Assembly (NCBI GenBank): GCA_043823195.1
Contig: JBDRAZ010000038.1
Location: forward strand, 3,592-67,591
DNA: 64,000 nucleotides
From: an archaeon
GTDB taxonomy: Archaea; Nanobdellota; Nanobdellia; Woesearchaeales; JBDRAZ01
Direction of reading: 5' to 3'
Positions 1 to 64,000 of the stretch are shown in pieces; positions within the stretch are counted from its first letter, which is position 1; every line of letters starts with the position of its first letter. A program made the position numbers and the translations under genes. The notes under the pieces were generated by a model that had not been told where the DNA came from, searched no databases, and was given only the letters and a program-made list of their open reading frames with translations.

Positions 1-1147
1 CTATGACAAGGCCAAAGCGGTATTTCACGATTACCTGCCTCCTGCAGAGGAATTCGAGACGATAACCGGGTCGAGCCAGTACAACAACATGCGGACCGCC
101 ATGGGCTACGCCAGCTATGCGAGATCTCAGTCCCCATCTGTTTTTGGGGTATCAGACCTGCATACGCGGGTGTCAAGGGCGCTTTTTTCCGACTACCGCG
201 GCATTGAACAGATATCGCGCCTTGACAACGCGGTGCACCTTCCGTCCTGGGTCTCTCCTGAAGTGATTAGGGCGTATGAGGGGGTGACCGATGGGAGATG
301 GCGGCGGGAGCCTGAGACGCTCGAATGGCTTATCCGGGCGGTCAGCCCTCAGAGGGCGCATGAGATTGCTGAGCCGGGAAGGATGAGGCTGACTGAACTC
401 ATGACCGACGGAAGAAGGAAGGTCTGGAATTTCGGGAGGGAGTATGACCCGGATAAGACAACTTTTGCCTGGAACCGGAGATTTGCGCCGTATAAAGACC
501 CGCTGCTGATGTTCCATGATGCCACAATAGACCGCCTGGTACAATTGGGAGATACTTCACAGGTCGTGTTCGCAGGCAAGTCACACCCCAACGATAAAGG
601 CGGAAAGGATCTGATAGCGGAGCTGTTCAGGATTGCGCGGGATATGCCGGTCCCGGTGTTCTTCATTGAGGATTATGATGCGGATGTCGCTGCTGCCCTT
701 GCGCAGGGCGCTGATGCGGCAATCAACACCCCGATGCTTCTGAAAGAGGCCTCAGGGACCAGCGGCATGAAGTTTGCGGCAAATTTCAGGCCGGTAATAT
801 CCAAGTTTGATGGATGGACAAAGCCTGAACAGCCAAGCGGCAAGTTTCATATGCCCCACGGCCTCTGGCACGGGATGAACGGGTGGGGCATTGGAAGAAT
901 GCCAACCGGCAGCTATGTAAGGGATATCGGCTTTATGAGCGGGGACCAGATCGAGGCTGAGAGAAGGCAGGATGCCCTGCAGCTGATATCTGTGATGGAA
1001 GAGGTGGCTGCCATGAGACGGACTCCAGGCGGCAGAGAGGAGCTTGGAAGAATGATGGTAAATGCCGCAGCGATGAACGCATACTACTCCGCAACAAGAA
1101 TGGTCAGGGATTACATGGAAGCGATTGACAGGCGGCTGGGATCATAG
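1..1147 (+). CDS. alpha-glucan (glycogen/maltodextrin) phosphorylase, GT35 family, C-terminal portion; 5' end lies upstream of the window
   Basis: Reading frame is open from base 2 (YDKAKAVFHDYLPP...), so the gene starts upstream. Contains the GT35 pyridoxal-phosphate-site signature region KEASGTSGMKFAANF (cf. EASGTGNMKF in glycogen phosphorylases). Confidence 0.7.
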   Translation, partial: YDKAKAVFHDYLPPAEEFETITGSSQYNNMRTAMGYASYARSQSPSVFGVSDLHTRVSRALFSDYRGIEQISRLDNAVHLPSWVSPEVIRAYEGVTDGRWRREPETLEWLIRAVSPQRAHEIAEPGRMRLTELMTDGRRKVWNFGREYDPDKTTFAWNRRFAPYKDPLLMFHDATIDRLVQLGDTSQVVFAGKSHPNDKGGKDLIAELFRIARDMPVPVFFIEDYDADVAAALAQGADAAINTPMLLKEASGTSGMKFAANFRPVISKFDGWTKPEQPSGKFHMPHGLWHGMNGWGIGRMPTGSYVRDIGFMSGDQIEAERRQDALQLISVMEEVAAMRRTPGGREELGRMMVNAAAMNAYYSATRMVRDYMEAIDRRLGS

Positions 1148-2002
1148 AATAATAACATTACCTGCGTATTGGGTAAGGCCGTGGTCAGGCATGTCTGTGT
1201 ATATCTTGAATGGTGCGTCTTTAAGGACATTTCTGATCGGATCTTCGCCCAATCCATTCTTTCTCTTGAGCCAATCGACAGATGAGCCTGAGAGGAAGAG
1301 ATGGTAGACGCCGCCGTTGAGCTTTGGTGCATTAGCTTCTGCAGCTTTCTTCAGTTGTTTAAGTTCATATTCGTGGGCTCCGCTTTGGTAATCATCAGAT
1401 TTAACATGCTGGTTCAATCTCAACAGATTCTCAAGTCCCAGATCCCATGAGTAGTTCATCTGTGAAACATCGCCTACAATCCGGAGGATTCCCGGCCTGA
1501 AGCCCTCGGGCAATTCAAAGATCTCATTGACAGCATTATAGACAGCCAGCCGCTCCATGTATCCAGGTGACATATCCCAATACACCAGAGGGCTATCTCC
1601 CTCAAACGGATCAGGCTCCCAGGCAGCTGCGTCGAAGTCAGCTCGGGCGAGCCTGGCAAGGTTAGCGTCTGCGTAAGAGGGGCTCTTGCCGTCTGTAACT
1701 TCCATAGTGCCGTCAGGATGCCAGACATCGAACTCTGTAACCTGGCCTTCGAGACTTTGGTACCTGCTGCCTTTCTGGACCCAAGGGGTTATCCTGAGAT
1801 CGAGGTGATCCTGCAGCTCACTAATAGAGAAGTGCAACAAGGTGTCAGCTGATGCGCCTTCCAGGCGGACTGCAGCAGAGCCGTCCCTGTCGCGGTCGGC
1901 GTTTATAGCCTTCATGAGATTATCGTAAGTCGTGCCTGCCCAGCCCGATACAGTGGAAGCTAAGGTGATTGCAAGCGCTCCGATAAGTGATAATCGTCTC
2001 AT
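1142..2002 (-). CDS. secreted hypothetical protein (signal peptide)
   Basis: N-terminus MRRLSLIGALAITLASTVSGWAG is signal-peptide-like. No recognisable catalytic motif. Host-like GC content. Confidence 0.45.
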   Translation of the reverse strand: MRRLSLIGALAITLASTVSGWAGTTYDNLMKAINADRDRDGSAAVRLEGASADTLLHFSISELQDHLDLRITPWVQKGSRYQSLEGQVTEFDVWHPDGTMEVTDGKSPSYADANLARLARADFDAAAWEPDPFEGDSPLVYWDMSPGYMERLAVYNAVNEIFELPEGFRPGILRIVGDVSQMNYSWDLGLENLLRLNQHVKSDDYQSGAHEYELKQLKKAAEANAPKLNGGVYHLFLSGSSVDWLKRKNGLGEDPIRNVLKDAPFKIYTDMPDHGLTQYAGNVIIL

Positions 2003-2049
2003 CTTGATTAGTAATTGATATCTGAATATATAAATGTTTCCATTTTTAA

Positions 2050-3690
2050 CTACATTTGAGTAGTATCGAATTGCGGCAGCTTAGCCAATATCCCGGAAAC
2101 AATCTTCCTCAAACGCTTTTTTCTTTCACTGTGATATGCTTCATAGCCCGGTATGTCTGCCTCTCGATTAAACTGCCTTGGCGATTCGGCAGCAGGTCCC
2201 CTGCCATAGGGAAGGCCCTCCGGATGCCTGTAGAACCTTACTTTTGACGGCCTGTGTGCTGGGTTTTCAGCAAAATGGTTCTCCCAGTATTGCTGGCTGG
2301 TTATTGCCGGGTCTGCGCGCTCGTATAGCTGATGGGTGTTTGCATAGAAGTCCCTGAGCCCTGCGCGACGCTCAAGCATCTCCCTTACTAATGCTTCACG
2401 CTCCTCAGGCTCTCCATGCCATTCGTCCTCAGGAAAGTTGCGATTGATGTTCTGCATAGCAAAGTGCACCCTGAACAGGTATTCATGGGCTGTTCTTTCA
2501 TCCTGAAAGCCCAATAGGTATGCAAGATGATTAAGGCCGCCCTCAATAACGGAATAGGCATCTGAAATCTCTGAGACGACAGGGCCATGGAATAGATCGT
2601 GGTCGCGGGATGCTGACGCGCCGCAGTAGATGCCTGCCAGTTCCGGAGCAATGCCTATAACAGTGTCAAGCCAGTTATCTGAATCGGTTGCGAGCTGACC
2701 CCTAAGTTCCGGCCTGATGATCGGATTCATTGCCTCATCCAGGGCGTATTGCGAACCTGTTCGCAAATCGACTGATAAGCCTGCCGGTATGCAGACAACC
2801 CCCATGTCCAGAGGTATGCCGCCGGGCGCAAATACGCAGGCATCGTTGTGCTTCTTGTCAGGCGTCTCTTCAAACGCAGTGTGGTGGAAGTTATGGGCTA
2901 ATGCTTCGGCGGGAAATAGTATGTAGATATCGTAGCCGTGCTCGCCTCCATACCATCCGGAGTTAATTAGGTTTGTTGTGAAGTGGACGCTCTCCCTCTC
3001 AGCAGCCACGCAGTCATCCTCTGTCAGGGTAAACACAAAGTCATCCAGGTGCTGCGAGAAGGATTTTTTAGGACATCTTCTGGCAGCCTGCACAGCAAGT
3101 TCCTGTATGTATGATGGGTCACCAGGATCCAGCAGCAGATTGATGCTGCTCTGTAGCCTGCCTGCGGCAAGAAGGTCCTTGAACGAATTAATGAACTCTC
3201 CCTGACCCCAGGAGTGCAGGCCCAGAATGCCAAGGTCCATGACATTTTCACGGATACCGTATCTTGTGACATGGCATGCGTATCCGCCGCGCAATCGTCT
3301 GGAGAGGGTGTGGTAGTCATCATAGGACATCTGCGAGAGGGATTCAACTGAAAGAAGCCCCATTTCATAATCATCAAGAGGTGTTGAGGAGAGGAGGCGG
3401 TCGACTGCACCTTTGTGCCCAAGACGTATGGCCTGTGCCCTCTCACCAATGAGGCGGTTGCGTCGCGGCCCATATTCTGCATGAGCTGACCTGTATCTCT
3501 TTCCGAGCCGCGCGATCCAGGGTGTTGAACGCAGCTGCTCAACAAGCGGCTCAAGAGATGTTCCCCGGTAGAAAGAAGGTTCGATCTCTTTATGACCTGC
3601 GCGGTTTGCCTCCAGGGCACGTAACCTGCCGGCCGTGTCTCTGCGAATATCATTACCGAATTTACGTTCCCATTCACGCCGTAGGCTCAC
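2050..3690 (-). CDS. hypothetical 546-aa protein, possibly alpha-glucan metabolism by context
   Basis: Long ORF with host-like codon usage, between the phosphorylase and a GT4 gene. No confident family assignment from sequence; GH57 N-terminal motifs were not found. Confidence 0.4.
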   Translation of the reverse strand: MSLRREWERKFGNDIRRDTAGRLRALEANRAGHKEIEPSFYRGTSLEPLVEQLRSTPWIARLGKRYRSAHAEYGPRRNRLIGERAQAIRLGHKGAVDRLLSSTPLDDYEMGLLSVESLSQMSYDDYHTLSRRLRGGYACHVTRYGIRENVMDLGILGLHSWGQGEFINSFKDLLAAGRLQSSINLLLDPGDPSYIQELAVQAARRCPKKSFSQHLDDFVFTLTEDDCVAAERESVHFTTNLINSGWYGGEHGYDIYILFPAEALAHNFHHTAFEETPDKKHNDACVFAPGGIPLDMGVVCIPAGLSVDLRTGSQYALDEAMNPIIRPELRGQLATDSDNWLDTVIGIAPELAGIYCGASASRDHDLFHGPVVSEISDAYSVIEGGLNHLAYLLGFQDERTAHEYLFRVHFAMQNINRNFPEDEWHGEPEEREALVREMLERRAGLRDFYANTHQLYERADPAITSQQYWENHFAENPAHRPSKVRFYRHPEGLPYGRGPAAESPRQFNREADIPGYEAYHSERKKRLRKIVSGILAKLPQFDTTQM

Positions 3691-3753
3691 GTTACTATCT
3701 ATGGGTAGTCAATATATATAAATGTTTGTACTAAACTGCAGGAAAAAGCAGGA

Positions 3754-4902
3754 TTAAAGACTGTCCGCAATCCTTCCAGTAACCCTGTCCCAGCTGAACT
3801 TGTCGCGGACGATGCTGCTGACCTTCATTGACTTTGGTTTTCCGGCCAGACGTATTATTTCATCCACAAATTGCTTGTCTGTATCGCAGAATGAGATTGC
3901 CCCCAGCGGCCCAAACACCTCCCTGTTGGCAGTCAGGTTTGTAGAGACAACTGAGAGTCCCATGGCCAGGTATTCAGCAATCTTGATATTGAGGACATTG
4001 TCCTGGTTCACGTTGCGTTCATAAGGAAGCATGCCTGTGTTTGCAAGCGAGAGGTAGAGGGGAAGCTTGTCGAGGTCGACAAAGCCGAGGACCTTGACGT
4101 TCTTGGACTTGAGCTTTTTCAGCTCGTCAAAGCGCTTGCCTGCGCCCATGAGGATGAAGCTGATGCCGTCAGTCTTTTTCAGGACGCCGCGTATAATGGC
4201 GATCATGCGCCCGCACATGTGGTAGTCTACGCTGCCATGGTAGACGACAGTTTTTTCCTTAAGACCCAGTTTCTTTTTTAGGGTACGAATGTCTGATTCC
4301 TTAACCTTGCCGGGATCAAACAGCTCTGCGTCTGCACCGTAGTAGCTCACAACTATTTTGCCCTCGGGAACACCATAGCTAACAAGAGTAGACTTCATTG
4401 TGGGTGAGATGGTAAAAATCTGATCGAAGAGTCTTGGAATGAATCTCTCGTACTTCATCATGATATCCACGACAAAGTTGGGATAGTGCTCATTGTCATA
4501 CAGGAACCCTGAGAGGAAATCGGTCATGGCGAGGCAGTATTTTGCATGATAGAATAGCCTGTAGAAGACTATTGGGGCGAGAAGGTTGTTCTGCACATAG
4601 ATAACGTCGTATTTTTTCCTGAAGATGAGCTGCAGGAACCTGAAGAAAAAAAGGAACGTGTATGCCATGTACCTGGGGCCGCGGAAGGTTGCGGTCTTGT
4701 GGACGTAGAAAGGTGCAAAGGCCTCAACGCAAATGCGCTCATTCTTTTCAACAATTTCCTTATCGCTGTACATGGGGCAGGACACTGTCACGTCGTGTCC
4801 GCGCTCAACAAGCTTTCTTACGGTCTTGTAGTTGCCCATGGAGCCGCCTGTCGAGGTCGGCCAGATGGGCTCGTTTGTGCAGAAAAGGATTTTCTTTGTC
4901 AT
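3754..4902 (-). CDS. glycosyltransferase family 4 (GT-B fold, group 1)
   Basis: N-terminus MTKKILFCTNEPIWPTSTGGSMGNY is typical of GT4. The C-terminal half has a GT1/GT4 nucleotide-sugar binding region. Confidence 0.7.
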   Translation of the reverse strand: MTKKILFCTNEPIWPTSTGGSMGNYKTVRKLVERGHDVTVSCPMYSDKEIVEKNERICVEAFAPFYVHKTATFRGPRYMAYTFLFFFRFLQLIFRKKYDVIYVQNNLLAPIVFYRLFYHAKYCLAMTDFLSGFLYDNEHYPNFVVDIMMKYERFIPRLFDQIFTISPTMKSTLVSYGVPEGKIVVSYYGADAELFDPGKVKESDIRTLKKKLGLKEKTVVYHGSVDYHMCGRMIAIIRGVLKKTDGISFILMGAGKRFDELKKLKSKNVKVLGFVDLDKLPLYLSLANTGMLPYERNVNQDNVLNIKIAEYLAMGLSVVSTNLTANREVFGPLGAISFCDTDKQFVDEIIRLAGKPKSMKVSSIVRDKFSWDRVTGRIADSL

Positions 4903-5001
4903 TCAGTTTTGCCAGAAAACCGATATTCTAAAGTGATTATATTAATGTTTTGAAAGAATATTGGAAAAAGCTTAAAGGTTAAGGCAATTTATTGATGCCA
5001 G

Positions 5002-5817
5002 ATGCAACGATTGATATACTACCTCCTTGCCGGAATATTAAGCCTGTCTTCGGCAAAAGCGGGTGCCGAAAGCCCGCTTGACCGGATTGTCCAGAAGGCT
5101 TATGTACATGAGAAAGGTGATGAATGGCGTGATCACCTGTGGTCATCTGCATTCTTAACTCTTAGTGACTCATTTCTTCTTCAGCATGCAGACTATGAAG
5201 GTGAGCCTGAAAACCTGGCAGCCCAGACAAGATTTGCAGAAACTGTAGCCTATCAGGGAATTTATACTCCCCTCGTTGAAGGCAAAATCACCCCAGTATA
5301 CGCAGCCTTTGATATTGCAGGAACCCAGATAGCGCATAAGCTGTTTCCCAAGCTTGGCTTCGTTGAACCGTTTGTGGACAGGATAGCAGACATCACAGAG
5401 AGAAAGAATCTTAGGTTCCTTGCGTTAGTAACCGCCGGAACCATGGCAGCAGGTTATACGTTACCCAGACAGAGGGACCTGATAGAGATTGACGCTGGAG
5501 AACAGACTAACCCCAATAATGCCTGGCTTCATGTCGGCTTTTTTGCATATTATACATTCAGAACGTCGATGCTTCTTGAGCATGCCGGTTATGACAAGCA
5601 CCCTCCGGAATCGCTTGCGTGGAGAGTTGCTTTTGGCCTCGGCCTTGCGAAAGAACTGATCTATGACGGAACTGTGGGAAAGGGGCCGAGTGTAATAGAT
5701 GCCGGTGCTGACGCGCTGGGTGTCTGGATAGGGCATAAGGCTGCCAAAGTATACCGGGAGGGCAGAAATCTTACGGTCAGTCTAGTCCCTAATCTGAGGA
5801 TTACATATACGTTTTGA
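5002..5817 (+). CDS. secreted hypothetical protein
   Basis: MQRLIYYLLAGILSLSSAKAGAE is a signal peptide. The TGA stop codon abuts the left att repeat of the integrated element. Confidence 0.45.
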   Translation: MQRLIYYLLAGILSLSSAKAGAESPLDRIVQKAYVHEKGDEWRDHLWSSAFLTLSDSFLLQHADYEGEPENLAAQTRFAETVAYQGIYTPLVEGKITPVYAAFDIAGTQIAHKLFPKLGFVEPFVDRIADITERKNLRFLALVTAGTMAAGYTLPRQRDLIEIDAGEQTNPNNAWLHVGFFAYYTFRTSMLLEHAGYDKHPPESLAWRVAFGLGLAKELIYDGTVGKGPSVIDAGADALGVWIGHKAAKVYREGRNLTVSLVPNLRITYTF

Positions 5818-5831
5818 CGCCAGGCCCAGGA
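5817..5831 (+). repeat. attL-like 15-bp direct repeat (copy of tRNA-Ser 3' end)
   Basis: acgccaggcccagga is identical to 17734-17748. Confidence 0.7.
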
Positions 5832-5840
5832 ATGTGACCT

Positions 5841-6743
5841 TCAAGGGGTCTGGCTGGATGGCAGTAAACTCAATTTCTTACTACTTGCCTCCGGTTTTGT
5901 TTTCAATAATATAAGTATTTCCTTTTCACTGAATCCACGATGAACTAAGTTTGTACGAATATTCTCCAAAGATTCCCAAAGCATAGTATCAGTTAGTTTT
6001 CTGCTTCGAGCATTTCGCTCCAATCTACCTTTCAATTCATTGGCTGCGTATTGATTTAAAAGTGATATTTGTTTGTAAGTAGTTTCATCAAGCTTCTTAT
6101 CAATGGTCATTAAATATGAATATGTATTAGCAAAGGAAGATAGATTTATAGAATTGAGAATAAGGTCTATTCTAACATTTTCGTCGAGACTAGGGATAGT
6201 ATCTAAATGTTCATAAAGTCCTCTATAGATTCTTTTAACACTTATAGAATCTCTGAGATATTCTGCGAACAACTCCGAGGTGTAAATCAGAGCTTTGATT
6301 TCATTCCAGCGTAACATTTCATTTGGTGTTATATAACCTTCTTGAACCGATTCGTTACAAAATATGCTTCGAACAAATCTTGCCAATAAATGATTGAGTT
6401 GTGCTTGGCTGTCCTTATAATATCCACTGCCAAAGAATGAGCGGTCACCACGATCCCAAAAGATAAGATGAATTTTTTTGTATGTTGATACATTTCGAGG
6501 TATCCTATATTCGTAGGGGCTCCAAGGTCGATTTTTTTTATCAATGTAATCTGGAATTTTTCGCCTGTCAACCAACTTCTTTTTTATTAGAGGTTTCCTG
6601 GCTTTAGGGACGTTGTTTTGTTGAGACTTGAAAATGCCCTGTTTTAGAATCTGCTTTGTCCGAAGCCACCCGCCAGAGGTCAAATCATCATTAAGAGCCA
6701 ATGACTTAAGAAATGCAAATTCAAGCTCAGTTAGATGTTCCAC
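5841..6743 (-). CDS. hypothetical protein (element cargo, unknown function)
   Basis: 300-aa AT-rich ORF at the element edge with no recognisable motifs. Confidence 0.4.
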   Translation of the reverse strand: MEHLTELEFAFLKSLALNDDLTSGGWLRTKQILKQGIFKSQQNNVPKARKPLIKKKLVDRRKIPDYIDKKNRPWSPYEYRIPRNVSTYKKIHLIFWDRGDRSFFGSGYYKDSQAQLNHLLARFVRSIFCNESVQEGYITPNEMLRWNEIKALIYTSELFAEYLRDSISVKRIYRGLYEHLDTIPSLDENVRIDLILNSINLSSFANTYSYLMTIDKKLDETTYKQISLLNQYAANELKGRLERNARSRKLTDTMLWESLENIRTNLVHRGFSEKEILILLKTKPEASSKKLSLLPSSQTP

Positions 6744-6866
6744 AGTTTATATCATAATATCAACTAGTATATAAACTCATCCATAAATAATACAGCCAGA
6801 TTGGTTATGGCATTCCACAATTAATATGGGTCGGCATCTCGCATATTAAGGGGTATTTATAGGAGA

Positions 6867-7070
6867 TTGGTATCTGAGATGGTTAAGATGAACCTCAAGC
6901 TACGAAATCCAAGAAAAATAATCTCATATAACTACAGTTTCCTCATCACAATTCCACCCACCTGGCTGCGACATCATAAGATAGGTAAGGGGGATCATAT
7001 AGATTTTGAGATTGATAAGGAGCATAACTTGGTTTTGAAGCCTTATGGAGAGCATGATGAAACTAACTAA
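6867..7070 (+). CDS. AbrB/SpoVT (swapped-hairpin) type DNA-binding protein, putative regulator or antitoxin
   Basis: The 67-aa sequence LKLRNPRKIISYNYSFLITIPPTWLRHHKIGKGDHIDFEIDKEHNLVLKP matches the AbrB/MazE-like pattern (ISxxxxITIPxxxRxxxxIxxGDxV). Confidence 0.4.
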   Translation: MVSEMVKMNLKLRNPRKIISYNYSFLITIPPTWLRHHKIGKGDHIDFEIDKEHNLVLKPYGEHDETN

Positions 7071-7200
7071 GCTACCAGAACATATGGAGGAGCAACTACC
7101 TGAAGAATTAAAGGCAGTACTTGCTTTTCATAATCAAGCCAAAGGCTGAGGCGAAGGCCTCAGCCCCTATCACAGAACAGACACAAGTAATGTCTAGTTC

Positions 7201-9006
7201 TTGACTTATAAAAAACTTGTTAAAATGAATAATGAAGAAACCAAAGCAATCTTAGACACAAATAAGGAACTCTGTGCAAAAATGGACAAATACTATCAAA
7301 AGCTAGAGTCAGCATTTATGGGCGAATTGCAGAGAGTGGGGGTAACGGAGTTTGTTATTCAGAAAATTGCTGCAGATCTGCAGAAACTAGGCAGGCATCA
7401 CGATAAGCTGCTTGGATATGTAACTGCTTGGTATCCTATGTTGCTTGAGAATGTTCAAAGAATAGGTTCAAACACTAAACTACCTACTACTTCTTACTAC
7501 CCTACTACATCTAACTACAGACTACAAAGCTGGGGGATATACGATCCTTCCCGTCAGTTATATGTTGAGCAACTGACTGCTAACTTATTCATCTATAATT
7601 ACAGAGGAATTAAGGGAATAACCGAGAAGAAAATATCTCAGGATAAGCAGAGCAAACGGATAATTGAGTTTCTAAACATTGAGGATCAGGAACTGAAGTT
7701 TACAAAACCTGTCCAGGTGGCCAGCTACAATCGCCCAAGCTCTGAATTAGCATACCAATACATTGATGGAAAGTACAAACCAAGAGGTCTTGATTACATA
7801 ATCCAGGATATTGAAAAGATTCTGCTCGCTTTGTACGATTTCAAATTCCCAACGGATATTTCCATAATAAAGCTAGCCATTGGACAGAGTTACCTCATAC
7901 CTTTGTTTGAGGGAGTATTTTACTTGGGAATAGATGCAACAAAAGGCGGAGGCAAAACAACTTTGCTTGAGTTAGCCTGTTTTCTTATGCGGCATGGCAT
8001 AATGGGAGGAGACATCAGTGCCGCAGCATTACCTCGGATGGTCGATCAATTACAATTAAGCATAGCGGTTGATGAGATAGACCAGAAAATTGGAGAGAAG
8101 GCTCAGGAAGATATTACAGCCGTATTAAGGAAAGGGCAGCGCCGAGGTAATCCATACACACGTTGTGAAGGTCGTTCTCATATCCCAACATCTTATGATG
8201 TATTTGGCAGTCATCTCTACAGCTTCCGTTCTGATGTTGAGGACGCTTTCGGAAGTCGCACAATCCCAATACATGCCGCGAAATCTAGGGATAGTAGGTT
8301 ATCGGTTCTCAATCTTTACAAAGCGCAAGTTTTGAAACCCTTAGCGGATGAATTGTTTTTATGGGCAATTGATAACCTCCTTAAGATTCCTGTGGTGAGC
8401 TGTAGTAACGTAGTAGGGTGTAGCGGGACTTTAAGGGATAAGGATAGCGAACTTATCAGAGATCAGCTATTTAAAAAATTCACTGAGCATTTGGGAGACG
8501 ATCATGTTAAGTTGGTGAAAAAACTTTCAGGAAGAAATGCGGAACTTGCTTACATCTGTTGTGATGTGGCCAACAGACTTAATCTGGATGTGTTAAGCGA
8601 TCTAAATAATGTCATGACTTTAAAGGAAACAGATGAGATTGCTAACCAAGACTTTTATTTGGAAAGCCTTGAGCGGTTCCTTGGTGAAAAACACATGACC
8701 CTATCTAGTATCGACAAGAAAGAAAAATTCACCAAGAAAGATGGCAAATATGCAGCGTGTCTATTTTACCCAAAAAATCTACTTTATCAGGAATTTGTTC
8801 AGTCCCTTACTCAAAATAATGTTAGGACAATAGGCCATAAAAAGTTCAACAGCCTTTTGCGAGATTTGGGTTTTATAGAGAGGGACACTCTGCGGAATGT
8901 CAGAGTAGATGACATGCCTCGTCAATGCATCATATTTTCTGACAAGATATTGAACCGGATAGGTGTAGAGAAAGAAGAACAGATACTATCGGAGAATATA
9001 CAATGA
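7201..9006 (+). CDS. P-loop NTPase (~600 aa), putative replication/partition/packaging ATPase of the element
   Basis: Deviant Walker A GIDATKGGGKTTLLE and Walker-B-like SIAVDEID. No other recognisable domains. An alternative start is MNNEE at 7225. Confidence 0.5.
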   Translation: MTYKKLVKMNNEETKAILDTNKELCAKMDKYYQKLESAFMGELQRVGVTEFVIQKIAADLQKLGRHHDKLLGYVTAWYPMLLENVQRIGSNTKLPTTSYYPTTSNYRLQSWGIYDPSRQLYVEQLTANLFIYNYRGIKGITEKKISQDKQSKRIIEFLNIEDQELKFTKPVQVASYNRPSSELAYQYIDGKYKPRGLDYIIQDIEKILLALYDFKFPTDISIIKLAIGQSYLIPLFEGVFYLGIDATKGGGKTTLLELACFLMRHGIMGGDISAAALPRMVDQLQLSIAVDEIDQKIGEKAQEDITAVLRKGQRRGNPYTRCEGRSHIPTSYDVFGSHLYSFRSDVEDAFGSRTIPIHAAKSRDSRLSVLNLYKAQVLKPLADELFLWAIDNLLKIPVVSCSNVVGCSGTLRDKDSELIRDQLFKKFTEHLGDDHVKLVKKLSGRNAELAYICCDVANRLNLDVLSDLNNVMTLKETDEIANQDFYLESLERFLGEKHMTLSSIDKKEKFTKKDGKYAACLFYPKNLLYQEFVQSLTQNNVRTIGHKKFNSLLRDLGFIERDTLRNVRVDDMPRQCIIFSDKILNRIGVEKEEQILSENIQ

Positions 9007-9327
9007 GACCTGGCTTGCATAATAGAGAGCGGATTATGCTCTGCTTGAGCCACAGGCTGCAGGAATTGAAAGATAAAATCCGTACATATACAAAAGAGCG
9101 TGATGAGGTAGAGTCTAAATTGAGGCACAATCAAAGAGAAACACAAAATGACAAAAGATCGAGCGGGACCGCATAGCAAGTTTTTTGATGTGATCCCAGA
9201 AAAACAAAAGGAAACGGATGAAGCAGAAGATGACTGACAGAGGTATTCTGATTATCTATGTGCCATTATTGCTATCAGTCGGAGTCTTTTACTCGTGGAA
9301 AATCAACAAAATTTATGAGGTCGGAGG

Positions 9328-9651
9328 ATGACCGTCAGCGCTTATTTGCTCTCAATCGCCTTACTTTTTTTCATGGTGGTAGGGCTAACGGTTGCAGTTC
9401 AAAAGCTCATAGCAATGGTGCGACGGCTCCAGACACCCACTATATCGATCCATTATGATAAAGCAAGGCTCGACAAACTCGCCGCGACTATTGATAAGCT
9501 TGACCTGGAAAGTAAATTCATGTTGTTGCATCATCAATTTGGTGACGCAACAGCATTATTAAACCTCGAGTCTGGCCGGATACGTTTGGCGGGTATAGGA
9601 AAAGTACCGTCTCTTGAGGAGCCGGATGAACCGATGGATTATTCCGGTTGA
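9328..9651 (+). CDS. small membrane protein, hypothetical
   Basis: N-terminal TM segment LLSIALLFFMVVGLTVAV. It is followed by a GC-rich inverted repeat, gggggtattcttccccc. Confidence 0.3.
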   Translation: MTVSAYLLSIALLFFMVVGLTVAVQKLIAMVRRLQTPTISIHYDKARLDKLAATIDKLDLESKFMLLHHQFGDATALLNLESGRIRLAGIGKVPSLEEPDEPMDYSG

Positions 9652-10091
9652 TCTTGGGCAAGATACAAGTTAAGGGCGGGGGTATTCTTCCCCCTCGCAT
9701 AATAACAAGTAACATTTGATTAGCTTAGTGTGTGAACGCCGCCATTTTCCTATAGTACGTTAATTTTCCCCCTGCACTGCCTCCAAAACGGCATTTCTAT
9801 GTAATCCGAACCATTTTCGGTCATAATCCAATAAGAGTGTTAAATTTTGGTCAGATTGAAAGGTTTTCGAACAACCTGAAAGAATTATCAGAATCATTGA
9901 GCAAAACATAATAAGATCAGACAACACCTTGTTTATTGGGCGGCATAACCGGTACGACGAGAGAAGTCCGCGGGGTTTGGGCTCAGACCCGATTTATTTC
10001 TTAATTAGAATGATCACTGGACACTGGACATGTTGGTGTAGGGTATATATATGAACAGTCTACACTTCTTTGTTAATTCATAGAATATTAA

Positions 10092-10667
10092 GTGGAGGAA
10101 CCAAAAATGACTGGTCGAGACGATGTGTATGAAATATTAGCTGCACAAGCTGAAATCGAACCTTGCCCTGCGTGTGGCCATACAATGAAAGATACGTATG
10201 GACATTGCGAGTGTTGTGGACAGATAGGTGATATTGAGCCTAGTTCTGGTCCAGACAGAAATATGGCAAGAGACGACAGAGTGTGCGAGATTATTTCAGT
10301 AATGCACGCTAGATATAAATTAGAAGATAAAGGATTTAAAGTAGTTAGTATAAAAAGGAAGCCCGCCAGAGGGCCGGATGAGTTAAATAAAGATTACATT
10401 GACAAATTGCTTGAAGATTTTTCAGGTAGCCAAGAGGAAGTGCTTAGGTTATTAAATGAAAATCTTAAAGGTATTCCTGACCTTCTCTGCCTAAAAGATG
10501 GTGTACTATCTTTTGTTGAAGTCAAATCAAATAAATCACAACTAACAGGTGATCAGAAGAAAGTTATGAAATTATTAAAAGATAAAGGATACAATGCACG
10601 TGTCATGAAGTTTGGTGTCACATTCAATGTTGAAGACATAGATAAAAATTGTAACCCAAGCGTGTAG
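10092..10667 (+). CDS. VRR-NUC family PD-(D/E)xK nuclease with N-terminal zinc ribbon
   Basis: N-terminal CPACGH...CECCG zinc ribbon. The C-terminal GIPDLLCLKDGVLSFVEVKSNKSQLTGDQKKV matches the VRR-NUC pattern G-PDL...E-K...Q. Confidence 0.6.
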   Translation: MEEPKMTGRDDVYEILAAQAEIEPCPACGHTMKDTYGHCECCGQIGDIEPSSGPDRNMARDDRVCEIISVMHARYKLEDKGFKVVSIKRKPARGPDELNKDYIDKLLEDFSGSQEEVLRLLNENLKGIPDLLCLKDGVLSFVEVKSNKSQLTGDQKKVMKLLKDKGYNARVMKFGVTFNVEDIDKNCNPSV

Positions 10668-10769
10668 AATTCAAATATGGGTACTGCTTCTGGTACTTGC
10701 TATAGATATGCACTAGTATTTACTTACGGAATCTGCAAATGTATATAACTATTAGCATATTATTAGACC

Positions 10770-11627
10770 ATGATGATTAATATATCCACAATTAACGAAT
10801 ACACATTCTGCCCATATCAGGCATATAATTCTCTGAACAAAGAGAACATAACTAAACTGTTACCAAGCGATTCCTTTGTTGCCAGGAATGATTCTTTTCT
10901 AGAAGATCTTAAAAACAATTTCTACGATTACATTAAAACTGGAAAACTACTGAGTCCCGATAAGAGAACCGTAAAAAGTATGATGCAATCAAATACTGTT
11001 AGTCATATCTCAGAGTTAGGTGTAATTAGTGAGAAGGAGGGGCTACAAGGGTATTGTGATGAAGCTCAAGTTTCATCAAATGGAATTACACTGATAGAAT
11101 ATAAAACTACCAAGCAAGAAAGATCCCATGACTTCAATAATGATCCCGCCATTAATCAGTTAATTGCATATGCGCATTCTTTTCAGGAATATTTTGATGC
11201 ACAGGCAACAATAACTCTAAGAGTGATTAGGATATTTTTACGTGATAAGGTGAGTTTTATAAATAGATGCCTTCTGAATCCAATTGGTCATGATGGATCA
11301 TCAAGTTTAGGAGAGTCCGAAACAAGCGATAATATCAATTGGGCCGCATCTATGGAAATCATATATGAAAAAGCTTACAAGTTAGAGTTGTTGAACCGTG
11401 TTAAGCCAATCATACAACGAATCAAAAAAGCTGATTTTAGTCATCAGGATAATCGTTCAAGATGCAAGAAATGTAAATACAAGTATAATTGTTGCGATAG
11501 TCTGGCGTATGTCCCAGGAGTTCTGAGAAGCCAATTACAGGTAGATTGGTCGAAAAAATGCGGTAAATGCGATAATAATAAACGCTGTGCAAGAGTGATT
11601 AGAAAACAGATGGGTTTAATCGGCTAG
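10770..11627 (+). CDS. Cas4/RecB-like (DUF83-type) PD-(D/E)xK nuclease with Fe-S cluster cysteines, standalone
   Basis: N-terminal YTFCPYQAY (Cas4-like first Cys). Central ITLIEYKTTK (ExK motif). C-terminal CKKCKYKYNCC = CX2CX5C, plus an extra KCGKCDNNKRC. No cas genes or CRISPR array nearby. Confidence 0.55.
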   Translation: MMINISTINEYTFCPYQAYNSLNKENITKLLPSDSFVARNDSFLEDLKNNFYDYIKTGKLLSPDKRTVKSMMQSNTVSHISELGVISEKEGLQGYCDEAQVSSNGITLIEYKTTKQERSHDFNNDPAINQLIAYAHSFQEYFDAQATITLRVIRIFLRDKVSFINRCLLNPIGHDGSSSLGESETSDNINWAASMEIIYEKAYKLELLNRVKPIIQRIKKADFSHQDNRSRCKKCKYKYNCCDSLAYVPGVLRSQLQVDWSKKCGKCDNNKRCARVIRKQMGLIG

Positions 11628-11690
11628 GTGGGGGTATAGATTCAAATGTGTTACATTTTTCTTTCAGATGTATTACATTTGAGTTTTTTG

Positions 11691-11969
11691 TCACTCAACA
11701 TCACCATATCCGCTATGTCTGTTCCTTCTTATATTGGCAATAACGGTCTTAGAAATTAGGCCTATTGAACTGTCATGTATGACTTTTGAGCCTATCGACG
11801 CTAATTGTTTCAATGCTGTGCTATCTTTGGGTTGTTGAAGGAACTTTTTATTCTTTTGAAGCTCTGCATATTCCTGTTTATTCATCGCTACAGTGAATAC
11901 TATCCGCTTTCCTTTCTTCTTTTCTTCATCTAGTGTATAGTTAACAAATGGTATTCTTTTAATTGTCAT
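11691..11969 (-). CDS. hypothetical small protein
   Basis: 92-aa AT-rich ORF with no motifs. Confidence 0.3.
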   Translation of the reverse strand: MTIKRIPFVNYTLDEEKKKGKRIVFTVAMNKQEYAELQKNKKFLQQPKDSTALKQLASIGSKVIHDSSIGLISKTVIANIRRNRHSGYGDVE

Positions 11970-12575
11970 CGGAGGCTTTGTTATTTTGTTCTTTCTCTAC
12001 CAAACTCTCTTGTTCCTTTCGCCGTCTGTTATCATCCGGATTTTCTTGTAAGTTCCCATGAATGTTCTGGATCAGGAAAAAATGTTATTGCTAAATCATA
12101 TGCATCACTATATGTAGATTCTACCTGAACTAACCAACCACCTGGAACTAACAGTCTATATGTGCCGCTACTTACTGTTTCCCACTTTCTTGGATATGGT
12201 TTCATATTATCACCCTTTCTTTAAAATATATTTTTAGTATATAAAAATTTGGTTCGGGCCGGAATCAAAGAAATTCCTTGAAAATATGTTGATCTCGTTT
12301 GACGGATGTTGTTGGCAACTGAGATTTTGTACATAGACATGAAATACTAATTTACGATACCAGATAGAATTAATATATTACTGATCTGGCCAATAGACCC
12401 GTCAATTGCAGAAATCTATAAATAGTTGCATCACCCCATAAAGCAACCAGGGGGTACATTCTATGGCAGTATGCCATAGTTGAGGAAGTAAGCTGAAGGA
12501 ATACGATGATCTGTGGAAACAAATAGATGAGAAAACAAGAAAATTTAGAAATGTCTAGTCACATTATATTTATAA

Positions 12576-13781
12576 ATGGAAGTAAACAATAAAACAGACA
12601 CATTTGAGTTGATATACTCTTTCTTCATGTTGGTGTTTGGAATATCTGTGATTCTTTGTTTTATTGTTGTAGTTGCGTATATGGTTATATTGTTTAACTT
12701 GATCTTTTTACTTTTTTGCTGGCCAATTTTGGCAGGAATATGGATGGGAATTTTTAAGAATTCAGAGAAGAGATACGAGATTGAATTAAACTCATCTGAT
12801 GCAAAAAAATTATGTATGATTATTAATAAAGTTACAACAAAAACAGGACTTCCGAAACCATACAAAATCATTTTATCGGAAGGCAGTGGGGTTGCAGTAA
12901 CCGGATTATTTAGAAGGAAGATAATAATAGGATTAGCAACTCTACAACTATTAAATGAGAATGATTTGCTGGCTATAATTGCACATGAGTATGGTCACTT
13001 TGCCAAAAAAGATACCATTTTGGGTTATTTTACTTATAGAATCCAGCTTTTTTTTGAATTGCAGCGTGATATTAATGAGCAAAATTTGGCTGTTTCGTTG
13101 TCAATAATTGTCTATCTTCCTACTTGGTTATTCTTCGCATTCCTATCAGACTATTATGCGTTAATTAGTTTATGGTTTAGTAGGAGAATTGAATATCGGG
13201 CAGATAAATTTGCAGCAGATTTTGTTGGAGCAAAAGAATTTGCTGATGCACTTGTCAAATATAGCGTTATAAGTGAGATATTTGAGAATGTAATCCCTAA
13301 ACATATTTTACATTTTCTACAACAGAATAAACAATTAGTGAATATTTATGATTACATGAATCCAATTTATACAGAAGAGAATGTTAAAAAATCTTTCAAG
13401 GAAGTTTTATCAAGCGAAAGTAGTTGGTGGTCAACACATCCAAGCATTAGTGAACGATTGGAAGCTCTTAATGCTAAATCTGTTGATGTAAATATCAGCA
13501 CAAATCAGGAAGACTTCATTGATGATCAGAAAAAATATGAAGAAAAAGCAAGTGAAGTATTGAGTCAAAAAATGGCTTTTTGGGCACACCTTGCATCTGC
13601 TCAACAATACGTAGAGTCTGAAGATATTGAGCCTGAAGATGAAGAAGATAACCAAGTAAATCAACAAAGTGCATATTTTTGTACAAAGTGCGGGAATCAA
13701 GTAAGCGAAGATGATATTCATTGCAAAAAATGTAAGCAACTGCTTGCTGTTGATGGAGCCTGTGTAAGGAGGGAATTTTAA
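12576..13781 (+). CDS. membrane Zn-metalloprotease, M48/M56-like (HExxH), with C-terminal zinc ribbon
   Basis: N-terminal TM helices. AIIAHEYGHFAKKD is the HExxH motif typical of M48 (Ste24/HtpX-like). The C-terminus has CTKCGNQVSEDDIHCKKCKQ. Confidence 0.55.
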   Translation: MEVNNKTDTFELIYSFFMLVFGISVILCFIVVVAYMVILFNLIFLLFCWPILAGIWMGIFKNSEKRYEIELNSSDAKKLCMIINKVTTKTGLPKPYKIILSEGSGVAVTGLFRRKIIIGLATLQLLNENDLLAIIAHEYGHFAKKDTILGYFTYRIQLFFELQRDINEQNLAVSLSIIVYLPTWLFFAFLSDYYALISLWFSRRIEYRADKFAADFVGAKEFADALVKYSVISEIFENVIPKHILHFLQQNKQLVNIYDYMNPIYTEENVKKSFKEVLSSESSWWSTHPSISERLEALNAKSVDVNISTNQEDFIDDQKKYEEKASEVLSQKMAFWAHLASAQQYVESEDIEPEDEEDNQVNQQSAYFCTKCGNQVSEDDIHCKKCKQLLAVDGACVRREF

Positions 13782-14350
13782 TGAAAATTTCTTTTAAAGT
13801 CACAAGCTATTATGCGAAGAATAAAAAAATATCCAAACTTCATGGAACCTTATTTATGATCGCAGGATTTATTATTTTAGTATTTATCTCCTACGGGCTA
13901 TATCAATTAAATACAAATTTTGGTTCAATATCTGAAGATAGGATCTCAGGCGATCATTCATCTGATTCTGGATACTATGTTGATGTAGATTGTTCAAATA
14001 TAAGTACTACAACGGGTAGAATGAATCTGGCTTCCTCATTTTTCATCGGGGAAGAGTCTGAATATGAATCTGCAAAGAGCAAATATTATTCAACCTCAAA
14101 TATTGATTTGAAATTAGAATCCTATGAACAATGGGAAGAATCTTACCGCTCATTAATCTCTAAGTTTAATGGTATGATATTTGCATATAATGAAGACTCG
14201 TTATATTTTGATTATTGTTATAATTATTCTGCATGGGAGGATATTGAAACAAAAAGGGCATTTCTTGATAGTGAAGAGATTATTATTGATACAGAATATG
14301 AAAAATTAAAACCCGAAGCTGAAGCAGAGGGATATATTTTTTATGAATGA
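13781..14350 (+). CDS. membrane-anchored hypothetical protein
   Basis: Start overlaps the stop of the M48 gene. It has one N-terminal TM helix. Confidence 0.35.
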   Translation: MKISFKVTSYYAKNKKISKLHGTLFMIAGFIILVFISYGLYQLNTNFGSISEDRISGDHSSDSGYYVDVDCSNISTTTGRMNLASSFFIGEESEYESAKSKYYSTSNIDLKLESYEQWEESYRSLISKFNGMIFAYNEDSLYFDYCYNYSAWEDIETKRAFLDSEEIIIDTEYEKLKPEAEAEGYIFYE

Positions 14351-14408
14351 TTTAAACGGAATTCAATAAATAGCAATACTTTTAAATTCCAATAAACTTA
14401 GTTTTAAT

Positions 14409-14648
14409 ATGTCGTTCATAAACAAAATATTTCAAGTTTGGTATTATTTTTTTGGATTCGTTGTAGGTATAATCTTTTTCTATCTTGGAAAATCAAGAAT
14501 TTCGATGGGTATAAGTTCAATAAGAACATCTGACCCATACACATCTCATTTTATGAATGTTGGATTATTGTATGTTCAGACTAGTTTGTTAATCTTGATT
14601 GTACTTACTATTGGTATTACCTACTCTTTAACAAAATCCAAAAAATAA
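14409..14648 (+). CDS. small integral membrane protein
   Basis: 79 aa with two predicted hydrophobic helices. Confidence 0.3.
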   Translation: MSFINKIFQVWYYFFGFVVGIIFFYLGKSRISMGISSIRTSDPYTSHFMNVGLLYVQTSLLILIVLTIGITYSLTKSKK

Positions 14649-14973
14649 TCTTACGGGCTATGGCGGACTTTGATTTTCACCTTCGAAATGTTGCACTCTC
14701 GCTACGCTCGCTAGGTTAAATTGGGCTAAGTTAAACTCTGGACTCCCCCTTTCTTATACCTTATACCTCTCCCGTGCGGGGCACAAATAAACACCAGTTT
14801 CTTTATCCAGACTTAACCGCTCGATAAGATTAGGTCCTTTTCAAGAGGGTGTTTTTTATAGGTAGTAAAGGTGCCAGTAGTAGCACATTGTGTGCCGACA
14901 TAAAGATTTAAGCAAGGAATCGTGACACAAAAAAGTGTAATATTCTATGATTACTGAACTTTTAGCTTTATTA

Positions 14974-15321
14974 TTACTTTTTTAATTTAATAATCGATAT
15001 TTTTATTTCTGTAAATATATCGTAACACAAATTTCGGTTAGAAAATATACTGTATAAGGATTCAACAAGAAGAATCACAGAAATTATTTCCCAGTGATCC
15101 AATAGAAAACCTACGATTTCATTCCAATAATTGCCAAAGTGATTTAATCCGTCTGGATCTTGATCTACCATTAGTAATACTTCATATTCCCAAGAAGGTT
15201 GCTTCCACCATAGATAGATTATTACAATTGCTTGGACTATTCCACGTTCTCGATTTCTTTCCATCAAATTTAGACAGTCACATTTAGCTAATATATATAT
15301 CGATAGATGGATTTTATTCAA
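14974..15321 (-). CDS. hypothetical protein
   Basis: 115-aa ORF with no motifs. Confidence 0.3.
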   Translation of the reverse strand: MNKIHLSIYILAKCDCLNLMERNRERGIVQAIVIIYLWWKQPSWEYEVLLMVDQDPDGLNHFGNYWNEIVGFLLDHWEIISVILLVESLYSIFSNRNLCYDIFTEIKISIIKLKK

Positions 15322-15382
15322 GTCCTAGCCATAGATTTATATAATCCAAAGTATACAACCTAAATGCTTAAAGGATATTAAT

Positions 15383-16171
15383 ATGAATCGAAAAATATTT
15401 GCTCTATTTGTATTGTCCATTATGTTGATGACTGGGTGTGTTTCTCAAGAGTCTTTCAAGACTCTTCAAACTCAATACGATGAATTGAACACTGAAAAAT
15501 CTGAGCTTGAGGTATTGAACGAAAATTTAACTGCTGAAAAATCTGAGCTTCAAGCATCAAACAACGATTTGGCTGCTGAAAAATCTGAGCTTGAGGTATT
15601 GAACGAAAATTTAACTGCTGAAAAATCTGAGCTTGATACTCAATTAACCAAGAATTTTGTTTTTCTCAGGGAGTATTCTATTGCCACGAATAATATCCAC
15701 GTAGCTTCAAGTTATTTTGAATTGGGATCTACGAATCTTAATACAGGAAATTTTTATGTTCTCACAGAAGGGTATTATTATGAAGTTGCAATTTCTTTTT
15801 ATGAAGCTGGAAAGCGACCTGTTTTAGATGCTAAAGAATTACTAACCAAAGCTATAGTAAAGTTGGAAAATATTGAGGAGGATGCACCTAATTCATTTTT
15901 TAAGGAAGATGTTAAAAATAGAATTGAACAGGCCAGGCTATTATTGGCATCATGCGACAATTTGTATTCTTTGCTAGATTATGAGGGTCAGCATTTATAT
16001 GAAGTTAATTTTGGCACAGCGGCCAAGGCAACGGAGTACTTTAATAGATACAATAGTGTGGTTACAGATTATAATTCAAATCTGAAAACACTAAGTGATA
16101 TTCAAAACAAAATTGACTTGAATTGGGACCAGGATTGGTATCCGACATTTCAAGAAGAATCAGTCATTTAG
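15383..16171 (+). CDS. lipoprotein with tandem coiled-coil repeats
   Basis: Signal peptide plus lipobox-like LMTGC. Repeated L(T/A)AEKSEL(E/Q/D) heptad-like units are encoded by near-perfect nucleotide repeats. Confidence 0.5.
   Translation: MNRKIFALFVLSIMLMTGCVSQESFKTLQTQYDELNTEKSELEVLNENLTAEKSELQASNNDLAAEKSELEVLNENLTAEKSELDTQLTKNFVFLREYSIATNNIHVASSYFELGSTNLNTGNFYVLTEGYYYEVAISFYEAGKRPVLDAKELLTKAIVKLENIEEDAPNSFFKEDVKNRIEQARLLLASCDNLYSLLDYEGQHLYEVNFGTAAKATEYFNRYNSVVTDYNSNLKTLSDIQNKIDLNWDQDWYPTFQEESVI
15492..15635 (+). repeat. 59-bp perfect direct duplicate (two copies 27 bp apart) inside the lipoprotein gene
   Basis: ctgaaaaatctgagcttgaggtattgaacgaaaatttaactgctgaaaaatctgagctt occurs at 15492-15550 and 15577-15635. 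The unit gctgaaaaatctgagctt occurs four times. Confidence 0.7.
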
Positions 16172-16370
16172 TTTATTTCGTCATCAATTAATTGCCGTTT
16201 AATTCTTGTTCTGTAAATCGGCTCGTTACTGATTATTCCATCTCCAATAGTATCCCGGTCTTTTTCTGGGCTTTGTTTCCCCTCTTCCCTACATTCTTTT
16301 TTCCTTTCAGGCTAGCCCTGAGCGTACTGAGATGCTTCGTCAGTGCTAACTCTTGAATAGAGGGCGATAA

Positions 16371-17642
16371 TCAATTCTCTTCTCCAAGGAACATCTTCTT
16401 AAACTCTTCAAACTGCTGTCGTTTGACTGGATCAGCCATGATCTCTGCGTAGACCTTGAGTCGTTTGTCAGTCTCGTTCTTGACTATCTCCTGGTCTTGG
16501 ATGGCTGTTTCCATCTTGAGAGGTTTGTAGCATCTGAAGCAGTACCTCTCCCTGGGATTGTTTAGGGTTCCGCAGACACAGAGGACGGGTTTATCGGTCT
16601 GGTCTTCCTTGGTGCTGATACCGTTCAGTTTCATAATCACATCTTGAAGTTGCTTGGTGCAGAGATGGACATATACTCTCACTTGCTTAGAACCGATCCG
16701 CCACCCCATATATTTGCAGAGGATGGCTTCTGTTACGTGAGGTGCCAGTATTGTAGCTCTCGAGTGCCGGAACCAGTGCCAGTTGTGCCTTTTATCTACT
16801 CCTGCTGCTTTGAAACATCTGTCAATAAGCTTCTGCCCTCCCCTGTGTACTAATGGCTTATGTAACCGATAATTCGAATCAGAGAGCCAGAGGTAGGTAT
16901 TGTTGCTTTCCCTGTATGGATGGATCTCAAGATACCGGATTAAACGGGGGACTGACTTGGTAACATAGACTATCCGTTGTCCGGTCTTGCCATCTGGTAC
17001 ATGTATCTCAGCATAATTCTCTTTTATCCGTATGTCCCCCACCTTGAGATTCAGGAACTCCCCGGCCCTGCATCCGGTTTCATGTAGCAGCATAAGAAAG
17101 GCTTTCTCCTTGTGCGTCCGGGCGCCTTTCTCAACTGCAGAGTCGATGTCATCCTCTGTAATTATGGTGTTGGGATCTGCTTGTCTTTGCTTGCAGCTGC
17201 TGGAAACCTCTTTCTCCAGGAAGCGATACAGCTTTCTTGCCTCGATTCGTTGATCCTCAAGCTTATTGAATAGTCTTTCATCTTCATCTTTATACCAGGA
17301 ATAAAACTGTTTCAGAACTCTCCTATAGTCTGCTCTGGTTGCATCGGACTTTTCCCCTAACCGGTTAATGAAGGATACTAGAGTCAGACAATCCTTTTTA
17401 TTTAGTCGATCAAGGTCCTTATCCAAGTTCAGAGCGCACTTCAGCCATCTGCAGATGTTCCGCAACTGGGCAGATAATTTTGCAACCCTGAGCTCCCCTG
17501 AGCCCGTAGAAAACACATAGTTATGGAACTCAGTTATCAACTCCTTGTTTCTTAGGCTGATCTTCTCAGCCTTCAATAACTTCAGCTCTTTCCCATAGGC
17601 CTTATGCCTATCAGGATATATCTCAAGTCTGCTTTCCTTCAT
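16371..17642 (-). CDS. int: tyrosine recombinase / integrase of the integrated element
   Basis: Catalytic-domain residues are present: R in CRAGEFLNLK, HxxR in HWFRHSRAT, and a Tyr-containing RVYVHL segment. There is an N-terminal SAM-like domain and a C-terminal CVCG...CFRC zinc ribbon. The gene is immediately adjacent to the tRNA-Ser att site. Confidence 0.8.
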   Translation of the reverse strand: MKESRLEIYPDRHKAYGKELKLLKAEKISLRNKELITEFHNYVFSTGSGELRVAKLSAQLRNICRWLKCALNLDKDLDRLNKKDCLTLVSFINRLGEKSDATRADYRRVLKQFYSWYKDEDERLFNKLEDQRIEARKLYRFLEKEVSSSCKQRQADPNTIITEDDIDSAVEKGARTHKEKAFLMLLHETGCRAGEFLNLKVGDIRIKENYAEIHVPDGKTGQRIVYVTKSVPRLIRYLEIHPYRESNNTYLWLSDSNYRLHKPLVHRGGQKLIDRCFKAAGVDKRHNWHWFRHSRATILAPHVTEAILCKYMGWRIGSKQVRVYVHLCTKQLQDVIMKLNGISTKEDQTDKPVLCVCGTLNNPRERYCFRCYKPLKMETAIQDQEIVKNETDKRLKVYAEIMADPVKRQQFEEFKKMFLGEEN

Positions 17643-17733
17643 TTTTTGTTTCGTAAGAATTAGAGGTTATTAAAGCCGTTAATACAAGGAACATCATGCC
17701 ATATTAGATATGGCAGTGCACCTTGATATTCCC

Positions 17734-17748
17734 ACGCCAGGCCCAGGA
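17734..17748 (+). repeat. attR-like 15-bp direct repeat within tRNA-Ser 3' end
   Basis: acgccaggcccagga covers the discriminator, the acceptor 3' strand and part of the T-stem of the minus-strand tRNA-Ser. Confidence 0.7.
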
Positions 17749-17832
17749 TTTGAACCTGGATGTCCCGGAGGACACTCGCTTTCTTTAGTATATTCGAGGC
17801 GAGCGCGTTAAGCCGGATTCCGCCAACCTGGC
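17735..17832 (-). tRNA. tRNA-Ser (anticodon CGA) with 12-nt intron at canonical 37/38 position
   Basis: Manual fold of the reverse complement. Acceptor GCCAGGU/GCCUGGC. 3-bp D-stem with long D-loop (type II). Anticodon stem CUCGC/GCGAG, loop CUCGAA with inserted UAUACUAAAGAA. Long variable arm GUCC-UCCG-GGAC. T-arm CCAGGUUCAAAUCCUGG. No encoded CCA. Confidence 0.7.
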
Positions 17833-17862
17833 ACAGCATGAACTGGTGAATGGTCGTATAAA

Positions 17863-18480
17863 TTACTTTCGGGCAAGAAGGGTGGGATCATAGCCTCTGA
17901 TAGTTGTGTTCCTGCGCAACCCTGTCACCATGTAGACAAAGGGCTCGCCTTCTGCAAAGTTGTTCCTGTGGACTGATTCGTGGTCAAGGACATGGTTGAA
18001 TGCGTCGCCTGTAAGCTCGCTTGCGATGGTAACGTGGCCAGTTGATGTGCAGATGCCGTAGGCGCCAAGGACCATCATCGGAAGCCTGTCAACATGGGGA
18101 AACGGAGCAATATGGGTAACTGAGAGGACTTTTTGGTTCTCAGCAAATACTATCCTGTCCAGTTCGTCGGGCTCCAGCTGCGGAGCAAGGTAGATGCTTA
18201 CAGTCTTCTCATCTGAATACTCAAAGACAAATGAGTATTTTTTGCCGTGGGCATCGTCTTTTTCAGCTTCTTCTCCTACAGCCTCTGCAAGGGCGCCCCT
18301 GATCTCCTCATCGTGCAGCAACGAATCTATTGATTCCGCTGCCGGGCCCTGAACATCCTCATTTTCCTGCATCTGGTAAAGCTGCATGGCGTACCAGAGC
18401 TGAAGGGCATATGGGTTCATACACAGCGGAGAGGCCTTTTCATTTAAAAAGCTTTTGTAGAAATCATTAAATATATGCAA
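17863..18480 (-). CDS. hypothetical protein
   Basis: 205-aa ORF with host-like GC. No family recognised. Confidence 0.4.
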   Translation of the reverse strand: MHIFNDFYKSFLNEKASPLCMNPYALQLWYAMQLYQMQENEDVQGPAAESIDSLLHDEEIRGALAEAVGEEAEKDDAHGKKYSFVFEYSDEKTVSIYLAPQLEPDELDRIVFAENQKVLSVTHIAPFPHVDRLPMMVLGAYGICTSTGHVTIASELTGDAFNHVLDHESVHRNNFAEGEPFVYMVTGLRRNTTIRGYDPTLLARK

Positions 18481-19365
18481 GAAAGATTAAAACGCATGAT
18501 ATGGAATGGGATAAGGCCGTATGTGCTGCATCTGAGGCCCAAGTCGTTTTTTATCGTTACCGGGCACATGCTCTTTGGAGTTGTCATGGCTCTTCTGCTA
18601 AATAATGCAAATATTCAATATGGTGACATCATAATTGCTGTCGTATCATGGACTGTCCTGCTTAACGGCGGTGCCCTTGCCTACAACTCCTATTTCGACA
18701 GAGACAAGGGAAGTGTTAACTGGCTGGATAAGCCACCCATGATTCCTGCCGGCCTCCACATATATGCTCTGATACTGATGGCTTTGGGTCTGCTGATACT
18801 GTATAGCATCAATATGCGGATATTCATTGCCGGCGCAATATGCACAGTTCTTTCAATAATGTACTCAACTCCGCCTCTTATCCTAAAAAAGAGGGCATGG
18901 ATTAACGAACTTACCAATTCATTGTGCTATGCCACATTAACTGCATATGCAGGTTATGCAGTGTTTGACCTTCCACTGGATTATGCGTTCATTATTGTAC
19001 TGGTCTGCTTATTTATACTGGGGTTTGGGAGTGTGCCAATCGCTGAAATATACCAGAACAGGGAAGATAAAGAAAGAGGATACAAGACCGTGAGTCTTGT
19101 GCTGGGTACGGGAAAAACTCTGATATTCTCTATGACATGCATGAATATTTCATTTCTGATTATTTTTGCAGGCGGTGCCCTCGGATATCTGAACAGGGCG
19201 GTTTTTATCATGGTCCCTTTTTACCTGTATTTTTTGCATTATTACCTGAGCTGGTACAGGCGACATACTGCCACCGGGCAGGTGGATGAGAAGAAAGAAT
19301 TGTATAAAGGGTATTTGCTGTGCATATTATGGGATGGATTCTTTATCCTGGCCTACATGCTATAG
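18475..19365 (+). CDS. UbiA-family prenyltransferase (integral membrane)
   Basis: Multiple TM helices. NSYFDRDKG matches the UbiA motif NDxxDxxxD. Confidence 0.7.
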   Translation: MQERLKRMIWNGIRPYVLHLRPKSFFIVTGHMLFGVVMALLLNNANIQYGDIIIAVVSWTVLLNGGALAYNSYFDRDKGSVNWLDKPPMIPAGLHIYALILMALGLLILYSINMRIFIAGAICTVLSIMYSTPPLILKKRAWINELTNSLCYATLTAYAGYAVFDLPLDYAFIIVLVCLFILGFGSVPIAEIYQNREDKERGYKTVSLVLGTGKTLIFSMTCMNISFLIIFAGGALGYLNRAVFIMVPFYLYFLHYYLSWYRRHTATGQVDEKKELYKGYLLCILWDGFFILAYML

Positions 19366-19415
19366 AAAGATATAATAATCGCAAGAGCAAGGGTTAACTG
19401 TATTGTGAGGTAAAG

Positions 19416-19766
19416 ATGCCATACAAAAAAAATCCAAGATTTCATATCATCAACGGCCTGTGCGCAGCGGGCCTGCTTGTCTTTTCCATGCTGGACATTT
19501 TCGGCGTGATGCAATCAGATGTGTATCTTGCTGTTGCGCTGGCAATAAGCCTCTATTTCCTGGGATCTGTTGCGTATTTCCTGATCTACGAATATGAACC
19601 AAAGGCCAGGGTTATGCCAATTTTCTGGATTGCCATTTGTCCCCTGGTATTATTCGGGCTGATTACCGGGTCATTCCAGCTGAGGTATATAAATACAATA
19701 ATACTGATAATCTACGGGATCACGGCTGTTGCCTATTCATGGAACTGCGCTAAAAGAAAGAAGTGA
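19416..19766 (+). CDS. small integral membrane protein
   Basis: 116 aa with four hydrophobic segments. Confidence 0.4.
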   Translation: MPYKKNPRFHIINGLCAAGLLVFSMLDIFGVMQSDVYLAVALAISLYFLGSVAYFLIYEYEPKARVMPIFWIAICPLVLFGLITGSFQLRYINTIILIIYGITAVAYSWNCAKRKK

Positions 19767-20397
19767 GGTCTGTCAGGGGTTTTATAATATCTGCATTATC
19801 GTTGCCAGTATCATTGATAGCCGGAGGTACCTTGTAAATTTCCAGATCCCCGGGGAATGGTGTGAGCATGGATTTGAGCCTTTGGGGCGCGCCTTGCTGC
19901 AGCCAGTGGGTTTCTTCCTCCCGGCCCAGGATGGCGGGCATCCTGTCATGGACCTGCCGCACAACCGAATTTGGCTCAACAGTTATGATGGCAAAGGCCA
20001 GCCTATCCTGCCATCTGTCATATATTCCTGCAAAGGCAAAAGGCAGGCCATCTTTTTGCATTATCCTATACGGAACCTTGCCCGCCGGCGTTAATTTCCA
20101 CTCATAGAAGCCATCTGCAATAACCAGGCAGCGCTTATTTTTAAAGGCATCCCGGTATGCCGGCTTTTCTTCAAGAGTCTCAGCCCTTGCATTAATCATG
20201 CCCATTGCGTTCTTTGCCCAGCAGGGAGTCATGCCCCAGGTGCACATTGAAAGTGTTTTGGGGGATTCAGACAGGACAACCGGGCATTCCTGCGAAGGGG
20301 CTATGTTGTACCTTGGTGAAAGCTCAAAAGGGATGCCTATATTGAACCGTTCAGCAATGATATCCTTCCTCGCTGTCATGGAAAAACGGCCGCACAT
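19750..20397 (-). CDS. SOS-response-associated peptidase (SRAP; YedK/HMCES, DUF159) abasic-site processing protein
   Basis: N-terminus MCGRFSMT has the catalytic Cys2. Conserved YNIAPSQ and GFYEW motifs. Confidence 0.8.
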   Translation of the reverse strand: MCGRFSMTARKDIIAERFNIGIPFELSPRYNIAPSQECPVVLSESPKTLSMCTWGMTPCWAKNAMGMINARAETLEEKPAYRDAFKNKRCLVIADGFYEWKLTPAGKVPYRIMQKDGLPFAFAGIYDRWQDRLAFAIITVEPNSVVRQVHDRMPAILGREEETHWLQQGAPQRLKSMLTPFPGDLEIYKVPPAINDTGNDNADIIKPLTDLTSFF

Positions 20398-20413
20398 GGG
20401 ACAATAGCTGTTT

Positions 20414-21073
20414 TTGGAATATATAAATATAGCCGAAAGTCATTTAAATAAGTCACCACTGACCAGTCACCAAATGAGGTTCGACCTATATGACGGATGG
20501 GCGCCGAGAAAGCACTATGACGTGCTGGACCTAAAGTGCGGAGAAGGATTTGACAGGCTCTGCGATGTCTGCGAGCAGTTCCCGGAATGGCAGATGCTGG
20601 GGATAGATACCAGGCTTAAGAGCACTGCGGTGCTGACAACTATCGACCTTATAAGTTCAGACCCGCTGACCGTGCTTCCGTACCTTGCAGAAAGTTCTGC
20701 CGATACGGCCTATGCTGACTACTACCTCTGCGGCCTGTCAGACCAGGATGCCGAGACAGCCGGCAATCTTCTTGCAGAGAAGCTTGCCAGCGGCGCCAAG
20801 CTTTATGTGGGCTGCAGGAAAGGGGACCTGGACCGTGTAACACCCTTTATCGACAGGCAATACTTTGTGACAGATGACACCTATCCTATGCGGGCGGATG
20901 ATATTAGGTTATGCACGCAGGCGAGCAAGGACCTTGAGCTCATGAGATTGTTTAAGGAGATTGACGCAGGCAACCCGCAGAGGCTTCCGCCCCTCAGCGA
21001 CCATGATGTGCACAGGTTCACCGCGCACCCCAACGACCTTCAGCCCATGAGGATGGCGGCACGGAGGCGGTGA
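20414..21073 (+). CDS. hypothetical protein, possible SAM-dependent methyltransferase-like
   Basis: VLDLKCGEGFDRL resembles MTase motif I (VLDLGCGxG). Otherwise unassigned. Confidence 0.35.
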   Translation: MEYINIAESHLNKSPLTSHQMRFDLYDGWAPRKHYDVLDLKCGEGFDRLCDVCEQFPEWQMLGIDTRLKSTAVLTTIDLISSDPLTVLPYLAESSADTAYADYYLCGLSDQDAETAGNLLAEKLASGAKLYVGCRKGDLDRVTPFIDRQYFVTDDTYPMRADDIRLCTQASKDLELMRLFKEIDAGNPQRLPPLSDHDVHRFTAHPNDLQPMRMAARRR

Positions 21074-21564
21074 TGGGGAGCAGACACTTTGATACGGACG
21101 GATCTCCAAAGCTGCCGGAGATCGCAGAGGAAATCAGGGGCCATGTGGAAAACCTTAGGCTCGAGATGGGGGAGCACGGATATGTAATTATCGACCCCAC
21201 CTATAACGGCACTGCAGACCCGATTGAAGTGAACATGCATCCTGATATTACAGGTGTTGATGGAAGAAAGCTTTGCGTCAATGACATCTATGTCGTAGGA
21301 AGCCAGGCAGAGGCGATGCTCGCCGGCGGTTACCGGATGGGACTGGACCTGGACCTGCTTGTAAGGCTGAACGCTATATCTTTTGGCATCCCGGGCGCGT
21401 TCTCTTCAATAAGCTACCAGATGATGAGGTGGCTGAACAGGGAATATGCAGAAGTGTATGTAAGGATTGGCTCAGAAGAATATGGACGGCTGGTAACCAC
21501 GTTTGTAAGAGGAAGAGATCATGAAGTTGAAATTCCCGGAAAGCCGCATATGCTTCTGGAATAG
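21070..21564 (+). CDS. hypothetical protein
   Basis: 164 aa. Start overlaps the stop of the upstream gene (ATGA). Confidence 0.35.
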   Translation: MMGSRHFDTDGSPKLPEIAEEIRGHVENLRLEMGEHGYVIIDPTYNGTADPIEVNMHPDITGVDGRKLCVNDIYVVGSQAEAMLAGGYRMGLDLDLLVRLNAISFGIPGAFSSISYQMMRWLNREYAEVYVRIGSEEYGRLVTTFVRGRDHEVEIPGKPHMLLE

Positions 21565-21567
21565 AAA

Positions 21568-21664
21568 TGCCCCGCACGGGATTCGAACCCGTGTCCCAGC
21601 CTCGAGAGGGCTGGATGATTGGTTATCCAACGGTTTAGCCGTTTCCGGACTACACCAGCGGGGC
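21568..21664 (-). tRNA. tRNA-Glu (anticodon CUC) with apparent 22-nt non-canonical intron in the D-loop
   Basis: Reverse complement folds as follows. Acceptor GCCCCGC/GCGGGGC plus discriminator A. T-arm ACGGGUUCGAAUCCCGU. Anticodon stem-loop CAGCC-CUCUCGA-GGCUG. The D-arm UGGUGUAGUCCGG / CCAAUCAUC is interrupted by AAACGGCUAAACCGUUGGAUAA. Confidence 0.5.
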
Positions 21665-21703
21665 GCAGAAAAGAGGGTTTAAAGGAGGTTTATTAATTTT
21701 ACT

Positions 21704-22450
21704 ATGAATTTCAGAAGAACGATCAGGAAGATCGGGGAGAATAGGTATAACACCAAGAAACCCAATAGCGTAAGCGACCTGGTATATCCGGGCACAGAAA
21801 GAATCCCCTACAGGGAATATATGGCGTACAAGATAAACGAGGGAGGTCACGATCTTGTGATAGAGTCTGCCTGCGCACAGGGCGAGCACAAGACGCATGA
21901 TATACTGAGACGGAAGTATGACTGGGAGGGCAGGTATGTAACAATCAACACAGGAAAACCTGTTGAGGAATACACAGACCAGCCGTTGTTTCAGGCAGAC
22001 GGTGACGGGATGGACCCTGAACTGCTGGGAAAGATAGTTGATACAGCCGCCGCATCAAGACCTGTATATGCGGTCAATATGGCTATAGGAATTATGCTCT
22101 CGTACTTCCCTGAAAGGATGGGATACGAATCAAGGCGCGGAGATGAGGCGGAAATTTGTGTACCGCTGCTGGAAGCCAGAACAGATTTATGGAGCAGGAA
22201 CATGGCTCGGTCCTCCCTGGAAGTATTGTTTATGAGTGATTATGTGGCCGATGACAGCAATCATATCGAGTGCCAAGGAACTTGGAGGCCGGTCCCAAAC
22301 GGATTGTACGGTGGGCTTGGCGGCCTGAACCGTAGCCTGATGCGTCTGTTCTCTGACAGAATGGTGGAATTTGGATGGACAGTCTCTGAGGTAGAGATAA
22401 ACAACTGGCCCGGACCTTATACTGAAAGCTTTTTTACTTTCACGAGATAA
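21704..22450 (+). CDS. hypothetical protein
   Basis: 248 aa, host-like composition. No motif recognised. Confidence 0.45.
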   Translation: MNFRRTIRKIGENRYNTKKPNSVSDLVYPGTERIPYREYMAYKINEGGHDLVIESACAQGEHKTHDILRRKYDWEGRYVTINTGKPVEEYTDQPLFQADGDGMDPELLGKIVDTAAASRPVYAVNMAIGIMLSYFPERMGYESRRGDEAEICVPLLEARTDLWSRNMARSSLEVLFMSDYVADDSNHIECQGTWRPVPNGLYGGLGGLNRSLMRLFSDRMVEFGWTVSEVEINNWPGPYTESFFTFTR

Positions 22451-22861
22451 ACAAGTTACTTCTTCCAGTACTCCCTGAATGCTGAGAGATGCCGCCTTGT
22501 GGAGTATGATATTTCCCTTAACTGTGACGTGTATTGGTGCAGATTACCCAAGAGCAGAAGGATTATCAGATCTTACGGACCATATGATCATAAAACGCCG
22601 TGGCCCGGACGGACAGAAATCAGGGATTTCTGAATCCGGCCCATTGCAAATTGTATGAAAAGACGCCGTGGCCCGGATTTTCAATGATTCACTTTGGTAG
22701 GTCCGTGAGACTTTACGTCTCACTTGAGCACCTTTTACCAGATTTTAGTAAAATCTGTTTGAACCGGGACATCCCGAAGGAAACAAGCTTTCCAGGCTTG
22801 CGCAGTACCAGGTTGTGCCACCACGGCATAAAAAAACAAAACAAGAGAGAATTAATAAAGC

Positions 22862-23173
22862 TTACGCCTCAATCATCTCGATCTCAATAGAGAGACCTTC
22901 AGGAATCGGAACCCGCATAATAAGCCTTAATGCCCGCTCATCAATGCCCAAATCAATCAGGCGCTTGTGAACCCGCATCTCATAGCGCTCCCAGGTGGCC
23001 TTGCCCTCACCATCGGGGCTCTTGCGGGTTGTTACCCTCAATTTCTTTGTAGGAAGAGGTATAGGGCCACGCATGGTCACTCCTGTTTTATCAGCGATAT
23101 CTTTAATATACTTACATGTCTCATTGATCTTGTTAATGTCAACGCTGGCTAGTTTTATTCGTGCTTTCTGCAT
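22862..23173 (-). CDS. rps10: 30S ribosomal protein uS10
   Basis: The 103-aa sequence [23 protein letters not shown]...RVHKRLIDL is a typical S10. It lies downstream of EF-1alpha, as in the archaeal str cluster. Confidence 0.9.
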
Positions 23174-23227
23174 TTCGAGAGTGCCTCATGATAAATACGG
23201 ATTCACCATGACCCTAAAGGGAAAAAA

Positions 23228-24508
23228 TTATTTCTTGACAAGGTCAATACACATTCCTGCAGCGACTGTAACACCGGAATCCCTGATGGCAAACCTTGAC
23301 ATATGCGGTATCACATCAGACTTCTCGATTACAATCGGCTGCGTAGGCTTGATCTTGACTATTGCTGCGTCTCCGTTTTTTATAAACTCTGGATTCTCCT
23401 TAATGACCTGGCCTGATGCAGGATCGAGCTGCTTCTCGATAGCCATGATCTGGCAGGCAACCTGCGCTGTGTGGATGTGGAATACAGGCGTGTAGCCCAC
23501 AGTCATAACAGTCGGATGATTAAGGACAACAATCCTAGCTGTAAACTCGGTGGCAACCGTCGGGACATTGTCGCTCTTTCCGAGCACATCCCCGCGGGTC
23601 ATCTCACCCTTGTTAATGCCCCGGACGTTGAAACCTACATTGTCGCCGGGCGTTGCTTCCTGCATCTGCTCGTGATGCATCTCAATGGATTTGACCTCTC
23701 CGGATACACCCTTGCCCTCTCTTGCGGGAACAACAGTCACCTTGTCACCGATCTTCATAACACCGGTCTCAACCCTGCCAACGGGAACAACGCCGATGCC
23801 TGTGATGTTGTAGACGTCCTGAATGGGGAGCCTGAGCGGCAGTTCGGTTGGCTTCTCAGGCGGATTCAGCTGGTCCATTGTCTGGAAAAGCGTACTGCCT
23901 GTGTACCAGGGCATTTTGTCTGATTTATTGTAGACATTCTCGCCCTTAAGGGCTGCAATGGGAATAAAGTGCACCTTGCTTGGGTTGTATCCTACGCTCT
24001 TAAGGAGAGTCTCGACCTCTGCCTTGACCTTATCAAATACAGCCTGTTCATAGTTCTTCATATCCATCTTGTTTACTGCAATGATCAGCTGGTCAACACC
24101 GAGTGTCCTGGAAAGGAAGATGTGCTCCTTTGTCTGGGCCATGACACCGTCATTTGCAGCAACAACAACCACAGCTGCCTCAGCCTGGCTTGCGCCGGTG
24201 ATCATGTTCTTGATGAAGTCCTTGTGGCCTGGTGCATCGATTATTGTGAAATAGTATTTTTCTGTGTCGAACTTCTTGTGGGCAAGATCAATTGTAACGC
24301 CCCTTTCCCGCTCTTCTTTTAGGTTGTCCATAACAAAGGCAAACTCGAATCCCGGTTTTCCCAGCTCTTTTGCCTTCTCGGTCAGCTTTCTCATCGTCTG
24401 CTCATCGATGTTCTTCGAATCGTAGAGTAACCTGCCAACTGTTGTGGATTTACCATGATCTACGTGACCTATGAATACCAGATTGATATGCACTTTACCT
24501 TTTGCCAT
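23228..24508 (-). CDS. tuf: translation elongation factor 1-alpha (aEF-1A)
   Basis: [30 protein letters not shown] contains the G1 motif. The DAPGH and NKMD G-motifs are also present. Confidence 0.95.
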
Positions 24509-24569
24509 AATATCCCTCCGTGTTTTTTCGAAGTTGGGGTTTCAGTAGGACTATTTAAATTTTTTTGTT

Positions 24570-26720
24570 TTAACTCTCGTCCTTCAAACCCTTTCTTCCT
24601 CGAATATTGCCAATGGTTTTCTGCTGAAGTTCTTCAGGCAGTTTTTCAAACGACTGATCAACCAATGAATAGCTGCCCCTTCCGGATGTTGCGCTCCTGA
24701 GTTCTGAAGCCAGGCCGAACATCTCGCCTACCGGGAGCTTTCCCCTGACAGTGATATGCTCACCCTCCTGCTGGACATCAAGCATCTGTCCCCTTTTGGA
24801 AGATATCAGGCTGGATATTCCGCCAAGGAAATCAGCCGGCGCCTCAAACTGGAGGGTCTGGACCGGCTCAAACACCAGCGGCCTTGCCTGCATCATCGCC
24901 CCCCTTATACTCTCCCTGAGAGCAGGATATACCTGAGCAGGTCCACGATGGATTGCATCCTCGTGGAGAGTGGTATCCATAAAAGAGACCTTGACCCGTG
25001 TACAGGGCTCCCGGGCAAGAGGCCCCGCGCCTATGACATCCTCAAACATATCCATGACCATCTCCATAACCTCACCGATATGGACTATGCCCCTGGTCAT
25101 GTCCACCAATAGGTTACCATTGTGTATCTCCTTGACCTTGGCTGCGTCTTTTGCAGTCATTCCGCATTCAACAAGAGTATCAATGATGCCCTGATCCTTC
25201 TTCTTGATCCTCATCTCGGGCAGCCGCCCGTTTTTTATCGCGGCGGTAATCGAATCATCGAGAACACCGACCTTGAACTTGAATTTGTTGTGCTTATTTG
25301 GGGATTTGCCCTCCACCTCTGGGGATTCTTTTGTTACTGTCTCCCTGTATACAACAATGGGGGGGCTGCTTTTTACCTCAACACCCTTTTCAGTAATAAT
25401 GCGGTTCTCGATCACCTCAAGGTGCAGCTCACCCATGCCGCTGATCAGATGCTCGCCGGTTTCCTCATTGATCTGTATAACTATCGTCGGATCCTCTTTA
25501 CTGACTGTGCGGAGGACTTCAATGAGCTTTGGCAGGTCGCTCGGCCTTTTTGCCTCAATTGCCTTTGTGACAACCGGCTCGAAGATGTGCTGGATCTTTT
25601 CAAAGGGCTCAGATGGGCTGAGTGAAATGGTTTCCCCCGGAATTGCCTGAAGCCCTGCAACACCTACAATATTGCCGGCCGGCACATTTTCCACAATCTC
25701 CCTCTTTGCACCATTATAAATAAAGACCTGCTGAACCCTGCACCAGGTTTTTGCCAGATTCAGATAGACGCTGGTTCCCTTTCTGATGCTCCCTGAGAAC
25801 AGCCGTCCCGCAGCAATCTCGCCTGCCTGCGGATCGACCACAATCTTTGTAATGACAAAGAATACGGGCCCGTTGGCATCACAGCTGATCAGTGCCTTTC
25901 CATCTACACTCTCAAGTTCGCCATGCCACAGGCTGGGAACCCTGTATGCCTGGGCATCGACAGGATTTGGCAGGTGCCTGATCACTGCATTCAGGAGCAC
26001 GGTATGAAGGGGCGCCTTTTTTTTAATCTCATCAACCGTGTCATTTGCATAGGCATCAATAATGTCTTTGAAGCCGATGCCGACCCTCTGCATGTAGAGC
26101 AGCGATACTGCCCAGTTGTGGTAGGCTGAACCAAAGCAGACTGACCCGTCCTGGACATTGACCTTCCACTTTTCCTTGTACTCCTTGGGGGCAATGCTCT
26201 CAATCAGCTTGTTTACGTGGGCAATCATCTTTATGAAACGGTCCTGCATGCTCTGAGGCGTAAGTTGCAGCTCTTTCAGAAGCCGGTCTACCTTGTTTAT
26301 GAAAAGTATCGGCTTGACCTTTTCCTTGAGAGCCTGCCTAAGCACGGTCTCTGTCTGCGGCATCACGCCCTCAACAGCGCAGCATAATACAACAACACCA
26401 TCCACAGCGCGCATAGCCCTTGTTACGTCACCGCCGAAATCCACGTGTCCGGGTGTATCGATAAGATTAATGAGATACTCCTCATCGTTGAGCGAGTGCA
26501 CCATGGAGACAGAGGCAGAATCAATTGTGATTCCGCGCGTCTGCTCATCCTCATGAAAATCCAGAACAAGCTGCTTTCCTGCCAGCTCTTCAGAGATCAT
26601 GCCTGCTCCTGCAAGGAGATTCTCTGACAGTGTTGTCTTGCCGTGGTCGATATGTGCTGCTATTCCTATGTTTCTAATATTCTTAGGCCTGTTCATAAGC
26701 CTTGTAACCTTGCTAACCAT
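24570..26720 (-). CDS. fusA: translation elongation factor 2 (aEF-2)
   Basis: NIRNIGIAAHIDHGKTTLSENLLAGAGMIS is the canonical aEF-2 N-terminus. Start chosen at the internal MVSKVTRLM rather than the ORF-track upstream Met. Confidence 0.95.
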   Translation of the reverse strand: MVSKVTRLMNRPKNIRNIGIAAHIDHGKTTLSENLLAGAGMISEELAGKQLVLDFHEDEQTRGITIDSASVSMVHSLNDEEYLINLIDTPGHVDFGGDVTRAMRAVDGVVVLCCAVEGVMPQTETVLRQALKEKVKPILFINKVDRLLKELQLTPQSMQDRFIKMIAHVNKLIESIAPKEYKEKWKVNVQDGSVCFGSAYHNWAVSLLYMQRVGIGFKDIIDAYANDTVDEIKKKAPLHTVLLNAVIRHLPNPVDAQAYRVPSLWHGELESVDGKALISCDANGPVFFVITKIVVDPQAGEIAAGRLFSGSIRKGTSVYLNLAKTWCRVQQVFIYNGAKREIVENVPAGNIVGVAGLQAIPGETISLSPSEPFEKIQHIFEPVVTKAIEAKRPSDLPKLIEVLRTVSKEDPTIVIQINEETGEHLISGMGELHLEVIENRIITEKGVEVKSSPPIVVYRETVTKESPEVEGKSPNKHNKFKFKVGVLDDSITAAIKNGRLPEMRIKKKDQGIIDTLVECGMTAKDAAKVKEIHNGNLLVDMTRGIVHIGEVMEMVMDMFEDVIGAGPLAREPCTRVKVSFMDTTLHEDAIHRGPAQVYPALRESIRGAMMQARPLVFEPVQTLQFEAPADFLGGISSLISSKRGQMLDVQQEGEHITVRGKLPVGEMFGLASELRSATSGRGSYSLVDQSFEKLPEELQQKTIGNIRGRKGLKDES

Positions 26721-26741
26721 CTTTTCTGACAAATATATCAC

Positions 26742-27221
26742 CTATAATACGTGCTTATCATGTACTGTGGAATATTTATGGAGTTCCGTGTTATTAAACC
26801 AGAGCTCAATCTCGGCCTTGGCATTCTCCGCTGAGTCCGAAGCATGCACCAGGTTCTTGATTGGTATGCCCTTGTTGTCTGTGTACGAATATGAGTGGAA
26901 AGCATAGTCTCCGCGTATCGTTCCCGGGAGCGCCCTAAGGGGCTCGGTGTCACCGATAAACTTGCGCGCGATTGCCACTGCCTTTATTCCTTCCAGCACC
27001 ATTGCCACAACCGGCCCGCTCGTCATGAACACTTCCAGACCCGGATAGAAGGGCTTGTCAACATGCGGCGCATAGTGCTTTCTGCAGAACTCCTTATCAA
27101 CCCAGACCATCTTCAGGCCGATTATCTTAAGGCCGACTGTCTCGAACCGGTTGATAATCTCTCCAACCAGCCCGCGCTCAACAGCATCAGGCTTTACCAG
27201 TATCAGTGTTCTTTCTATCAT
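26742..27221 (-). CDS. ndk: nucleoside diphosphate kinase
   Basis: MIERTLILVKPDAVERGLVGEIINRFE and the NLVHASDS active-site region identify NDK. Start chosen at the internal Met. Confidence 0.9.
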   Translation of the reverse strand: MIERTLILVKPDAVERGLVGEIINRFETVGLKIIGLKMVWVDKEFCRKHYAPHVDKPFYPGLEVFMTSGPVVAMVLEGIKAVAIARKFIGDTEPLRALPGTIRGDYAFHSYSYTDNKGIPIKNLVHASDSAENAKAEIELWFNNTELHKYSTVHDKHVL

Positions 27222-27402
27222 TTTGTACCTTTTCTTTTCGGAAATCATTTGTCCATCTGACTTTCCGGGGCTTTCTTCCCAGCTTCAGGAGGTTTTTCTC
27301 GCACTTGGAGGAGCACAAATGCAGAATCTTTCCGCTGGTCCTCACAAAAATCTTTCCGGTACCCTCCCGAATGGTATTGCCGCAAAAATTGCATACTGAC
27401 AT
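27187..27402 (-). CDS. rpl24e: 50S ribosomal protein L24e
   Basis: Contains the zinc-binding CNFCG...C..KC motif. It sits in the conserved ndk-L24e-S28e-L7Ae cluster. Confidence 0.85.
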   Translation of the reverse strand: MSVCNFCGNTIREGTGKIFVRTSGKILHLCSSKCEKNLLKLGRKPRKVRWTNDFRKEKVQNDRKNTDTGKA

Positions 27403-27662
27403 TATACAGTACCTCTCCCACCCTTGTTCAGCTGTTTTGCCTCAAATTCGGTCTCCCGCAGCATCAGGGTGTCCCCAATCTGGACCGGACCCTTGACATT
27501 TCGCCTCAGGATCTTGTTTGCGTCCCTGCCTTCCAATACCTTGCATCGCACCTGTATTGCCTCTCCGCGGGTTCCTGTCTGGCCGATAATCTCTTCAACT
27601 GTTGCCGGTGTTGCCTCAGTAAACATAATCTTGGCTTTCTTTACTTCCTTTTGTTCAGCCAT
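27402..27662 (-). CDS. rps28e: 30S ribosomal protein S28e
   Basis: [59 protein letters not shown] is typical of S28e. Confidence 0.85.
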
Positions 27663-27669
27663 TTGACCC

Positions 27670-28002
27670 TCACTTGCCGGTAATTTCCTTTACTGTGTCT
27701 TTTGCGTCGCCAGCTTCAACAATGGCAACACTCACCGTTGGGACGTCAAGGCCGGCTGCTGCCCCAAGCTCTTCACGCTTCTCCACCAGCACGCATTTAA
27801 TGCCCTTTTCTTCGCATAGGGCAGGCAGGTGCATCGTGATCTCAGGAGGATTAACGTCCTTTGCTACAACAACAAGCTTTGCTGTACCCTTTTCGATGCA
27901 TTTGGTAACCTCGTTTGTGCCTTTCCTTATTTTGCCTGTTGCCTTAGCTACCTCTATGGCCTCAAAGATTTTATCCATTAGCTCATCAGTCATGTTTTTC
28001 AC
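27670..28002 (-). CDS. rpl7ae: 50S ribosomal protein L7Ae
   Basis: The sequence [31 protein letters not shown]...[15 protein letters not shown] is typical of L7Ae/L30e. Confidence 0.9.
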
Positions 28003-28161
28003 CCTCTAATGTAACCATTCCGAAGAATAAGTTACCTCTCCGGGACAGAGCCCCGGTCATCAGTGGATTGAGGGAATTTCCGGCAGTATTTAAAGGTTGC
28101 GCTCCGATTCAAGAATGGTGAGCTAAAATGACTACCAAAAAGTTTATATAGGAGTTGGGTA

Positions 28162-29460
28162 TTGTATAATAACAACAAAACCGGCTATCTAATGAGGTGG
28201 GGATTGATGGGTAATACATATAACTTATTGTTTTGTCTAATTTGCCTGATATTTCTTGCTGGGTGCAACCTGGTTGCGCCCCAGAATGCACAGGTGTGCA
28301 TTCCCCCTGAAAAGGCAGAGGAGCTTGGGCTGATCAACTCAACCCAGCCCGCGATAGCGAACATAGTCTTTCCTGATGAGTTGGTCGTTGGGGGTTCCGG
28401 GGACCAATTGCCCCCTCCGGCTGAAACAGAGCTGCCGGCAAACCCCGCAACCGGAGAATCGGGATCAGACCTCCCGAAGAAGATGGTCATGGAGGGAGAG
28501 CTGGTGAGTTTCCCTAATCTAGCCAGTACTGATGAAGATGGGGATGAGATCACATACACATTTTCAGAGCCACTTGATGAGAAAGGTGAATGGAAGACCC
28601 GGATCGGCGATGCAGGCGAATACAGGGTCAGAATCACTGCCTCTGACGGCAAGACGCTCACTGCCCAGGACATACTAATCATCGTACAGGAATCAAACCT
28701 TCCTCCGGAAATAGATGTTGAGACTGAAATCACGGTACTTGAGGGGGGGACAGTAATAATTGATCCCATCGTCGAAGACCCCGAGGGCGATGAAGTGGTT
28801 GTCAGCTATTCGGGATGGATGACTTCAAGCGCCAGGAACACAACGTATGAGGATGCAGGGGAGTACAACGTAACGATATCTGCAAGCGACGGCACAAACA
28901 CGGTGGAAAGGAACGTGAAGATCATTGTCCAGAACGTGAACAGGCCGCCGGTTATCAATGAGCTTGGAAAACTGACTGTGCAAGAGGGCGAGTCTGTATC
29001 AGTCAGCTCAGTAGCAGTTGACCCCGACGGAGATGAGCTTAGTGTCTCCTATGCGGAGCCGCTGGATGAGAATGGAGAGTGGCAGACTAAGAAGGGCGAC
29101 AAGGGATCCTATTCAATCGACATCACAGTCTCTGACGGCAATGCCGAGGTTACCAAGGTGCTTTTCGTCGATGTGCTCAGTTCAAATCTCCCGCCGGTGA
29201 TTGAAAGCATCAGGGTTAACAGCATATCCCTTGCGAACAGGAATGACAGGGAAACAGCAGCCATCACCACTACAGCCAGCGACCCGGAGGGCGAAAATAT
29301 TACAATAAAGTACAGCGGATGGATGACAGAGGCAACGAGAACTGTCGGCTGGGAAGACGGGGGCGAGCATGCTGTAACAGTGACAGTCTCTGACGGAGAG
29401 AACGAGGTCGAACAGGATGTTATCGTCTCGGTTAACAGGGCACCCCAGATTATTATTTAA
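28162..29460 (+). CDS. surface lipoprotein with four tandem ~80-aa cadherin-like/Ig-like repeats
   Basis: Lipobox-like FLAGC. Repeats of the pattern DPDGDx(V/L)xxSYxEPLDExGEWxTxxGDxGxYxxxIT(A/V)SDGxxxxxxxxIIVQxxNxPPxI are present. Confidence 0.5.
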   Translation: MYNNNKTGYLMRWGLMGNTYNLLFCLICLIFLAGCNLVAPQNAQVCIPPEKAEELGLINSTQPAIANIVFPDELVVGGSGDQLPPPAETELPANPATGESGSDLPKKMVMEGELVSFPNLASTDEDGDEITYTFSEPLDEKGEWKTRIGDAGEYRVRITASDGKTLTAQDILIIVQESNLPPEIDVETEITVLEGGTVIIDPIVEDPEGDEVVVSYSGWMTSSARNTTYEDAGEYNVTISASDGTNTVERNVKIIVQNVNRPPVINELGKLTVQEGESVSVSSVAVDPDGDELSVSYAEPLDENGEWQTKKGDKGSYSIDITVSDGNAEVTKVLFVDVLSSNLPPVIESIRVNSISLANRNDRETAAITTTASDPEGENITIKYSGWMTEATRTVGWEDGGEHAVTVTVSDGENEVEQDVIVSVNRAPQIII

Positions 29461-29470
29461 TTTTCTTTAT

Positions 29471-30478
29471 TTAATTTTCTGATTTTCTTAATTCTCTTAT
29501 GTTATCAATATCCTCGATGCCCTCTGCAATATTAATCCGTATCTTGGGTCCGAAGTGCCGGGTCAGGCGCCCTTCAAGAGCCGCTAACATGACATCGAAG
29601 TAACCCCAGCGGGCAGGCCTTCCAAGGATGGCTATTGAGCTGTACCTTAAAACGGTATTATATAAGATCTTAGCAAGGCTTTTCCTTCCGTCGGGCCCAG
29701 CTACCCTGCTGAAGTATCGTATTGATTTGAGCGGATGATCCTTGATCTTTCTCATGCTCCAAGCTTCCACAGCACGTTTAAGAGACCCTACAACTGCCTC
29801 AGCGCGGAATGAATGCACATCTCCCAACCGGACTGCGAGATCTGCAGAAAACACCAAACCAGGACGCCACAATTCGCTTCTGCCGTGATAGTTGTCTGAC
29901 CTGGTCCGTACCAGCGTGTAATAGAAGTCCGCCGGGGAACCGTACATTTTAGCCTCTGCAGAAATCCTGCCCCGAACCTGGCGTAAATGGGTTTCTATGG
30001 TTGTGCCTGATATTCGCGGAATATCGCATCCGGAGGCCAGGACCCAATCAGAGGGGGATCTTTGATTGCTGTATGCTGCAGCGCTCAGTGTGTTTCTAAT
30101 GAGGGCGCGCGAATCATTCCCGTCTGTAGGTGCCGGCCGGCCGTCAGACCCGAGCTCATAATCCAGGCAATGCTGGTGCCTCTCAGGTACAATCCGCCTA
30201 TAAAGTCCGTCTGACTCATCGCAGATATGAACATCAAACCGAGACAGCTCGGCCTGCAGGCTATCCTCAAGCCGCTTCTTCGGACCGCAGACATAGATGC
30301 TGTCAACATACGGGCCAAATTGTTCTATGACATGGGCAAGCATTGGCCGGCCGCCATAAGGAACAAGCCCTTTGCAGGCTTCTGTGACCTGACTCCCGCA
30401 GCGTTCATAAGCTATGAATCGCTCCGGATTGAAGTAGGTCCCCGATGGTATAACCAAAGGCAATTTCGGTTCAGGCAT
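29471..30478 (-). CDS. putative nucleotidyltransferase (MobA-like NTP-transferase N-terminal domain) with C-terminal extension
   Basis: The N-terminus LPLVIPSGTYFNPERF...GLVPYGGRPMLAHVIE resembles NTP_transf_3. The function of the remaining 200 aa is unknown. Confidence 0.35.
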   Translation of the reverse strand: MPEPKLPLVIPSGTYFNPERFIAYERCGSQVTEACKGLVPYGGRPMLAHVIEQFGPYVDSIYVCGPKKRLEDSLQAELSRFDVHICDESDGLYRRIVPERHQHCLDYELGSDGRPAPTDGNDSRALIRNTLSAAAYSNQRSPSDWVLASGCDIPRISGTTIETHLRQVRGRISAEAKMYGSPADFYYTLVRTRSDNYHGRSELWRPGLVFSADLAVRLGDVHSFRAEAVVGSLKRAVEAWSMRKIKDHPLKSIRYFSRVAGPDGRKSLAKILYNTVLRYSSIAILGRPARWGYFDVMLAALEGRLTRHFGPKIRINIAEGIEDIDNIRELRKSEN

Positions 30479-30521
30479 GACCGTGGTATTGCCCAGAATC
30501 TTAAAAATTTTTCTATTGCAT

Positions 30522-31784
30522 TTAAATGAACTGGCTAAGGGCTGTCTGGGGCCCTGCGGCAGGCGTCTTCCTTAATTTACAGGCACTTTCATCAAACACC
30601 GGAAATCCGTATTCGCCGTCATATCCCGGCTTAACTGTGATCTTTCCGGCACGGTTCTTCATTATTGCGTCAACAAGCTTTTCATCTGTCAGCTTCAGGA
30701 GTTCATCCGGGGACGCATTTAGGACAGCATCGTATTCAGACCCAAACGGCCTGACAATCTCATTGTAGGCCTTCCAGGTTTTTTGCGTTGCCACACCGCT
30801 CCCAATTACAGCAGAAATGATTTCCGAGAGGGGGATTATGGATTTGAATGGCACGGCACCCCGGGGCTTCTGACCCAGTGGCCTGTCGGCAAGCTCATCA
30901 ACCCGATGCAAAACACCGATAGTTAGCGGCCGCCTGCAGACAGGACAGATGTTATTCTTTTCTATCGCATCCCTGGGCTCGAGGCTTATGTTGCAGGCCC
31001 GATGCCCGTCAAAGTGGTACTTGCCGTATCCCGGATCAACCTCAATTGTCTCGGTCAGGCCCTCCTTTGTTTTCAGGGCCTTTAGGAGTGCAGCATAATC
31101 CAGCTGCGGCAGGTCAAAGATATTGCATTCTCGCCCTATCCTCCATGGCCAGAAGCTGTGGAGGTCAGAGTTTGAGACCAGGGTGTACTTATCGAGCGCG
31201 GAAAGGCGCCAGTTCATTTCCGGATCACTCGAAAGGCCGGTCTCAAGCGCATGGATATGCTTTGCCTGGTCGCCAAAGCATTCTTCAACAGAGGCAAACC
31301 CTGATTTTGACCCAAAGAGTCCGAACCAGGGTGTCCAGACGTGGGCAGGTATAATCTCGATATCTGCGTCAATCCCCTTCATAAGCTCAACAAATGCAGG
31401 GCAGCTCATACCGAAAATTGGCCGGCCGTCATAATCAGTTCTCCCTATCTTCCGGAGTTCGGTATTGACCTGTTCAACAACCTCAAAGCTTTTTGCCAGC
31501 ATGACCACATGGACTTTTCTTCCCCTGCCCCCCTGGGAATACATAAGAGAAACCTCTGACTGCAGCACAAAGGGAAAGCCTGATTTTGTTTTGAGTATCC
31601 CGCTTCCGTCTTCAGTTAGATTTGCCTTAAGCTCATCAAGCCATCTCGGATGGGTAAAGTCGCCGGTAGCAAGCAGGTTAAGCCCCTTGACTCTTGCGTA
31701 TTTCTCAAGGTTAGCTACGTTAAGCTCCCCGGAAGTTGCCCGGCTGTATTTGGAATGGATATGCAGATCAGCTATAACCCTCAT
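30522..31784 (-). CDS. PHP (polymerase/histidinol phosphatase) domain phosphoesterase
   Basis: The N-terminus MRVIADLHIHSKYSRATSG is a PHP-domain signature. There is an internal CPVCRRP zinc-finger-like segment. Confidence 0.6.
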   Translation of the reverse strand: MRVIADLHIHSKYSRATSGELNVANLEKYARVKGLNLLATGDFTHPRWLDELKANLTEDGSGILKTKSGFPFVLQSEVSLMYSQGGRGRKVHVVMLAKSFEVVEQVNTELRKIGRTDYDGRPIFGMSCPAFVELMKGIDADIEIIPAHVWTPWFGLFGSKSGFASVEECFGDQAKHIHALETGLSSDPEMNWRLSALDKYTLVSNSDLHSFWPWRIGRECNIFDLPQLDYAALLKALKTKEGLTETIEVDPGYGKYHFDGHRACNISLEPRDAIEKNNICPVCRRPLTIGVLHRVDELADRPLGQKPRGAVPFKSIIPLSEIISAVIGSGVATQKTWKAYNEIVRPFGSEYDAVLNASPDELLKLTDEKLVDAIMKNRAGKITVKPGYDGEYGFPVFDESACKLRKTPAAGPQTALSQFI

Positions 31785-31968
31785 TTACGGCCATCAGATG
31801 CATCCAGTATAAAAAACTTTTTGGTTATGCAAAAGCCAATACTCTCAATTCGCAGAAATCGGAATATTCTGGCATGTTAGGAGGCCTTGCTTCCAGACTG
31901 GCCGGAGATGCAGGCCCGCGGGGTCGACCTACATCCAGAGATATAGCCGGTTATATGGGGGAGTCAGG

Positions 31969-32598
31969 TCATATCTCAATGACATCCATGGATTTTATCG
32001 CGCGGTCCACCAGAGCGTTAATATCCATTGAGTTTTCGTCCTGCACAAGATCCTCAGGCAGGACATTTGTTTTCGGCCTTTTTGGTACCACGACACAGCA
32101 TAGCCCCGGTTCTGAGGAAATTTCAAAGGTCCCTATCTGTTTTGCCAGTTCCACTGTCTCGTTTTTGTCACATGTCAGGAGGGGCCTCAGTATCGGAATC
32201 TTTACCGACTGTGATGCAGTGGTCAGGTTTGTAAGGGTCTGCGATGCTACCTGGCCAAGGTTCTCACCTGTTACAAGGCAATCGCATCTTTTGCCGGCAG
32301 CAACCCTTTCAGCTGTCCGCAGCATGATTCTCCTGCATAATACGCACTGGTTTCTGCGGTTTGCCGTCTTGATTATCTGCGCCTGGTTTTCGCCATGCTT
32401 TACTATGTAGAGCCTGCAGGGCTTTTTGGAGTGTCTCTTAAGAGCCTTAATCAGCCTTATTGTCTTGTCAACACCAGAGCCATCTGTAAACGGCTGGTTG
32501 TCAAAGTGAATATAATCCAGAGACACCCCAAGCTTAAGCATGACATAGGATGCAACCGGGCTATCTATCCCTGAGCTTATAAGGCTTAACCCCCTCAT
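31969..32598 (-). CDS. ThiI-like PP-loop ATP pyrophosphatase domain protein (no THUMP domain)
   Basis: MRGLSLISSGIDSPVASYVMLKLG matches the ThiI PP-loop (LLSGGIDSPVAAY). A CxxC pair CVLCRR...CDC is present. Start overlaps the stop of the ThiF-like gene. Confidence 0.55.
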   Translation of the reverse strand: MRGLSLISSGIDSPVASYVMLKLGVSLDYIHFDNQPFTDGSGVDKTIRLIKALKRHSKKPCRLYIVKHGENQAQIIKTANRRNQCVLCRRIMLRTAERVAAGKRCDCLVTGENLGQVASQTLTNLTTASQSVKIPILRPLLTCDKNETVELAKQIGTFEISSEPGLCCVVVPKRPKTNVLPEDLVQDENSMDINALVDRAIKSMDVIEI

Positions 32599-33545
32599 TT
32601 TCCCGCCTCATAAATGCGCTTGGCTATCTCTTCGATTCTGCATTTGTCTTCCAGCGTCTTGAAGAGAAGCTCGCCATAGTTGTGGACAATGATCTCATCA
32701 GCCTCTTTTATTACCAATAATATTGGCGTATCTGCCACGACCGTGAATTTATTTCTGATCTGGTCAAGATCCAGCTGAATGTTCCTTTTCGGCTTAACTG
32801 AGTAGGCTGCCTTTGTCTTGCATTTCTGAATGGTGAAACCCAAATCCCCTGATCTGGTACAGGCAGGGCAATTTGGATTCTTTGGCACATGTATTGTCCG
32901 GAATTCATTCCTCCATATATCGCAGCGAATCAGCATGCCGGCCTTTTCTCCCACCAGCACCTTTATTGCCTCAGCTGCCTGCAATGCGCCGGTGGCTGCC
33001 GCAGCGGCATTGAGAATCCCTGTGTCATTGCAGGCATGGTCCCTTTTGTCTGTGTACATGCACTCAAGGCACGGACCCTCAGGCAAAACTGTGTACACCA
33101 GGCCGACAGTCCCGGCGCAGGCCGCATAGACGAGGGGTATCTTTTTTTGCCTGCAATAATCATTCAGGACCCTTGATGTGGCAAGATTATCGGTGCAGTC
33201 CAGAATCAGGTCTCCCCAAAGAATGCCAGCATTGTCTGACGTTATGTTGCTCTCGTGCGCTATGACCCTTACACCGGAGTTTACCTTCATCAGGCGCCTC
33301 CTGGCTGCCGAAACCTTTGGCTTTCCAATATCGTCTTCAGTGAAAAGCGTTTGCCGCTGCAGATTTGAAGGCTCTACCATGTCCCGGTCTATCAGCGCCA
33401 GGGACCCTATACCGGCCCTGGCGAGGAGTTCAGCACAGATTGTCCCCAGCGCACCGACTCCAACAATGGAGACCGAGCGTTTTTCAATTATCCTCTGCCC
33501 CTTTTTTCCGATTTGGGGGAGTTTGATGTGTCCGGAGTAGCGCAT
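32595..33545 (-). CDS. ThiF/MoeB/HesA-family E1-like adenylyltransferase with ~100-aa C-terminal extension
   Basis: SVSIVGVGALGTICAELLARAGIGSLALIDRDMVEPSNLQRQ is the Rossmann/ATP motif. Cysteine-rich CxxC pairs are present. Start chosen at MRYSGHIK. Confidence 0.7.
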   Translation of the reverse strand: MRYSGHIKLPQIGKKGQRIIEKRSVSIVGVGALGTICAELLARAGIGSLALIDRDMVEPSNLQRQTLFTEDDIGKPKVSAARRRLMKVNSGVRVIAHESNITSDNAGILWGDLILDCTDNLATSRVLNDYCRQKKIPLVYAACAGTVGLVYTVLPEGPCLECMYTDKRDHACNDTGILNAAAAATGALQAAEAIKVLVGEKAGMLIRCDIWRNEFRTIHVPKNPNCPACTRSGDLGFTIQKCKTKAAYSVKPKRNIQLDLDQIRNKFTVVADTPILLVIKEADEIIVHNYGELLFKTLEDKCRIEEIAKRIYEAGK

Positions 33546-33679
33546 GGCCGGAGGTTTGATGGTTACTGTTATAAAGATTTCGCAGCAAAGTTTATAAACA
33601 AACCAAATACACCATAGGATTGGAGATGTGGGTAGTTGCTCACCTGAATCCATAAGTTGAGTAATAATGGAGGCTAAAA

Positions 33680-34180
33680 ATGGGATTATACAAATATATC
33701 AGGGACCTTTGGAAAAAGCCGAAGGACATTGAATTATGGAAACAGCGGTTGGTTGAGTGGAGGCGGGAGCCAAGCACCGTCAGGGTGTTGCGTCCAACAC
33801 GAATCGACCGGGCTCGTTCTCTTGGATACCGTGCAAAGCCCGGGTTTATTGTTGTCAGGCAGCGGGTAATGCGGGGCGGCCGGAAGAGGGAGACCTTCAA
33901 GAGCGGACGCCGGTCCAAGCACCGCGGCATGCGAAAGGTCATTACCAAAAACTACAGGCAGGTAGCTGAGGAGCGCACACAGAAGAAATTCAGGAATTGT
34001 GAAGTGCTGAACTCATATTGGGTTGCACAGGATGGCAAATACTACTGGTTTGAGGTCATCCTGCTGGACAGGGCGCACCCTGCCATTCTTGCTGACAAAC
34101 AAATCAACTGGATCACCCAGAAAAAAGGAAGGGTGTTCCGGGGCCTTACAAGAGCAGGAAAGAAATCCCAGAGATCATAA
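33680..34180 (+). CDS. rpl15e: 50S ribosomal protein L15e
   Basis: [15 protein letters not shown]...RLVEWRREP is the canonical L15e N-terminus. Confidence 0.9.
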
Positions 34181-34354
34181 ATCCCCGCCGAGATCCTTTC
34201 TCAGCTGCAGGTCATCCCTGGTCACCTCGTTAAGCAGGTCTTGCGCTGTCTTAACGGGCGCTAAGGTGCCGGGGGCTCCGCAGTAGGGACAGTTCTTGGG
34301 GATCTTGTTTTTTTCAATCTCATATTTGCATTTGGTGCATCTGAATTTGGCCAT
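34175..34354 (-). CDS. 59-aa zinc-ribbon protein (below ORF-track size cutoff)
   Basis: My own translation of the minus strand gives [59 protein letters not shown]. It carries two CxxC pairs and overlaps the L15e stop by 6 nt. Confidence 0.35.
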
Positions 34355-34441
34355 AGCCGTTATAGCAAATTTGTAAGTATTTATAGTTTTCCAAGGATTT
34401 GCTCAAGAAAGTTTATATAGAATACCAACTCATGACTACTC

Positions 34442-34795
34442 ATGAAGAGATACGAAAAGGACAGGCTGATCATAACTGCATTCATAGTAATAGCGGTCAC
34501 CAGCATCCTGCTTTATTCAGACAGGGCTGAGTCTGATATCGTTGTGAAGAAGCTGCTTTTTAGTGATATCAACAGCTCGCATTTCTGCATAAGGTTCACA
34601 GTTGAGAATCACAGAAACATGAATGCCAACTGCACGACATGGATTCATCTTGAAAATAATGAACATCGGCAGCTGCTCACACATCCCGTAGGTGTCATCT
34701 CTGCAAAAGGGGACGAATCATACGGAATCATTGCCTCAATGCCCCCGGGAAACACGGATACGTCAGTGTATGTAAACTGCAGTTGGTTTGCATGA
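34442..34795 (+). CDS. membrane-anchored hypothetical protein
   Basis: N-terminal TM helix IITAFIVIAVTSILLY. Confidence 0.3.
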   Translation: MKRYEKDRLIITAFIVIAVTSILLYSDRAESDIVVKKLLFSDINSSHFCIRFTVENHRNMNANCTTWIHLENNEHRQLLTHPVGVISAKGDESYGIIASMPPGNTDTSVYVNCSWFA

Positions 34796-36009
34796 TATAC
34801 TGCACCATGTTTTCAAGCCTCACGCTGCCCACGGGGGCACACCATTACTATTCCGGGGTTTCCCGGCTGCTCAGCGGATTCGGGACGGGCATTGCCTTCA
34901 GCAAAATACTCGGGATGAGGCCACAGAGGCAGGACACGGTCCTTGCTAACATCGGCCCGTTCGGATTCATTTACCACTATCTCCGGCAGAGGCATAACCT
35001 GCATTTCAGGATTGTAAGGGATGTCCAGGCGCCCCTGCTCTCAAGCTATCTCTTCTGCGAAAACATATGCTCGACCCTAATGGAAGACTATGATGCTGTC
35101 CTGTTCCCCTCAGAGTATGCAAGGCAATTGTACATCAGACTGTTCCCGCGGCTCAACTGCAATAATACGTTTGTCTGCTATCCCATTCTGCACAGGTTTC
35201 CGGAACAGCAAACACGGCACAGGACCCGGCGGAAGACAATAGGCTGCATCGGGAGGCTCAGCGAAGACAAGAACATTGACCAGCTGCTTGAGGCATTTTT
35301 CGGCATGAATGATTTTGACCTGGTTCTGTGCGGGCATCAGGTCCAGCCATACCTGAAAGAGAATATAGTCAGGATGATGCGGAACAGGGGCCTTGAGGAA
35401 AGCAGGATAGAATTCACAGAGACCAGCAGCATATGGGAAATCCTGGACCGGATAGACATATTGGCATTTCCGTCAACATCATCAGTGGAGAGCCTGGGAA
35501 GAGTCATTATGGAAGCCAGCCACATGGGCATTCCTGTGGTCGCCGCAAACCATGCCGCATCACCGGAACTGCTGCCCGGGAGCAATCTCCTGCATGTTGC
35601 ATATAATAACGGGCCGGTCAGCCTGGAAAACCCGAAGCCGTTGGGGACCGTCTCGGTTGAAGAGCTCAGGGACAAGCTGAAGACCTCTCAGGCCATTGGA
35701 AGCAATGACTATTATCATGACCATGATGCCAAGCTGAAATGCATCCTGGACGGCAGCTGCAGGCCAGATGAAGCCAGGGACCTCGACAGGGAGGTAGTGA
35801 GATTTATTGAGGCTGCCAGGGTGCGCCTGAATGACTACCGCATCCCGGCAAGAGAGGCGGTAAAGGCTGCAGTTGCGCATCTGTCAGCCGGCAATTATGC
35901 TGATTTTGCAAAGACCGGCTATGAGATAGCTGAGGGGCTCAACTACAGGCCCTATCTGACACTTGCGCTGGATTTGCCAGGGGATCTAGAGCAGAATAGG
36001 AGCCGCTGA
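34783..36009 (+). CDS. glycosyltransferase family 4-like
   Basis: The C-terminal region SVESLGRVIMEASHMGIPVVAANHAASPELL resembles the GT1/GT4 EX7E nucleotide-sugar binding motif. The true start may be downstream. Confidence 0.5.
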   Translation: MVCMIYCTMFSSLTLPTGAHHYYSGVSRLLSGFGTGIAFSKILGMRPQRQDTVLANIGPFGFIYHYLRQRHNLHFRIVRDVQAPLLSSYLFCENICSTLMEDYDAVLFPSEYARQLYIRLFPRLNCNNTFVCYPILHRFPEQQTRHRTRRKTIGCIGRLSEDKNIDQLLEAFFGMNDFDLVLCGHQVQPYLKENIVRMMRNRGLEESRIEFTETSSIWEILDRIDILAFPSTSSVESLGRVIMEASHMGIPVVAANHAASPELLPGSNLLHVAYNNGPVSLENPKPLGTVSVEELRDKLKTSQAIGSNDYYHDHDAKLKCILDGSCRPDEARDLDREVVRFIEAARVRLNDYRIPAREAVKAAVAHLSAGNYADFAKTGYEIAEGLNYRPYLTLALDLPGDLEQNRSR

Positions 36010-36967
36010 TGAGCCAGGCAGAATACCTGAGCCCTGACATGCACTCCTCCAGATAGGGGCATTGCCTGCACCCGTCTGCCACAATCTCAAGGCTCCTCAG
36101 CTGGCGCATTGCTTCTGTGTGCCAGGCATTGTATATTGAATCGCTGAGTGCACTGCCCAGGTCCTTTTTGATAAAATAGCTGGGATGGATCCGCCCCCTT
36201 GCATCTACTGCCAGAAGGCTCCTTCCGTCATCATTTATGCCCCCCACAAGCACAGACCTGCTCATCTCTATTTCAGCTGCACAATAGGGCACGGCGTTTG
36301 CTATCTGGACATGGATTTTGTATTTATTGTTCAGGCTCCAGATCCTCCTGATTGCTGTTCGGGCATCATCCTGCGACCAGGGATGGGGGTTCGTCTCCGT
36401 CGGAACCGGGCGCAGCAGGAACCAATCTGCAGGAATCTGCGAGAAGATCTGATAATAGCTTTCGAGGGTCTTGATATTCCCTGTTGTGAGGATGGTGCAG
36501 AAGCTGGCCCTGTAGCCGCTGCGCCCCACAAGGCTGATCTTGCCCTCATCAATATTATGGAAGGAAACCAGAATCTCATCAGCCAGGCCGAGAGCCGGAT
36601 TCTTGACGGTTGCATTCGTGTTCAGTATGACATAGAGGCCTTTCTTCCTTGCGTATTTTATTATCTCAGGCAGGTCTTCTCTCAGGCAGGGCTCGCCGCC
36701 GGTGATCCGTATAGCCTTAACATGAGAATCAGCTATGTTGTCGATAATCCTGATGGCACCTGTTTTCGAGATGTCCGGATACCTTTCAGGGGCGAAGCAG
36801 AAGGCGCAATCCAGGTTGCATCGGGTCGTGATCTGGAGCTTGACCTCTTCCGGAACATCGTATTCAGGGCTGGCCCGCCCAATCGTACCTGAACACCCAT
36901 GCAGGTGCCTGCAGGACATGCAGCCAAGATGCTTGGCAGAACCAGTGGAAAAGCAGAGTGGTTTCAT
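35939..36967 (-). CDS. radical SAM enzyme with SPASM/twitch-type C-terminal Fe-S domain (HxsC-like paired maturase candidate)
   Basis: TTRCNLDCAFCF is the CxxxCxxC motif. ITGGEPCL is the SAM-binding motif. C-terminal DGCRQCPYLEEC is present. The start codon overlaps the stop of the upstream 70-aa ORF. Confidence 0.75.
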   Translation of the reverse strand: MKPLCFSTGSAKHLGCMSCRHLHGCSGTIGRASPEYDVPEEVKLQITTRCNLDCAFCFAPERYPDISKTGAIRIIDNIADSHVKAIRITGGEPCLREDLPEIIKYARKKGLYVILNTNATVKNPALGLADEILVSFHNIDEGKISLVGRSGYRASFCTILTTGNIKTLESYYQIFSQIPADWFLLRPVPTETNPHPWSQDDARTAIRRIWSLNNKYKIHVQIANAVPYCAAEIEMSRSVLVGGINDDGRSLLAVDARGRIHPSYFIKKDLGSALSDSIYNAWHTEAMRQLRSLEIVADGCRQCPYLEECMSGLRYSAWLISGSYSALDPLANPAQVSDRACS

Positions 36968-37179
36968 CAGTAGTGCGTATGCGACCCGACAGCGGTATTG
37001 CCTGATTTTGCAACAGTAACTACGCCCGCCTTAACGCTTTTAGAGGCAAGGGCCGCAGCAACGGCAGCCGTCCCGATGAATGCGCCGACCGTCACCATGG
37101 ATTGCTTTGATATCTTGCCCTTTTCTGACTTGACATATGCTGCAAGTTTCTTTTTGATTCTGGGCAGAGTAGTTCTCAA
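36967..37179 (-). CDS. 70-aa peptide encoded between the two radical SAM genes (candidate substrate/precursor)
   Basis: Sequence is MRTTLPRIKKKLAAYVKSEKGKISKQSMVTVGAFIGTAAVAAALASKSVKAGVVTVAKSGNTAVGSHTHY. Its stop overlaps the downstream radical SAM start and it is on the same strand as both radical SAM genes. Confidence 0.4.
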   Translation of the reverse strand: MRTTLPRIKKKLAAYVKSEKGKISKQSMVTVGAFIGTAAVAAALASKSVKAGVVTVAKSGNTAVGSHTHY

Positions 37180-37240
37180 ACTATTTCACTCCTTTTTTCC
37201 AACCTAAAACCGCTGCTTGAAATATTTAAATGTTTCCCTT

Positions 37241-38602
37241 TTATCTGACATCTTCTATCCAATCGAGGAATAGGCGCCTGCATTCGCTGCTTTTCAGCAT
37301 CTTTGAGAAGAGGTAATCAAACTGAAGCTTTGCCAGCCTGCACCGGTCATCATTTGGGAGCTGCGGGATGGGATTTCCTGTCTTTGCGTAGCTGCGTACC
37401 GGGCAGATGCCGCAATAGGGCTTCCAGATGCAGGCATCGCAGATCAGGGTTTCATTGACCGAGAGTTCAACCAGGCCCTTTACATCCGGTGATTTGAGCA
37501 GATCCCCATATGTGTGCTCCTGCACGTCGCCAACCAGGAAAAAGTCGTCACCGGTCAGCCTGGCCTCATCACAGGAGTAGATATCGCCGTTTGTGTCATA
37601 GGCAAGGGTGCCTATCACGGCGCCGCAGGGGCTGTCCATGCAGAGGTAGCGTGGGTTTGCATCTGTCAGGATCTTTTTAAGCATGAAACAGGTTCCCTTT
37701 TCCTTCAGGGTTCCCTTCTCAATCAGGCTGTCCATTGCCTTTTTCCAGAACCCGAAATACTCCTCAATTTCATACCCCACCGTCTCCCAGTTCCGGTCCG
37801 CGCGGTTAATCCTTGACACCGGCTGCAGCCAAATCCGCTCAAAACCAAGCGATGCGTATTCATCAATGATTTCCTGATGGTACGGAAGCGATGCACGCGT
37901 AACCACGAGGAGGGCTTCAATCATCCATGGCTTTTTTTTCTTAACTTCCCTAATCCACTTCACTGCAGCCTCATAGGAGCCTCTGCCGCCGGGATCAGGG
38001 CGGTTCATGTCATGCAGCAGCTTATGGCCATCAAGCGAGACCATGATCTTTACGCTTTTCTCCAAACAATAATCCAGAATGCCCTTGCTCATGAGCGTGA
38101 GATTTGTGACAATCACAAACTCAATATCCTTGTTGTGCTTGTGGTTGAGTTTTTCGGACAGCTCTATTACTAGTTTCACTATCGGGAAATTGAGCAGCGG
38201 CTCGCCGCCCTGGAATTCTATGCGGATGGATTCAGACGGCGTCTGGAAGATGAAATCCACAACCGCCTTTGCCACCTTAGGTGTCATGTCTGTTTCCTCT
38301 GCGCCTATTGCCGAATGGCAGTATGTGCAGTTCAGGTTGCAGCGCATGGTCGGGACCACAACATGCAGGGATGGTCCGCCCGACAGGCAGGCATATTTGT
38401 TCCTGTACCTCTTCTGAATCTTCTTAAGGCTCTTTTTGGTGAGGATCATGCCATGCTTTTCCAGCTTATCCCCTCCATCCGGATGCCCCTGGCGGTACCT
38501 GATGTAGTCCGGCTTGCTGAGGGCCAGCCACTGGCCGCAATCGTTGACAAGAAGATAACGGCTGCCTATGCGTTTCGTCCTGACAATACCCTGACTAGGC
38601 AT
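37241..38602 (-). CDS. radical SAM enzyme with SPASM domain and ~90-aa N-terminal extension (HxsB-like paired maturase candidate)
   Basis: PTMRCNLNCTYCH is the CxxxCxxC motif. EFQGGEPLL is present. The C-terminus CDACIWKPYCGICPVR is SPASM-like, with auxiliary cysteines CMDSPCG. Confidence 0.75.
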   Translation of the reverse strand: MPSQGIVRTKRIGSRYLLVNDCGQWLALSKPDYIRYRQGHPDGGDKLEKHGMILTKKSLKKIQKRYRNKYACLSGGPSLHVVVPTMRCNLNCTYCHSAIGAEETDMTPKVAKAVVDFIFQTPSESIRIEFQGGEPLLNFPIVKLVIELSEKLNHKHNKDIEFVIVTNLTLMSKGILDYCLEKSVKIMVSLDGHKLLHDMNRPDPGGRGSYEAAVKWIREVKKKKPWMIEALLVVTRASLPYHQEIIDEYASLGFERIWLQPVSRINRADRNWETVGYEIEEYFGFWKKAMDSLIEKGTLKEKGTCFMLKKILTDANPRYLCMDSPCGAVIGTLAYDTNGDIYSCDEARLTGDDFFLVGDVQEHTYGDLLKSPDVKGLVELSVNETLICDACIWKPYCGICPVRSYAKTGNPIPQLPNDDRCRLAKLQFDYLFSKMLKSSECRRLFLDWIEDVR

Positions 38603-38849
38603 TTTGCATTAATCCCAGAACATAGTTGTAGAATTCATATCCGAGTGTGGAAAGAGCAATGGAACCGGATTTGGGCGAGAGTGAGATGAACAGCTTATTT
38701 TTTACATCGCCGTCAAGGGCTACCCAGCAGCTGTCTGTGAAGGCCTGGGATGCCTCGATAATGGCTGAATAATCATATATCCTTGTATCTATGAAAAGCC
38801 TGACCTCGTTTTTCGCTTCATCCACCACTATTCCTTCTCCTGCACCCAT
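38595..38849 (-). CDS. small protein (84 aa), paralog of the adjacent upstream ORF; HxsD-like candidate
   Basis: MGAGEGIVV...RIYDYSAIIEASQAF...EFYNYVLGL aligns with the upstream ORF MGEGVGEY...KIYALDVVHSAAYTL...ELLNYAVYK. Its stop overlaps the downstream radical SAM gene. Confidence 0.5.
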   Translation of the reverse strand: MGAGEGIVVDEAKNEVRLFIDTRIYDYSAIIEASQAFTDSCWVALDGDVKNKLFISLSPKSGSIALSTLGYEFYNYVLGLMQNA

Positions 38850-39259
38850 GGTTTTCTTATGCCTTCCGGATCATCTTCACTGGCCCCAAAATCCTCTTCC
38901 TCATCAAGGAGGGTTTTCTCTGCCTGCTTTTTTTCTGCACCTGCTGACAGGGCCTTTTTTACTATCTCTGTGCGGATTTCGTTATTTTTTTCAATCTGCG
39001 ATTTATATACTGCATAATTCAGAAGCTCATTATTAAACATCCTTCCAATCCTTAGGAGGTCTGCCTTTACTGTCGGCCTTATCTCAACCAGGATCTCCTT
39101 ATCAGGATCCCCTGTGACAACAATATACGCCCTGTCAATCAGCGTGTAGGCTGCTGAATGAACCACATCCAGCGCATATATTTTCGGATTCACTGATATG
39201 ACTAGGTAATCTTTGTGAATCTCAAGATTTCCAGCGTATTCCCCCACACCCTCACCCAT
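38828..39259 (-). CDS. small protein (~143 aa from internal Met), paralog of 38595-38849, with acidic C-terminal tail
   Basis: Start chosen at MGEGVGEYAGN, just after the prepilin peptidase stop. The C-terminal tail is DEEEDFGASEDDPEG. Confidence 0.45.
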   Translation of the reverse strand: MGEGVGEYAGNLEIHKDYLVISVNPKIYALDVVHSAAYTLIDRAYIVVTGDPDKEILVEIRPTVKADLLRIGRMFNNELLNYAVYKSQIEKNNEIRTEIVKKALSAGAEKKQAEKTLLDEEEDFGASEDDPEGIRKPWVQEKE

Positions 39260-39297
39260 CGTTCGGGAACTAATCTTTGTATATAAAATCTTCGATT

Positions 39298-40380
39298 TCA
39301 GATAAGGGGCAGGATGTATAGCCTGATGCAGATGAGAAAATCGCCTTGGCACAGCAGAGTAAGGGCGGCCCCAAGAAGCATGAAGGGTGCGAAGGGAAGC
39401 GTATGGAAGATTCTTATGGTATGGTCGGGCAGCCTGCCCTGGTTGTGCAGGTCAATTATTTCTGTTATCTGCTTTTTTGTCAGTCCCTCGGTTGTTGCGC
39501 CAAACACCAGCCTGGGGGATGCCTGCTGGAACAGGCTTTGAATAAAGCTGTATGATATCCCGCTGCGTTTCCTCAGGATATCGTGATCATCCAGGATATT
39601 TTCAGCAAGGTGCATCCCGGGCTTCAGATTCTCAATATATATCTCGGATGTGAGGGCATCATATGAGAGTGTCAGAACATAGTACCTCATGACCAGGAAT
39701 AATACCAGTATTGTCAAGAATGAGCGGATGTAGGGCATTGTAAGGGTCTCATCATGCCCAAGGGTCAGGGCCAAGACCGACACCAGAATCCCGACCAGGG
39801 ATATCTTTATGCTGAATTTCTCAAGAATGAAGAGGATTACAAAAAGTATCACTACCATGACAAAGAAATCAAATGGGATATCCATCAGGGCAAAAATCCC
39901 TCCGATAATCCATGAGAATCCGAACAGGAACACAGCCATGCCCAGCATCAAGGATGGGCTTAGTATCATCTTCACGGCATTAAGCTGATGCCTGATGCCT
40001 GTTTTTATTATAATCCTGAACAAGTAATAGAAAAACAAGGGAACAAATGTGTTTACCAGGAGTGTGAAGGCAGTCAGATAGGGGCTGTGGATTCCGTGAA
40101 TGTATACTGTCCCGGGAATGAGCGCAGAGTATGCAAGGAAGAGCTTTGCATCGCCTGCAGACCACAACCCGGCAATCCAGATGATAAACCCGTAAAAAAA
40201 AGACATGAGCAGATTTATTGCATAGACCAAGAGGGAAGACCCGGTGACCAGTGTGGTGACAAGGGAGTATGCAAGGGCAATCACTATCCACTTGTTCCGT
40301 ATTATTCCGCGCCGGAAGTCTTCAAATGAGGTTAGAAGACCAAAAAAGACCAGGAACGGAACAAATATAACCGGATGCAT
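39298..40380 (-). CDS. type IV prepilin/preflagellin peptidase (A24 family) with long polytopic C-terminal extension
   Basis: The N-terminus LTSFEDFRRGIIRNKWIV carries the first catalytic Asp and IxN. AGDAKLF carries the second catalytic Asp. There are more than eight TM segments. Confidence 0.55.
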   Translation of the reverse strand: MHPVIFVPFLVFFGLLTSFEDFRRGIIRNKWIVIALAYSLVTTLVTGSSLLVYAINLLMSFFYGFIIWIAGLWSAGDAKLFLAYSALIPGTVYIHGIHSPYLTAFTLLVNTFVPLFFYYLFRIIIKTGIRHQLNAVKMILSPSLMLGMAVFLFGFSWIIGGIFALMDIPFDFFVMVVILFVILFILEKFSIKISLVGILVSVLALTLGHDETLTMPYIRSFLTILVLFLVMRYYVLTLSYDALTSEIYIENLKPGMHLAENILDDHDILRKRSGISYSFIQSLFQQASPRLVFGATTEGLTKKQITEIIDLHNQGRLPDHTIRIFHTLPFAPFMLLGAALTLLCQGDFLICIRLYILPLI

Positions 40381-40381
40381 C

Positions 40382-41995
40382 CTATATGCTGCCTTTTCTG
40401 AGACCGCCTTTCCTGAGGCTGCCTGCTACTGTAATTGCTTCTATACCAGGCAGGGTACCTTTCTCAATCAGCTCCAGCGTGGCGCCGCCGGCATTGGAGA
40501 CTGCCGTAAACGAGCCTCGGCTGCCGAACCGGTTTATGACTGCTGTGGTGTCTCCGCCGCCTGCAATAGTTGTTCCTCCGGAGCCCTTTGCCTCGCCGAT
40601 TGCCTGCAGCACCATTTCATGAACATGGGAAAGTCCTTCTGCCCGCGGATCCTCTATGCTTAAGGGCCCGGCCAGAAGCACAATGCCTGCATCTCTGACC
40701 CTGCTGCAGATACTTGCGACGCTCCGGGGGCCCGGTGCTATGCCCAGCCAGCCGGCCGGAATGCCGGCAGCCCTGCCATGGACCACGGCCCTGCAGCCCT
40801 TAGGGAGATAGCCGCCCTTGTCAGGGGCCTTGTCCGCGATAACATGATCTTCTGCAAGCATCAGCTGGATCCCTTTATCATTGGCCTTCAGAATCACCCG
40901 GGCAGCAAACACTGTCTGCTCCCCTTCCTGGCCCCACCTCATGTAAGAATCACCTATCAGCCCCCTGATGTCACCAGGGGTAATGCCCAGAATCGCCAGA
41001 AGCTTGTCAGACTTGGATTTCTGAACCTGCGCCTCACGGTCTGAGGCACGCCGTGATGCATCTGGCTTGCCGTCCTCTTTTATGGCCTTAACCTCCCCGG
41101 CCAGTGTTTTGTTATATAAGTCAATGATGCTGCCGGCAGAATCCAGGTTCCCTTTTATCCTGCCAAGAAACTCTTGTGCCACAAGGAAGGTGTAGACAAC
41201 GGCTCCGCCAACAACCAGTGTGTCTCCGGCCCTCATCTTGTCCATGAGGGCATTGGTGACTGATATTTTTGACGTGATTCCCGGGTCAGTCTCGATCTTC
41301 TTGCCCGAAAGGAAGAGTACAAATGAACCCCGGTTTTCATCCTCCAGCCCATGGGACAGGCTGCCCATGTGCCTGACTATTTCAGGGTATCTCAGTCCGA
41401 ATACAGCCTGCCCTCCATTTGAGACCACATATCGGGGCGTGCTGACTATTGTTGCTTCAGGCCTGTGGTTCTGGGCCTCGGCCTCGTTAACATAAACAGC
41501 GCCATGCCCGCCAAGATCTGCTATGAACCTGGCAAAGTCCTGGTCATCTGCATTGGCTTCCGGGTCATACCGCACATTCTCCAGAACGCAAAGCTGCCCC
41601 GGCTTAAGCTGGCTCGTTATTTGTTTGACCTCTGCCCTGTTTTTGTTCACGCTTCTCGGTGAAGAGCCATCGAGCGCATTTGGAGCCATCAGAACCGGAT
41701 GTCTCAGGCAATTGTCTTCTTCCATCAGTTCCTGCAAGCGGATTACAGCAGGGGCCATGCTCAGGTCAGGGTCAGCCCCCTTGGGCCTCCCCAGCCAGCC
41801 CGCAGCTACGACCACCCTGCAATTTTTTTCAACCAGGTGTTTAATCGTAGGGAGGACATCCCTTATCCTGGAGTCATCTGATATCCTTTCGGCAGTCAGC
41901 AGCTCTTTTGCCGTATCAATAGGCAGGTCAAAAGCAACACGCAGAATCACGCACTTGTCATCAATGTCAACATCCCTGATTGTCTTAAGCTTCAA
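40382..41995 (-). CDS. pgk: phosphoglycerate kinase (unusually long, 537 aa)
   Basis: N-terminal KTIRDVDIDDKCVILRVAFDLPID...DDSRIRDVLPTIKHL...LGRPKG. C-terminal GGGDTTAV...SNAGGATLELIEKGTLPGI. The extra ~120 aa lie in the middle. Confidence 0.75.
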   Translation of the reverse strand: MKLKTIRDVDIDDKCVILRVAFDLPIDTAKELLTAERISDDSRIRDVLPTIKHLVEKNCRVVVAAGWLGRPKGADPDLSMAPAVIRLQELMEEDNCLRHPVLMAPNALDGSSPRSVNKNRAEVKQITSQLKPGQLCVLENVRYDPEANADDQDFARFIADLGGHGAVYVNEAEAQNHRPEATIVSTPRYVVSNGGQAVFGLRYPEIVRHMGSLSHGLEDENRGSFVLFLSGKKIETDPGITSKISVTNALMDKMRAGDTLVVGGAVVYTFLVAQEFLGRIKGNLDSAGSIIDLYNKTLAGEVKAIKEDGKPDASRRASDREAQVQKSKSDKLLAILGITPGDIRGLIGDSYMRWGQEGEQTVFAARVILKANDKGIQLMLAEDHVIADKAPDKGGYLPKGCRAVVHGRAAGIPAGWLGIAPGPRSVASICSRVRDAGIVLLAGPLSIEDPRAEGLSHVHEMVLQAIGEAKGSGGTTIAGGGDTTAVINRFGSRGSFTAVSNAGGATLELIEKGTLPGIEAITVAGSLRKGGLRKGSI

Positions 41996-42012
41996 TCTGA
42001 ACCACCCCCCGC

Positions 42013-43140
42013 CTAGAGGTGCAATACCTTTCTTATAAGTTTTTTGGTAAAGAGAATTGAGCGGATATAAACCGGCTGCCTCAGCCTGATCGCGTGCTCC
42101 GGGCAGAGCTCATAGCAGCAGTAGCACTTGATGCATCTGCCGTACGCTATTCGCGGATATGGCCTCATTGAGATGGCCCCAACCGGGCAGGCCTTCCGGC
42201 ATTTTTTGCACTGGATGCACAACCGGTCCCTGCATACGGGTCTTGCCAGGATGAGACCCTGGAACAGGCTCAGCAATGCTGCCGGGATTCTGCGGCTGAA
42301 AAGCCGGGGCTTGTCGTAGTCAACCCTCTTCGTACTGCCCACCTCTTCCGGCTTATCGGTGAGCCCGCGCTGGAGGCCAAACCTGTTTGTCAGGACATCA
42401 TCCCTCCCAAAGCCAATCCTTTCCGAGGCTACAATGTCAAGTGCCAGGCAGTCCTGTGATGCAAGGATCAGCCCGGTATTTCGGGGATGCCCCCCCCTTC
42501 CGGGGCCGTAGCCCTCAAGGCCGATCACCCCGTCCATTATGGCTATAATAGGGATGTCAAAGGCCGTGTAAATATCCAGCAGAAGCTGTGAAAAGAGCTC
42601 TGCGGTCTTGCCGATCCGGTGAAATTCGGATTTTGTGCCTCCCGGAAGGAAGCCATAGAGATTCTTTACCGCTCCGGTGTACCTGGTCAGCGCATGTGTC
42701 TTTAGTTTCGGCAGGTTGACTATGTAATCAATTTCCCTGAGGCGGGCTGAAAGGGGAACCTCGCTAAGGACCATTCCCTTGACAGGTTTCCTCTCAATTA
42801 CCGTATTCTCAAAAAACAGTGGCTCGGCCCTGAATCTCCTGATGACCTCATCCATTCCGGTGATCCGGAATATCTCCCGGCCGGCAGCAAGGGATGGTCC
42901 CATGCTCTCGGCAATAATTATCCTGCAGCCACGTTTCCTCAGAAGCCTGCAGACCGCTGCAACAACCGAAGGGTGCGTGGTTATTGCCTCATCAGGGTGC
43001 GCTGCGAGAAGAAGATTTGGCTTGATCAGGACTGTGCCCCCGGAAAAGCTGAAGCTGATTTTTTTCAGTGCTGTTTTTATTGCCCTCTCTACGAGAACAG
43101 GATCATAGGATGGGCATTCTGCAACTGAAACCTTTGCCAT
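42013..43140 (-). CDS. DUF362-domain protein with C-terminal 2x[4Fe-4S] ferredoxin domain
   Basis: CIQCKKCRKACP and CIKCYCCYELCP are ferredoxin cysteine motifs. The N-terminal domain resembles DUF362. Confidence 0.5.
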   Translation of the reverse strand: MAKVSVAECPSYDPVLVERAIKTALKKISFSFSGGTVLIKPNLLLAAHPDEAITTHPSVVAAVCRLLRKRGCRIIIAESMGPSLAAGREIFRITGMDEVIRRFRAEPLFFENTVIERKPVKGMVLSEVPLSARLREIDYIVNLPKLKTHALTRYTGAVKNLYGFLPGGTKSEFHRIGKTAELFSQLLLDIYTAFDIPIIAIMDGVIGLEGYGPGRGGHPRNTGLILASQDCLALDIVASERIGFGRDDVLTNRFGLQRGLTDKPEEVGSTKRVDYDKPRLFSRRIPAALLSLFQGLILARPVCRDRLCIQCKKCRKACPVGAISMRPYPRIAYGRCIKCYCCYELCPEHAIRLRQPVYIRSILFTKKLIRKVLHL

Positions 43141-43172
43141 GCATAAATCAAATAAGGAAGAAATATAAAAAC

Positions 43173-46550
<3,378 letters not shown>

Positions 46551-46700
46551 ACCTCTTTAAAAATGTCATTATCAAATCAGTTTATAAACATTTGTCTTAA
46601 TTGCACAATGGTATGTTCCAGGCGCCTGTTGGGGAAAAATTTTGCAGCCCGGGCCCATGGCTTTGGAACCGCTGAACATGCCGCAGGATACCATGCGCTC

Positions 46701-48257
46701 TTACCGGGCAGATTTGCAGAGGAAATACCTGAACCCCTTCTCAATTGCCTCAAGGCTTGCTTCAATAATATTTGTTGAAACACCGACCGTTGCCCAGACT
46801 GTGTGGTTCCTGAATTCAATGTAAACCCTTACTGATGATTCGGCACCCCTGTCCTGGGCGATCATAACCTTATAGTTGATCAGGCTAATATCCCATATTC
46901 CCCTGTGGTTGGTCGCAATCATCTTTTGCAGGGCCTTGTAGAGGGCATCAACAGGGCCGCCATCAACAGGAGCAACAACCTCTCGCTGTTTTCCATCAAC
47001 TGTGCCGGTGATTACTGCTTCGCTGTATTCCCCGTTTCTCTGCTCACACATAACCTTCCATGTGCGGACTTTAAAGAATTGCCTATCCTCTTTCAGGAAT
47101 CGCTCTACAAGCAGGAAGTGTTCAGCAGGCAGGCTGCTGATATCATAGCCTGCGTTCTCAAGGCGCCCGACTTCAGCAAGCATCTCACTAACGCCCCTGC
47201 TGTTCTTGTCAACTGAGAGGCCCATGCCTTTTGCGATTTCAACTATGCTTGCCTTCCCGGACAGATCGCTCAGTATTATCTGTCGCTTGTTCCCGACAGA
47301 TGCAGGCTCGATATGCTCATATGATGCCCCTTTAGACATGGCATCGACGTGAACACCCCCCTTGTGCGCAAAGGCGTTCCTGCCAACATACGGCTGTGCG
47401 CTGCTGGGCCTAAGGTTTGTAAGGGTATAGGCTTGCTTGCTGAGATTCGTGATCTGATCCAGCCTGACCTTTGGCAATTTGATATCCTTCTTCAGCATAA
47501 GATTCGGAACCACCTGGCACAGGTCTGCATTCCCTGCGCGCTCGCCTAACCCATTGACGGTCACGTGGAACTGGGTCAGATGATCTGAGGCAACCACCGA
47601 GTTGGCTACTGCACACCCCGAGTCATTGTGCATATGGATCCCCAGGGTTCCCGAGACATTTCTTTTCATAAGCTGCTGATCCACTTCATCAACGATGCGC
47701 AGGACTTCATCAGGAAGAAAACCGCCGTTCGTATCGCACAGAATAAGGCGTTCTGCGCCAGCTTCTGCGGCGGTCAGCAGGCACTCAATCGCGTATTCGC
47801 TGTCATCTGCATACCCGTCGAAGAAGTGCTCAGCATCATAGAAAACAGCAAGGCCCTTCTTCCTGAGGAATCCGATGCTGTCACGTATCATGCCGAGATT
47901 CTGTTCCGGAGTCGCCTTCAGCTGCTTGCCTATGTGGTCTTTGATTGTCTTGCCAAAAATGGTTGCTGTCCTGGCACCGCTCTCTAGAATGGCTGAAAGA
48001 TTTGGATCATCATCTGGCTTCATGTCCTTTCGTCTTGTGGACCCGAAGGCAACAATCTGCGCATTCCTGAGCTTCAGCCCGGCTGCCTTCTGAAAGCACT
48101 GCATGTCCTTTGCATTTGACCCAGGCCAACCCAGCTCAATATAGTCAACCCCAAAATCATCAAGGAGCTGCACAAGCTCAATCTTATCCCTGACAGTAAG
48201 GTTGACCTCACCGCCCTGGGTTCCGTCACGCAAGGTGCAATCATATATCTCAGTCAT
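46701..48257 (-). CDS. citramalate synthase / 2-isopropylmalate synthase family (LeuA/CimA)
   Basis: MTEIYDCTLRDGTQGG is the canonical N-terminus. The HxH metal site region GIHMHNDSGCAVANS and a C-terminal regulatory domain are present. The ORF-track N-terminal extension was rejected. Confidence 0.75.
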   Translation of the reverse strand: MTEIYDCTLRDGTQGGEVNLTVRDKIELVQLLDDFGVDYIELGWPGSNAKDMQCFQKAAGLKLRNAQIVAFGSTRRKDMKPDDDPNLSAILESGARTATIFGKTIKDHIGKQLKATPEQNLGMIRDSIGFLRKKGLAVFYDAEHFFDGYADDSEYAIECLLTAAEAGAERLILCDTNGGFLPDEVLRIVDEVDQQLMKRNVSGTLGIHMHNDSGCAVANSVVASDHLTQFHVTVNGLGERAGNADLCQVVPNLMLKKDIKLPKVRLDQITNLSKQAYTLTNLRPSSAQPYVGRNAFAHKGGVHVDAMSKGASYEHIEPASVGNKRQIILSDLSGKASIVEIAKGMGLSVDKNSRGVSEMLAEVGRLENAGYDISSLPAEHFLLVERFLKEDRQFFKVRTWKVMCEQRNGEYSEAVITGTVDGKQREVVAPVDGGPVDALYKALQKMIATNHRGIWDISLINYKVMIAQDRGAESSVRVYIEFRNHTVWATVGVSTNIIEASLEAIEKGFRYFLCKSAR

Positions 48258-48405
48258 TTTGTTCCTCCAGAATGCACGGGCCGTTATCTGGCCTAAACTA
48301 AATAATAATAACAGAAGCAATCTTGTTTTGCATCGCCTGATTCATGTCTGGGTAAGGTTGAGAGGATGTTTATAAATCTTTTGCTGATGGGCCGGATTGT
48401 GCCTG

Positions 48406-49473
48406 CTATTTTCTCTCAATACCCAGTATGCTCAGGAAAAATGAGGAAAAGATTGTCTGCATTCCGATGATAAGCACTGTGAGATTTGTTATTGTGAGCG
48501 TGAATCCGGAAACCAGCAAGCCGGTAAGCAGAATCAGGCTTCCAATTATTATCCCTTTCTCGACAGAGATGTGCTTGTTAAGGAGGTCAATCCAGGGGTC
48601 ATGTTCACCCAGGTGAACAGAGGCATATGTTTTGGCAAATATTCCCAGCAAAAGAATCTGGTAGCCGCCGATTGCCGACAGGCTGAATATGAACGGGACA
48701 GGCAAATGCAGCAACCCATCAGACAGTGTGCTGTAGAGCAGCAATGAAAAAGCCAGGACAAGCAGCAGAAATCCCGGAATGATAAACAGATAATCCGGCG
48801 AGTACAGCAGCATAAACCTCAGGTGCTTCCAGCCATCCCGGAAGGAGTCCAGCTTTGACTCCCCAACACGGGGATAATATGATATCGGCACCTCGCATAC
48901 CCGCAGGTCTGCCTTTACTGCCTTAATTATCATCTCTGTTGCAAATTCCATCCCGGTTGTGTTCAGCTTAAGCCTGGCAAGCGCCTCTGCCTTGATTGCG
49001 CGCATGCCTGAGTGAACATCGCTCAGCCGTGATCCGAAGAGCAGGTTGGTTATGCCGGACAGGAGGGGATTTCCCAGATACCTATGCAGGAACAGCATTG
49101 CGCCTTTCTTGATATCGCCCTTCAGACGCGTGCCAACAACAAGATCACAGCCCTTTATGGCTTTAAGGAATTTTGGAATTTCATTAAAATCGTATGTATT
49201 GTCAGCATCCCCGTACAGAATGACGGTGCCCTTTGCGTGCCTGAACCCCTCCAGAAGCGCATTGCCATAGCCCTTGGTGTGCCTGACGACGGTTGCCCCA
49301 AGCTTACGCGCAATCCCTGCGGAATCATCATGCGATGAATCGGAGATAATTATCTCCCCGTTTATCTTCTCCCTGGCAAGCACTCCCTGTATCTTCTTTA
49401 TGCAAAGTCCTACAGTGGCCTCTTCATCCCTGCAGGGAAGTATGACTGAGAGGTACGGATTCATGAGGAACAT
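48406..49473 (-). CDS. GT2 glycosyltransferase, dolichyl/polyprenyl-phosphate sugar synthase-like, with C-terminal TM domain
   Basis: LSVILPCRDEEATV plus YGDADNTYD (DxD) identify a GT2 fold. The C-terminal third is hydrophobic. The gene is the last in the radical SAM array operon. Confidence 0.7.
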   Translation of the reverse strand: MFLMNPYLSVILPCRDEEATVGLCIKKIQGVLAREKINGEIIISDSSHDDSAGIARKLGATVVRHTKGYGNALLEGFRHAKGTVILYGDADNTYDFNEIPKFLKAIKGCDLVVGTRLKGDIKKGAMLFLHRYLGNPLLSGITNLLFGSRLSDVHSGMRAIKAEALARLKLNTTGMEFATEMIIKAVKADLRVCEVPISYYPRVGESKLDSFRDGWKHLRFMLLYSPDYLFIIPGFLLLVLAFSLLLYSTLSDGLLHLPVPFIFSLSAIGGYQILLLGIFAKTYASVHLGEHDPWIDLLNKHISVEKGIIIGSLILLTGLLVSGFTLTITNLTVLIIGMQTIFSSFFLSILGIERK

Positions 49474-49491
49474 CCTAGATGCAGAATCTAT

Positions 49492-50481
49492 TTAAATCCT
49501 TTCATCATGACGGCGCCTGTTGAAGATATCAACGAACTCAGGCAGGCAGTGCCGGCACTCGGGATAAAAATGCCCGGATTCAAGGCGTTTTCTAAAGGCC
49601 TGCATCCGCTCACCCACCCATAATTCCCTAAACGGCCTATCCCGGATATTTCCAATGACGTTTTCGTACATGCTTGCAAGTATGCAGCATGCAAGAACAT
49701 CGCCCCTTGAATTGACAAAGGCCATGTCCCCCGGGGCATAGCAGAATTCCGGAACATCATGCTCAAAGAGGCCGTGCCTGACCAGGGAGCCGATGTTGGA
49801 CGCTATTTTTTGCTCAGCCATTGATTTTTGTGCCTCAAGAAGGCACCTGCTGATTTCAGTCTCGGGCAGTCCCCGTAAGGAGAGCTGCCTGTTGGTTGAC
49901 CATTCCAGGAGCACCGAGAAATAGACAGATGATATGCCTGCGCGCCTTGCAATGCCTGCATAGCCTGCCAGGCTGGCCAGGTTTACCCTGGTGACCACGG
50001 CGCCAAGCCTGATAACGGGCTTTTCACTGGCCTGCCTTCTTTTCTCTTCAGAAAGGCTCTTAATTGCCGCATACACCATCCGAAAGACCCCTTTGCCGCG
50101 AATCCCGTCATTGTCTGCCTCGGTTGTGCCATCCAGCGAAAAACAGATGTCATCCAGCTGAATATCAACAACCGCTTTAATCAGGGAGCTGTCAAGCATC
50201 GTTGCGTTGCTTGTAAGTGAGGTGAAAAGGCCGAGGTCTTTGGACTTCCGAATAATCTCCAGGATGTCCTTTTTCATGAAGGGTTCACCGCCGCCGGTGA
50301 GGTCTGCTGATTTTACACCCATTGATCTGGCATCTTCCAGAAGGCTGAATATTTCTTCTTTTGTCAGCTCCTCACCCGCTTTCGCGTTGGGGTCGGTCTT
50401 CTTTTCCAGCCTCCAGCAGGTTTTGCATCTAAGATTACATGCATCTGTAGGGCTGATCATAAGCTTGTCAGGGCCCTTCAT
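49492..50481 (-). CDS. radical SAM/SPASM enzyme, array member A
   Basis: ISPTDACNLRCKTCW (CxxxCxxC) and LTGGGEPF are present. C-terminal ACCILAS...CRHC. Overlaps the start of B by 4 nt. Confidence 0.8.
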   Translation of the reverse strand: MKGPDKLMISPTDACNLRCKTCWRLEKKTDPNAKAGEELTKEEIFSLLEDARSMGVKSADLTGGGEPFMKKDILEIIRKSKDLGLFTSLTSNATMLDSSLIKAVVDIQLDDICFSLDGTTEADNDGIRGKGVFRMVYAAIKSLSEEKRRQASEKPVIRLGAVVTRVNLASLAGYAGIARRAGISSVYFSVLLEWSTNRQLSLRGLPETEISRCLLEAQKSMAEQKIASNIGSLVRHGLFEHDVPEFCYAPGDMAFVNSRGDVLACCILASMYENVIGNIRDRPFRELWVGERMQAFRKRLESGHFYPECRHCLPEFVDIFNRRRHDERI

Positions 50482-51548
50482 TTTTCAAGCTCCTTGCGAA
50501 TTTCAAGATTGTTTGTAACCAGTGTTGTGCAGCATTTCCTGCAGTAGTCGGACAGGCTGCTGTCAAGCATATCCTGCCTGCGTTTCTGAAAATACGGGCC
50601 GTACCAGATCTGTTCCAGGGTTCTATTCCTGATGTTCTCGGTGGCTGCCTCATCAAAGAAGCCGCATGGCCCGACCCTGCCATCCACCCTTATGCCCATC
50701 CTGTAGAACGGCTCAAAACAGGGCATGTTAACAAAGCCGGCCCTGCCTGTTGAAAGCACCTCTTTCATGCTGCCTGTTTTTTCAACAAGCCTTGTTTCAA
50801 AGAACCTGCGCAGATTTGTGGTGATTGCATATTTATCCGCGAGGCCCGCCGCTTTTGTGGCAATCCGGGTGAATTCATGCTGCTGAACGGGATTCAGCCT
50901 CAATGCCTCACCCGCTTCAGAATATGAAGTGACCGGCTCGATAAAGACTGCATCCGCACCTATATTCTTGGCCAGACTTATTATCTCAGGAACCTGCCCA
51001 TAGTTGCGGTTAACCAGGACAACACCAATCTCCAGATACGGTTTGCCGGATTTCTGCCTGCGGCTGCTGAAATGCCTGATGTTCTCAACAGCCCTCCTGA
51101 ATGACCCATTGACACCGGTCAGATAGTCATTGGTCTTGCCATCAGCCCCGTGGAGGCTGACCTTAATATGATCCCACCCCAATCCGACAAGGTCCTCAAT
51201 CTGTTTGTGCGTGAAGTTTGTGCCATTGGTGCAGAGGTAGCCCTGCATGCCGCGGGCTTTGACAAGCTTCATAATCCCCATAGTGTCTCGACGGACAGTC
51301 GCTTCACCGCCCCCGATCACCTTGAACTCCCCAACACCCAGTTTCGCGGCATCTTCGATTATTTCCTTGTATTTGCCCAAAGGCAGCTCTTCGAGATAAT
51401 CAATATTATCGGCACCCACCCTCCAGCAAAATCTGCATCGGTGGTTGCACCTGAGCGTAGGCGCTATCTCAATCCCCCAGGGAGGGGCACTATGACCCCC
51501 GGCCCAGGTCCTGAGGCGCCGGATTACCTCGTTCATGCCCGCCCCCAT
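50478..51548 (-). CDS. radical SAM/SPASM enzyme, array member B
   Basis: IEIAPTLRCNHRCRFCW. C-terminal PCFEPFY...GPCGFFD...IWYGPYF...YCRKCC. Confidence 0.8.
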   Translation of the reverse strand: MGAGMNEVIRRLRTWAGGHSAPPWGIEIAPTLRCNHRCRFCWRVGADNIDYLEELPLGKYKEIIEDAAKLGVGEFKVIGGGEATVRRDTMGIMKLVKARGMQGYLCTNGTNFTHKQIEDLVGLGWDHIKVSLHGADGKTNDYLTGVNGSFRRAVENIRHFSSRRQKSGKPYLEIGVVLVNRNYGQVPEIISLAKNIGADAVFIEPVTSYSEAGEALRLNPVQQHEFTRIATKAAGLADKYAITTNLRRFFETRLVEKTGSMKEVLSTGRAGFVNMPCFEPFYRMGIRVDGRVGPCGFFDEAATENIRNRTLEQIWYGPYFQKRRQDMLDSSLSDYCRKCCTTLVTNNLEIRKELEK

Positions 51549-52693
51549 ATGCGGTGCAGCGCCCGGCCAACACCAAAGGCGGCCACTGACTGCCCCAATT
51601 CAGCAACCTGATGGAATCTTCCTTTCGAGAGAAGAACCCTGAGACGCCTGTTCTCGTCCTGAATCCAGAGGCTGCACTTTGCACAGTCCGAATGCTTCCG
51701 GTTTTGTGATATCTGCAGCCTCATTTTGCTGAAGTACGGACCATACCAGATATCCTTAAGGCTTTTGGCCAGGATGTTGTCGGCATCAGGGTCGTAGATG
51801 TTGCAGCAGGGCTGCACAGATCCGTCCGGCCTCACAACCATTTTATGCCAAGGCTGGTAGCAGTAGTAATCCGAAAACCCGTGCGCCTGCCTGTCCGGAC
51901 CTGTCTCGATGTTTTCAGGATCATGTCTTCCTGAAGAGGGTCTTGCTGATGCATGCCGTGATAGGAAGCTGACATTTGTCGTTATCCTCTGATGATGCGC
52001 TGCCACAATGGCGGCATCTATCTCTTCGGGAAGCCTGTCTTTGTCGTCATCGTCGAGGGCCAACCTGCCTGTGTTTGGGTTAGCCACCAGCGGCTCAAAG
52101 TTCACCGAATCAGCGCCGTACTTTGCCCCCAGCAGTATCATTTCAGCAAGCTTGCTGCAGTTGTGCCTGTTCACTACCGTGTTTATTCCCAATGCGGGAC
52201 GTTTCCACCTAGGGTACCGGCAGAGTTTCAGGAGCGCTGAGCAGATTCTATCATAGGATCCCTGCACACCGCAGAGGTAATCATGCGTTCTGCTGTCGGG
52301 ACCTTCCAGTGATATGAATACGGCATCCCATCTGATACCGACCAAGCCGGGAACCATCCCTGACAGCAGCGTGCCATTGGTCGTTAGCTGGCCCCTCAGC
52401 CCCCTTTTTTTTATGTGCTGCATGAGGGGCAGGATTGCCTCCTTTCTGCAAAGGGGTTCTCCGTCACCTGACAGGTGAACCTGCCGCACGCCCATATCAG
52501 CCGCATCATCAATAATCTGCAGGCAGCGTCCGGTTGTGAGCTGGTCTTTGCCCTCCCTTGTAGTCCCCCGGAGGCTACCTTCGCAGAATTTGCATTCAAG
52601 GTTGCAGCGGTATGTGGGATTCAGGTCAAGAGCGACCGGACCGGCAGGGGTGCCGTTTTTCCATTTCCCAAGCCTGGTTACCTTGTGATACAT
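51533..52693 (-). CDS. radical SAM/SPASM enzyme, array member C
   Basis: LDLNPTYRCNLECKFCE. C-terminal YCYQPWH...QPCCNIYD...IWYGPYF...CAKCS. Start at internal MYHKV. Confidence 0.8.
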   Translation of the reverse strand: MYHKVTRLGKWKNGTPAGPVALDLNPTYRCNLECKFCEGSLRGTTREGKDQLTTGRCLQIIDDAADMGVRQVHLSGDGEPLCRKEAILPLMQHIKKRGLRGQLTTNGTLLSGMVPGLVGIRWDAVFISLEGPDSRTHDYLCGVQGSYDRICSALLKLCRYPRWKRPALGINTVVNRHNCSKLAEMILLGAKYGADSVNFEPLVANPNTGRLALDDDDKDRLPEEIDAAIVAAHHQRITTNVSFLSRHASARPSSGRHDPENIETGPDRQAHGFSDYYCYQPWHKMVVRPDGSVQPCCNIYDPDADNILAKSLKDIWYGPYFSKMRLQISQNRKHSDCAKCSLWIQDENRRLRVLLSKGRFHQVAELGQSVAAFGVGRALHRIWGRA

Positions 52694-53757
52694 AGCGATA
52701 ACTCCTTCTGTATGCCCTGGTTCTGGATTACCTGGCCTGCGTTGCAGATCCTGCAATAGTGCGGCAGGCTTCCGCCCATAATGCTTTGCCGGATGCTGCT
52801 GAAATGTGAGCCATACCAGATGGACCTGAGAGACTCGTTTTTGACATTCAGCTTTGGGTCGTCACAGATGCAGCAGGGCCCGGCATTCCCGTCAACCTTG
52901 ACTACAAGATGGTACCAGGGCTCGTAGCAGGGGATTGAGAGGAAGCCGCGCCCCCTGCAGGCCAATACCTCATCCATTCTGTTGCTGTTCTCGATGTGCT
53001 GTTTTGCGAGATGGCTGACATTTGTCGCTATCCCGTATCTGGCTGCCAGCCTGTGGGCTTCGTCCTGATGGGCAGAGACGCCTGTAATGTCGTCGCGCAA
53101 CTTCAGTTCATTGCCAATCTCTGAGTGGACGGTCAGGGGCTCAAAGCTTACAATCTCGCACCCAACTGAATGCGCAAACTCTATCATCTGCGAGAGCTTT
53201 CCGTAATTAACATTGGAAAGGACAGTATTGAATGCAACAACCGGGAATCTGGTTTTATTTGCTTTTTTAGCCTGGTCCAGGAGCTTCAGGCTGCGCTCAA
53301 CCTTGCGGAAAGTGCCGGTTCCCCGCAGGAAATCATTCGTTGCAGCATCCGGTCCGTCTATGCTAAAGGTAACCTTGTCCCACCTGATCCCAACAAGAGC
53401 AGATATGAGCTTTTCTGTAAAGAGCGTGCCATTTGTTGTCATAGAGCCATTCATGCCATGTTCCTTTATGCGCTTCAATAATGCCGGGGTGGCCCGCCGC
53501 ATGAGTGGCTCGCCGCCGCCGGTAATCTCCCAGTGCACTGCCCCCAGATCCTTCCCCTCATCAATAAGCTCAAGGAGCCTCTTGTCGCTCAGCTGATAGT
53601 GCCTGCTGTCAAGCCTGCCCTCAAACCGCTCATTCCTCTGCCAGCAGCTTTTGCACCTGAGGTTGCAGTAATCTGTGGGGCTGAGGTCTATTATGTACGG
53701 GGGTGCAAGTGTCCCCTTTGCGCATGATACCAGCCTATTGATTATTTCTGACTGCAT
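52678..53757 (-). CDS. radical SAM/SPASM enzyme, array member D
   Basis: IDLSPTDYCNLRCKSCW. C-terminal PCYEPWY...GPCCICDD...IWYGSHF...YCRICN. Confidence 0.8.
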   Translation of the reverse strand: MQSEIINRLVSCAKGTLAPPYIIDLSPTDYCNLRCKSCWQRNERFEGRLDSRHYQLSDKRLLELIDEGKDLGAVHWEITGGGEPLMRRATPALLKRIKEHGMNGSMTTNGTLFTEKLISALVGIRWDKVTFSIDGPDAATNDFLRGTGTFRKVERSLKLLDQAKKANKTRFPVVAFNTVLSNVNYGKLSQMIEFAHSVGCEIVSFEPLTVHSEIGNELKLRDDITGVSAHQDEAHRLAARYGIATNVSHLAKQHIENSNRMDEVLACRGRGFLSIPCYEPWYHLVVKVDGNAGPCCICDDPKLNVKNESLRSIWYGSHFSSIRQSIMGGSLPHYCRICNAGQVIQNQGIQKELSLCITR

Positions 53758-54838
53758 TTCTCAGCATACCCCTGATCTGCCTGTTGGACGCAACTGTCCC
53801 GGGATTGCACTGCCTGCAATAATCCAGCAATTCGCCCCTCAATAGCCGCTCCCGTACAAGGTTAAAGTGCCTGCCCTGCCAGATATCGGCCAATGATTTG
53901 TCATGAACATACTCGCCGCTTTCATCAAACATGCAGCACGGTCCGGCGCGCCCGTTTGGCCTTATAACCATGTTATGGAAAGGCTCATAGCAGGCCGCCG
54001 ACAGCAGGCCGCCCCCATCCTGCTGCTTGAGATCCCCCTCTATGACCTTGTCCATTTCATTGGTCTTGTCCACAACTTCGCAGCTGAGGTCTGCCAGGTT
54101 GTATTCCAGCCCCAGCCTGTCGCAGAGCGCAGCTGCTTTTGGCCTGAGCCTCTGAAACTCCGCCTGCTCATCTTTTGTCATCTTAAGGCGCTTGCCCAAA
54201 TCAGTAAACACCGAGACATTGACGATCGGCTCAAAGAATATGTTTGCCGCACCGATGGTGTGGGCAAGCTGCACCATCTCCACTATCTGTGCGTGGTTCC
54301 TGTTGCACACCACATAGTGTATGCATATCTTGGGAACTGCCATGCCGGACCTGCCCTTGAGCAGGGAAAACTGCCTGATTGCGCCAACGGTCTTGTCAAA
54401 GCAGCCCCGGTCGTTCCTGAGGTACTCGTGCGTCTCCCTGTCAGGAGAATCCAGGCTGAAGATGACCTCATCCCATCCTGATTCAATCATGGCCACGGCA
54501 TCGGTCTCCTGCAGGAGTGTGCCGTTGGTAATCAGTGTGCCACGCATTCCATGGCCCTTTATCTGCCGCATAATCTTAAGGAATGCCTCTTTGCGGCACA
54601 ACGGCTCACCCCCTCCGGTAACTGTAACCTCTTTAACCCCCATATCCGCCGCCTCATCGATAATGGCTGCGTACCTCTGGTCTGAAATCTCATTATCATA
54701 GCTGACCCTCTCGGTATCCTGCTGCCAGCAGAACCTGCAGTGAAGGTTGCACCGTTCAGTGGGATTGATCTGCAGCCTGACAGGTCCGGGCCTGGATCCC
54801 GGCCATCCTGCAAGGCGTTCAACTGTTGCATTCATCAT
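53735..54838 (-). CDS. radical SAM/SPASM enzyme, array member E
   Basis: VERLAGWPG...LQINPTERCNLHCRFCW. C-terminal ACYEPFH...GPCCMFDE...IWQGRHF...YCRQCN. Start at internal MMNATVERLAGW. Confidence 0.8.
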   Translation of the reverse strand: MMNATVERLAGWPGSRPGPVRLQINPTERCNLHCRFCWQQDTERVSYDNEISDQRYAAIIDEAADMGVKEVTVTGGGEPLCRKEAFLKIMRQIKGHGMRGTLITNGTLLQETDAVAMIESGWDEVIFSLDSPDRETHEYLRNDRGCFDKTVGAIRQFSLLKGRSGMAVPKICIHYVVCNRNHAQIVEMVQLAHTIGAANIFFEPIVNVSVFTDLGKRLKMTKDEQAEFQRLRPKAAALCDRLGLEYNLADLSCEVVDKTNEMDKVIEGDLKQQDGGGLLSAACYEPFHNMVIRPNGRAGPCCMFDESGEYVHDKSLADIWQGRHFNLVRERLLRGELLDYCRQCNPGTVASNRQIRGMLRNAVRNNQ

Positions 54839-56459
54839 GATTACTGCTGCACCCCCCAATGTAATTCCTGATATCCCTTTTCCTGTCAAAGATTGAATAA
54901 AGGTAAAAGATCCTGTAAAAGTGATTATGCGTGTTGTCAAATTGTGGATTAAACACCTGTTTTCTCATTTGCTCATATTGTCTGAAGGCGAGCCAGGCCT
55001 GTTGTTTCTTATCCTCCCATTTGGCGCCGTCCACTTCATCAAAGGCCAGACCCTCCGCCTGATCATCCTGCGTCTCTCTTATCTTTGTTATTCCATACTT
55101 TAAAGGATTGCTTGTGAGAAGGCTCTGAGTAAGATAGAACCTAGTGAGATAGAAGTAATCAATTTGCCTGCGGTTCTCAGCAAGGAATTGCATTGACAAG
55201 TCCCTGTCTTCTTGAGTCTCATGCGGCAGCCCGCAAACCATTTCCAGCTCGTTCCAGATATTAAGTTTATGAGAATGTTTCAGCAGGGCCGATGCCTGAG
55301 CCAGATTGACATTCTTGTTCAGGTATTTTTGCATTCGGGGAGATGCACATTCCAGACCGAATAGCAGCCTCCGTGCACCAGCAACGTATAGCTTTGACAA
55401 TATGGACTTATCCATTGAATTGAAGGCTGCGCAGTCGAACCACTGCACATTTACATCATTTTTAATCATCTGATCTGAAAACTCGGCCGCATAATTTTTT
55501 GTTGGGTTAACACTGGTATTGGTGAATATGAAATGATTGGCCCCATGCTTTTTTGACAGCATCTTCAGTTCTTCTGCAACGGCACCAGGATCCTTTGTGA
55601 GAAAAATATCTGACTGCGAATCTTTGCAGAATATGCATCTGTTTGGACATCCGAAGACAAAGTAATAGGGAAGGATCTGAATCTTCTTTGTTGACAACCC
55701 ATTCTCAGCAACATCCGTTGGTATGTACCGATAGAGTTCCAATGGAAGCCCGTCAAAATCCGGTACGGGGAATATAACTTCATCAGTATAGTATTCCGTC
55801 GGTATTTTCCGTGATTGAAGTACAGGATAGCCTGCCAAATCAAGGTGCCTGGCAATTTTTTCTTCGTTAAATACTATGCTAGGGAACAATTCCCTCTTTG
55901 ACAACTGCCTTGACTCGATGCAGTCAAGAAGCCTTATGAACTCGAAATGGTTAGTCAGGAAACAAAAGAAATCCACAAACGGCACGTCTTCAAACGGCAC
56001 ACCGGCAATAGTCCTATCATGATGGCCTCCGCCTGCGGAGATCAGAACATCATCGCGGTCTTTTAGTATTTTTGACATAACCATTGCCGCCCCGATTGAT
56101 GCAAATTTCCAGCAGTGCCCAAAGGAAAAAGCGACCATGTCATACCCCTTCGTTTTTGTCTTCTTAAGCATCTTTTCCGCATTCTGCTCCAGCTCGTCAT
56201 CACTGCCCCGCGTTATATAATCCGCTATTCTCGCCTTATCCTGAAACAGGGCCATGTCCACGCGCCTGTTATCAAGGCCGTGCAAATTATCATGGTACAC
56301 CTTCGCGTCGAGGTCATCCTGGTGTGCTGTGAAACCATGCTTCTCAAGGTATGACTTGATGACCGGGAGACTGATGAGCGGAAATTTTGGCGGCTCACGG
56401 GTGCTGTTTTCATCCTCAGCCGAATAGAATTCGGGAGAGTATATCAGTTTCAGCCTCAT
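54819..56459 (-). CDS. cobalamin-binding (class B) radical SAM enzyme, paralog 1
   Basis: N-terminal Rossmann-like B12-binding-type domain PLISLPVIKSYLEKHGF...ISAGGGHH. Central radical SAM motif YYFVFGCPNRCIFCKD. Start at MRLKLIYSPEF. Confidence 0.65.
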   Translation of the reverse strand: MRLKLIYSPEFYSAEDENSTREPPKFPLISLPVIKSYLEKHGFTAHQDDLDAKVYHDNLHGLDNRRVDMALFQDKARIADYITRGSDDELEQNAEKMLKKTKTKGYDMVAFSFGHCWKFASIGAAMVMSKILKDRDDVLISAGGGHHDRTIAGVPFEDVPFVDFFCFLTNHFEFIRLLDCIESRQLSKRELFPSIVFNEEKIARHLDLAGYPVLQSRKIPTEYYTDEVIFPVPDFDGLPLELYRYIPTDVAENGLSTKKIQILPYYFVFGCPNRCIFCKDSQSDIFLTKDPGAVAEELKMLSKKHGANHFIFTNTSVNPTKNYAAEFSDQMIKNDVNVQWFDCAAFNSMDKSILSKLYVAGARRLLFGLECASPRMQKYLNKNVNLAQASALLKHSHKLNIWNELEMVCGLPHETQEDRDLSMQFLAENRRQIDYFYLTRFYLTQSLLTSNPLKYGITKIRETQDDQAEGLAFDEVDGAKWEDKKQQAWLAFRQYEQMRKQVFNPQFDNTHNHFYRIFYLYSIFDRKRDIRNYIGGCSSNHDECNS

Positions 56460-56466
56460 TGGCAGA

Positions 56467-58053
56467 TCATAACCCCCATCCGTTTGCGGAAACATAATCC
56501 ATTATCTCGGATTTTGAGTCAAAAACAGTGTACAGATAAAAAAGCTTGTAAAAATGCATCGCAGATAAATCAAGGCCGGGGCTGATAACATCCCGCCTGA
56601 GCTGTTCATAGGTGCGATATGAGGCATCCTGCTGCATTTTCTTATCCTTCCATTTGAGGCCGTCAATCTCGTCAAAGGCCATGCCCTCGCCGTTTCCGGC
56701 GGGCCTTATGTTGGCAATTCCGTATCTGGCGGGATTCTGAAGCATCCTGCTGCCGGTGAGGTAAAATTTGGTCAGATAAAAAAAATTTATGGTCTGCTTG
56801 TTTCGCCTCAGGAAATCCAGCGAGGCTTTCAGGTCGCTGTCCTTTTCATGGGGCAGCCCGCAGATAACCTCAATCTCATTCCATATGCCGAGTTTGTGCG
56901 CCGCCGTCAGAACGGCCTGCGCATCAGGCAGGACAACGTTTTTCTCCAGGAATCCCTGCATTGCAGGGGATGCGCATTCCAGCCCGTAAACGAGGCGGCG
57001 CGCACCGGACTGGTGCAGTTTCGATAGCAGTTTTGCATCCAGATTATTGAATGTTGCGCAGTCAAACCAAAGCAGATCAAGGTTCTTGCGGATTATTGTG
57101 TCGGCAAAGTCAAGAGCGTGCCTGTATGTTGGATTAATGGAGGTATTGGAGAAGACAAAGCATCTTGTCCTGTACTTTCTGGAAAGGTATGTGAGGTCAT
57201 CTGCAACCTGCTCCGGGTCCTTGACAAAGAAGTGGTTTATGTGGGAGTCCTTGCAGAAAATGCATTTGTTCGGACAGCCATAAATGTGAAAGTAGGGCAG
57301 GACCAGAAGTTTTTTTTGGGAGATCCCGTTGTCAAGGATATCCTGCGGGACGTACCGGTAGAGGTCAAGAGGCAGCCCGTCAAAATCGGGCACGGGAAAA
57401 AGGACCTCCGGATCCTTATGCGTGGCTGGGTAGCCTTTTATTGTCTCCTTTTGATCCGGGGAAAATTCCCGGTTGAATATTATTTCTGAGCAAAGCTCCT
57501 TTTTTGGCATCCTGCCGTCCAGATAAAGGAGCAGCTTGCAGAACTCGTAGTGGTTTGTGAAGCAGATTATGTCGAAACATCCAGTCTTGGCTATCGGGAC
57601 GCCCGCTATCGATTCCTTAAAGAGAGCCCCGCCCAGGATAATGGGGATATCATATTTCTCCCTTATTATCCCTGACATGACAATTGCGGCGCCAAGGGGG
57701 GCCAGTGTCCAGCAACTGATCGGCGCACATGCGAAGATGTCATAGCCCTTCCAGTCAGTGAGGGAGAGTATACGCAACGCATGCTCTTCAAGCTGCTCAT
57801 CATTCCCGGTCCTTATGTAGCCGGCAATCCTGGCGGGATCGTCAAAAAGGCTCATGTCAACCGGATGCCCGGATTGCTTGCTGGAGTTGAACACCTTTAT
57901 GTCAAGGTCATCCTGCGAAACCTTAAACCCGTACTTCTCCAGAAAGGATTTTATGACCGGAAGACTGACCAGCGGCAGCCTCGCTGGCTCTTTAGGATAC
58001 CCTTCCTTTTTGTCTGTGCAGAATTCCGGCAGGTAGCAGATCTTAACCTTCAT
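56467..58053 (-). CDS. cobalamin-binding (class B) radical SAM enzyme, paralog 2
   Basis: Alignable to paralog 1 throughout (LPLVSLPVIKSFLEKYGF, PYFHIYGCPNKCIFCKD). Start at MKVKICYLPEF. Confidence 0.65.
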   Translation of the reverse strand: MKVKICYLPEFCTDKKEGYPKEPARLPLVSLPVIKSFLEKYGFKVSQDDLDIKVFNSSKQSGHPVDMSLFDDPARIAGYIRTGNDEQLEEHALRILSLTDWKGYDIFACAPISCWTLAPLGAAIVMSGIIREKYDIPIILGGALFKESIAGVPIAKTGCFDIICFTNHYEFCKLLLYLDGRMPKKELCSEIIFNREFSPDQKETIKGYPATHKDPEVLFPVPDFDGLPLDLYRYVPQDILDNGISQKKLLVLPYFHIYGCPNKCIFCKDSHINHFFVKDPEQVADDLTYLSRKYRTRCFVFSNTSINPTYRHALDFADTIIRKNLDLLWFDCATFNNLDAKLLSKLHQSGARRLVYGLECASPAMQGFLEKNVVLPDAQAVLTAAHKLGIWNEIEVICGLPHEKDSDLKASLDFLRRNKQTINFFYLTKFYLTGSRMLQNPARYGIANIRPAGNGEGMAFDEIDGLKWKDKKMQQDASYRTYEQLRRDVISPGLDLSAMHFYKLFYLYTVFDSKSEIMDYVSANGWGL

Positions 58054-59716
58054 AAGGATCGTCCCCCGGATGGCCCGGCAACGTTGATTTCCTGTATATT
58101 TCAACTGTTGCATCAGCCACATTAACGGCTGATATTTTTGTGAACAGATGCCGCTCTTTGTTAAATGCCTGGTGCATGAGCAGCATGGACTCCTCTTTAT
58201 CAGAATTGGCACTGCCGGGATTGACAGAATCCTGTATCAATACTATCTCAGCATCAGCTGCCATATCGGCGTATGCCTGATAATCCAGGATGCATGCACC
58301 GAGCCCGCATTGCCCGTAAGGCTCATGCATCCTGACAGTAAGGTTTCGCAAGGCAAATTCATCCCCTGCCCCGGTCCCAACATAATACTGCCACTGAGAC
58401 AGATGGTATATGCCTGAATCCAGGAACAGGCAGATATCGATCCCGAGATTTTCCAGGCCCCCCATGGCCTCTGCCAGGTAAGGGCTCACCTGGTCTGAGA
58501 CCACATTGGGATTGCTCCTGAACAATCCGTATGCCTCCCTATCGTGACAGGTCACTATAACACCTGCGAAAGGGTCAGAAACATGGTATGATGCCCAATA
58601 AACCTGGCCCAGGCCAACGGCAATAACGAGCAGAATGGCCGACTTCCTGAATTGTGGTTTCCTAATGTGCTGGATCATCAATGAGACCAGTACGGCAAAG
58701 GAAGGCAGGTAAGGAACAACGAATCTGGGACTCATCAGACCCGAGGCAGTTGACACCACAGTGAATATGAAGAACGATGACGTAAACCACAGATGGATCA
58801 GCATATACTTTCTGCGGAAAAGGAAAAACAGGCTCATCATCGACATAACAAAAAAGAGAGGGCCCAGCTGGCAGCAGAACATATGGTAAAGATAATCCGA
58901 AGAGACACGCAGCCAGGAGATAACCAGAGACTGGCCCCCGGCGCCGATCTCTGGCCCGTCCCTTTGCCCGCTGAATATCTCGATCCTGGCGGCTACAGTC
59001 ATAATGTGTGAAGGATACCAGAGAGAAGCCAGCAGCGCCATTATCAATGCGGCGAACGCCAGGTTTATCATTCGTTCACGCAAACGGCACATTCCCCTGT
59101 GTCCGGTGATGCGGGTGCATAGGAGAGAATAGAGCGCCGGCCCAATGATGAATAAGCCAAAACTCCACTTTGTCAGCAGACCGAGACCGCAGACGATTCC
59201 AAAAAAGGCAGAGTATTTGCGGTCAGAAAATCCCCGGGTTCTCAGCAGAACGCCGATGGACAGGGCCACCATTGCGGTTAATGCAAATTCGATCATGTAC
59301 AGCCTTGAGAATCCGATTATGGAATTGAATGCAGTCACGAGGAATGCCGCCAGCAATCCTGTTGCCCTGTCACGCAGCTGGAAACCGATGGAATATATGC
59401 CAAAGACCAGTACAAAAAGAAAGATTGCATTTGTCATGACCGCGACATCTTCACTGACACCGAAGAGCGCAAACATAACCTGGGTCGCGTAATACAGCAG
59501 GGGCGGATACTCAGTCAGATGGGCCGGGTACGGCTGCTGATCCGGCATATGATTAAACAGGAATGCACTGGCATAAAAATTACCCATCATGTCGCCGCAC
59601 AGCTCAGTTTTGTCATGCTCAAGAATGTAGTAGTTGTGCATGGCGTTAAATAGGACAATAAGCAGCAGTGCCAGAAGGGTCAGCCTCCGGCTATTGAGTA
59701 TGTTGTTTCCATGCAT
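58043..59716 (-). CDS. polytopic membrane glycosyltransferase, GT39/GT83-like (PMT_2 / ArnT-like, lipid-linked sugar donor dependent)
   Basis: Twelve or more TM helices. N-terminal YPPLLYYATQVMFALFG resembles the PMT_2 family. There is a large C-terminal soluble region. Confidence 0.55.
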   Translation of the reverse strand: MHGNNILNSRRLTLLALLLIVLFNAMHNYYILEHDKTELCGDMMGNFYASAFLFNHMPDQQPYPAHLTEYPPLLYYATQVMFALFGVSEDVAVMTNAIFLFVLVFGIYSIGFQLRDRATGLLAAFLVTAFNSIIGFSRLYMIEFALTAMVALSIGVLLRTRGFSDRKYSAFFGIVCGLGLLTKWSFGLFIIGPALYSLLCTRITGHRGMCRLRERMINLAFAALIMALLASLWYPSHIMTVAARIEIFSGQRDGPEIGAGGQSLVISWLRVSSDYLYHMFCCQLGPLFFVMSMMSLFFLFRRKYMLIHLWFTSSFFIFTVVSTASGLMSPRFVVPYLPSFAVLVSLMIQHIRKPQFRKSAILLVIAVGLGQVYWASYHVSDPFAGVIVTCHDREAYGLFRSNPNVVSDQVSPYLAEAMGGLENLGIDICLFLDSGIYHLSQWQYYVGTGAGDEFALRNLTVRMHEPYGQCGLGACILDYQAYADMAADAEIVLIQDSVNPGSANSDKEESMLLMHQAFNKERHLFTKISAVNVADATVEIYRKSTLPGHPGDDPYEG

Positions 59717-59736
59717 ATGATGCTCTTGGATCCGGC

Positions 59737-60816
59737 TTACAGATTGTCCTGCAACCGATGCATAATGGCATCTCTCAGTTTCTGGTTTTCGACAAATTCA
59801 TTTGCACCGCAGTTCCTGCAGTACTCAGGGAGCTTATGGTCGATGAGACGCTTCCGCGTATTGTTGTAGTAATCCCCGTACCAGATATCGCCAAGGGACT
59901 GCGTATGCAAAGAGGTGCCCTCATCGCCGAAAAGCCGGCAGCTGCCCACGATCCCGTTGGCCCTGACCGTGACCAGGTACCATGGCTCAAAACAGTGGGT
60001 TCCCAGGAAGCCATCCTGCCTGGCGCCCATGAGGTCCGTCATCTGGCTTAGCTCATTTGATTTGTCCATGAGCATGGCGTCCTGGTATTCCCCAAGGTTC
60101 GTGCGGATGCCGTACCTCATGCACTGTTTTATGTACTTCCTGACAAGCCCTGCAAACTCCTTTCTTTTTTCCTCATCCAGCGCCCACTTTTTTTCCTCAT
60201 TGTCATAGAGGATTATGGTCTGCACGTTGAGCAGGCAGCCGCCAAGCTCATGAAGAAGCCCGATGATTTCAGAGAACTGCGCATAATTGACGCTGTTTAT
60301 CACCGTATTGAAACCGATTTCCGGTCTGACGGCCCCCAGCCGGCCTTTCCATTTTTTTATCAGCCCAAGGGATCTGACTGCACGGTCAAATGCCCCGGGA
60401 AGCTGCACAATGTAATCGTGTGTGCCTGCAACCGGGCCATTGATGCTGACCCTGATTCTGTCCCAGCCCGCCTGCACCAGGCTTTCTGCCGCGGATTCAG
60501 TAAACAGTGTGCCGTTCGTGATAATGTCGCCCTCCATTCCAAGCCGCTTGATTCTTTCCATGACCCTGACCGCAGCATCACCGCGGATCATGGGCTCGCC
60601 GCCGCCGGACAGGAGCCAGTCCCTTACCCCCAGTTCTGCGGCCTCATCCACAAGATCAAGGAGGCGCTGATCGCTCAGCTCGTTTTTAAGGTCAACCCAG
60701 CCTTTCCGCTCATGGCTTCTCTGCCAGCAGAACCTGCATCTGAGGTTGCACCTGTTTGAGGTATCGAGGTGAATGCTTGACGGCCCGGGCCTATCACCAT
60801 GATGCCAGTCCAGCAT
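59737..60816 (-). CDS. radical SAM/SPASM enzyme, array member F
   Basis: IHLDTSNRCNLRCRFCW. C-terminal HCFEPWY...GSCRLFGD...IWYGDYY...YCRNCG. Start at internal MLDWHH. Confidence 0.8.
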   Translation of the reverse strand: MLDWHHGDRPGPSSIHLDTSNRCNLRCRFCWQRSHERKGWVDLKNELSDQRLLDLVDEAAELGVRDWLLSGGGEPMIRGDAAVRVMERIKRLGMEGDIITNGTLFTESAAESLVQAGWDRIRVSINGPVAGTHDYIVQLPGAFDRAVRSLGLIKKWKGRLGAVRPEIGFNTVINSVNYAQFSEIIGLLHELGGCLLNVQTIILYDNEEKKWALDEEKRKEFAGLVRKYIKQCMRYGIRTNLGEYQDAMLMDKSNELSQMTDLMGARQDGFLGTHCFEPWYLVTVRANGIVGSCRLFGDEGTSLHTQSLGDIWYGDYYNNTRKRLIDHKLPEYCRNCGANEFVENQKLRDAIMHRLQDNL

Positions 60817-60836
60817 CCGTTTCACTCTTTCTTCCA

Positions 60837-61928
60837 TCATCTTGCGCATCCCTTCAGTCCCTCTCTTAGCTCTCTCGTGGCCGATAGGGTCCAGGGATTG
60901 CACCGGGAACAGTCATCGGTTAATTTCCGGTCTGCAATTTCCTGACGTTTTCTGGTGAAATAATTGCCGTGCCAGACCTCGGCAAGGGACCTGCAGGCGA
61001 CTGAATCGCCTTTTTCCTGAAGCAGGAAACAGGGCTGGGCAGAGCCGTCTGCAAAAATCGAAATGTTATACCAGGGATGGAAACAGGGAATTGACCAGAA
61101 CTCCTGTGCCTGAAGATTGCCGGTGTCTGATATGAAGGTATCCTGCATTCTATTGGCGCTCTGGAAGAGGTCTGAATCAAGGAACATGGGAATGTTTGTG
61201 GAGACCTGGAGTTCCTCTGCTGCCGCCTGCGCTTTCTTCAGGTGAGCATATAAGCCCGGGACCTGCCGTGGGCCGAGCGCCAGTTTTTTTATCTTGCCCG
61301 ACCAGATGTTCATCGCATTGATAAGCACTTCATTGCAGCCGGTCTTAGAGGCAAATGTTATCAGATCCTCAATGTGATCATGGTTCCTGTTGCAGATGAC
61401 CGCATGGATGCATATTTGCGGCCGGTCCCTGCCCAGGGATTTCTTTGCCTCTGCGAGGCACGCTATGCCGTGCTTTACCCGCCTAAAGGTTCCCGGAACT
61501 CCTCTGAGGCTGTCGTGCGTCTGTTCGTCAGATGAGTCCAGGCTAATCGTGATCTTGTTCCAGCCGGCATCGACCAGCTGCATGGCCGTGTCCCTTGATA
61601 TAAAGGTCCCGTTTGTGATGCACTCACCTAAAAGCCCTGCCTTTTTGATATGCCCCATGATCTGAAGGGCATCGGGACGGAAGAGGGGCTCGCCGCCGCC
61701 GCAGATATGCCATTCCCTAACCCCCATTCCGGCACTTTCATCGATGAGAGACAGCCACCGCTCCAGAGGCAGCTCGTTTTCCCTTTTCAGGTCCTCTTCC
61801 CTGACAAGCGTCCTGGTAGGGCAGAACAGGCAGCTCAGGTTGCAGAAATTGGTTAGGTGAACCTGGATCTGAGTAGGCGATTGAGCTATGCCACCCCCCC
61901 ATCCGGCCAGCCTGGCCACACGTTCATC
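60837..61928 (-). CDS. radical SAM/SPASM enzyme, array member G
   Basis: VARLAGWGG...IQVHLTNFCNLSCLFCP. C-terminal PCFHPWY...QPCFLLQE...VWHGNYF...DCSRCN. Start at internal MDERVARLAGW. Confidence 0.8.
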   Translation of the reverse strand, partial: DERVARLAGWGGGIAQSPTQIQVHLTNFCNLSCLFCPTRTLVREEDLKRENELPLERWLSLIDESAGMGVREWHICGGGEPLFRPDALQIMGHIKKAGLLGECITNGTFISRDTAMQLVDAGWNKITISLDSSDEQTHDSLRGVPGTFRRVKHGIACLAEAKKSLGRDRPQICIHAVICNRNHDHIEDLITFASKTGCNEVLINAMNIWSGKIKKLALGPRQVPGLYAHLKKAQAAAEELQVSTNIPMFLDSDLFQSANRMQDTFISDTGNLQAQEFWSIPCFHPWYNISIFADGSAQPCFLLQEKGDSVACRSLAEVWHGNYFTRKRQEIADRKLTDDCSRCNPWTLSATRELREGLKGCAR

Positions 61929-61980
61929 CATTATGACCACCGGAGAACAAAGAACATAATTTAAATGTTGCTGTGATTCA

Positions 61981-62760
61981 CTAATGCAGGTATATGTTAT
62001 CGATATGGACCACGTTTGATTCGGGGCCGGCCTCGAATGCAAACATTGCACGGTTAATATCATCGTAATCCTGTTTTCCGTTCCCTATCGGATGGCCTTC
62101 CACCGGATACATGTCTTTGAGCGGAACCGTGACCAAATACCACTTGTTGCCCTCCAGCAGCCTCATGTTAACAAACCACCAGAAGTCCCCAATGACAGAG
62201 TTCCTGTCCCTGTCTTCGATGACAAAGGCCAGCAGCCTGGTGTCCTTTTCAGCCATGAATAAAAATGAGACATAGCTAAACTGACTCCAATCATGGGTTC
62301 CCGGATAATTCAGCCTGGCTGTATGAAACCCTGCACCAGTCCCATGGGAATAGCTAATCCTCAGGTGCCTTCCGCAGATGCCGCCGGTATCAACCGATGC
62401 TTCCATCCTGCTGTCCTCCTTTTCAAGCAGATAGGCCCTGAGATCGCCTTCATAATCCTCGAACAGGTAACCCGGCCCTTCCGCATCGCATGAGCCTGCC
62501 TCAGCGACTGTGCCGATCTCATGATACTGGCTGTTGACAGAGGGATCCTGACCGCTGATTTCATCAGTGCCGGTCACCTCAAAAACGGCCGGCTGGTCCA
62601 GAACATCAATGCGCCTTGTTATTGCGCCGGTAATGTCACCGACAGCAGATGTCCTGTAGAAAAGTATTCCTGCAGCAGTCAGGTTAAGGACTATCAATAC
62701 AATAAGAATCCAACTCCGAAGTGTTAGTTTCATTCCCCCGATCGGGATATTTTGTGGCAT
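61981..62760 (-). CDS. membrane-anchored hypothetical protein with extracytoplasmic beta-rich domain; first gene of the array operon
   Basis: N-terminal TM helix LRSWILIVLIVLNLTAAGILFY. The remainder is polar and aromatic-rich, possibly a carbohydrate-binding-like beta-sandwich. Confidence 0.45.
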   Translation of the reverse strand: MPQNIPIGGMKLTLRSWILIVLIVLNLTAAGILFYRTSAVGDITGAITRRIDVLDQPAVFEVTGTDEISGQDPSVNSQYHEIGTVAEAGSCDAEGPGYLFEDYEGDLRAYLLEKEDSRMEASVDTGGICGRHLRISYSHGTGAGFHTARLNYPGTHDWSQFSYVSFLFMAEKDTRLLAFVIEDRDRNSVIGDFWWFVNMRLLEGNKWYLVTVPLKDMYPVEGHPIGNGKQDYDDINRAMFAFEAGPESNVVHIDNIYLH

Positions 62761-63028
62761 TACTGCTATATAAAGGTTTCCATCGAAAATCCTGCTTCTG
62801 TTGTCCCGAAACTGCTAGACAACACGAAACTGCTAGACACTTATGAGCTCCTGCCATACTTCTGCTGGTGTTTTGTTGTTTAGGCTCAGGTGTGGCCTGT
62901 CTGTGTTGTAATGCATAATGAAGTCTTTTATGTTTTTGAACGTGATAGTTAAAACGTGATAGCACAATCGGAAATCCTGCTGAGACCTGCTTACGGCCGG
63001 GGCTGACGCCATCCCCGCGCCATATCCC

Positions 63029-64000
63029 TTAGCCCAGCCCTTTAAGTATCACGCCTGCAAGATTCTCTGCAATAAGCCGGTTTCCTTCTGTTGTTGCATG
63101 GCCGAAAGTACCTGCAAAACGGTCTATAAACAAATCATCGTATGAACAGTTGATAAGGGCGCTGTTGAAATTTGCCTCGTTAGATACGAGCATAACATCC
63201 TCATCATCCAAGATGCGCCTTACCGGATCAACGCTCAAAGTAGGATACTGCATGGCCACGTACCTGATCCCGCGTTCATTAAGAATCTGGTGCAGCATCC
63301 GGTAATGGTATGCAGTGATGTTCTCTTTTGAATCCGTGCGAGGAACAACCAGAGACAGGCCATGATTATGCAGATAATCTTCTACCTCACCCGCTGAAAC
63401 GCCCTGATTAAGCATGATTTCAGCTGCGAGGTGGTGAAAATCAACACAGTTAGGTGCGTATTGCGTAAAATCCAGGGACCAGTTAGGCATATAGCCTGGA
63501 TTGCTCTCAAGGTCCTGAGTCCTTGCAAATTCATAATATGCATATCTGGCGGTATCATTAATATTTAGGGCGTTAGTGAGAATTCTCCGAGCAGATGAAA
63601 ACCGACCCTGATTAGCGTACTCGGCAGCAAGAGCAATATGAAAATCGTACAGCTGGTCTTTCATGCCCCTTGGCATGGACCAATTATCAGATGACAGACC
63701 CTCTTGCGCCGGACCATATAATGACCTGACAATCTTGTCATCTATTAAACATGCATCATTCCCGGGGCGGGGAGGACTGATAAAGGAATATGTTTTGCCC
63801 TCAGAGAACCTGTTTAACCAAGACAAGTACAACCACACCGCCAATTTGTAAAGCCTGAAATCCTGCATGGCTAACATGGAATTGGTTTTTAAACTGCCTT
63901 CATATTTCAGCAGAACATGGGTGCGGTCGTTTACACCCATCATTGATACAACCAAATCAGGCTTGAAAGCATCAAGATTATCCCTGATTTCCTGCAGCAC
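63029..64000 (-). CDS. hypothetical protein, possibly SGNH/GDSL-like hydrolase with TPR-like region; N-terminus beyond window end
   Basis: The ORF is open to the window end. DLVVSMMGVNDRT resembles an SGNH block. Confidence 0.3.
   Translation of the reverse strand: MLQEIRDNLDAFKPDLVVSMMGVNDRTHVLLKYEGSLKTNSMLAMQDFRLYKLAVWLYLSWLNRFSEGKTYSFISPPRPGNDACLIDDKIVRSLYGPAQEGLSSDNWSMPRGMKDQLYDFHIALAAEYANQGRFSSARRILTNALNINDTARYAYYEFARTQDLESNPGYMPNWSLDFTQYAPNCVDFHHLAAEIMLNQGVSAGEVEDYLHNHGLSLVVPRTDSKENITAYHYRMLHQILNERGIRYVAMQYPTLSVDPVRRILDDEDVMLVSNEANFNSALINCSYDDLFIDRFAGTFGHATTEGNRLIAENLAGVILKGLG

Follow-up and report, generated by a model that had tools for sequence, protein, structure and literature searches.

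Integration in archaea has reportedly been classed by She et al. in 2004 into a pNOB8 type, in which the integrase gene stays intact, and an SSV type, in which it is split. For the DPANN archaea, mobile elements are still thinly described. In the Thaumarchaeota, the CIE class of elements is dominant, the att sites have a median length of 17 bp, intron-containing tRNAs occur among the targets, and the CIE replication genes are MCM, Orc1 or primpol-S3H (Krupovic et al. 2019, PMC6563490). Here we analysed a 64-kb stretch of an archaeal chromosome (the window, with positions counted from its first letter) and found a block of 11,932 bp (5817-17748) that we interpret, with a probability of roughly 0.7, as a cryptic integrated element, integrative plasmid-like and of the intact-integrase ("pNOB8") type. 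The element is real but ordinary and adds a member to an already known class. Its chief point of note is mainly a helicase family that has escaped annotation and recurs on small circular and on integrated elements.

An earlier note on this DNA had reported a marked drop in GC content over a block of about 11.9 kb. Indeed, the GC content is 0.372 within the block, as against 0.507 in the left flank and 0.502 in the right flank. The left break is sharp (0.52 to 0.41 to 0.30 inside 400 nt), whereas the right break is blurred because the integrase gene is host-like in composition (GC 0.46, GC3 0.54). The coding density of the element is only about 0.8, and several of its intergenic gaps are long. 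As a separate observation on composition, the GC3 of the integrase gene is host-like and that of the cargo is strongly unlike the host. Both this contrast and the modest coding density count against our reading of the block.

The block is bounded by identical 15-mers, as had been claimed. The sequence ACGCCAGGCCCAGGA has two exact same-strand copies in the 64-kb window, at 5817-5831 and 17734-17748, and no third copy with two mismatches or fewer was present there. Beyond the 15-mer the match is imperfect (24 nt at 83% identity). By itself, the pair is weak evidence for an element, because the window contains 8 exact direct repeats of at least 15 nt, compared with about 1.9 expected for uniform composition. 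Since such repeats arise by chance or paralogy, the block might be taken for a native low-GC region that was never mobile and is flanked by a chance repeat. This reading is effectively refuted. The 15-mer is exactly the 3' end of a tRNA, and the chance of that particular 15-mer recurring in the window is about 6e-5; moreover, it falls at the GC break and borders on the integrase gene, and in relatives of the integrase (L001 and L013, described below) the arrangement recurs at this tRNA.

The left copy (5817-5831), the distal att core, or attL in window orientation, is marked by the exact repeat and the sharp GC break, and from its sequence we read it as a copy of the 3' end of tRNA-Ser that has been displaced. 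It had been described as directly following a host stop codon. It does lie at the end of a gene, but it overlaps the stop by 1 nt, its first base being the final A of the TGA (5815-5817) of a 271-aa host gene (5002-5817). The right copy (17734-17748), the proximal core or attR, comprises the 3' half of the T-stem, the 3' strand of the acceptor and the discriminator of the target gene, an intact tRNA-Ser(CGA) with a 12-nt intron (17734-17833, minus strand). Default ARAGORN and Rfam at the gathering threshold both missed this tRNA; it was found as c[17734..17833] once ARAGORN was permitted introns, in agreement with the earlier description of an intact, intron-containing tRNA-Ser. A caution follows for automated island finders, which would miss the att site because default tRNA/Rfam scans overlook the intron-containing tRNA. 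Between the core and the integrase gene, a segment (17643-17733, minus strand) contains a palindrome, CCATAT..ATATGG, as well as a TATA-like box and a leader that is conserved. It can be aligned over 9 loci of the integrase family, and this alignment, together with the comparison with L001, suggests that it is likely an attP arm combined with the integrase promoter.

The gene next to this segment (16371-17642, minus strand) encodes a tyrosine integrase of 423 aa (PF00589, E 4e-17), which is 100% identical to NCBI MFH1849247.1. The catalytic residues R192, K219, H289, R292, W314 and Y324 are invariant in a family alignment of 34 sequences, the window protein included, and the C-terminus forms a 4-Cys zinc ribbon. 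The open reading frame is full length, uninterrupted and wholly outside the att core at 17734-17748. The claims of a full-length, non-split integrase beside the tRNA and of a pNOB8-like rather than an SSV-like arrangement are therefore borne out, and SSV-type integration is ruled out by the single uninterrupted 423-aa frame. The description of the integrase as XerA-like was right in one respect: XerA (PDB 5HXY, 4A8E) is the closest solved structure to the catalytic domain (E 1.5e-19). Orthology to XerA was rejected, as the score of 71.8 bits falls short of the cut-off of 220 set for the NCBIfam equivalog NF040815.

MAGs that mostly carry a Woesearchaeota or Nanoarchaeota label contain relatives of the integrase at 45-65% identity, often immediately downstream of tRNAs. 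About 13-14 members of the family have this position, mostly at tRNA-Ser isoacceptors. In L001, the integrase (65% identity) comes directly after a tRNA-Ser(CGA). In L013, a 624-kb Woesearchaeota contig, the integrase (49% identity) also follows a tRNA-Ser(CGA), and the ends of an element of about 9.6 kb are marked there by a 16-nt repeat, AATCCTGGGCCTGGCG, whose sequence overlaps with the core in the window. In L027, a 14-nt repeat bounds about 9.1 kb. The family is essentially absent from IMG/VR. From the names of these relatives, rather than from a phylogeny, the host is probably an uncultured DPANN archaeon of the Woesearchaeota/Nanoarchaeota type.

The att repeats, the tRNA and the integrase thus agree in supporting the earlier claim of site-specific integration in the 3' end of tRNA-Ser. 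In the mechanism that we propose, the integrase would recombine the 15-bp core of a circular form of the element (attP) with the identical tRNA 3' end (attB). This would regenerate the tRNA and keep the integrase gene intact, and the reverse reaction would release a circle of 11.9 kb.

Neither an empty attB nor a circular attP junction was found in the databases searched. The exact attB junction was absent from the JGI metagenome collection and the exact attP junction from IMG/VR. A scan of genome contigs with the left-flank protein for an empty site gave no match, and three orthologues of the left-flank gene (P0177, P0180 and P0183) lie in unrelated, non-syntenic contexts with no tRNA. The only match in a search with the tRNA 3'-end pattern was a tRNA-Ser(CGA) that is unoccupied and identical over the 25 nt at its 3' end (L054), in a different genome and non-syntenic. 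Because neither junction was found, the mobility of the window copy is something that we infer.

The lack of both forms would suit an element that integrated once and has since lost the ability to excise or replicate. Such an immobilised relic would also be in line with the low coding density and long gaps, with an integrase gene whose host-like composition suggests long residence, and with a helicase that is without the primase partner that its relatives have fused or adjacent. Nevertheless, the two att cores are identical, the integrase is complete, lacks none of its catalytic residues and has a conserved upstream region, the larger open reading frames are all uninterrupted, and the GC3 of the cargo is still strongly unlike that of the host. 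We consider a relic to be a rather unlikely reading of the locus.

The largest gene of the element (7201-9006, plus strand) encodes a P-loop NTPase of 601 aa whose NCBI name is hypothetical protein ABH879_03550. Its Walker A motif is GGGKT, and both Walker A and Walker B are invariant. Profile searches gave no sequence match in Pfam, NCBIfam or the PDB. With the AF2 model (pLDDT 84.5), Foldseek matched MCM, the ASFV PrimPol-helicase, AAV Rep40 and phage primase-helicases of the DUF927/DUF3987/VirE type (E 3.5e-19), each with a probability of 1.0, and PriRep1 was a further match. The fold-level likeness to primase-helicases and MCM spans residues ~110-590. Taken with the homologues, the model indicates that this large NTPase belongs to the primase-associated AAA+/SF3 replicative helicases, with its activity predicted.

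The helicase family comprises 169 clusters (at 50% identity) at E<=1e-30. Homologues occur on small contigs, and several or many of them are fused N-terminally to a PrimPol domain (PF09250), while others have a primase-like gene adjacent. Two contigs that carry homologues have terminal overlaps, of 127 bp in L005 (about 12.3 kb) and of 30 bp in L055 (about 10.3 kb). Homologues are also found within integrase-bearing elements beside tRNA-Gln (L002) and tRNA-Tyr (L006), and the element in L013 encodes a protein distantly related to the ATPase core of the helicase (hhalign 90.8%, E 1e-6). The family profile had no match in IMG/VR and only weak partial matches in INPHARED and PLSDB. In the window protein, PF09250 gave no match; as for a split primase, no open reading frame of the element matched the N-terminal extensions of the fused homologues, and no origin of replication was identified in the element.

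Where the earlier note had left the choice between a defence or anti-defence island and a cryptic integrative plasmid, the plasmid is favoured because the NTPase is a replicative helicase with relatives on circular contigs of 10-12 kb. As an episome, the element would replicate by means of its own primase-associated-type helicase (7201-9006), probably under the control of an AbrB-like regulator. Recruitment of the host primase and polymerase is proposed, because no primase domain is detectable in the element. The regulator is a DNA-binding protein of the AbrB/MazE/SpoVT type (67 aa, 6867-7070, plus strand; PF04014, E 5.6e-6, above the cut-off). By its sequence it is likely a transcriptional regulator, and it recurs with the same integrase family (tblastn matches in L040, L016, L027, L015 and L033). 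Between the regulator and helicase genes, a GC-rich hairpin with a 13-bp stem (7140-7169) may be considered a candidate regulatory or origin element. A scan for bacterial promoters and terminators did no better than on shuffled sequences. Near the left end of the element, a 300-aa frame (5841-6743, minus strand) has no match in Pfam, PHROGs, NCBIfam or PADLOC. Its N-terminal ~90 aa are weakly like an open reading frame in an integrase-bearing contig, L019 (tblastn E 2e-6), and its single-sequence AF2 model was unusable (pLDDT 36).

The cargo had been summarised as two nucleases, a large NTPase and a protease, and all four were matched to families or motifs (VRR-NUC, Cas4-like, P-loop and M48). 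The first nuclease (10092-10667, plus strand) is of the VRR-NUC family (PF08774, E 1.4e-7), with a PD...EVK motif, an N-terminal zinc ribbon and a match to a PHROG annotated as Holliday junction resolvase (E 2.8e-9). The second (10770-11627, plus strand) is a Cas4-like PD-(D/E)XK nuclease (PF12705, E 7e-7), in which an N-terminal Cys and a C-terminal CxxCx5C make up a 4Fe-4S pattern. Three smaller frames surround the pair: one of 107 aa with an N-terminal transmembrane segment (9328-9651, plus strand) and one of 92 aa (11691-11969, minus strand), both without family matches, and a putative coding frame of 57 aa (12032-12205, minus strand). The two nucleases would most likely process or resolve intermediates of replication and recombination.

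With two nucleases and a protease aboard, the locus might instead be primarily a defence or anti-defence island riding on an integrase cassette. Interference with CRISPR adaptation has been proposed for solo Cas4 genes on mobile elements, and the PADLOC Cas4 models match the second nuclease at E 5e-10. However, the same protein reaches 23 bits on the Cas4 equivalog TIGR00372, under its cut-off of 65 bits, and PADLOC found no complete defence system: nine of ten proteins had no match, and one had these sub-threshold Cas4-like matches. The largest gene encodes a replication helicase, and nucleases of the VRR-NUC and Cas4-like types are often part of the DNA-processing repertoire of mobile elements. 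An island of this kind seems to us very improbable.

The AT-richest part of the element, at 12.5-16.2 kb, encodes a protease, membrane proteins and a lipoprotein. The protease (12576-13781, plus strand) is a membrane M48 (HtpX-like) zinc metalloprotease (PF01435, E 4e-21) with transmembrane segments, a HEYGH motif and a C-terminal zinc ribbon. A homologue with 44% identity adjoins the integrase in L032, and the M48 protease is a recurrent passenger of the integrase family. The M48 family, too, is essentially absent from IMG/VR. Downstream lie a predicted single-pass membrane protein of 189 aa (13781-14350, plus strand), a 79-aa protein with two hydrophobic helices and no PHROG or Pfam match (14409-14648, plus strand), and a putative lipoprotein of 262 aa (15383-16171, plus strand). 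The latter has a signal peptide followed by LMTGC, matches to a lipoprotein-type N-terminus, and 14-aa coiled-coil repeats that derive from a 42-nt tandem repeat. About half of the open reading frames of the element have no detectable homology. In the integrative plasmid that we favour, this block would be accessory cargo acting at the cell envelope.

In agreement with the earlier note, capsid and conjugation genes were not recognised in Pfam, PHROGs or NCBIfam, libraries whose sensitivity for archaeal viruses is limited. The element might be the provirus of an archaeal virus that has not been described, or a satellite of such a virus; the membrane proteins, the lipoprotein and the M48 protease would in that case serve in the virion or in its morphogenesis, as in the spindle-shaped or pleomorphic viruses of archaea. 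Its size and its layout of an integrase plus a single helicase suit small temperate archaeal viruses, and virion proteins could go unrecognised among the unannotated half of the frames. Capsid proteins of spindle viruses have two hydrophobic helices, and the 79-aa protein resembles them. In nanohaloarchaea, tyrosine integrases are encoded by spindle-shaped viruses, and primase-helicases by the satellites of these viruses (preprint 10.1101/2025.02.15.638363). By contrast, structural and packaging families are missing in PHROGs and Pfam, where the sole match (E 0.009) is a coiled-coil artefact. The element encodes a single small protein with two helices and lacks a second ATPase, related elements share only the helicase and the integrase, and the helicase, integrase and M48 families are all essentially absent from IMG/VR. 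Overall, a viral origin is unlikely. The proposal that the element is an integrated, undescribed temperate DPANN virus or satellite strikes us as decidedly unlikely. In that case, the 12.5-16.2 kb module would encode particle or envelope proteins, and replication would depend on a helicase of a family for which Pfam, NCBIfam and PHROGs offer no model and which IMG/VR, INPHARED and PLSDB essentially lack.

The locus, which we continue to read as an integrative plasmid-like element, joins an integrase clade from MAGs that mostly bear Woesearchaeota or Nanoarchaeota labels, often beside tRNA genes and there mostly tRNA-Ser, with a helicase family that lacks annotation and a recurrent M48 passenger. 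Small circular and integrated elements are marked by the helicase family, of about 170 clusters at 50% identity, which could be used as a handle in searches for more of them. The current understanding of how such elements work is unchanged.

Compared with pNOB8-type integration, the likeness lies in the gene arrangement: the att core is outside the integrase gene, which is intact after integration. Unlike pNOB8, the window element has no conjugation genes, and it is about a quarter of the size. Compared with XerA, the integrase is larger by about 130 aa and has an N-terminal extension and one with the zinc ribbon, and its gene lies inside a low-GC element beside a tRNA att site, which is the behaviour of an integrase and not of dif resolution. 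Close known systems also include the PrimPol-helicase replication proteins of phages and of small plasmids, archaeal as well as bacterial (pRN1 ORF904 type; DUF927, DUF3987, VirE and D5-like helicase modules), and over residues ~110-590 the helicase is similar in fold to primase-helicases and MCM. Its homologues resemble PrimPol-helicase proteins in having an N-terminal PF09250 domain or an adjacent primase-like gene. The window protein differs in that it has no primase domain, with none detectable elsewhere in the element, and no sequence match to any Pfam or PDB entry. The element resembles the Thaumarchaeota CIEs in its tyrosine integrase, its short att site (15 bp here, a median of 17 bp there), its insertion in the 3' end of a tRNA, intron-containing ones included, and its single replication protein among otherwise unknown genes with no viral or conjugative hallmark. 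It differs from them in that its host is probably a DPANN archaeon, its helicase family has no Pfam or NCBIfam model, its integrase ends in a zinc ribbon and its cargo includes an M48 protease.

The 11,932-bp element at window positions 5817-17748 is set apart by its composition, with a GC content of 0.372 inside, compared with 0.507 on its left and 0.502 on its right. At the left edge, GC falls from 0.52 to 0.30 inside 400 nt. On the right the transition is less distinct, since the integrase gene (16371-17642; GC 0.46, GC3 0.54) resembles the host genes (GC3 0.45-0.65) in composition. The cargo genes (5841-16171) have GC3 values of 0.23-0.47, with the minimum in the membrane module at 12.5-16.2 kb. 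The element looks mosaic, or else the integrase gene looks ameliorated. At the ends of the block, the 15-mer ACGCCAGGCCCAGGA occurs in exactly two copies in the 64-kb window (5817-5831 and 17734-17748), and no third copy with up to two mismatches is found there. Similarity around the two copies continues weakly to 24 nt, at 83% identity. A repeated 15-mer alone is not rare: exact direct repeats of at least 15 nt number eight in the window, compared with about 1.9 expected under uniform composition. The probability of ACGCCAGGCCCAGGA itself recurring in the window is about 6e-5. The pair carries weight because its right copy is the 3' part of a tRNA-Ser(CGA). This gene, located at c[17734..17833] and containing a 12-nt intron, was found by ARAGORN with introns allowed; default ARAGORN and Rfam report no tRNA at this site. 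The right-hand repeat comprises the 3' half of the T-stem, the 3' strand of the acceptor and the discriminator. Thus the earlier note was right about an approximately 11.9-kb block with a marked drop in GC, ended by identical 15-mers, and about the right 15-mer being the 3' end of an intact intron-containing tRNA-Ser. Its placement of the left 15-mer directly after a host stop codon needs a small correction: the copy does lie at the gene end, but its first nucleotide is also the final A of the TGA stop that closes the 271-aa gene at 5002-5817. On the host side, a SOS-response-associated peptidase (SRAP) gene (19750-20397, minus strand; PF02586, E 4e-64) lies 2 kb from the insertion site. A tRNA-Glu(CTC) with a 23-nt intron (21568-21664, minus strand) is detected only by ARAGORN with introns allowed and missed by default ARAGORN and Rfam.

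A 423-aa tyrosine recombinase (PF00589) is encoded at 16371-17642 (minus strand). Its sequence matches NCBI MFH1849247.1, "MAG: site-specific integrase [archaeon]", at 100% identity. Across a 34-member family alignment, the catalytic set (R192, K219, H289, R292, W314 and Y324) is invariant, as are four C-terminal cysteines forming a zinc ribbon. The att core lies outside the integrase gene, and therefore the arrangement is of the intact-integrase kind and not the SSV split-gene kind, in agreement with the full-length, non-split integrase beside the tRNA that had been described. The note's further label for the element, pNOB8/XerA-like, stands in part as regards XerA: archaeal XerA proteins are the nearest solved structures for the integrase's catalytic domain, but identity with the XerA equivalog was rejected at 71.8 bits, far under the cut-off of 220.

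A search of 5.8 billion proteins (E <= 0.001) returned 230 integrase relatives. Among the 120 matches listed, identity ranges from 44 to 65%, and the named relatives are mostly Woesearchaeota or Nanoarchaeota. These labels again prevail among the 43 loci from a scan of GTDB species genomes, of which about 13-14 have a co-oriented tRNA gene immediately preceding the integrase, the majority being tRNA-Ser isoacceptors. In the related locus L001, the integrase (65% identity) comes right after a tRNA-Ser(CGA) that contains a 13-nt intron. On L013, a 624-kb Woesearchaeota contig, the integrase also follows a tRNA-Ser(CGA), whose last 16 nt, AATCCTGGGCCTGGCG, overlap the att core of the window and are repeated 9.6 kb downstream. 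A further locus, L027, has about 9.1 kb bounded by a 14-nt repeat. The stretch of about 90 nt from the tRNA end to the integrase start can be aligned over nine loci and holds a palindrome, a TATA-like box and a conserved leader; we infer that it represents the attP arm and the integrase promoter. Several contigs with a Woesearchaeota-type integrase (L014, L019, L020, L022 and others) carry the label 'Omnitrophota bacterium' or 'uncultured Methanosarcinales archaeon', probably through mis-binning or placeholder taxonomy.

Integration would proceed by tyrosine-recombinase exchange at the 15-bp core in the 3' end of tRNA-Ser(CGA). The junctions predicted for the empty chromosomal site (attB, CGTTTTGACGCCAGGCCCAGGATTTGAACC) and the excised circle (attP, ATTCCCACGCCAGGCCCAGGAATGTGACC) are absent from the metagenome and viral collections searched. 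A genome scan with the left-flank gene found no empty site, and none of the orthologues of this gene is syntenic. The sole other tRNA with an identical 25-nt 3' end in the collections searched is a tRNA-Ser(CGA) in a different genome (L054, JGI Ga0209514_10000053, 270-386), which has a longer intron and no integrase in the 1.1 kb of available downstream sequence. It is therefore an unoccupied potential target.

Once excised, the element would replicate by its own helicase. The candidate is the 601-aa product of 7201-9006, the "large NTPase" of the earlier note (NCBI hypothetical protein ABH879_03550), which has no sequence match in Pfam, NCBIfam or PDB. Its AlphaFold model, built with 38 sequences (mean pLDDT 84.5), matches solved structures of MCM, the ASFV PrimPol-helicase, AAV Rep40, PriRep1 and ORC/Cdc6, and viral models of phage primase-helicases (DUF927, DUF3987, VirE and Toprim-fused; best E 3.5e-19). 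From these fold matches, the protein is predicted to be a primase-associated replicative helicase. The window element itself has no detectable primase domain. A word-indexed search found 55 homologues, mostly on contigs of 2-25 kb, several of which carry a fused N-terminal PrimPol domain (PF09250); an exhaustive profile search gave 169 clusters at E <= 1e-30 and 1,289 at E <= 1e-10. In L005 and L006, separate genes near the helicase (3622-4665 and 5482-6003, respectively) match the N-terminal extension of the fused homologues, the L006 gene lying directly upstream of the helicase and encoding a DnaG-type zinc ribbon. This suggests one helicase family with split and fused primase-helicase variants. 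Two of the homologue-bearing contigs are probably complete circular episomes: L005 (GCA_041692815.1 JACGJH010002268.1; about 12.3 kb, 127-bp terminal overlap), which also has an integrase and a resolvase, and L055 (Logan SRR20958180_22323; about 10.3 kb, 30-bp terminal overlap), with a PrimPol-helicase and an integrase-like gene. In L002 and L006 the homologue lies within integrase-bearing elements adjoining tRNA-Gln and tRNA-Tyr, respectively, and the L006 element has archaeal host genes on its flanks. These four elements have almost nothing in common beyond the helicase and distantly related integrases. In the L013 element, a 623-aa protein has an ATPase core that is distantly homologous to the window helicase (hhalign 90.8%, E 1e-6). 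In the window, the AT-rich intergenic region immediately before the helicase gene contains a 13-bp GC-rich hairpin (7140-7169), a candidate origin or operator.

The remaining cargo includes a 300-aa ORF with no assigned product (5841-6743), an AbrB/MazE-type DNA-binding protein (6867-7070) with homologues in five other elements bearing the same integrase family, a VRR-NUC nuclease with a zinc ribbon (10092-10667), and a Cas4-like PD-(D/E)XK nuclease (10770-11627), whose cysteines follow the 4Fe-4S cluster pattern and which scores under the Cas4 equivalog cut-off. The membrane module consists of an M48 protease with an HEYGH motif and a zinc ribbon (12576-13781; 44% identity to a homologue adjoining an integrase in L032), a membrane protein (13781-14350), another with two hydrophobic helices (14409-14648), and a putative lipoprotein (15383-16171). 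The 14-aa coiled-coil repeats of the lipoprotein are encoded by a 42-nt tandem repeat (15492-15636; 3.5 copies, 80% matches; …LNENLTAEKSELEV…). This bears out the cargo of two nucleases, a large NTPase and a protease that had been read from the sequence, and the lack of recognisable capsid or conjugation genes: the element proteins matched no family for capsids, packaging or conjugation in Pfam, PHROGs or NCBIfam. PADLOC finds no defence system in these proteins, leaving the proposed defence island without support, while the other option offered, a cryptic integrative plasmid, is the best-supported in view of the integrase and the element's own helicase. With half of the genes unannotated, a provirus or satellite is a possible but less likely reading; it has no positive evidence behind it and does not match the morphogenetic module reported in spindle-shaped viruses of nanohaloarchaea (10.1101/2025.02.15.638363). 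IMG/VR contains essentially no members of the helicase, integrase and M48 families, and INPHARED and PLSDB essentially none of the helicase family.

The flanks encode aEF-2, aEF-1alpha, PPDK, PGK, glycosyltransferases and radical-SAM proteins, and the window has two intron-containing tRNAs; the host is therefore an archaeon. We infer a DPANN archaeon from how the integrase relatives are named, a flank-gene orthologue (45% identity) in a "Nanoarchaeota archaeon" MAG, and a tRNA-Ser acceptor and T-arm identical to those of the Woesearchaeota contig L013. Another orthologue of the left-flank gene (50% identity; L007, ENA ERZ26166982 contig_8) has bacterial-looking neighbours (GlnE, P-II, an IS3-type transposase and a PIN toxin), and this secreted protein may have moved between domains of life. 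Further along, exact 15-18-nt repeats such as GGCTCGCCGCCGCCGG (53507, 60593 and 61687; also 54722/60721) lie within similar-sized minus-strand ORFs at about 49-62 kb, suggesting a cluster of paralogous host genes.

Overall, the locus is best read as an integrative plasmid of the cryptic integrated element class. It belongs to an already known kind, and what modest interest it has comes from the unannotated helicase family and from an integrase clade found mostly in MAGs labelled Woesearchaeota or Nanoarchaeota. It matches the cryptic integrated class described in Thaumarchaeota, where att sites are short, the tRNA targets include intron-containing genes, and replication genes are of the MCM or primpol-S3H kind (PMC6563490).

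Follow-up and report, generated by a model that had tools for sequence, protein, structure and literature searches.

Adjacent genes for a VRR-NUC nuclease and a Cas4-like nuclease on a tRNA-Ser-integrated archaeal element with a predicted replicative helicase

Rudiviruses encode a Hjc-type resolvase. They also encode a Cas4-like protein, gp19, a nuclease conserved across all rudiviruses (PMC3158340). Cas4 itself carries an Fe-S cluster and acts as a 5'-3' exonuclease (PMC3466216); it has been recruited many times by mobile elements, and among small-genome archaea without CRISPR, solo-Cas4 is common (Hudaiberdiev et al., 2017, PMC5704561). Stand-alone VRR-Nuc proteins are homodimers that cleave four-way junctions, as described for three representatives (Pennell et al., 2014, PMC4103454). 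Here we analyze a 64-kb stretch of DNA (the window) from an uncultured, possibly DPANN-like archaeon, in which an integrative element encodes a nuclease related to each of these two kinds in consecutive genes. The reading that we prefer, at a probability of roughly 60%, is that the two proteins are accessory recombination/resolution enzymes of a mosaic archaeal integrative element.

The element is a plasmid-like element or cryptic provirus of ~11.9 kb (5817-17757) located in the 3' end of a host tRNA-Ser gene; it holds both nuclease genes and is presumably circular when episomal. It is flanked by a direct repeat (5817-5840 and 17734-17757) that corresponds to the 3' end of tRNA-Ser(CGA) (17734..17833, minus strand; 12-nt intron); the right copy, attR, is the end of the tRNA gene itself, and the left copy, attL (5817..5840), is a 24-nt copy of that end with nucleotides 1-15 identical to attR. 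The tRNA gene was recovered by intron-aware ARAGORN and a permissive Rfam search; default ARAGORN and the Rfam gathering thresholds missed it. attL marks the left limit of the element and the fall in GC content, that is, from ~50% to 32-43% across ~5900-16400 in the composition of the window, and a 423-aa tyrosine integrase (16371..17642, minus strand) adjoins the tRNA gene. The att repeat, the integrase, and the GC drop bear out the assignment of the nuclease genes to a mobile element in the earlier note, which was written from the sequence of the window; they also provide a cleanly bounded integrative element from an archaeal lineage about which little is known, with its att sites mapped in an intron-bearing tRNA gene.

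Reading inward from attL, the first gene encodes a 300-aa ORF without a family match (5841..6743, minus strand) and is divergent from an AbrB-Rep operon; this operon encodes a 67-aa DNA-binding protein of the AbrB/MazE (SpoVT-AbrB) type that probably acts as a regulator (6867..7070, plus strand; PF04014, 5.6e-6), and a 601-aa NTPase (7201..9006, plus strand). The gene for the VRR-NUC protein (10092..10667, plus strand) follows after a gap of 1.1 kb, and a spacer of 103 nt separates it from the gene for the Cas4-like protein (10770..11627, plus strand). TATA-like boxes, read by eye, precede separate genes; because of these promoter-like boxes and the 1.1-kb gap, the NTPase and nuclease genes appear to be loosely coupled, and a single operon is unlikely. 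Family profile searches recognized no single-strand annealing protein, SSB, or recombinase on the element.

From its Walker motifs, predicted fold, and homologues, the NTPase is predicted to be the replicative helicase (Rep) of the element, a member of a Prim-Pol-helicase family with an AAA+/SF3-like core. The earlier note had described it as a deviant-Walker NTPase; however, its Walker A motif, ATKGGGKT (residues 246-253), fits [AG]x4GK[ST] and is canonical, and its Walker B motif is VDEID. A ParA-type 'deviant Walker' NTPase was rejected on motif spacing and fold, and orthology to a rolling-circle or theta Rep was rejected as no such match appeared. Several of the 55 homologues carry an N-terminal Prim-Pol domain, in one case together with a DnaG-type zinc finger; PF09250 (Prim-Pol) is found in homologues P0011, P0013, and P0021 and in an ORF at locus L010. 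The copy in the window has no Pfam match to Prim-Pol, that is, the primase domain is missing; the NTPase as a whole has no match in Pfam or NCBIfam, and its family profile has none among PDB sequences.

The AlphaFold2 model of the NTPase (pLDDT 84.7; the N-terminal 105 residues are modeled as helices with low confidence) has as fold neighbors MCM, the SaPIbov1 Rep helicase, PriRep1, AsfvPrimPol, and AAV Rep40, with low TM-scores (0.25-0.47), so that it may belong to either the SF3 or the MCM-like AAA+ clade. Among viral models, its fold neighbors are phage primase-helicases (Toprim, DUF927, DUF3987, and COG3378; best E 5.6e-19). Homologues occur in small integrase-bearing islands on archaeal contigs, one of which is from a Woesearchaeota; a broad alignment located one genome locus and none in metagenome or viral contigs, a tighter alignment located 14 metagenome loci, and the only matches to phage and plasmid proteins, weak and partial, were hypothetical proteins from a Pseudomonas phage and small Acinetobacter plasmids. 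With this prediction, a protein family that is without any Pfam model can be annotated as a Rep helicase.

The earlier note's identification of two consecutive PD-(D/E)xK nucleases was correct for both ORFs and both domains. The first matches Pfam VRR_NUC (E 1.4e-7; 32 bits versus a gathering threshold of 23.8), with residues 119-173 aligned to profile positions 51-113 of 116, that is, to the C-terminal half alone; it likewise matches two PHROG families, 5702 'Holliday junction resolvase' (2.8e-9) and 93 'endonuclease' (4e-8). The match to Hjc (PF01870) is below threshold (12.1 bits versus 21.1), and those to Hjc structures in the PDB are weak (E 0.06-0.47). No loss of catalytic residues was evident on alignment: the PD...ExK of Hjc and that of the VRR-Nuc structure 4qbn have their counterpart in D130, E143, and K145. 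E66 is a candidate, by its position in this sole sequence, for the upstream acidic residue in helix 1. We therefore annotate the protein, on the Pfam and PHROG matches and these motifs, as a VRR-NUC/Hjc-type PD-(D/E)xK nuclease. Its probable start is the ATG at 10107, which has GGAGG 8 nt upstream and agrees with the 186-aa NCBI call. The N-terminal ribbon claimed in the earlier note is present as a Cys knuckle, C25-x2-C28-x10-C39-x-C41-C42, but the pattern is CxxC...CxCC instead of CxxC...CxxC and the ribbon HMM match is weak (Zn_ribbon_LapB, E 0.005). A word-indexed homologue search returned the query protein alone, and tblastn against 50,697 phage records (phage and archaeal virus) gave no matches; AlphaFold2 on the single sequence gave an unusable model (pLDDT 38.6, pTM 0.22).

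The second nuclease matches PDDEXK_1 (PF12705; 7e-7, 29.9 bits versus a gathering threshold of 22) over residues 91-241; PF01930 is absent from its Pfam matches, and TIGR00372 (cas4) scores 23 bits, far below its curated cut-off of 65. The PADLOC Cas4 model, which has no curated cut-off, covers nearly the entire protein (5e-10). In an alignment of the 11-member family, the RecB-type core (D97, E110-x-K112, and Q130xxxY134) is intact in the window protein and invariant or nearly so. The Cas4-pattern cysteines that the earlier note had recognized, C14 and C232-x2-C235-x5-C241, are also conserved, and these four residues suggest a putative Fe-S cluster; on the Pfam and PADLOC matches and the conserved motifs we class the protein as a Cas4-like (PF12705-type) nuclease. 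A 40-residue C-terminal tail, found in only this member of the family, contains a second CX2CX5C (C264-x2-C267-x5-C273); the extra cysteines reported earlier are thus present, but there are three only, which leaves 'zinc ribbon' unproven.

The Cas4-like family is rare (12 representatives among 1.84 billion), and the window protein is highly divergent (~30% identical to its nearest relatives, all of which have a precomputed PF12705 match). A word-indexed search retrieved the query itself alone, a profile search of viral contigs with the family alignment found nothing, and tblastn against the same 50,697 records gave no matches; the protein extends the list of Cas4 recruitments by mobile elements with a very divergent Cas4-like lineage. 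Its divergence and its location on a mobile element would suit a role in anti-defense, for which Hudaiberdiev et al. (PMC5704561) can be cited: the Cas4-like nuclease, possibly aided by the VRR-NUC protein, would disturb CRISPR spacer acquisition or degrade intermediates of host defense. However, the 64-kb window contains no CRISPR-like array and, among the matches listed for its 36 other large ORFs, no Cas families, in agreement with the earlier note; also, relatives of the Cas4-like protein adjoin replication and repair genes (PolB and a Hel308-like C-terminus). We consider anti-defense quite unlikely. In favor of the accessory-enzyme reading, the DNA-metabolism genes beside family members include, besides these two, a gene for a small PD-ExK nuclease accompanied by genes for a Rad50-like ATPase and a Metallophos protein.

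Combinations of an NTPase with a PD-(D/E)xK nuclease are frequent in defense systems. The three nucleic-acid enzymes considered here are encoded on one strand within 4.5 kb, in a horizontally acquired island, and the earlier note had proposed that they might form a novel defense system; in such a system, the NTPase would sense or translocate on foreign DNA and the two nucleases would degrade it. The genome neighborhoods argue against this. Nine other NTPase loci have usable flanks (L001, L002/L023, L010, L015, L016, L017, L019, and L020); because neither nuclease has a homologue in any of the nine, there is no conserved trio, and the Cas4-like family has other partners. Against PADLOC-DB 2.0, one protein, the Cas4-like nuclease, matches and only to generic Cas4 and PD-(D/E)xK models; the NTPase, the VRR-NUC protein, and the other island ORFs have no match. 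The membership of the NTPase in a Prim-Pol-helicase replication family, its replacement by a D5 helicase in a sister element (vide infra), and the gene spacing and promoter-like boxes that disfavor one operon also weigh against defense. The proposal is largely refuted by the missing co-occurrence, and we regard it as highly improbable. No new mechanism is opened by our analysis; its main value is that a candidate 'novel defense system' is removed. The earlier note's other option, a replication/recombination module, fits a replicative helicase together with nucleases of the junction-resolving and end-resecting kinds.

The sister element, L009, resembles the window element in its integrase (40% identity), AbrB protein (37%), and Cas4-like protein (29%), and the order of these three genes is the same provided that the L009 contig is treated as circular. 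In L009 the slot of the NTPase is occupied by a D5_N/DUF5906/Pox_D5 helicase, that of the VRR-NUC protein by a serine recombinase ('Resolvase', 1.7e-44), and that of the 300-aa ORF by a 270-aa ORF. This comparison points to the replacement of the replication function and of the resolution function, each by a non-homologous gene; such elements would swap modules for replication and recombination, in this case an unnamed-family helicase for one of the D5 type and a VRR-NUC protein for a serine recombinase. At another locus, L004, a gene for a small PD-ExK endonuclease (TnsA/Hjc-like) is located 11 nt upstream of the Cas4-like gene; BLASTP detected no similarity between this endonuclease and the VRR-NUC protein of the window.

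The same neighborhoods bear on whether the two nucleases are unrelated neighbors that act independently, their adjacency being accidental; for example, the element may have captured the Cas4-like protein, a solo-Cas4 repair nuclease of the host, without any use for it, and the VRR-NUC protein may function as a resolvase or as a nuclease of the addiction/toxin type. The VRR-NUC/Cas4-like pair is not conserved at any other locus, the gene upstream of the Cas4-like gene differs between loci, and each gene appears by eye to have its own TATA-like box; VRR-Nuc domains are also reported as toxins in T6SS effectors (PMC9635880). However, because the upstream partners are a PD-ExK endonuclease in L004 and a serine recombinase in L009, a recurring arrangement of a DNA-junction enzyme plus a Cas4-like protein is hinted at, and neither Pfam nor PADLOC recognized an immunity-like gene beside the VRR-NUC gene. 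Independent neighbors are, in our estimate, unlikely. A bolder extension, which we also consider unlikely, is that the Cas4-like protein represents a rare, hitherto undescribed family of Fe-S nucleases, present in small-genome archaea and their mobile elements, that is habitually paired with a DNA-junction enzyme as a two-enzyme recombination/resolution (or anti-defense) module, and that the tail of the window protein binds a second metal center; the junction enzymes in this pairing would be the VRR-NUC protein of the window, the TnsA/Hjc-like nuclease of L004, and the serine recombinase of L009.

If, as we prefer, the nucleases are accessory recombination and resolution enzymes, the 601-aa NTPase would serve as the replicative helicase/initiator of the element. 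The Cas4-like protein would be a metal-dependent Fe-S exonuclease of the RecB/AddB/Cas4 kind that resects ends to produce recombinogenic single strands; the VRR-NUC/Hjc-like protein would be a dimeric, structure-specific endonuclease that targets four-way junctions and branched intermediates of replication or recombination, including multimers of the element. By acting jointly, nucleases and helicase would allow the episomal form to replicate in a recombination-linked manner, to be repaired, and to be resolved from multimers, with the nucleases as swappable cargo in a pool of mosaic elements and not as parts of a fixed three-gene system. Our analysis shows the domain identities, the conserved motifs, the limits of the element, the Rep-type character of the NTPase, and the absence of a conserved trio; we infer the activities and substrates of the nucleases, and any cooperation between them from adjacency alone.

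Each protein can be compared with described systems. Like archaeal Hjc/Hje and the VRR-Nuc resolvases that stand alone (Pennell et al., 2014, PMC4103454; 4qbn), the VRR-NUC protein is small, has a PD...ExK nuclease motif, and can be aligned with either family across its GxPDLL...FVEVK segment, and it is encoded by a mobile element among replication genes; it differs in ~55 extra N-terminal residues that contain the Cys knuckle and in a ~30-residue insertion (~95-125) ahead of the PD motif. The Cas4-like protein shares with solo- and mobile-element Cas4 and PF12705 nucleases (Hudaiberdiev et al., 2017, PMC5704561; 4ic1, 4r5q) the RecB-type PD-(D/E)xK core, the one N-terminal and three C-terminal (CX2CX5C) cysteines, and a stand-alone gene on an archaeal mobile element; unlike compact Cas4, it has a ~60-residue insertion (~150-215) and a second CX2CX5C in its tail, and cas1, cas2, and CRISPR are not nearby. 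The NTPase resembles primase-helicase Reps (D5-like/DUF927/DUF3987, SaPIbov1 Rep 8tch, PriRep1 7pds) in its P-loop helicase core, its C-terminal helical/winged-helix region, its Prim-Pol-fused homologues, and its position, which in the sister element is taken by a D5-type helicase; it differs from them in having neither a primase domain nor a sequence-family match.

The nuclease pair as a whole appears analogous to the pairs of exonuclease and resolvase that rudiviruses and lambdoid phages encode. The rudiviruses (SIRV2 gp19, PMC3158340, and a Hjc-type resolvase) likewise are archaeal elements with a Cas4/RecB-like nuclease and a nuclease of the Holliday-junction-resolvase type; however, their genomes are linear and hairpin-ended and use another initiator, whereas the element described here integrates in a tRNA gene, is presumably circular, and encodes a predicted AAA+/SF3-like helicase.

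The two nuclease genes that the earlier note had placed side by side are located as claimed, and they belong to an integrated element. The GC content drops from ~50% to 32–43% between roughly 5900 and 16400; a 24-nt direct repeat (exact over its first 15 nt) occurs at 5817-5840 and 17734-17757, with the right copy coinciding with the 3' end of an intron-containing tRNA-Ser(CGA) gene (17734-17833, minus strand; intron of 12 nt); and a tyrosine integrase (423 aa) adjoins this tRNA gene. Together, these features delimit an element of 11.9 kb (~5817-17757), with the tRNA-Ser(CGA) gene as the integration target. That gene was missed by default ARAGORN and by Rfam gathering thresholds; it was recovered by intron-aware ARAGORN and a permissive Rfam search (37.2 bits vs a gathering score of 29). 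The genes of the element encode, in order, a 300-aa ORF without matches (minus strand), an AbrB/MazE-type DNA-binding protein, a 601-aa NTPase (7201-9006), small ORFs, the VRR-NUC protein (10092-10667), the Cas4-like protein (10770-11627), an M48 metalloprotease with a zinc-ribbon tail, membrane and coiled-coil proteins and, last, the integrase. A separate TATA-like box precedes each of the two nuclease genes (tatatatat at 10044-10052 for the VRR-NUC gene; tatataa at 10742-10748, 22-28 nt 5' of the ATG at 10770, for the Cas4-like gene), so they may not be co-transcribed.

The ATG of a basic coiled-coil-like ORF (57 aa, 9003-9176) overlaps the stop codon of the NTPase (ATGA), which suggests translational coupling; this ORF is followed by a 107-aa ORF (9328-9651) with a membrane-like segment at its N-terminus and then by ~440 nt (9652-10091) that contain no ORF of at least 60 aa and start with a G/C-rich hairpin. 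The M48 protein is a membrane zinc metalloprotease (401 aa, 12576-13781; Peptidase_M48, 4e-21) whose C-terminal tail is a double zinc ribbon, an unusual protein for so small an integrative element to carry. A 262-aa coiled-coil protein (15383-16171), with weak matches of the coiled-coil type and nothing else, is encoded by a gene with 3.5 tandem copies of a 42-nt (14-residue) unit (15492-15636). The element is flanked by archaeal housekeeping genes (e.g., aEF-1alpha, aEF-2, and L15e). Elsewhere in the window, consecutive host ORFs form a long series (46701-62760, minus strand) that resembles a tandem array of radical SAM/SPASM paralogues of unusual size and may be a peptide-maturase cluster: Radical_SAM was found in 11 and SPASM in 7 of the 36 large window ORFs scanned, and PADLOC viperin models match nine of these ORFs, presumably via generic radical-SAM similarity.

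The VRR-NUC assignment holds: the Pfam match exceeds the gathering score (32 bits vs 23.8; E 1.4e-7), with the match confined to residues 119-173 and the C-terminal half of the model. Among PHROG families, the protein hits 5702 ('Holliday junction resolvase', 2.8e-9) and 93 ('endonuclease', 4e-8). The segment G127-IPDLLCLKDGVLSFVEVKSNK aligns, with weak E-values (0.06-0.5), with the PD...ExK motif of both the Hjc-type resolvases 2eo0, 1hh1, and 4tkd and the stand-alone VRR-Nuc 4qbn; in this alignment D130, E143, and K145 are in place. By position, E66 is a candidate fourth acidic residue; it is found in the predicted first helix, before a segment (KLEDKGFKVV) that recalls Hjc. The N-terminal CxxC...CxxC ribbon that had been described is instead C25-x2-C28-x10-C39-x-C41-C42, plausibly a metal knuckle, a reading for which HMM support is weak. 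The gene likely starts at ATG 10107, given the GGAGG located 8 nt ahead of it and the 186-aa product called by NCBI.

For the Cas4-like protein, the PDDEXK_1 match is 29.9 bits (vs 22) and the PADLOC Cas4 model spans the ORF end to end (5e-10); the curated cas4 cut-off is not reached (23 bits vs 65). When 1.84 billion representatives were scanned exhaustively with HMMER, only 11 other proteins were identified at E ≤1e-3. When the window protein is aligned with 10 of these, the hallmark Cas4 residues C14, D97, (E/D)110-Y-K112, Q130, Y134, C232, C235, and C241 are invariant or nearly so; they include the N-terminal Cys and CX2CX5C cluster noted previously. The family profile gives weak matches to MGME1 (3e-3) and to two solved Cas4 proteins, 4r5q (7e-3) and 4ic1 (0.06). 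Only the window protein has the 40-residue C-terminal tail. This tail does repeat the CX2CX5C spacing (C264, C267, C273); with three cysteines, the proposed label 'zinc ribbon' is a guess. The earlier note saw neither cas genes nor a CRISPR array alongside the nucleases; across the window, a search for a CRISPR-like array detected none, and no Cas family is among the most-matched families reported for the 36 other large ORFs.

The NTPase has no match in Pfam, NCBIfam, PADLOC, or PDB sequences. However, it has 55 homologues, several of which contain an N-terminal Prim-Pol domain (PF09250), one with an additional DnaG-type CHC2 zinc finger; the family (the window protein and homologues P0003-P0056) has 55 or more members and includes helicase only, Prim-Pol + helicase, and Prim-Pol + CHC2 zinc finger + helicase architectures. 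The structure predicted from a 44-sequence alignment is confident (pLDDT 84.7), and its Foldseek neighbors in the PDB include MCM subunits, the SaPIbov1 replication initiator-helicase (8tch), PriRep1 (7pds), the ASFV primase-helicase, and AAV Rep40. Among viral models (best E-value 5.6e-19) the neighbors are phage primase-helicases (Toprim/twinkle, DUF927, DUF3987, COG3378, 'Replication protein B'); the TM-scores (0.25-0.47) are too low to fix the exact helicase clade. The Walker A motif (ATKGGGKT) is canonical, not 'deviant' as had been proposed, and Walker B is VDEID. Homologues are found in small integrase-bearing islands of archaeal contigs, one from a Woesearchaeota MAG. Distant tblastn matches also include large hypothetical proteins on 9-12-kb Acinetobacter plasmids. 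This NTPase, a primase-helicase-family Rep, serves as the replicative helicase of the element.

The NTPase, VRR-NUC, and Cas4-like genes are not a unit. The NTPase was collected at L001, L002/L023, L010, L015, and L016 and at 14 loci from metagenomes. Among the latter, long flanks are available for four: L017, L019, L020, and L023, which duplicates L002. Here, phmmer searches with both nucleases, an HMM of the Cas4-like family, and a crude PD...ExK motif scan detected nothing in any of the collected loci. A novel nuclease–NTPase defense system, one of two possibilities raised previously, is contradicted both by this absence of co-occurrence and by the identification of the NTPase as a replication protein, and we regard it as most improbable; the other, a replication/recombination module, fits, so the earlier interpretation as a whole is partly supported. 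Elsewhere, the Cas4-like family travels with other neighbors, and all-against-all comparison of its loci detected no conserved neighbor. In locus L004, a 183-aa PD-ExK endonuclease ORF (9438-9989) is 11 nt upstream of the Cas4-like homologue, with a Metallophos protein downstream and a Rad50-like ATPase nearby; this ORF has a clear E...PD...ExK pattern (SPDFIIT...FIEVKTS) and a weak TnsA-like match (E 0.002), and it is not detectably similar to the VRR-NUC protein of the window. The neighbors are a family-B DNA polymerase and a small winged-helix protein in L006 and, judged by reading the translation, the C-terminus of a Hel308-like helicase in L005. As the nuclease pair is unique to the window locus, that its members are independent, accidental neighbors is a reasonable alternative, if an unlikely one.

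A sister element (L009, Logan SRR20958178 contig, 1-8926) shares with the window element its integrase (40% identity), AbrB (37%), and Cas4-like gene (29%). If its contig, the ends of which do not overlap, is read as a circle, its gene order is the same: integrase(-), ~270-300-aa ORF of unknown function(-), AbrB(+), large helicase(+), small ORFs, DNA-junction enzyme(+), Cas4-like gene(+), and back to integrase(-). The NTPase position is occupied by a D5_N/DUF5906/Pox_D5 helicase and the VRR-NUC position by a serine recombinase ('Resolvase', 1.7e-44); we infer non-orthologous replacement of both the replicative helicase and the enzyme that resolves joined DNA. A relative (3.5e-34) of the first ORF of L009 (2-550), a gene for a Zot-like ATPase, is found in L016, a locus with a window-type NTPase; this link and the genes shared with the window point to a mosaic element pool.

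The three genes encode proteins of established types: a Cas4-like nuclease of the mobile-element type and a stand-alone VRR-NUC/Hjc-like nuclease, already named 'PD-(D/E)XK nuclease family protein' and 'VRR-NUC domain-containing protein' by NCBI, and a primase-helicase-family Rep. What is somewhat unusual is that the Cas4-like lineage is rare and divergent, that its window member has a duplicated cysteine motif, and that the VRR-NUC protein is an orphan. Stand-alone VRR-Nuc proteins form dimers and cleave four-way junctions (PMC4103454), and Cas4 proteins are Fe-S enzymes with 5'-3' exonuclease activity (PMC3466216). Viruses of archaea and other mobile elements have repeatedly recruited Cas4, and solo-Cas4 is enriched among small-genome archaea that lack CRISPR (PMC5704561). 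An anti-defense role for the mobile-element Cas4-like protein is favored by no finding in this analysis, and we consider it improbable. The VRR-NUC/Hjc-like and Cas4-like proteins are instead predicted to be accessory recombination/resolution enzymes of the element. Rudiviruses encode an Hjc-type resolvase. They also encode a Cas4-like nuclease, gp19 (PMC3158340), and this combination is the closest functional analogy to the nuclease pair in the window.

What the first reader, a model, noticed from the sequence alone, without database searches (positions are those of the whole stretch)
35939..39352. Paired radical-SAM peptide-maturation operon with a translationally coupled 70-aa peptide and two paralogous small proteins (divergent Hxs-like system)
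The minus-strand order is: a small protein, its paralog, a 453-aa SPASM rSAM, a 70-aa ORF, then a 342-aa SPASM rSAM. All junctions overlap (ATGA-type or 8-22 nt).

The arrangement matches the His-Xaa-Ser system as I recall it from TIGRFAMs: two dedicated rSAMs HxsB (~450 aa) and HxsC (~360 aa) plus a ~100-aa HxsD. The two small proteins both end with an hhN-Yx(V/L) segment (ELLNYAVYK and EFYNYVLGL). This is reminiscent of the LLNDYxLRE motif that I recall defines HxsD.

The 70-aa ORF lacks His-Xaa-Ser repeats. It has a basic N-terminus, a Gly/Ala-rich hydrophobic core (MVTVGAFIGTAAVAAALA) and a C-terminal GSHTHY. If it is the substrate, this would be an Hxs-type maturase pair acting on a new peptide class.

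The peptide's K-G-K-I-S-K...hydrophobic layout is weakly class-III-signal-like, and a prepilin peptidase gene sits directly upstream.
Basis: partly seen in the sequence, partly recalled or inferred. Interest (0 to 1): 0.85.

Follow-up and report, generated by a model that had tools for sequence, protein, structure and literature searches.

The report
Archaeal His-Xaa-Ser-type peptide maturation operon
This is a real seven-part archaeal operon, a distant variant of the bacterial "HXS" radical-SAM system recently shown to block phage DNA entry. Its 70-residue precursor has lost the His-Xaa-Ser repeats, a different second radical-SAM enzyme stands in for HxsC, and a dedicated prepilin-type peptidase is attached.

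Summary
The 453-aa protein passes the curated HxsB model (389 bits, cutoff 370). The two small proteins are HxsD homologues. The 70-aa ORF is a genuine gene.

- **Precursor.** Its leader is conserved in about 65 of 80 related loci, usually directly after hxsB, and in 99 cluster representatives out of 1.8 billion proteins. The core SGNTAVGSHTHY matches the conserved SGGTATG(T/S)HxHH motif that normally precedes the HxS repeats, then stops at Tyr. At least two other peptides end the same way (…THTHY, …THSHY).
- **Second rSAM.** The 342-aa enzyme is not HxsC. It belongs to an unmodelled rSAM/partial-SPASM family found next to these precursors in nine other loci, mostly with Tyr-terminated peptides.
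- **Peptidase.** The upstream A24 peptidase belongs to the system. It sits directly before hxsD in 39 of 47 archaeal loci and inside related operons on viral contigs.

NCBIfam already models parts of this DPANN/CPR variant (HxsA3, HxsA4, HxsD_rel), but no paper in the searched library describes it.

Verdict: a new variant of a known kind. It offers a minimal substrate for solving HxsB chemistry.

The parts
39298..40380 (-). A24-family aspartic peptidase with an archaeal PepC C-terminal domain (360 aa). Proposed dedicated leader peptidase of the system.
   Evidence: Pfam Arc_PepC 40 bits, Peptidase_A24 24.7 bits. NCBI names it an 'A24 family peptidase C-terminal domain-containing protein'. It lies directly upstream of hxsD on the same strand in 39 of 47 archaeal loci with room for it, and in 0 of 22 bacterial loci. 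Both catalytic Asp are kept: D21 in 97% and D77 in 100% of 43 homologues. The same peptidase type sits inside hxs operons on viral contigs.
38828..39259 (-). HxsD homologue, long archaeal form (143 aa), with a conserved C-terminal DDPEGIxKPW tail.
   Evidence: TIGR03976 HxsD 42.3 bits, E 7e-11, below the cutoff of 50. Homologues in L001, L003 and L004 carry Pfam PF27806 HxsD. The start at ATG 39259 equals NCBI MFH1849275.1. Present in 77 of 82 loci. Tail motif.
38595..38849 (-). HxsD-like paralogue (HxsD_rel), 84 aa from the ATG. The start may be the GTG about 6 codons downstream, because this exact 84-aa sequence is not in NCBI.
   Evidence: NF038315 HxsD_rel 41.6 bits against a cutoff of 41. 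Present in 71 of 82 loci. 20% identity to the 143-aa protein, E 1e-4. Start uncertainty.
37241..38602 (-). HxsB radical SAM/SPASM maturase (453 aa).
   Evidence: TIGR03978 389.3 bits against a cutoff of 370. NCBI names it HxsB. All Cys of the CxxxCxxC and SPASM motifs are invariant in alignment A1. 36% identity to an annotated Aeromonas plasmid hxsB.
37180..37240 (-). 61-nt spacer before the precursor gene, with a TATA-like TTTAAATA (37223-37230) and a GGAG ribosome-binding site (37189-37192). Possibly an internal promoter for the precursor.
   Evidence: Read directly from the sequence. The promoter function is inferred and was not tested.
36967..37179 (-). Precursor peptide gene (70 aa, TTG start), HxsA3/HxsA4-type leader and minimal core. 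Leader motifs lie at residues 5-27 (37099-37167) with invariant G21 (37117-37119). The hydrophobic segment is residues 28-45 (37045-37098). An AxA-like VKA is at residues 49-51. The core SGNTAVGSHTHY is residues 59-70 (36970-37005).
   Evidence: NF038309 HxsA3 24 bits, E 2.4e-5, leader only. Homologues in about 65 of 80 loci, mostly directly after hxsB. 99 hits among 1.84e9 representatives, the best being P0128 at 56% identity over the full length and ending ...ATHTHY. Conservation profile. Core context motif.
35939..36967 (-). Accessory radical SAM enzyme with a partial SPASM (4-Cys) C-terminal domain (342 aa). It is translationally coupled to the precursor gene (TGATG) and is not HxsC.
   Evidence: Pfam Radical_SAM 46.6 bits, SPASM 20.9 bits against a cutoff of 21.5. 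No NCBIfam family reaches its cutoff; the best is NirJ/AhbD-like at 72 bits against about 500. Full-length homologues at 30-38% identity lie next to HxsA-like genes in L013, L017, L021, L025, L032, L068, L070, L076 and L088. Only the rSAM core resembles canonical HxsC.

Best explanation
The locus is an archaeal variant of the His-Xaa-Ser (HXS) radical-SAM maturation system. The gene order is A24 peptidase, HxsD, HxsD-like, HxsB, precursor, accessory rSAM.

**Shown**
- Family assignments for each gene.
- Conserved synteny across related loci.
- Conservation of the leader and of the core motif.
- Intact catalytic motifs in both rSAM enzymes and in the peptidase.

**Inferred mechanism**
1. The 70-aa precursor is made in the cytoplasm.
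2. Its conserved leader (P6, K9K10, Y15, E19, G21, I23, K25, G32) is recognised by HxsB together with the two HxsD paralogues. This follows the E. coli system, where HxsD binds an rSAM partner and all components are needed for HxsA processing.
3. HxsB modifies the conserved (S/T)-H-x-H motif, here S66-H67-T68-H69. In E. coli the modification is +8 Da on SHRSS.
4. The accessory 342-aa rSAM adds a second change, probably involving the C-terminal Tyr.
5. The basic leader plus hydrophobic segment then targets the peptide to the membrane with its C-terminus outside.
6. The operon's A24 peptidase removes the leader after the invariant Gly21.
7. This leaves a 49-residue membrane-anchored peptide that displays a modified His/Tyr tip.

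In repeat-rich relatives the same scaffold displays an HxS array. That would be the counterpart, in organisms without a cell wall, of the peptidoglycan-anchored E. coli HxsA that blocks phage DNA entry.
For: **Family assignments**
- HxsB is above the curated cutoff, and the HxsD-type hits are reported.

**Synteny**
- HxsD is present in 77 of 82 loci and HxsD_rel in 71 of 82.
- A precursor is found in 63 of 82 loci, usually within 120 nt after hxsB.
- The A24 peptidase is adjacent in 39 of 47 archaeal loci.

**Precursor**
- Leader residues E19, G21 and K25 are 100% conserved in 65 sequences.
- The core fits the conserved context (Y/S)SGGTAT(G/A)(T/S)HxH position by position.
- Independent minimal peptides end ...ATHTHY and ...GTHSHY.

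**Accessory rSAM**
- It has full-length homologues in nine other Hxs loci. In two of them it is fused to an HxsC-like rSAM domain.
- It co-occurs with Tyr-terminated precursors in 8 of 9 cases, against 12 of 51 otherwise. Fisher p = 3.5e-4, not corrected for phylogeny.

**Peptidase**
- Both catalytic Asp are conserved.
- The same A24+PepC peptidase is embedded between hxsD_rel and a true hxsC on viral contigs. Those contigs carry a precursor with the same leader.

**Published E. coli system (PMC13128918)**
- HxsB, HxsC and HxsD are all needed for non-canonical N-terminal cleavage of HxsA. No protease has been identified.
- A +8 Da modification lies on SHRSS.
- The effector acts in the periplasm.

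**Chemical precedent**
- rSAM enzymes are known to crosslink His C2 to Cβ of a nearby residue (PMC11499958).
Against: - No chemistry, cleavage site or localisation has been tested.
- Gly21 is followed by six polar residues (KISKQS) before the hydrophobic stretch. This differs from classical class III signals, where the hydrophobic helix starts at +1.
- The leader invariants are equally conserved in CPR bacteria that lack an adjacent A24 gene. They may therefore be rSAM/HxsD recognition elements rather than a peptidase site.
- An AxA-like site (VKA|G, residues 49-51) would also allow ordinary signal-peptidase cleavage.
- With only two His, DNA binding by charge, as proposed for E. coli HxsA, is implausible for this peptide.
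- The window's HxsD scores below the curated cutoff.
- The locus sits among glycolytic genes, not in a defence island.
- The Tyr correlation is not corrected for phylogeny.
Confidence: 0.7

Rival explanations
1. The system is the same, but the product is a small secreted RiPP. The hydrophobic segment acts as a Sec signal peptide and signal peptidase I cuts after VKA (residue 51). This releases a modified peptide of about 19 residues, GVVTVAKSGNTAVGSHTHY, for example a His/Tyr metal-binding compound. The A24 peptidase would serve pili and be only a neighbour.
For: The layout is a basic N-region, an 18-residue hydrophobic core and an AxA-like site. Ala is the commonest residue (66%) at the position of residue 51 in archaeal homologues. 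CPR loci have the same leader without an adjacent A24 gene. The His-x-His-Tyr terminus resembles a metal site. A large protein divergently encoded upstream of the A24 gene in 14 other loci carries, in the one with a Pfam hit, a MopE-like Cu-binding motif.
Against: The A24 peptidase is adjacent in 39 of 47 archaeal loci, while the genes further upstream vary. An orthologous A24+PepC peptidase sits inside hxs operons on viral contigs. A 27-residue N-region with invariant E-x-G-x-I-x-K is not needed for Sec export. In E. coli, HxsA cleavage is not canonical signal-peptide removal.
Confidence: 0.2
2. The 70-aa ORF is a decayed remnant of a longer HxS-repeat precursor, with the repeats lost by slippage or a premature stop, and the system is on its way to inactivation.
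For: Most relatives carry 2-54 HxS repeats. Repeat tracts are unstable. The window's peptide stops exactly where the repeats normally begin.
Against: Independent peptides of the same length end in the same way: P0128, 72 aa...ATHTHY; P0138...GTHSHY; L019, 75 aa...GTHANY. Of the 99 closest cluster representatives, 26 have no HxS. All enzymes keep their catalytic motifs. The stop overlaps the start of an intact downstream rSAM gene, so no repeat remnant follows. Repeat-poor peptides recur with this rSAM type.
Confidence: 0.07
3. The 342-aa rSAM is a cofactor-biosynthesis enzyme (AhbD/NirJ/MoaA-like) that is unrelated to the peptide and merely adjacent.
For: Its best NCBIfam hits are NirJ, AhbD and MoaA-type models. 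A word-index search found only relatives at 29% identity, next to FtsK-like ATPases and not in Hxs loci.
Against: All of those hits are far below cutoff (72 bits against about 500) and cover only residues 45-121. Full-length homologues at 30-38% identity sit beside HxsA-like genes in nine Hxs loci and are fused to HxsC-like domains in two. A 1-nt overlap couples it to the precursor gene.
Confidence: 0.05

Closest known systems
Canonical HXS antiphage system of Pseudomonadota (hxsD-hxsB-hxsC-hxsA; Li et al., Nat Commun 2026, PMC13128918; example locus Aeromonas plasmid NC_009349, L170)
   Same: HxsB is an orthologue-level relative at 36% identity and above the curated cutoff. An HxsD-type small protein with the LLN-Y motif is present. 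A second rSAM is present. The substrate has an N-terminal export signal and Ser/His motifs. N-terminal processing is part of maturation.
   Different: No HxsC. There are two HxsD paralogues. The gene order is D-D'-B-A-rSAM rather than D-B-C-A. The substrate is 70 aa with no HxS repeat and no peptidoglycan-binding domain, and it has no detectable similarity to HxsA. A dedicated A24 peptidase is attached. The host is an archaeon, whereas the paper reports 99.7% of systems in Pseudomonadota and does not mention archaea.
NCBIfam variant families HxsA3 (NF038309), HxsA4 (NF038313), HxsD_rel (NF038315), HxsC4 (NF038332). These are database models only; no paper in the searched library names HxsA3, HxsA4 or HxsC4.
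   Same: The leader is the same as in HxsA3/HxsA4. An HxsD_rel partner is present. The lineage setting is the same (DPANN archaea and CPR bacteria). The precursor lies directly after hxsB.
   Different: The window's peptide matches only the leader part of the models (24 bits against a cutoff of 65) because it lacks the repeats. Its partner rSAM is not of the HxsC/HxsC4 type. The A24 peptidase has no NCBIfam model.
Three-residue cyclophane (triceptide) rSAM/SPASM maturases acting on His motifs (HaaB, HtkB; PMC11499958)
   Same: These are rSAM/SPASM enzymes guided by a leader that modify short His-x-x motifs. They are a plausible chemical precedent for modification of the S-H-T-H-Y tip.
   Different: No family membership applies. 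The cyclophane-type models YhhB, AmcB and GrrM score only 62-77 bits against cutoffs of 310-445 for HxsB. The reported E. coli mass change (+8 Da) is not that of a simple crosslink (-2 Da).
Archaeal prepilin/preflagellin peptidases (FlaK, EppA, PibD) and class III signal peptides
   Same: The peptidase is of the A24 family with both catalytic Asp. The substrate has a basic N-terminus, an invariant Gly and a following hydrophobic helix.
   Different: Six polar residues separate the Gly from the hydrophobic stretch, and Glu/Lys rather than Lys/Arg precedes the Gly. The peptidase is genetically tied to rSAM genes, not to pilus or archaellum genes.
PapB/SCIFF-type ranthipeptide maturases
   Same: In the closest relatives of this locus (L001, L003) the second rSAM is PapB-like (237 bits) and the precursor has a Cys-rich tail behind the same leader. 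This shows that the leader/HxsB/HxsD platform recruits different second enzymes.
   Different: The window has neither a Cys-rich core nor a PapB-like enzyme.

Membership tests
Canonical His-Xaa-Ser (HXS) system | HxsB rSAM/SPASM maturase (TIGR03978, cutoff 370 bits) | tested here: met
   389.3 bits, E 2e-116, full length. 36% identity to an annotated plasmid hxsB.
Canonical His-Xaa-Ser (HXS) system | HxsC rSAM maturase (TIGR03977, cutoff 267.9 bits) | tested here: not met
   HxsC is not among the best 25 NCBIfam families of the 342-aa protein. BLASTP against Aeromonas HxsC aligns only 69 residues of the rSAM core. In contrast, the rSAM of L004 and L175 does match HxsC.
Canonical His-Xaa-Ser (HXS) system | HxsD small protein (TIGR03976, cutoff 50 bits; LYW and LLNDYxLRE motifs) | tested here: inconclusive
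   42.3 bits, E 7e-11, below the cutoff. There is no BLASTP similarity to Aeromonas HxsD. The motif is ELLNYAVYK. Homologues in sister loci pass (L004, 53.9 bits) and carry Pfam PF27806 HxsD.
Canonical His-Xaa-Ser (HXS) system | HxsA substrate with tandem His-Xaa-Ser repeats and a peptidoglycan-binding domain | tested here: not met
   Zero H-x-S triplets in 70 aa, no domain, and no alignment to Aeromonas HxsA.
Canonical His-Xaa-Ser (HXS) system | Gene order hxsD-hxsB-hxsC-hxsA (99.6% of systems; PMC13128918) | tested here: not met
   The order here is A24-D-D'-B-precursor-rSAM, which is the usual order in the DPANN/CPR clade.
Canonical His-Xaa-Ser (HXS) system | Protection against phage by blocking DNA entry | not testable with these tools
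   PADLOC has no HXS model. The host is an uncultured archaeon.
DPANN/CPR Hxs variant (NCBIfam HxsA3/HxsA4/HxsD_rel) | HxsD_rel protein (NF038315, cutoff 41 bits) | tested here: met
   41.6 bits, E 1e-10, a marginal pass.
DPANN/CPR Hxs variant (NCBIfam HxsA3/HxsA4/HxsD_rel) | Precursor reaching HxsA3 (cutoff 65 bits) or HxsA4 (cutoff 55 bits) | tested here: not met
   HxsA3 scores 24 bits on the leader only, and there is no HxsA4 hit. Repeat-rich relatives score 54-78 bits on HxsA4; two of the three pass the cutoff (66.1 and 77.7 bits) and one (54.1 bits) falls just short.
DPANN/CPR Hxs variant (NCBIfam HxsA3/HxsA4/HxsD_rel) | Conserved leader (P-K-I-K-K ... F-L-x-x-E-E-G-K-I-S-K) and position directly after hxsB | tested here: met
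   phmmer E 1e-17 to 1e-5 against ORFs in about 65 loci. P6, K9, K10, E19, G21, I23, K25 and G32 are retained. The gene starts 62 nt after hxsB.
Class III (prepilin-type) signal peptide substrates | A24 aspartic peptidase with both catalytic Asp | tested here: met
   D21 and D77 lie in W..GD.KLF and are conserved in 97-100% of 43 homologues.
Class III (prepilin-type) signal peptide substrates | [K/R]-[G/A] cleavage site immediately followed by the hydrophobic helix | tested here: not met
   The sequence is E19-K20-G21 followed by KISKQS, and the hydrophobic stretch starts at residue 28. The rule itself is from my own knowledge of archaeal class III signals.
rSAM/SPASM peptide maturases (Pfam PF13186 SPASM) | Seven-Cys SPASM domain binding two auxiliary clusters, tested in the 342-aa protein | tested here: inconclusive
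   SPASM scores 20.9 bits against a cutoff of 21.5. Only P-x-C and CxxCx5C are conserved in the family, giving 4 Cys and enough for one auxiliary cluster.
Heme/cofactor rSAMs (NirJ, AhbD, MoaA) | Score above the equivalog cutoff | tested here: not met
   72 bits against 515 (NirJ), 65 against 500 (AhbD) and 56 against 325 (MoaA). Only residues 45-121 match.

The most novel reading that the evidence does not exclude
A prepilin-type (A24+PepC) peptidase acts as the dedicated leader peptidase of a radical-SAM modified peptide family that is widespread in DPANN archaea and also occurs on viral contigs. The product is a tiny, pilin-like, membrane-anchored peptide. Its His/Tyr tip, or an HxS array in relatives, is modified by HxsB and by a previously unmodelled rSAM family. 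That would make it the envelope-anchored counterpart of the bacterial HXS 'DNA-entry gate' in organisms without a cell wall. It would also supply the protease that the E. coli study could not identify.
Probability: 0.3. Interest if true: 0.8.

Novelty: new variant of a known kind. Interest (0 to 1): 0.6.

Why it matters
The HXS system was shown only in 2026 to stop phage DNA entry. Its chemistry (+8 Da on SHRSS) and its processing protease are still unknown, and it was reported as essentially confined to Pseudomonadota.

This locus and its roughly 80 relatives change that picture in four ways:
- HxsB-centred systems are common in DPANN archaea and CPR bacteria.
- These systems use a different precursor family, anchored by a hydrophobic helix instead of a peptidoglycan-binding domain.
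- They swap the second rSAM enzyme according to the type of core.
- In archaea and on some viral contigs, they carry a candidate processing peptidase.

The window's 70-aa peptide has a single S-H-T-H-Y motif. It is about the simplest natural substrate on which HxsB chemistry could be solved by mass spectrometry or NMR.

Tried and rejected
1. A word-index search with the 70-aa ORF found only itself. The exhaustive phmmer search was needed.
2. The first genome scan, with HxsB alone, found nothing. An alignment of 24 HxsB sequences worked.
3. A word-index search with the 342-aa rSAM gave only relatives at 29% identity beside FtsK-like ATPases, not in Hxs loci. The true family emerged only from the HxsB-anchored loci.
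4. The metagenome scan with the 342-aa family alignment used the generic GGEP pattern.
5. HxsD structure. A profile search of PDB sequences gave nothing significant. The single-sequence model is weak (pLDDT 66.7, and only one of five models folded). Its Foldseek matches to Rpb11/RpoL-like folds are not significant (TM 0.36-0.41, E > 5e-3). No conclusion was drawn.
6. I considered whether the N-terminal Cys motif of the 342-aa rSAM is a vestige of an HxsC C-terminus. The similarities are weak (E 1e-4 to 1e-2), and the L013 fusion lacks the motif at the junction. I dropped the idea.
7. PADLOC has no HXS model and gave only viperin-level rSAM similarity.
8. Haft and Basu 2011 is not held in the library.
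9. I did not attempt dN/dS for the ORF. The only DNA-level relatives are about 55% identical in protein, so synonymous sites are saturated.

Full report
**What is in the sequence.**
On the minus strand, searches show six genes in this order:
- an A24 peptidase gene (39298-40380);
- a 143-aa gene (38828-39259);
- an 84-aa gene (38595-38849);
- a 453-aa rSAM gene (37241-38602);
- a 70-aa ORF with a TTG start (36967-37179);
- a 342-aa rSAM gene (35939-36967).

The junctions are a 22-nt overlap, an 8-nt overlap, a 61-nt spacer and a 1-nt overlap (TGATG). The spacer before the 70-aa ORF carries TTTAAATA and GGAG.

The window comes from an unclassified NCBI 'archaeon' MAG, on a 107,585-bp contig. 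NCBI names only the 453-aa protein (HxsB). It calls the 70-aa and 143-aa proteins hypothetical, the 342-aa protein 'radical SAM protein', and the peptidase an 'A24 family peptidase C-terminal domain-containing protein'. The 143-aa start at ATG 39259 is the annotated one.

**Family assignments.**
- The 453-aa protein passes the curated HxsB model, at 389.3 bits against a cutoff of 370.
- The 84-aa protein just reaches HxsD_rel, at 41.6 against 41.
- The 143-aa protein hits HxsD at E 7e-11 but stays below the cutoff, at 42.3 against 50.
- The 70-aa ORF hits the HxsA3 model through its leader only: 24 bits, E 2.4e-5, residues 5-52 against profile positions 2-46 of 81.
- The 342-aa protein has no family above cutoff, and HxsC is not among its hits.
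- Pfam sees Radical_SAM in both enzymes, a sub-threshold SPASM in the 342-aa one, and Arc_PepC plus Peptidase_A24 in the upstream gene.
- Against a canonical, annotated hxsD-B-C-A locus from an Aeromonas plasmid (L170), HxsB is 36% identical. The 342-aa protein shares only a 69-residue rSAM core with HxsC. The small protein and the peptide show no BLAST similarity.

**Related loci.**
The HxsB relatives closest to the window, at 40-49% identity, come from DPANN archaea (Woese-, Nano-, Pace-, Aenigmat- and Altiarchaeota) and from CPR/Patescibacteria. I fetched 80 such loci plus a few by exact look-up.
- HxsD is present in 77 of 82 loci and HxsD_rel in 71 of 82.
- A homologue of the 70-aa ORF is present in 63 of 82, usually starting within about 120 nt after hxsB.

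So D-D'-B-precursor is the conserved core of this clade, and the window's gene order is typical of it.

The second rSAM varies between loci:
- HxsC-like, for example in L004 (HxsC4 162 bits, HxsC 95 bits);
- PapB-like in L001 and L003, where the precursor carries a Cys-rich tail;
- the window's type;
- none nearby.

**The 70-aa ORF is a real precursor.**
- Its leader is 55% identical over 53 residues to the L001 precursor.
- Across 65 sequences P6, K9, K10, F/Y15, E19, G21, I23, K25 and G32 are 86-100% conserved, and the window keeps all of them.
- An exhaustive phmmer search of 1.84 billion representatives gives 99 hits at E ≤ 1e-3. The best is a 72-aa peptide, 56% identical over the full length, that ends ...TVTATHTHY.
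- The cores are very diverse. They contain 0 to 54 HxS repeats, Cys-rich tails or Thr/Pro-rich tails.
- Of the 99 closest representatives, 26 have no HxS and 45 end in Tyr.
- In 158 distinct peptides the first (S/T)HxH lies in a conserved context, (Y/S)SGGTAT(G/A)(T/S)HxHHxSH.
- The window's KSGNTAVGSHTHY matches that context residue by residue and then ends in Tyr-stop.

The peptide is therefore a minimal member of the HxsA3/HxsA4 leader family. It is neither a new class nor a decayed copy. Repeat-rich relatives reach the HxsA4 cutoff, while repeat-poor ones, like the window's, match through the leader only.

**The 342-aa enzyme.**
It has full-length homologues at 30-38% identity in L013, L017, L021, L025, L032, L068, L070, L076 and L088. 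Most of them lie directly after the precursor gene. In L013 and L017 the domain is fused behind an HxsC-like rSAM domain.

The family keeps CxxxCxxC, GGEP, NTN, a P-x-C, CxxCx5C-x-GG and a G-x-YSA-x-DPLA-x-P tail. That makes only four conserved Cys in the C-terminal domain.

No NCBIfam model reaches cutoff for two other family members tested (L070 and L017).

Loci with this enzyme have Tyr-terminated precursors in 8 of 9 cases, against 12 of 51 elsewhere. Fisher p is 3.5e-4, and the test is not corrected for shared ancestry.

**The peptidase belongs to the system.**
- In archaeal loci with at least 1.2 kb of sequence upstream of hxsD, an A24 peptidase gene lies directly upstream on the same strand in 39 of 47. 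In 22 bacterial loci it does so in none.
- Even the weakest of these show Peptidase_A24 or Arc_PepC similarity.
- Both catalytic Asp are conserved.
- Genes further upstream vary between loci.
- Independently, five IMG/VR viral contigs carry hxsD, hxsD_rel, an A24+PepC-like peptidase, a true hxsC (26% identity over 323 residues to Aeromonas HxsC), hxsB, a MORN protein and a precursor. That precursor has the same leader, followed by HRSHSSH repeats.
- Their peptidase aligns over its full length with the window's and keeps D21 and W-x-A-G-D-x-K.
- HxsB also occurs in deposited phage records.

**How it probably works.**
The E. coli study shows the following (PMC13128918):
- HxsB, HxsC and HxsD are all required for a non-canonical N-terminal cleavage of HxsA.
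- A +8 Da modification sits on the SHRSS motif.
- HxsD binds HxsC.
- The matured, peptidoglycan-anchored protein acts in the periplasm.

By analogy, and as inference:
1. The leader is the recognition element for HxsB and the HxsD pair.
2. HxsB modifies the conserved (S/T)HxH motif.
3. The accessory rSAM acts on or near the C-terminal Tyr.
4. The hydrophobic segment inserts into the membrane with the C-terminus outside.
5. The A24 peptidase cuts after the invariant Gly21.

rSAM enzymes that crosslink His C2 to a neighbouring Cβ give a chemical precedent (PMC11499958).

Weak points:
- The site is not a classical class III site, because six polar residues follow the Gly.
- The leader invariants are equally conserved in CPR loci without an adjacent A24 gene.
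- A VKA|G signal-peptidase site is an alternative.

For this two-His peptide a DNA-binding role is unlikely, and its biological role is open. The locus lies among glycolytic genes (PGK, GAPDH, PEP-utilising enzyme), not in a defence island.

**Novelty.**
NCBIfam curators have already modelled parts of this clade (HxsA3, HxsA4, HxsD_rel, HxsC4). No paper in the searched library names HxsA3, HxsA4 or HxsC4, and the 2026 paper does not mention archaea.

Beyond those models, three things are new:
- the repeat-less (S/T)HxHY-COOH precursors;
- the accessory rSAM family;
- the dedicated A24+PepC peptidase.

This is a new variant of a known kind.

Noticed in passing
window 48406-62760 (- strand): A large cluster of nine radical-SAM genes with glycosyltransferases. 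It holds GT2 (48406-49473) and five tandem paralogous rSAM/SPASM genes (49492-54940, 25-37% identical to each other). It also holds two larger rSAM genes (54819-58212), a PMT_2-like glycosyltransferase (58043-59716) and two more rSAM/SPASM genes (59737-62063). None reaches an NCBIfam cutoff. They share only generic similarity with the rSAMs of other Hxs loci, and no link to the Hxs operon was found.
   Followed up: partly
window 42013-43140 (- strand): A DUF362 plus 4Fe-4S ferredoxin protein lies two genes upstream of the operon. Relatives occur inside two other Hxs loci: L061 at 11848-13335, and as the N-terminal domain of the 899-aa L013 fusion (DUF362-ferredoxin + HxsC-like rSAM + the window-type rSAM). 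It may be an electron donor for the rSAM enzymes, but the evidence is thin.
   Followed up: partly
window about 6000-16000: A low-GC island (0.32-0.42 against about 0.50 elsewhere). It carries a VRR-NUC nuclease (10092-10667), a PD-(D/E)XK nuclease (10770-11627), an M48 peptidase (12576-13781) and several ORFs with no family. It is possibly acquired DNA.
   Followed up: partly
window 38828-38900 (C-terminus of the 143-aa HxsD); alignment A3: The long archaeal HxsD proteins share a conserved C-terminal tail, DDPEGIA-x-PWEEK-x-G, behind an acidic linker. In the window it reads SEDDPEGIRKPWVQEKE. It is absent from the canonical 96-aa bacterial HxsD and looks like a docking motif.
   Followed up: no
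L171-L175 (IMG/VR viral contigs), e.g. L175 331-5723: A third operon layout on predicted viral contigs: HxsD, HxsD_rel, A24-like peptidase, HxsC, HxsB, a MORN-repeat protein, and a precursor with the same leader plus HxS repeats and a Thr/Pro-rich tail. A related HxsB (50% identity) lies in a human-faecal 'Bacteriophage sp.' record, MT837156.
   Followed up: partly
L029, L033, L036, L042, L045, L051, L052, L057 and others, upstream of the A24 gene: In 14 of 40 archaeal loci an uncharacterised protein of more than 1000 aa is divergently encoded upstream of the peptidase gene. One copy has a MopE-like Cu-binding motif. It is not present in the window, where PGK lies upstream.
   Followed up: partly
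L014 (two hxsB copies), L055 and L058 (two precursor genes each), L047 (six rSAM genes in a row after hxsB): Several relatives have duplicated hxsB or precursor genes, or long arrays of HxsC-like rSAM genes. This points to modular expansion of the system in genomes that are otherwise very small.
   Followed up: no
window 40382-41995 (- strand): The phosphoglycerate kinase ORF is 537 aa, which from memory is longer than the roughly 400 aa usual for this enzyme. It ends 1 nt before the A24 peptidase start, so the Hxs operon may be co-transcribed with a glycolytic gene.
   Followed up: no

Follow-up and report, generated by a model that had tools for sequence, protein, structure and literature searches.

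BtrN, the butirosin 2-deoxy-scyllo-inosamine dehydrogenase and the founding twitch-domain radical SAM (rSAM) enzyme, is a single protein of ~250 aa of an aminoglycoside pathway, in which a short four-cysteine domain (C-x17/18-C...C-x2-C) lies C-terminal to the rSAM core; it acts on a carbohydrate-like aminocyclitol and has no RRE. Sugar radical chemistry within glycosyltransferase-rich clusters is also performed by DesII, BlsE, AprD4 and GenK-type class B methylases. They occur as single tailoring enzymes in pathways to soluble antibiotics, and none of them is known to form a cassette of several paralogs linked to membrane glycosylation by GT-C and GT2 enzymes. AhbC/AhbD/NirJ (heme and heme d1 synthesis) and ScmE/ScmF provide a precedent for related rSAMs acting in successive steps on one scaffold. 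Finally, in lipid-linked glycosylation (GtrB with a GT-C, ArnC/ArnT, Ppm1/PMT, DprE1/2 with Emb/Aft) a GT2 of the polyprenyl-phosphate-sugar-synthase type works with a polytopic GT-C; the Arn and Dpr pathways include a chemical modification of the lipid-linked sugar ahead of its transfer by the GT-C.

The window analyzed here, a 64-kb stretch of DNA from an uncultured archaeon, carries 12 closely packed minus-strand genes at positions 48406-62760 (ORF listing and Pfam; Table 1). They are transcribed in the order: CBM-like anchor protein, rSAMs G and F, a PMT_2 GT-C, two class-B-like rSAMs, rSAMs E, D, C, B and A, and an AglJ-like GT2. If the start codons with the best support are used, neighboring genes are spaced by -23 to +49 nt at each of the 11 junctions, and an ATGA overlap occurs at two or three junctions, including that of A and B. 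The 12 genes form one operon, and both this organization and the gene order and content agree with the preliminary description of the locus. A TATA-like box for the next gene lies beyond the end of the GT2 gene, at 48365-48380.

Table 1. Features of the rSAM operon and of its upstream neighbor, in order of transcription (window positions).
Feature	Positions	Strand	Characteristics
GDSL/SGNH-like gene, upstream, cut by the window end	63029..64000	(-)	weak Pfam Lipase_GDSL, E=3.6e-3
CBM11-like anchor protein, first operon gene	61981..62760	(-)	one N-terminal transmembrane helix (residues 5-23) and beta-rich domain
Twitch-type rSAM G	60837..61931	(-)	Pfam Radical_SAM 70 bits, SPASM 30 bits
Twitch-type rSAM F	59737..60849	(-)	Pfam Radical_SAM and SPASM matches
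Polytopic GT-C, PMT_2/ArnT-like	58043..59716	(-)	Pfam PMT_2 43.6 bits (cut-off 26.1); at least 8 hydrophobic helices
Class-B-like rSAM copy 2 (B12-domain-architecture)	56467..58053	(-)	Pfam Radical_SAM only; 528 aa with the NCBI start
Class-B-like rSAM copy 1	54819..56459	(-)	AF2 pLDDT 89; CX3CX2C at ORF residues C283/287/290
Twitch-type rSAM E	53735..54838	(-)	Pfam Radical_SAM and SPASM matches
Twitch-type rSAM D (modelled reference member)	52678..53757	(-)	Pfam Radical_SAM and SPASM matches
Twitch-type rSAM C	51533..52693	(-)	Pfam Radical_SAM and SPASM matches
Twitch-type rSAM B	50478..51548	(-)	Pfam Radical_SAM and SPASM matches
Twitch-type rSAM A, short form	49492..50481	(-)	Pfam Radical_SAM and SPASM matches
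GT2, AglJ/Dpm1-like (polyprenyl/dolichyl-phosphate hexose synthase type), last operon gene	48406..49473	(-)	Pfam Glycos_transf_2 67.5 bits

One family profile recovered exactly seven members in the window (A-G), all with Radical_SAM and SPASM matches above the Pfam gathering scores and predicted to be soluble (0 transmembrane helices), which confirms their description as paralogs. An assembly-duplication artefact was ruled out by the 22-28% protein identity of the paralogs to A and by the DNA repeats among their genes, which are limited to stretches of 50-97 nt (60-72% identity) over motif-coding segments. The earlier label of SPASM enzymes is correct as far as Pfam matches are concerned, but not in the strict sense of seven cysteines and two auxiliary clusters. 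All seven carry the SAM cluster motif. The C-terminal part contains only four invariant cysteines, which in rSAM D (C277, C295, C335, C338) align one to one with the twitch ligands of BtrN (C169, C188, C232, C235), the family profile matches the BtrN C-terminal domain (E=7e-14, PDB profile search), and the CX2CX5CX3C motif of a second auxiliary cluster was not found in A-G. Based on these four aligned cysteines, A-G are twitch-type enzymes, with one auxiliary [4Fe-4S] cluster that has a full set of protein ligands.

The likeness to BtrN is nevertheless detectable in the C-terminal domain only: BtrN is outside the top 50 whole-fold matches of rSAM D, and the proteins of the window are longer (~330-370 aa), differ from it in the N-terminal helix and middle region, and belong to cassettes of 5-15 paralogs. 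The AF2 model of rSAM D (pLDDT 94) has no close counterpart among solved structures (TM ~0.6 to SuiB, SkfB, DesII and BlsE). Apart from the Pfam matches, the SPASM maturases (anSME, SuiB, SkfB, CteB, PqqE) gave the best overall PDB structure and sequence matches, at 15-18% identity and TM ~0.6 to rSAM D; they differ in the CX2CX5CX3C motif, RRE, precursor peptide and cis-encoded sulfatase, none of which accompanies the window family (no sulfatase gene lies in the operon). The lack of an RRE domain is indicated by the position of the cluster motif, which begins ~8-30 residues from the N-terminus, and by the model of D, with one short helix only ahead of strand 1. The top fold matches of D include DesII and BlsE, and identity to DesII, BlsE and AprD4 is 13-18%. 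AhbC/AhbD/NirJ and ScmE/ScmF, with two or three paralogs as compared with seven or more here, were among the better NCBIfam matches, but their scores (60-95 bits) fall well short of the cut-offs (400-650 bits) and there are no tetrapyrrole genes near the operon. No NCBIfam model reached its own cut-off with the operon rSAMs, and neither a curated family nor a published description of the cassette was found in family models or literature, in line with the initial statement that no such pathway has been described.

The terminal signatures attributed earlier to B-G do exist, although in a looser form: CxEP[WF] is present in B, D, E and F, with the variants CYQPW in C, CFHPW in G and CYAPG in A, and D misses the W of the RLxxW segment. 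A is indeed shorter, as it is devoid of the N-terminal helix. In G, whose start codon was set at M45 by profile alignment, the CX3CX2C motif comprises C74/78/81 and the twitch cysteines are 327, 345, 385 and 388; the corresponding residues of F are 52/56/59 and 304, 322, 362 and 365. rSAM D is 100% identical to P0001, named 'MAG: radical SAM protein [archaeon]'.

Each paralog scores higher against orthologs of other organisms (354-509 bits) than against its neighbors in the array (~130-270 bits). The best orthologs of F score 509 bits (locus L005) and 478 bits (L001), whereas the second-best window paralog reaches ~250 bits; those of B (454 bits, L008), E (~414 bits, L008 and L005), A (326-372 bits in L008, L009, L005 and L001, in the last array position every time) and G (305-354 bits in L025, L017, L022, L005 and L010) follow. 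The most divergent of the seven is rSAM C, which scores 319 bits against the family profile; it has few orthologs and clusters only with split ORFs of L008. The clades of B (members of 10 other loci), D and E (nine other loci) have bootstrap values of 91%, 91% and 93%, respectively, and the order (G)-F-E-D-B-A recurs in Aenigmatarchaeota (DPANN), where the family is commonest, in other archaeal MAGs and in some bacterial MAGs. The scores, conserved order and clade support led us to reject the lineage-specific tandem expansion proposed in the preliminary description: the seven paralogs are ancient, with their order G-F-E-D-(C)-B-A kept across distant lineages, and each therefore probably has its own step.

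The two class-B-like proteins are paralogous long rSAMs (48% mutual identity). In the AF2 model of copy 1, an alpha/beta domain at the N-terminus precedes the rSAM barrel, and the top Foldseek matches were AprD4 (first), TsrM, MgmA, TokK and OxsB. The best NCBIfam matches of copy 2 (ApyD, TIGR04072 and HpnJ) are all far below the cut-offs. The fold is class-B-like, as the earlier B12 label implies, but the Pfam B12-binding model matched neither window copy, the closest fold is that of AprD4, and cobalamin binding by the pair is putative and unproven.

The GT2 carries four C-terminal transmembrane helices (residues 228-352) and scores 139.5 bits against NCBIfam AglJ (cut-off 325) and 117.9 bits against the Dol-P hexose transferase model (cut-off 375). 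Relatives of the GT-C are found in L005 (three copies), L033 and L041 (two copies each), adjacent to family arrays or to class-B rSAMs; the pairing of a PMT_2 gene with a neighboring class-B rSAM recurs in the latter two. The anchor protein, named 'carbohydrate binding domain-containing protein' by NCBI, matches Pfam CBM_11 below the cut-off of 27 (20.4 bits, E=5.9e-4); a search of 5.8 billion proteins returned no relatives beyond its own NCBI entry, and it shows 28% identity over 107 aa to an ORF located just past the array in L018. Its sequence suggests that it is probably an extracytoplasmic carbohydrate-binding accessory protein. The suggestion that it is the rSAM substrate was not upheld, given this probably extracellular location, the single weak relative in other loci and the soluble rSAMs. 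GDSL-like genes recur next to family arrays (L004, L008, L063); the window copy, separated from the operon by a transposase remnant and weakly similar to that of L004 (E=5e-4), is possibly associated with the operon.

The neighborhoods of the family point to sugars. Among 87 flanking ORFs of array loci with at least three family members there were GT4/GT1 (14), GT2 (6), PMT_2 (4), GDSL (3), carbamoyltransferase (2) and DUF2079 (2) proteins, and the neighbors at other loci are predominantly GT4, GT2 and PMT_2 transferases, together with GDSL hydrolases, carbamoyltransferases and B12-rSAMs. A GT4 gene lies within ~2.5 kb after the F-E-D-B(A) core (F-D-B in L016) in 8 of the 10 loci having D then B. 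Natural fusions join family members to GT4 domains (P0219, P0227, P0223), to SAM methyltransferases (P0262, P0259), to one another and, in some cases, to TPR repeats; the fused proteins are genuine members (200-250 bits to the window paralogs), and P0227 is a real single gene adjoining two B12-rSAMs, a GDSL gene, a carbamoyltransferase and a GT4. Loci of distant bacterial relatives contain Wzm/Wzt-like ABC transporters, a WecA-type transferase and four GT4s. The neighbor census, the GT4 fusions and the lack of an RRE make a sugar or lipid-linked sugar a more likely substrate than a classical RiPP, as initially suggested.

On balance, we consider it probable that the operon encodes a multi-step rSAM pathway by which a sugar or oligosaccharide is tailored on its lipid carrier and ends on the cell surface, and the contrast between the membrane-embedded GT2 and GT-C and the soluble rSAMs also speaks for it. 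On the cytoplasmic side of the membrane, the GT2 would charge dolichyl phosphate with a hexose; alternatively, a lipid-linked oligosaccharide would be built by GT4s encoded elsewhere. By analogy with BtrN, NeoN, DesII/AprD4 and BlsE, the twitch rSAMs may abstract specific sugar C-H hydrogens, leading to oxidation (with keto sugars as products), epimerisation, deoxygenation or decarboxylation, with the auxiliary cluster shuttling an electron. The class-B-like pair would add C-methyl groups or, if devoid of cobalamin, catalyze an AprD4-like dehydration. After flipping, the GT-C would move the modified sugar to an extracellular acceptor (glycan or surface protein), and the anchor protein may bind the resulting product.

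Several observations do not fit easily. Nine radical enzymes, compared with a deformylase or an oxidoreductase pair in the known lipid-linked systems, plausibly exceed the need of a single hexose, and an oligosaccharide, polymer or other substrate is conceivable. There is no flippase gene within the operon, the GT2 falls below both equivalog cut-offs and stands where a GT4 usually follows the cassette, and the bacterial polyprotein loci belong to distant relatives only (70-100 bits per module).

It is unlikely that the enzymes instead introduce crosslinks, epimerisations or C-methyl groups into a peptide or surface protein encoded elsewhere (proteusin- or sactipeptide-like), which the GT2 and GT-C would then O-glycosylate outside the cell. 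PMT-family GT-Cs mannosylate proteins, the TPR fusions could point to protein partners, and the nearest solved structures mix RiPP maturases (SuiB, SkfB, CteB), as well as anSME, with sugar enzymes. Moreover, SkfB and PqqE came first in the PDB profile search, and RiPP enzymes (ApyD, rSAM_ocin_1 and a RiPP C-methyltransferase subfamily) head the NCBIfam matches of the class-B pair. However, all RiPP-maturase models are far below their cut-offs, the cluster motif lies too near the N-terminus for an RRE, peptidase and RiPP exporter are both absent, and sugar enzymes dominate neighbors and fusions. As reported before, the small-ORF search detected no precursor-peptide ORF between the operon genes; no small ORF is conserved in F-E-D-B-A-type loci either, whereas a conserved coiled-coil ORF of 67-94 aa occurs inside Aenigmatarchaeota type-2 arrays.

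Remodeling of isoprenoid lipids is improbable: here the rSAMs would attack unactivated C-H bonds, either in archaeal lipids or in the dolichol carrier (cyclisation, coupling or methylation, like Tes, GrsA/B and GDGT methylases), with the glycosyltransferases adding glycolipid head groups. Site-specific paralogs along a long chain would account for the paralog number, D scores 37 bits to GDGT-MAS (7TOL) in the PDB profile search, and the class-B pair weakly matches HpnJ and the 'lipid biosynthesis B12-binding/radical SAM' model, but the similarity of D to Tes is about ten-fold under the cut-off (44.7 vs. 450 bits, NCBIfam). Furthermore, no neighborhood examined contains lipid-synthesis genes, the fusion partners are GT4 and methyltransferase domains rather than prenyl enzymes, bacteria also carry the family, and the Aenigmatarchaeota, as DPANN, are generally without lipid synthesis. 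A soluble glycoside, e.g., an aminoglycoside-like pseudo-oligosaccharide, is equally improbable, as the polyprenyl-phosphate-type GT2 and the GT-C act on membrane lipid-linked sugars, 2-deoxy-scyllo-inosose synthase is absent (the one DHQ-synthase homolog, in L005, sits in a shikimate operon) and bacterial relatives have Wzm/Wzt- and WecA-type genes, even though twitch (BtrN) and class-B-like (AprD4) rSAMs, GT4s, a DegT aminotransferase, a GFO/IDH/MocA dehydrogenase, an FAD amine oxidase-like protein and carbamoyltransferases match aminoglycoside pathways.

Taken together, the operon is one copy of an uncharacterized enzyme cassette common to many uncultured archaea and some bacteria, which, with its chemistry inferred, most likely remodels cell-surface sugars by radical reactions.

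The ORF listing revealed 12 intact co-directional genes on the minus strand between positions 48406 and 62760, whose coordinates, together with those of the other features discussed here, are collected in the table below. With start codons picked from the family-profile alignment (the family being the seven radical SAM (rSAM) paralogs A-G and their relatives) and from NCBI protein lengths, neighbouring genes overlap by at most 23 nt and lie at most 49 nt apart at the eleven junctions, with ATGA overlaps at C/B and B/A, which supports the single operon proposed in the preliminary description. The possibility, also raised there, that the genes had been duplicated by the assembly was ruled out, as A is only 22-28% identical to the other paralogs and the DNA repeats are limited to stretches of 50-97 nt with 60-72% identity, confined to motif-coding segments. 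Position 48406 was taken as the 3' boundary because it is followed by a TATA-like box and then by a citramalate/isopropylmalate-synthase-type gene, PEP synthase, and GAPDH. On the 5' side there is a transposase remnant and then a GDSL-like gene running past the window end. The remnant, a 59-aa ORF ending ...FIMHYNTDRPHLSLNNKTPAEVWQELISV and judged by eye to resemble the C-terminus of an IS3/rve-type transposase, lies within the 268 nt that separate the GDSL-like gene from the first gene of the operon, and its presence hints that the operon was formerly mobile. The GDSL-like gene shows weak similarity to the GDSL copy of L004 (L numbers denote the fetched relative loci), and a 260-aa ORF of L001, considered as a counterpart of the carbohydrate-binding module (CBM)-like protein of the first gene, gave no match to it on comparison.

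Coordinates of the operon genes and of other features (window positions, unless a relative locus is named)
Feature	Position	Strand	Hydrophobic helices	Domains and remarks
CBM-like anchor gene	61981-62760	-	one, N-terminal	weak, sub-threshold CBM_11 match (Pfam); first gene
G	60837-61931	-	0	Radical_SAM and SPASM (Pfam)
F	59737-60849	-	0	Radical_SAM and SPASM (Pfam)
GT-C	58043-59716	-	at least 8	PMT_2 (Pfam)
Class-B-like rSAM	56467-58053	-	0	long Radical_SAM protein (Pfam)
Class-B-like rSAM	54819-56459	-	0	long Radical_SAM protein (Pfam), 48% identical to the preceding one
E	53735-54838	-	0	Radical_SAM and SPASM (Pfam)
D	52678-53757	-	0	Radical_SAM and SPASM (Pfam)
C	51533-52693	-	0	Radical_SAM and SPASM (Pfam)
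B	50478-51548	-	0	Radical_SAM and SPASM (Pfam)
A	49492-50481	-	0	Radical_SAM and SPASM (Pfam)
GT2	48406-49473	-	four, C-terminal	GT2 (Pfam); last gene
Transposase remnant	62833-63012	-		59-aa ORF
GAPDH gene	43173-44167	-		ORF 43442-44167; remainder 43173-43376
Phosphoglycerate kinase ORF	40382-41995	-		537 aa from TTG
Second small sugar/radical cluster	34783-38602			GT4 and two rSAM genes
GT4	34783-36009	+		
rSAM gene	35939-36967	-		
rSAM gene	37241-38602	-		
Low-GC stretch	~6000-17642			
Tyrosine integrase gene	16371-17642			border of the low-GC stretch
GT4	3754-4902			
GcpE/IspG gene	L008 7865-8911			inside rSAM array
Arylsulfotransferase-like beta-propeller gene	L008 17569-18753			inside rSAM array
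Coiled-coil small ORF	L007 20770-20973			example from the second array type
Polyproteins	L041 6782-11119			distant bacterial locus
	L041 13430-18046			
	L049 5271-10727			distant bacterial locus
	L045, L043, L054			distant bacterial loci

The window is archaeal, as it encodes aEF-1alpha, aEF-2, and an archaeal A24 peptidase domain (Arc_PepC); Rfam and tRNA scans of it gave nothing. Its GAPDH gene is split over two frames, with one ORF stopping within the C-terminal domain and the remainder (...WYDNEWGYSNRMIDV...) following separately, which may reflect either a frameshift sequencing/assembly error or a pseudogene. The phosphoglycerate kinase ORF is unusually long, with the PGK domain matched in two stretches, and could have a mis-called start or an insertion. 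The low-GC stretch (32-38% GC vs. ~50% elsewhere), bordered by a tyrosine integrase gene and encoding a PD-(D/E)XK nuclease-like protein and an M48 peptidase, is probably an integrated element. The window also carries a second small sugar/radical cluster, in which the two rSAMs lie outside the seven-paralog family (49 bits to its profile), and another GT4 gene.

All nine rSAM proteins of the operon (A-G and the class-B-like pair) belong to the radical SAM superfamily: PF04055 was matched above its cut-off (the curated score threshold of the model) by each of them, CX3CX2C was located in every one, and the GGGEP SAM motif is conserved. None of the nine reached the curated cut-off of any NCBIfam model, and the best NCBIfam matches of A-G were generic, e.g., "tungsten cofactor oxidoreductase maturase" with 84-121 bits vs. 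a cut-off of 380. The preliminary description had termed A-G SPASM enzymes, and the Pfam SPASM HMM indeed scores them at 30-51 bits, above threshold. Despite this match, they are not SPASM proteins in the strict sense of a seven-Cys motif with two auxiliary clusters: only four C-terminal Cys (C277, C295, C335, and C338 in D) are invariant across the seven paralogs and 35 homologs, and CX2CX5CX3C was found in none of the seven. The family profile matched the C-terminal domain of BtrN (E=7e-14, family positions 279-361), and the four Cys of D align pairwise with BtrN C169, C188, C232, and C235, which are the auxiliary-cluster ligands of that enzyme. Because of the four invariant Cys with C-x17-C...C-x2-C spacing (present in 7/7 paralogs), the BtrN profile match and the ligand alignment, A-G are assigned, on sequence, to the twitch subclass (a BtrN-like shortened SPASM domain with Cys for one auxiliary [4Fe-4S] cluster), with one fully Cys-ligated auxiliary cluster predicted.

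Within the two class-B-like window copies, Pfam finds the Radical_SAM domain only, with no match to B12-binding at E<=0.01; PF02310 (B12-binding) was detected only in more distant homologs of the pair. The structural model (pLDDT 89) shows an N-terminal alpha/beta domain followed by the rSAM barrel, with AprD4 as the top fold match, then TsrM, MgmA, TokK, and OxsB; AprD4 carries the domain without cobalamin. The architecture modelled for the pair is that of class B. The GT-C is a PMT_2/ArnT-like protein (PF13231, 43.6 bits vs. a cut-off of 26.1). The GT2 fell below the equivalog cut-offs of the AglJ model TIGR04182 (139.5 bits, cut-off 325) and of the dolichyl-phosphate hexose model NF041391 (117.9 bits, cut-off 375), and is classified by its sequence features as family GT2 with an AglJ-like architecture bearing C-terminal transmembrane helices, nothing more specific.

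A search of 5.8 billion proteins, with 8,000 candidates scored, gave 199 relatives of D at E<=1e-10, none of which was named beyond the generic "radical SAM" or "radical SAM/SPASM", and 4,465 proteins matched the family profile at E<=1e-30 among 1.84 billion cluster representatives. A GTDB genome scan with a 17-sequence alignment returned 55 loci, hosted by many Aenigmatarchaeota, unclassified archaeal MAGs, one "uncultured Methanosarcinales" MAG, Thermodesulfobacteriota, and Syntrophomonadaceae, with Omnitrophota and Planctomycetia as more distant hosts. Among the ORFs of 62 fetched loci, the orthologs of A, B, D, E, F, and G scored 354-509 bits, vs. ~130-270 bits for the second-best window paralog. 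In the NJ tree, window B, D, and E each fell into a clade (bootstrap 91-93%) with members from 9-10 other loci and without any other window paralog. The maximal A, F, and G clades had exact-recovery bootstraps of 0-10% because peripheral members shift position, and the orthology of these three is taken from the best-hit margins only. Seven loci (L001, L004, L005, L010, L012, L015, and L018) share the order (G)-F-E-D-B-(A), which is partially kept in L016 (F-D-B) and L009 (D-B-A); the window follows the same order, except that the GT-C and the class-B-like pair separate F from E, and that C separates D from B. The phylogeny and the synteny thus overturn the earlier view of a lineage-specific tandem expansion, since the closer orthologs are found elsewhere, the clades span other loci and the gene order is shared. 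A-G is a conserved cassette that has moved between domains, and its members are presumably functionally diverged.

Some Aenigmatarchaeota loci encode up to 15 family members (L017 and L031). Together with L021 and L022, these Aenigmatarchaeota and unclassified archaeal MAG contigs represent a second array type, in which up to 15 paralogs are ordered as A, D-like copies, and G, and which has a conserved coiled-coil small ORF of 67-94 aa (...ISYRLGRWIAETRIGGWLKKVLRKYV) that is absent from the window.

The gene tables of four relatives showed 4-13 family members per array, with the following in between or alongside: GT2 and GT4 genes, up to three PMT_2 GT-Cs (L005), DUF2079, GDSL-like hydrolases, B12-binding rSAMs, a DegT aminotransferase, a GFO/IDH/MocA dehydrogenase, and an asparagine-synthase-type amidotransferase. 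A census of 87 flanking ORFs lying within 4 kb of family members, in array loci with at least three members, counted GT4/GT1 (14), GT2 (6), PMT_2 (4), B12-binding, GDSL, and ABC ATPase (3 each), and carbamoyltransferase and DUF2079 (2 each). A GT4 gene follows the cassette within ~2.5 kb in 8/10 loci having D then B. The closest orthologs come from the MAG represented by L008 and L033, whose arrays are interspersed with GDSL-like genes, a GT2 of 792 aa, and a pair of PMT_2 genes alternating with class-B rSAMs; GT-C and class-B genes are paired there just as they are in the window. The L008 array also includes genes for GcpE/IspG (477 bits) and for an arylsulfotransferase-like beta-propeller protein, and the C-type paralogs of this locus are each broken into two ORFs (265+126 aa and 266+128 aa).

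The strongest evidence for what the cassette associates with comes from fusions. The fused proteins are true family members, scoring 340-366 bits against the family profile and, over the full length, 200-250 bits against window paralogs; they are joined to C-terminal GT4 domains (P0219, P0227, and P0223, P numbers denoting homologs from the searches), class I methyltransferase domains (P0262 and P0259), an alkaline-phosphatase-type domain (P0265), TPR repeats (P0251, P0291, and P0294), or a second family member (P0157). Several other representatives (e.g., P0158-P0160) contain two or three stretches that match the family profile, which suggests more tandem fusions. The P0227 fusion is encoded by one genuine gene; on its 14.6-kb contig, this gene is accompanied by two B12-rSAMs, a GDSL gene, a carbamoyltransferase, and a GT4.

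Lipid-linked glycosylation relies on a membrane GT2 that synthesises a polyprenyl-phosphate sugar on the cytoplasmic side and on a GT-C that uses this sugar outside, as in GtrB/GT-C, ArnC/ArnT, and Ppm1/PMT, and the architecture of the operon, with its GT2 and GT-C, fits the same logic. The GT2 would make a lipid-linked sugar in the cytoplasm and the GT-C would use it outside the cell. The rSAMs, being soluble and in need of SAM and reductant, must act in the cytoplasm, and we infer that what they modify there, ahead of its export, is a lipid-linked or nucleotide-activated sugar or a GT4-built oligosaccharide. If A-G resemble twitch and related sugar rSAMs in their chemistry, they would be likely to catalyse alcohol-to-ketone oxidation, epimerisation, deoxygenation, and decarboxylation, with the fully ligated auxiliary cluster relaying electrons, and the class-B-like pair may C-methylate, or dehydrate in the manner of AprD4. 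The number of radical enzymes, nine, speaks for a substrate of greater complexity than a single hexose. That the substrate is a sugar or glycoconjugate in general we hold to be somewhat more probable than all other readings combined.

A RiPP or protein substrate is unlikely, but it is favoured by the structural neighbours, by weak ApyD and rSAM_ocin matches, and by the TPR fusions. The AlphaFold model of D (pLDDT 94) is without a close solved relative, with SuiB, SkfB, DesII, BlsE, CteB, anSME, MoaA, and PqqE all at TM ~0.6 and 14-18% identity. However, a RiPP recognition element, precursor, protease, and exporter are all missing: the model of D has a single short helix ahead of the first core strand, and therefore no recognition element, and the cluster motif starts 15-52 residues into the longest ORFs, or ~8-30 residues past the best-supported starts. 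As the preliminary description had stated for precursor-peptide genes, a free small ORF was not found in the operon, nor was a conserved one in the related F-E-D-B-A loci; A-G thus lack the features of RiPP rSAM maturases, i.e., the recognition element and a precursor gene in cis.

Remodelling of isoprenoid lipids is improbable, as it draws on very weak similarity to Tes, GDGT-MAS, and HpnJ and nothing else, while lipid genes are absent nearby; D does not belong to the archaeal lipid rSAMs (Tes and GDGT-MAS), scoring 44.7 bits vs. the NF045702 cut-off of 450, and matches 7TOL with 37 bits over the core only. Equally little weight is given to a soluble aminoglycoside-like glycoside, whose enzyme classes fit but with which the GT-C and the Dol-P-type GT2 do not, inosose synthase being absent as well. 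Anaerobic sulfatase maturases beside sulfatases, a reading considered in the preliminary description, were rejected, since anSME is a distant PDB match only (E ~1e-12 over the core) and is not among the 25 best NCBIfam matches listed per protein, and a sulfatase is absent from the operon. A defence role was likewise dismissed: A-G are not viperins (NCBIfam viperin_w_prok, 45-63 bits vs. a cut-off of 180), and PADLOC pVip matches span profile positions ~7-160 of 257 only.

Planctomycetia and Omnitrophota encode proteins of ~1,412-1,445 aa with three rSAM+twitch-like modules and of ~1,538-1,818 aa with three to four B12-rSAM modules, neighboured by PMT_2 GT-Cs, one GT2, four GT4s, a WecA/MraY-type transferase, and an ABC-2 permease with its ATPase (Wzm/Wzt-like). 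The triple-module polyproteins were set aside as direct Rosetta-stone evidence and their loci were placed parallel to, and outside, the family, because each module gives 70-100 bits to window paralogs and ends with C-x3-C, marking distant relatives only. In an Omnitrophota preprint, radical SAM is listed among the domains of sugar-related giant proteins, without further analysis.

A full-text literature search yielded no description of the cassette, and NCBIfam models claim none of its rSAMs, in agreement with the initial impression that no described pathway combines such enzymes. What is known are the component superfamilies and glycan tailoring as a general kind of role; what is new is that 5-15 twitch rSAM paralogs form a conserved battery of fixed order, which is coupled to class-B rSAMs and GT-C/GT2/GT4 enzymes. 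We tentatively propose, as a possibility rather than an expectation, that the conserved G-F-E-D-B-A cassette and the class-B rSAMs and GT-Cs accompanying it may together be an unrecognised biosynthetic machine of strict anaerobes, in which every paralog would contribute a radical step of its own while a lipid-linked glycan is being built (e.g., C-C or ether cross-linking, multiple epimerisations, deoxygenations, C-methylations), giving a class of heavily radical-modified surface carbohydrates without a characterised counterpart. That the chemistry of the product is categorically new is conceivable, if distinctly short of probable.

Radical SAM chemistry on sugars has so far been known from single tailoring enzymes of antibiotic pathways, and the cassette points to a whole rSAM battery wired into cell-surface glycan assembly. 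It is widespread (~4,465 representatives), with a fixed order in uncultured archaea, especially Aenigmatarchaeota, and in several anaerobic bacterial phyla, and the generic annotation "radical SAM/SPASM protein" conceals a coherent pathway. The cassette marks a defined, testable enzyme set for new C-H functionalisation chemistry on carbohydrates, and it would help account for the way in which strict anaerobes, without oxygenases, diversify their surfaces.
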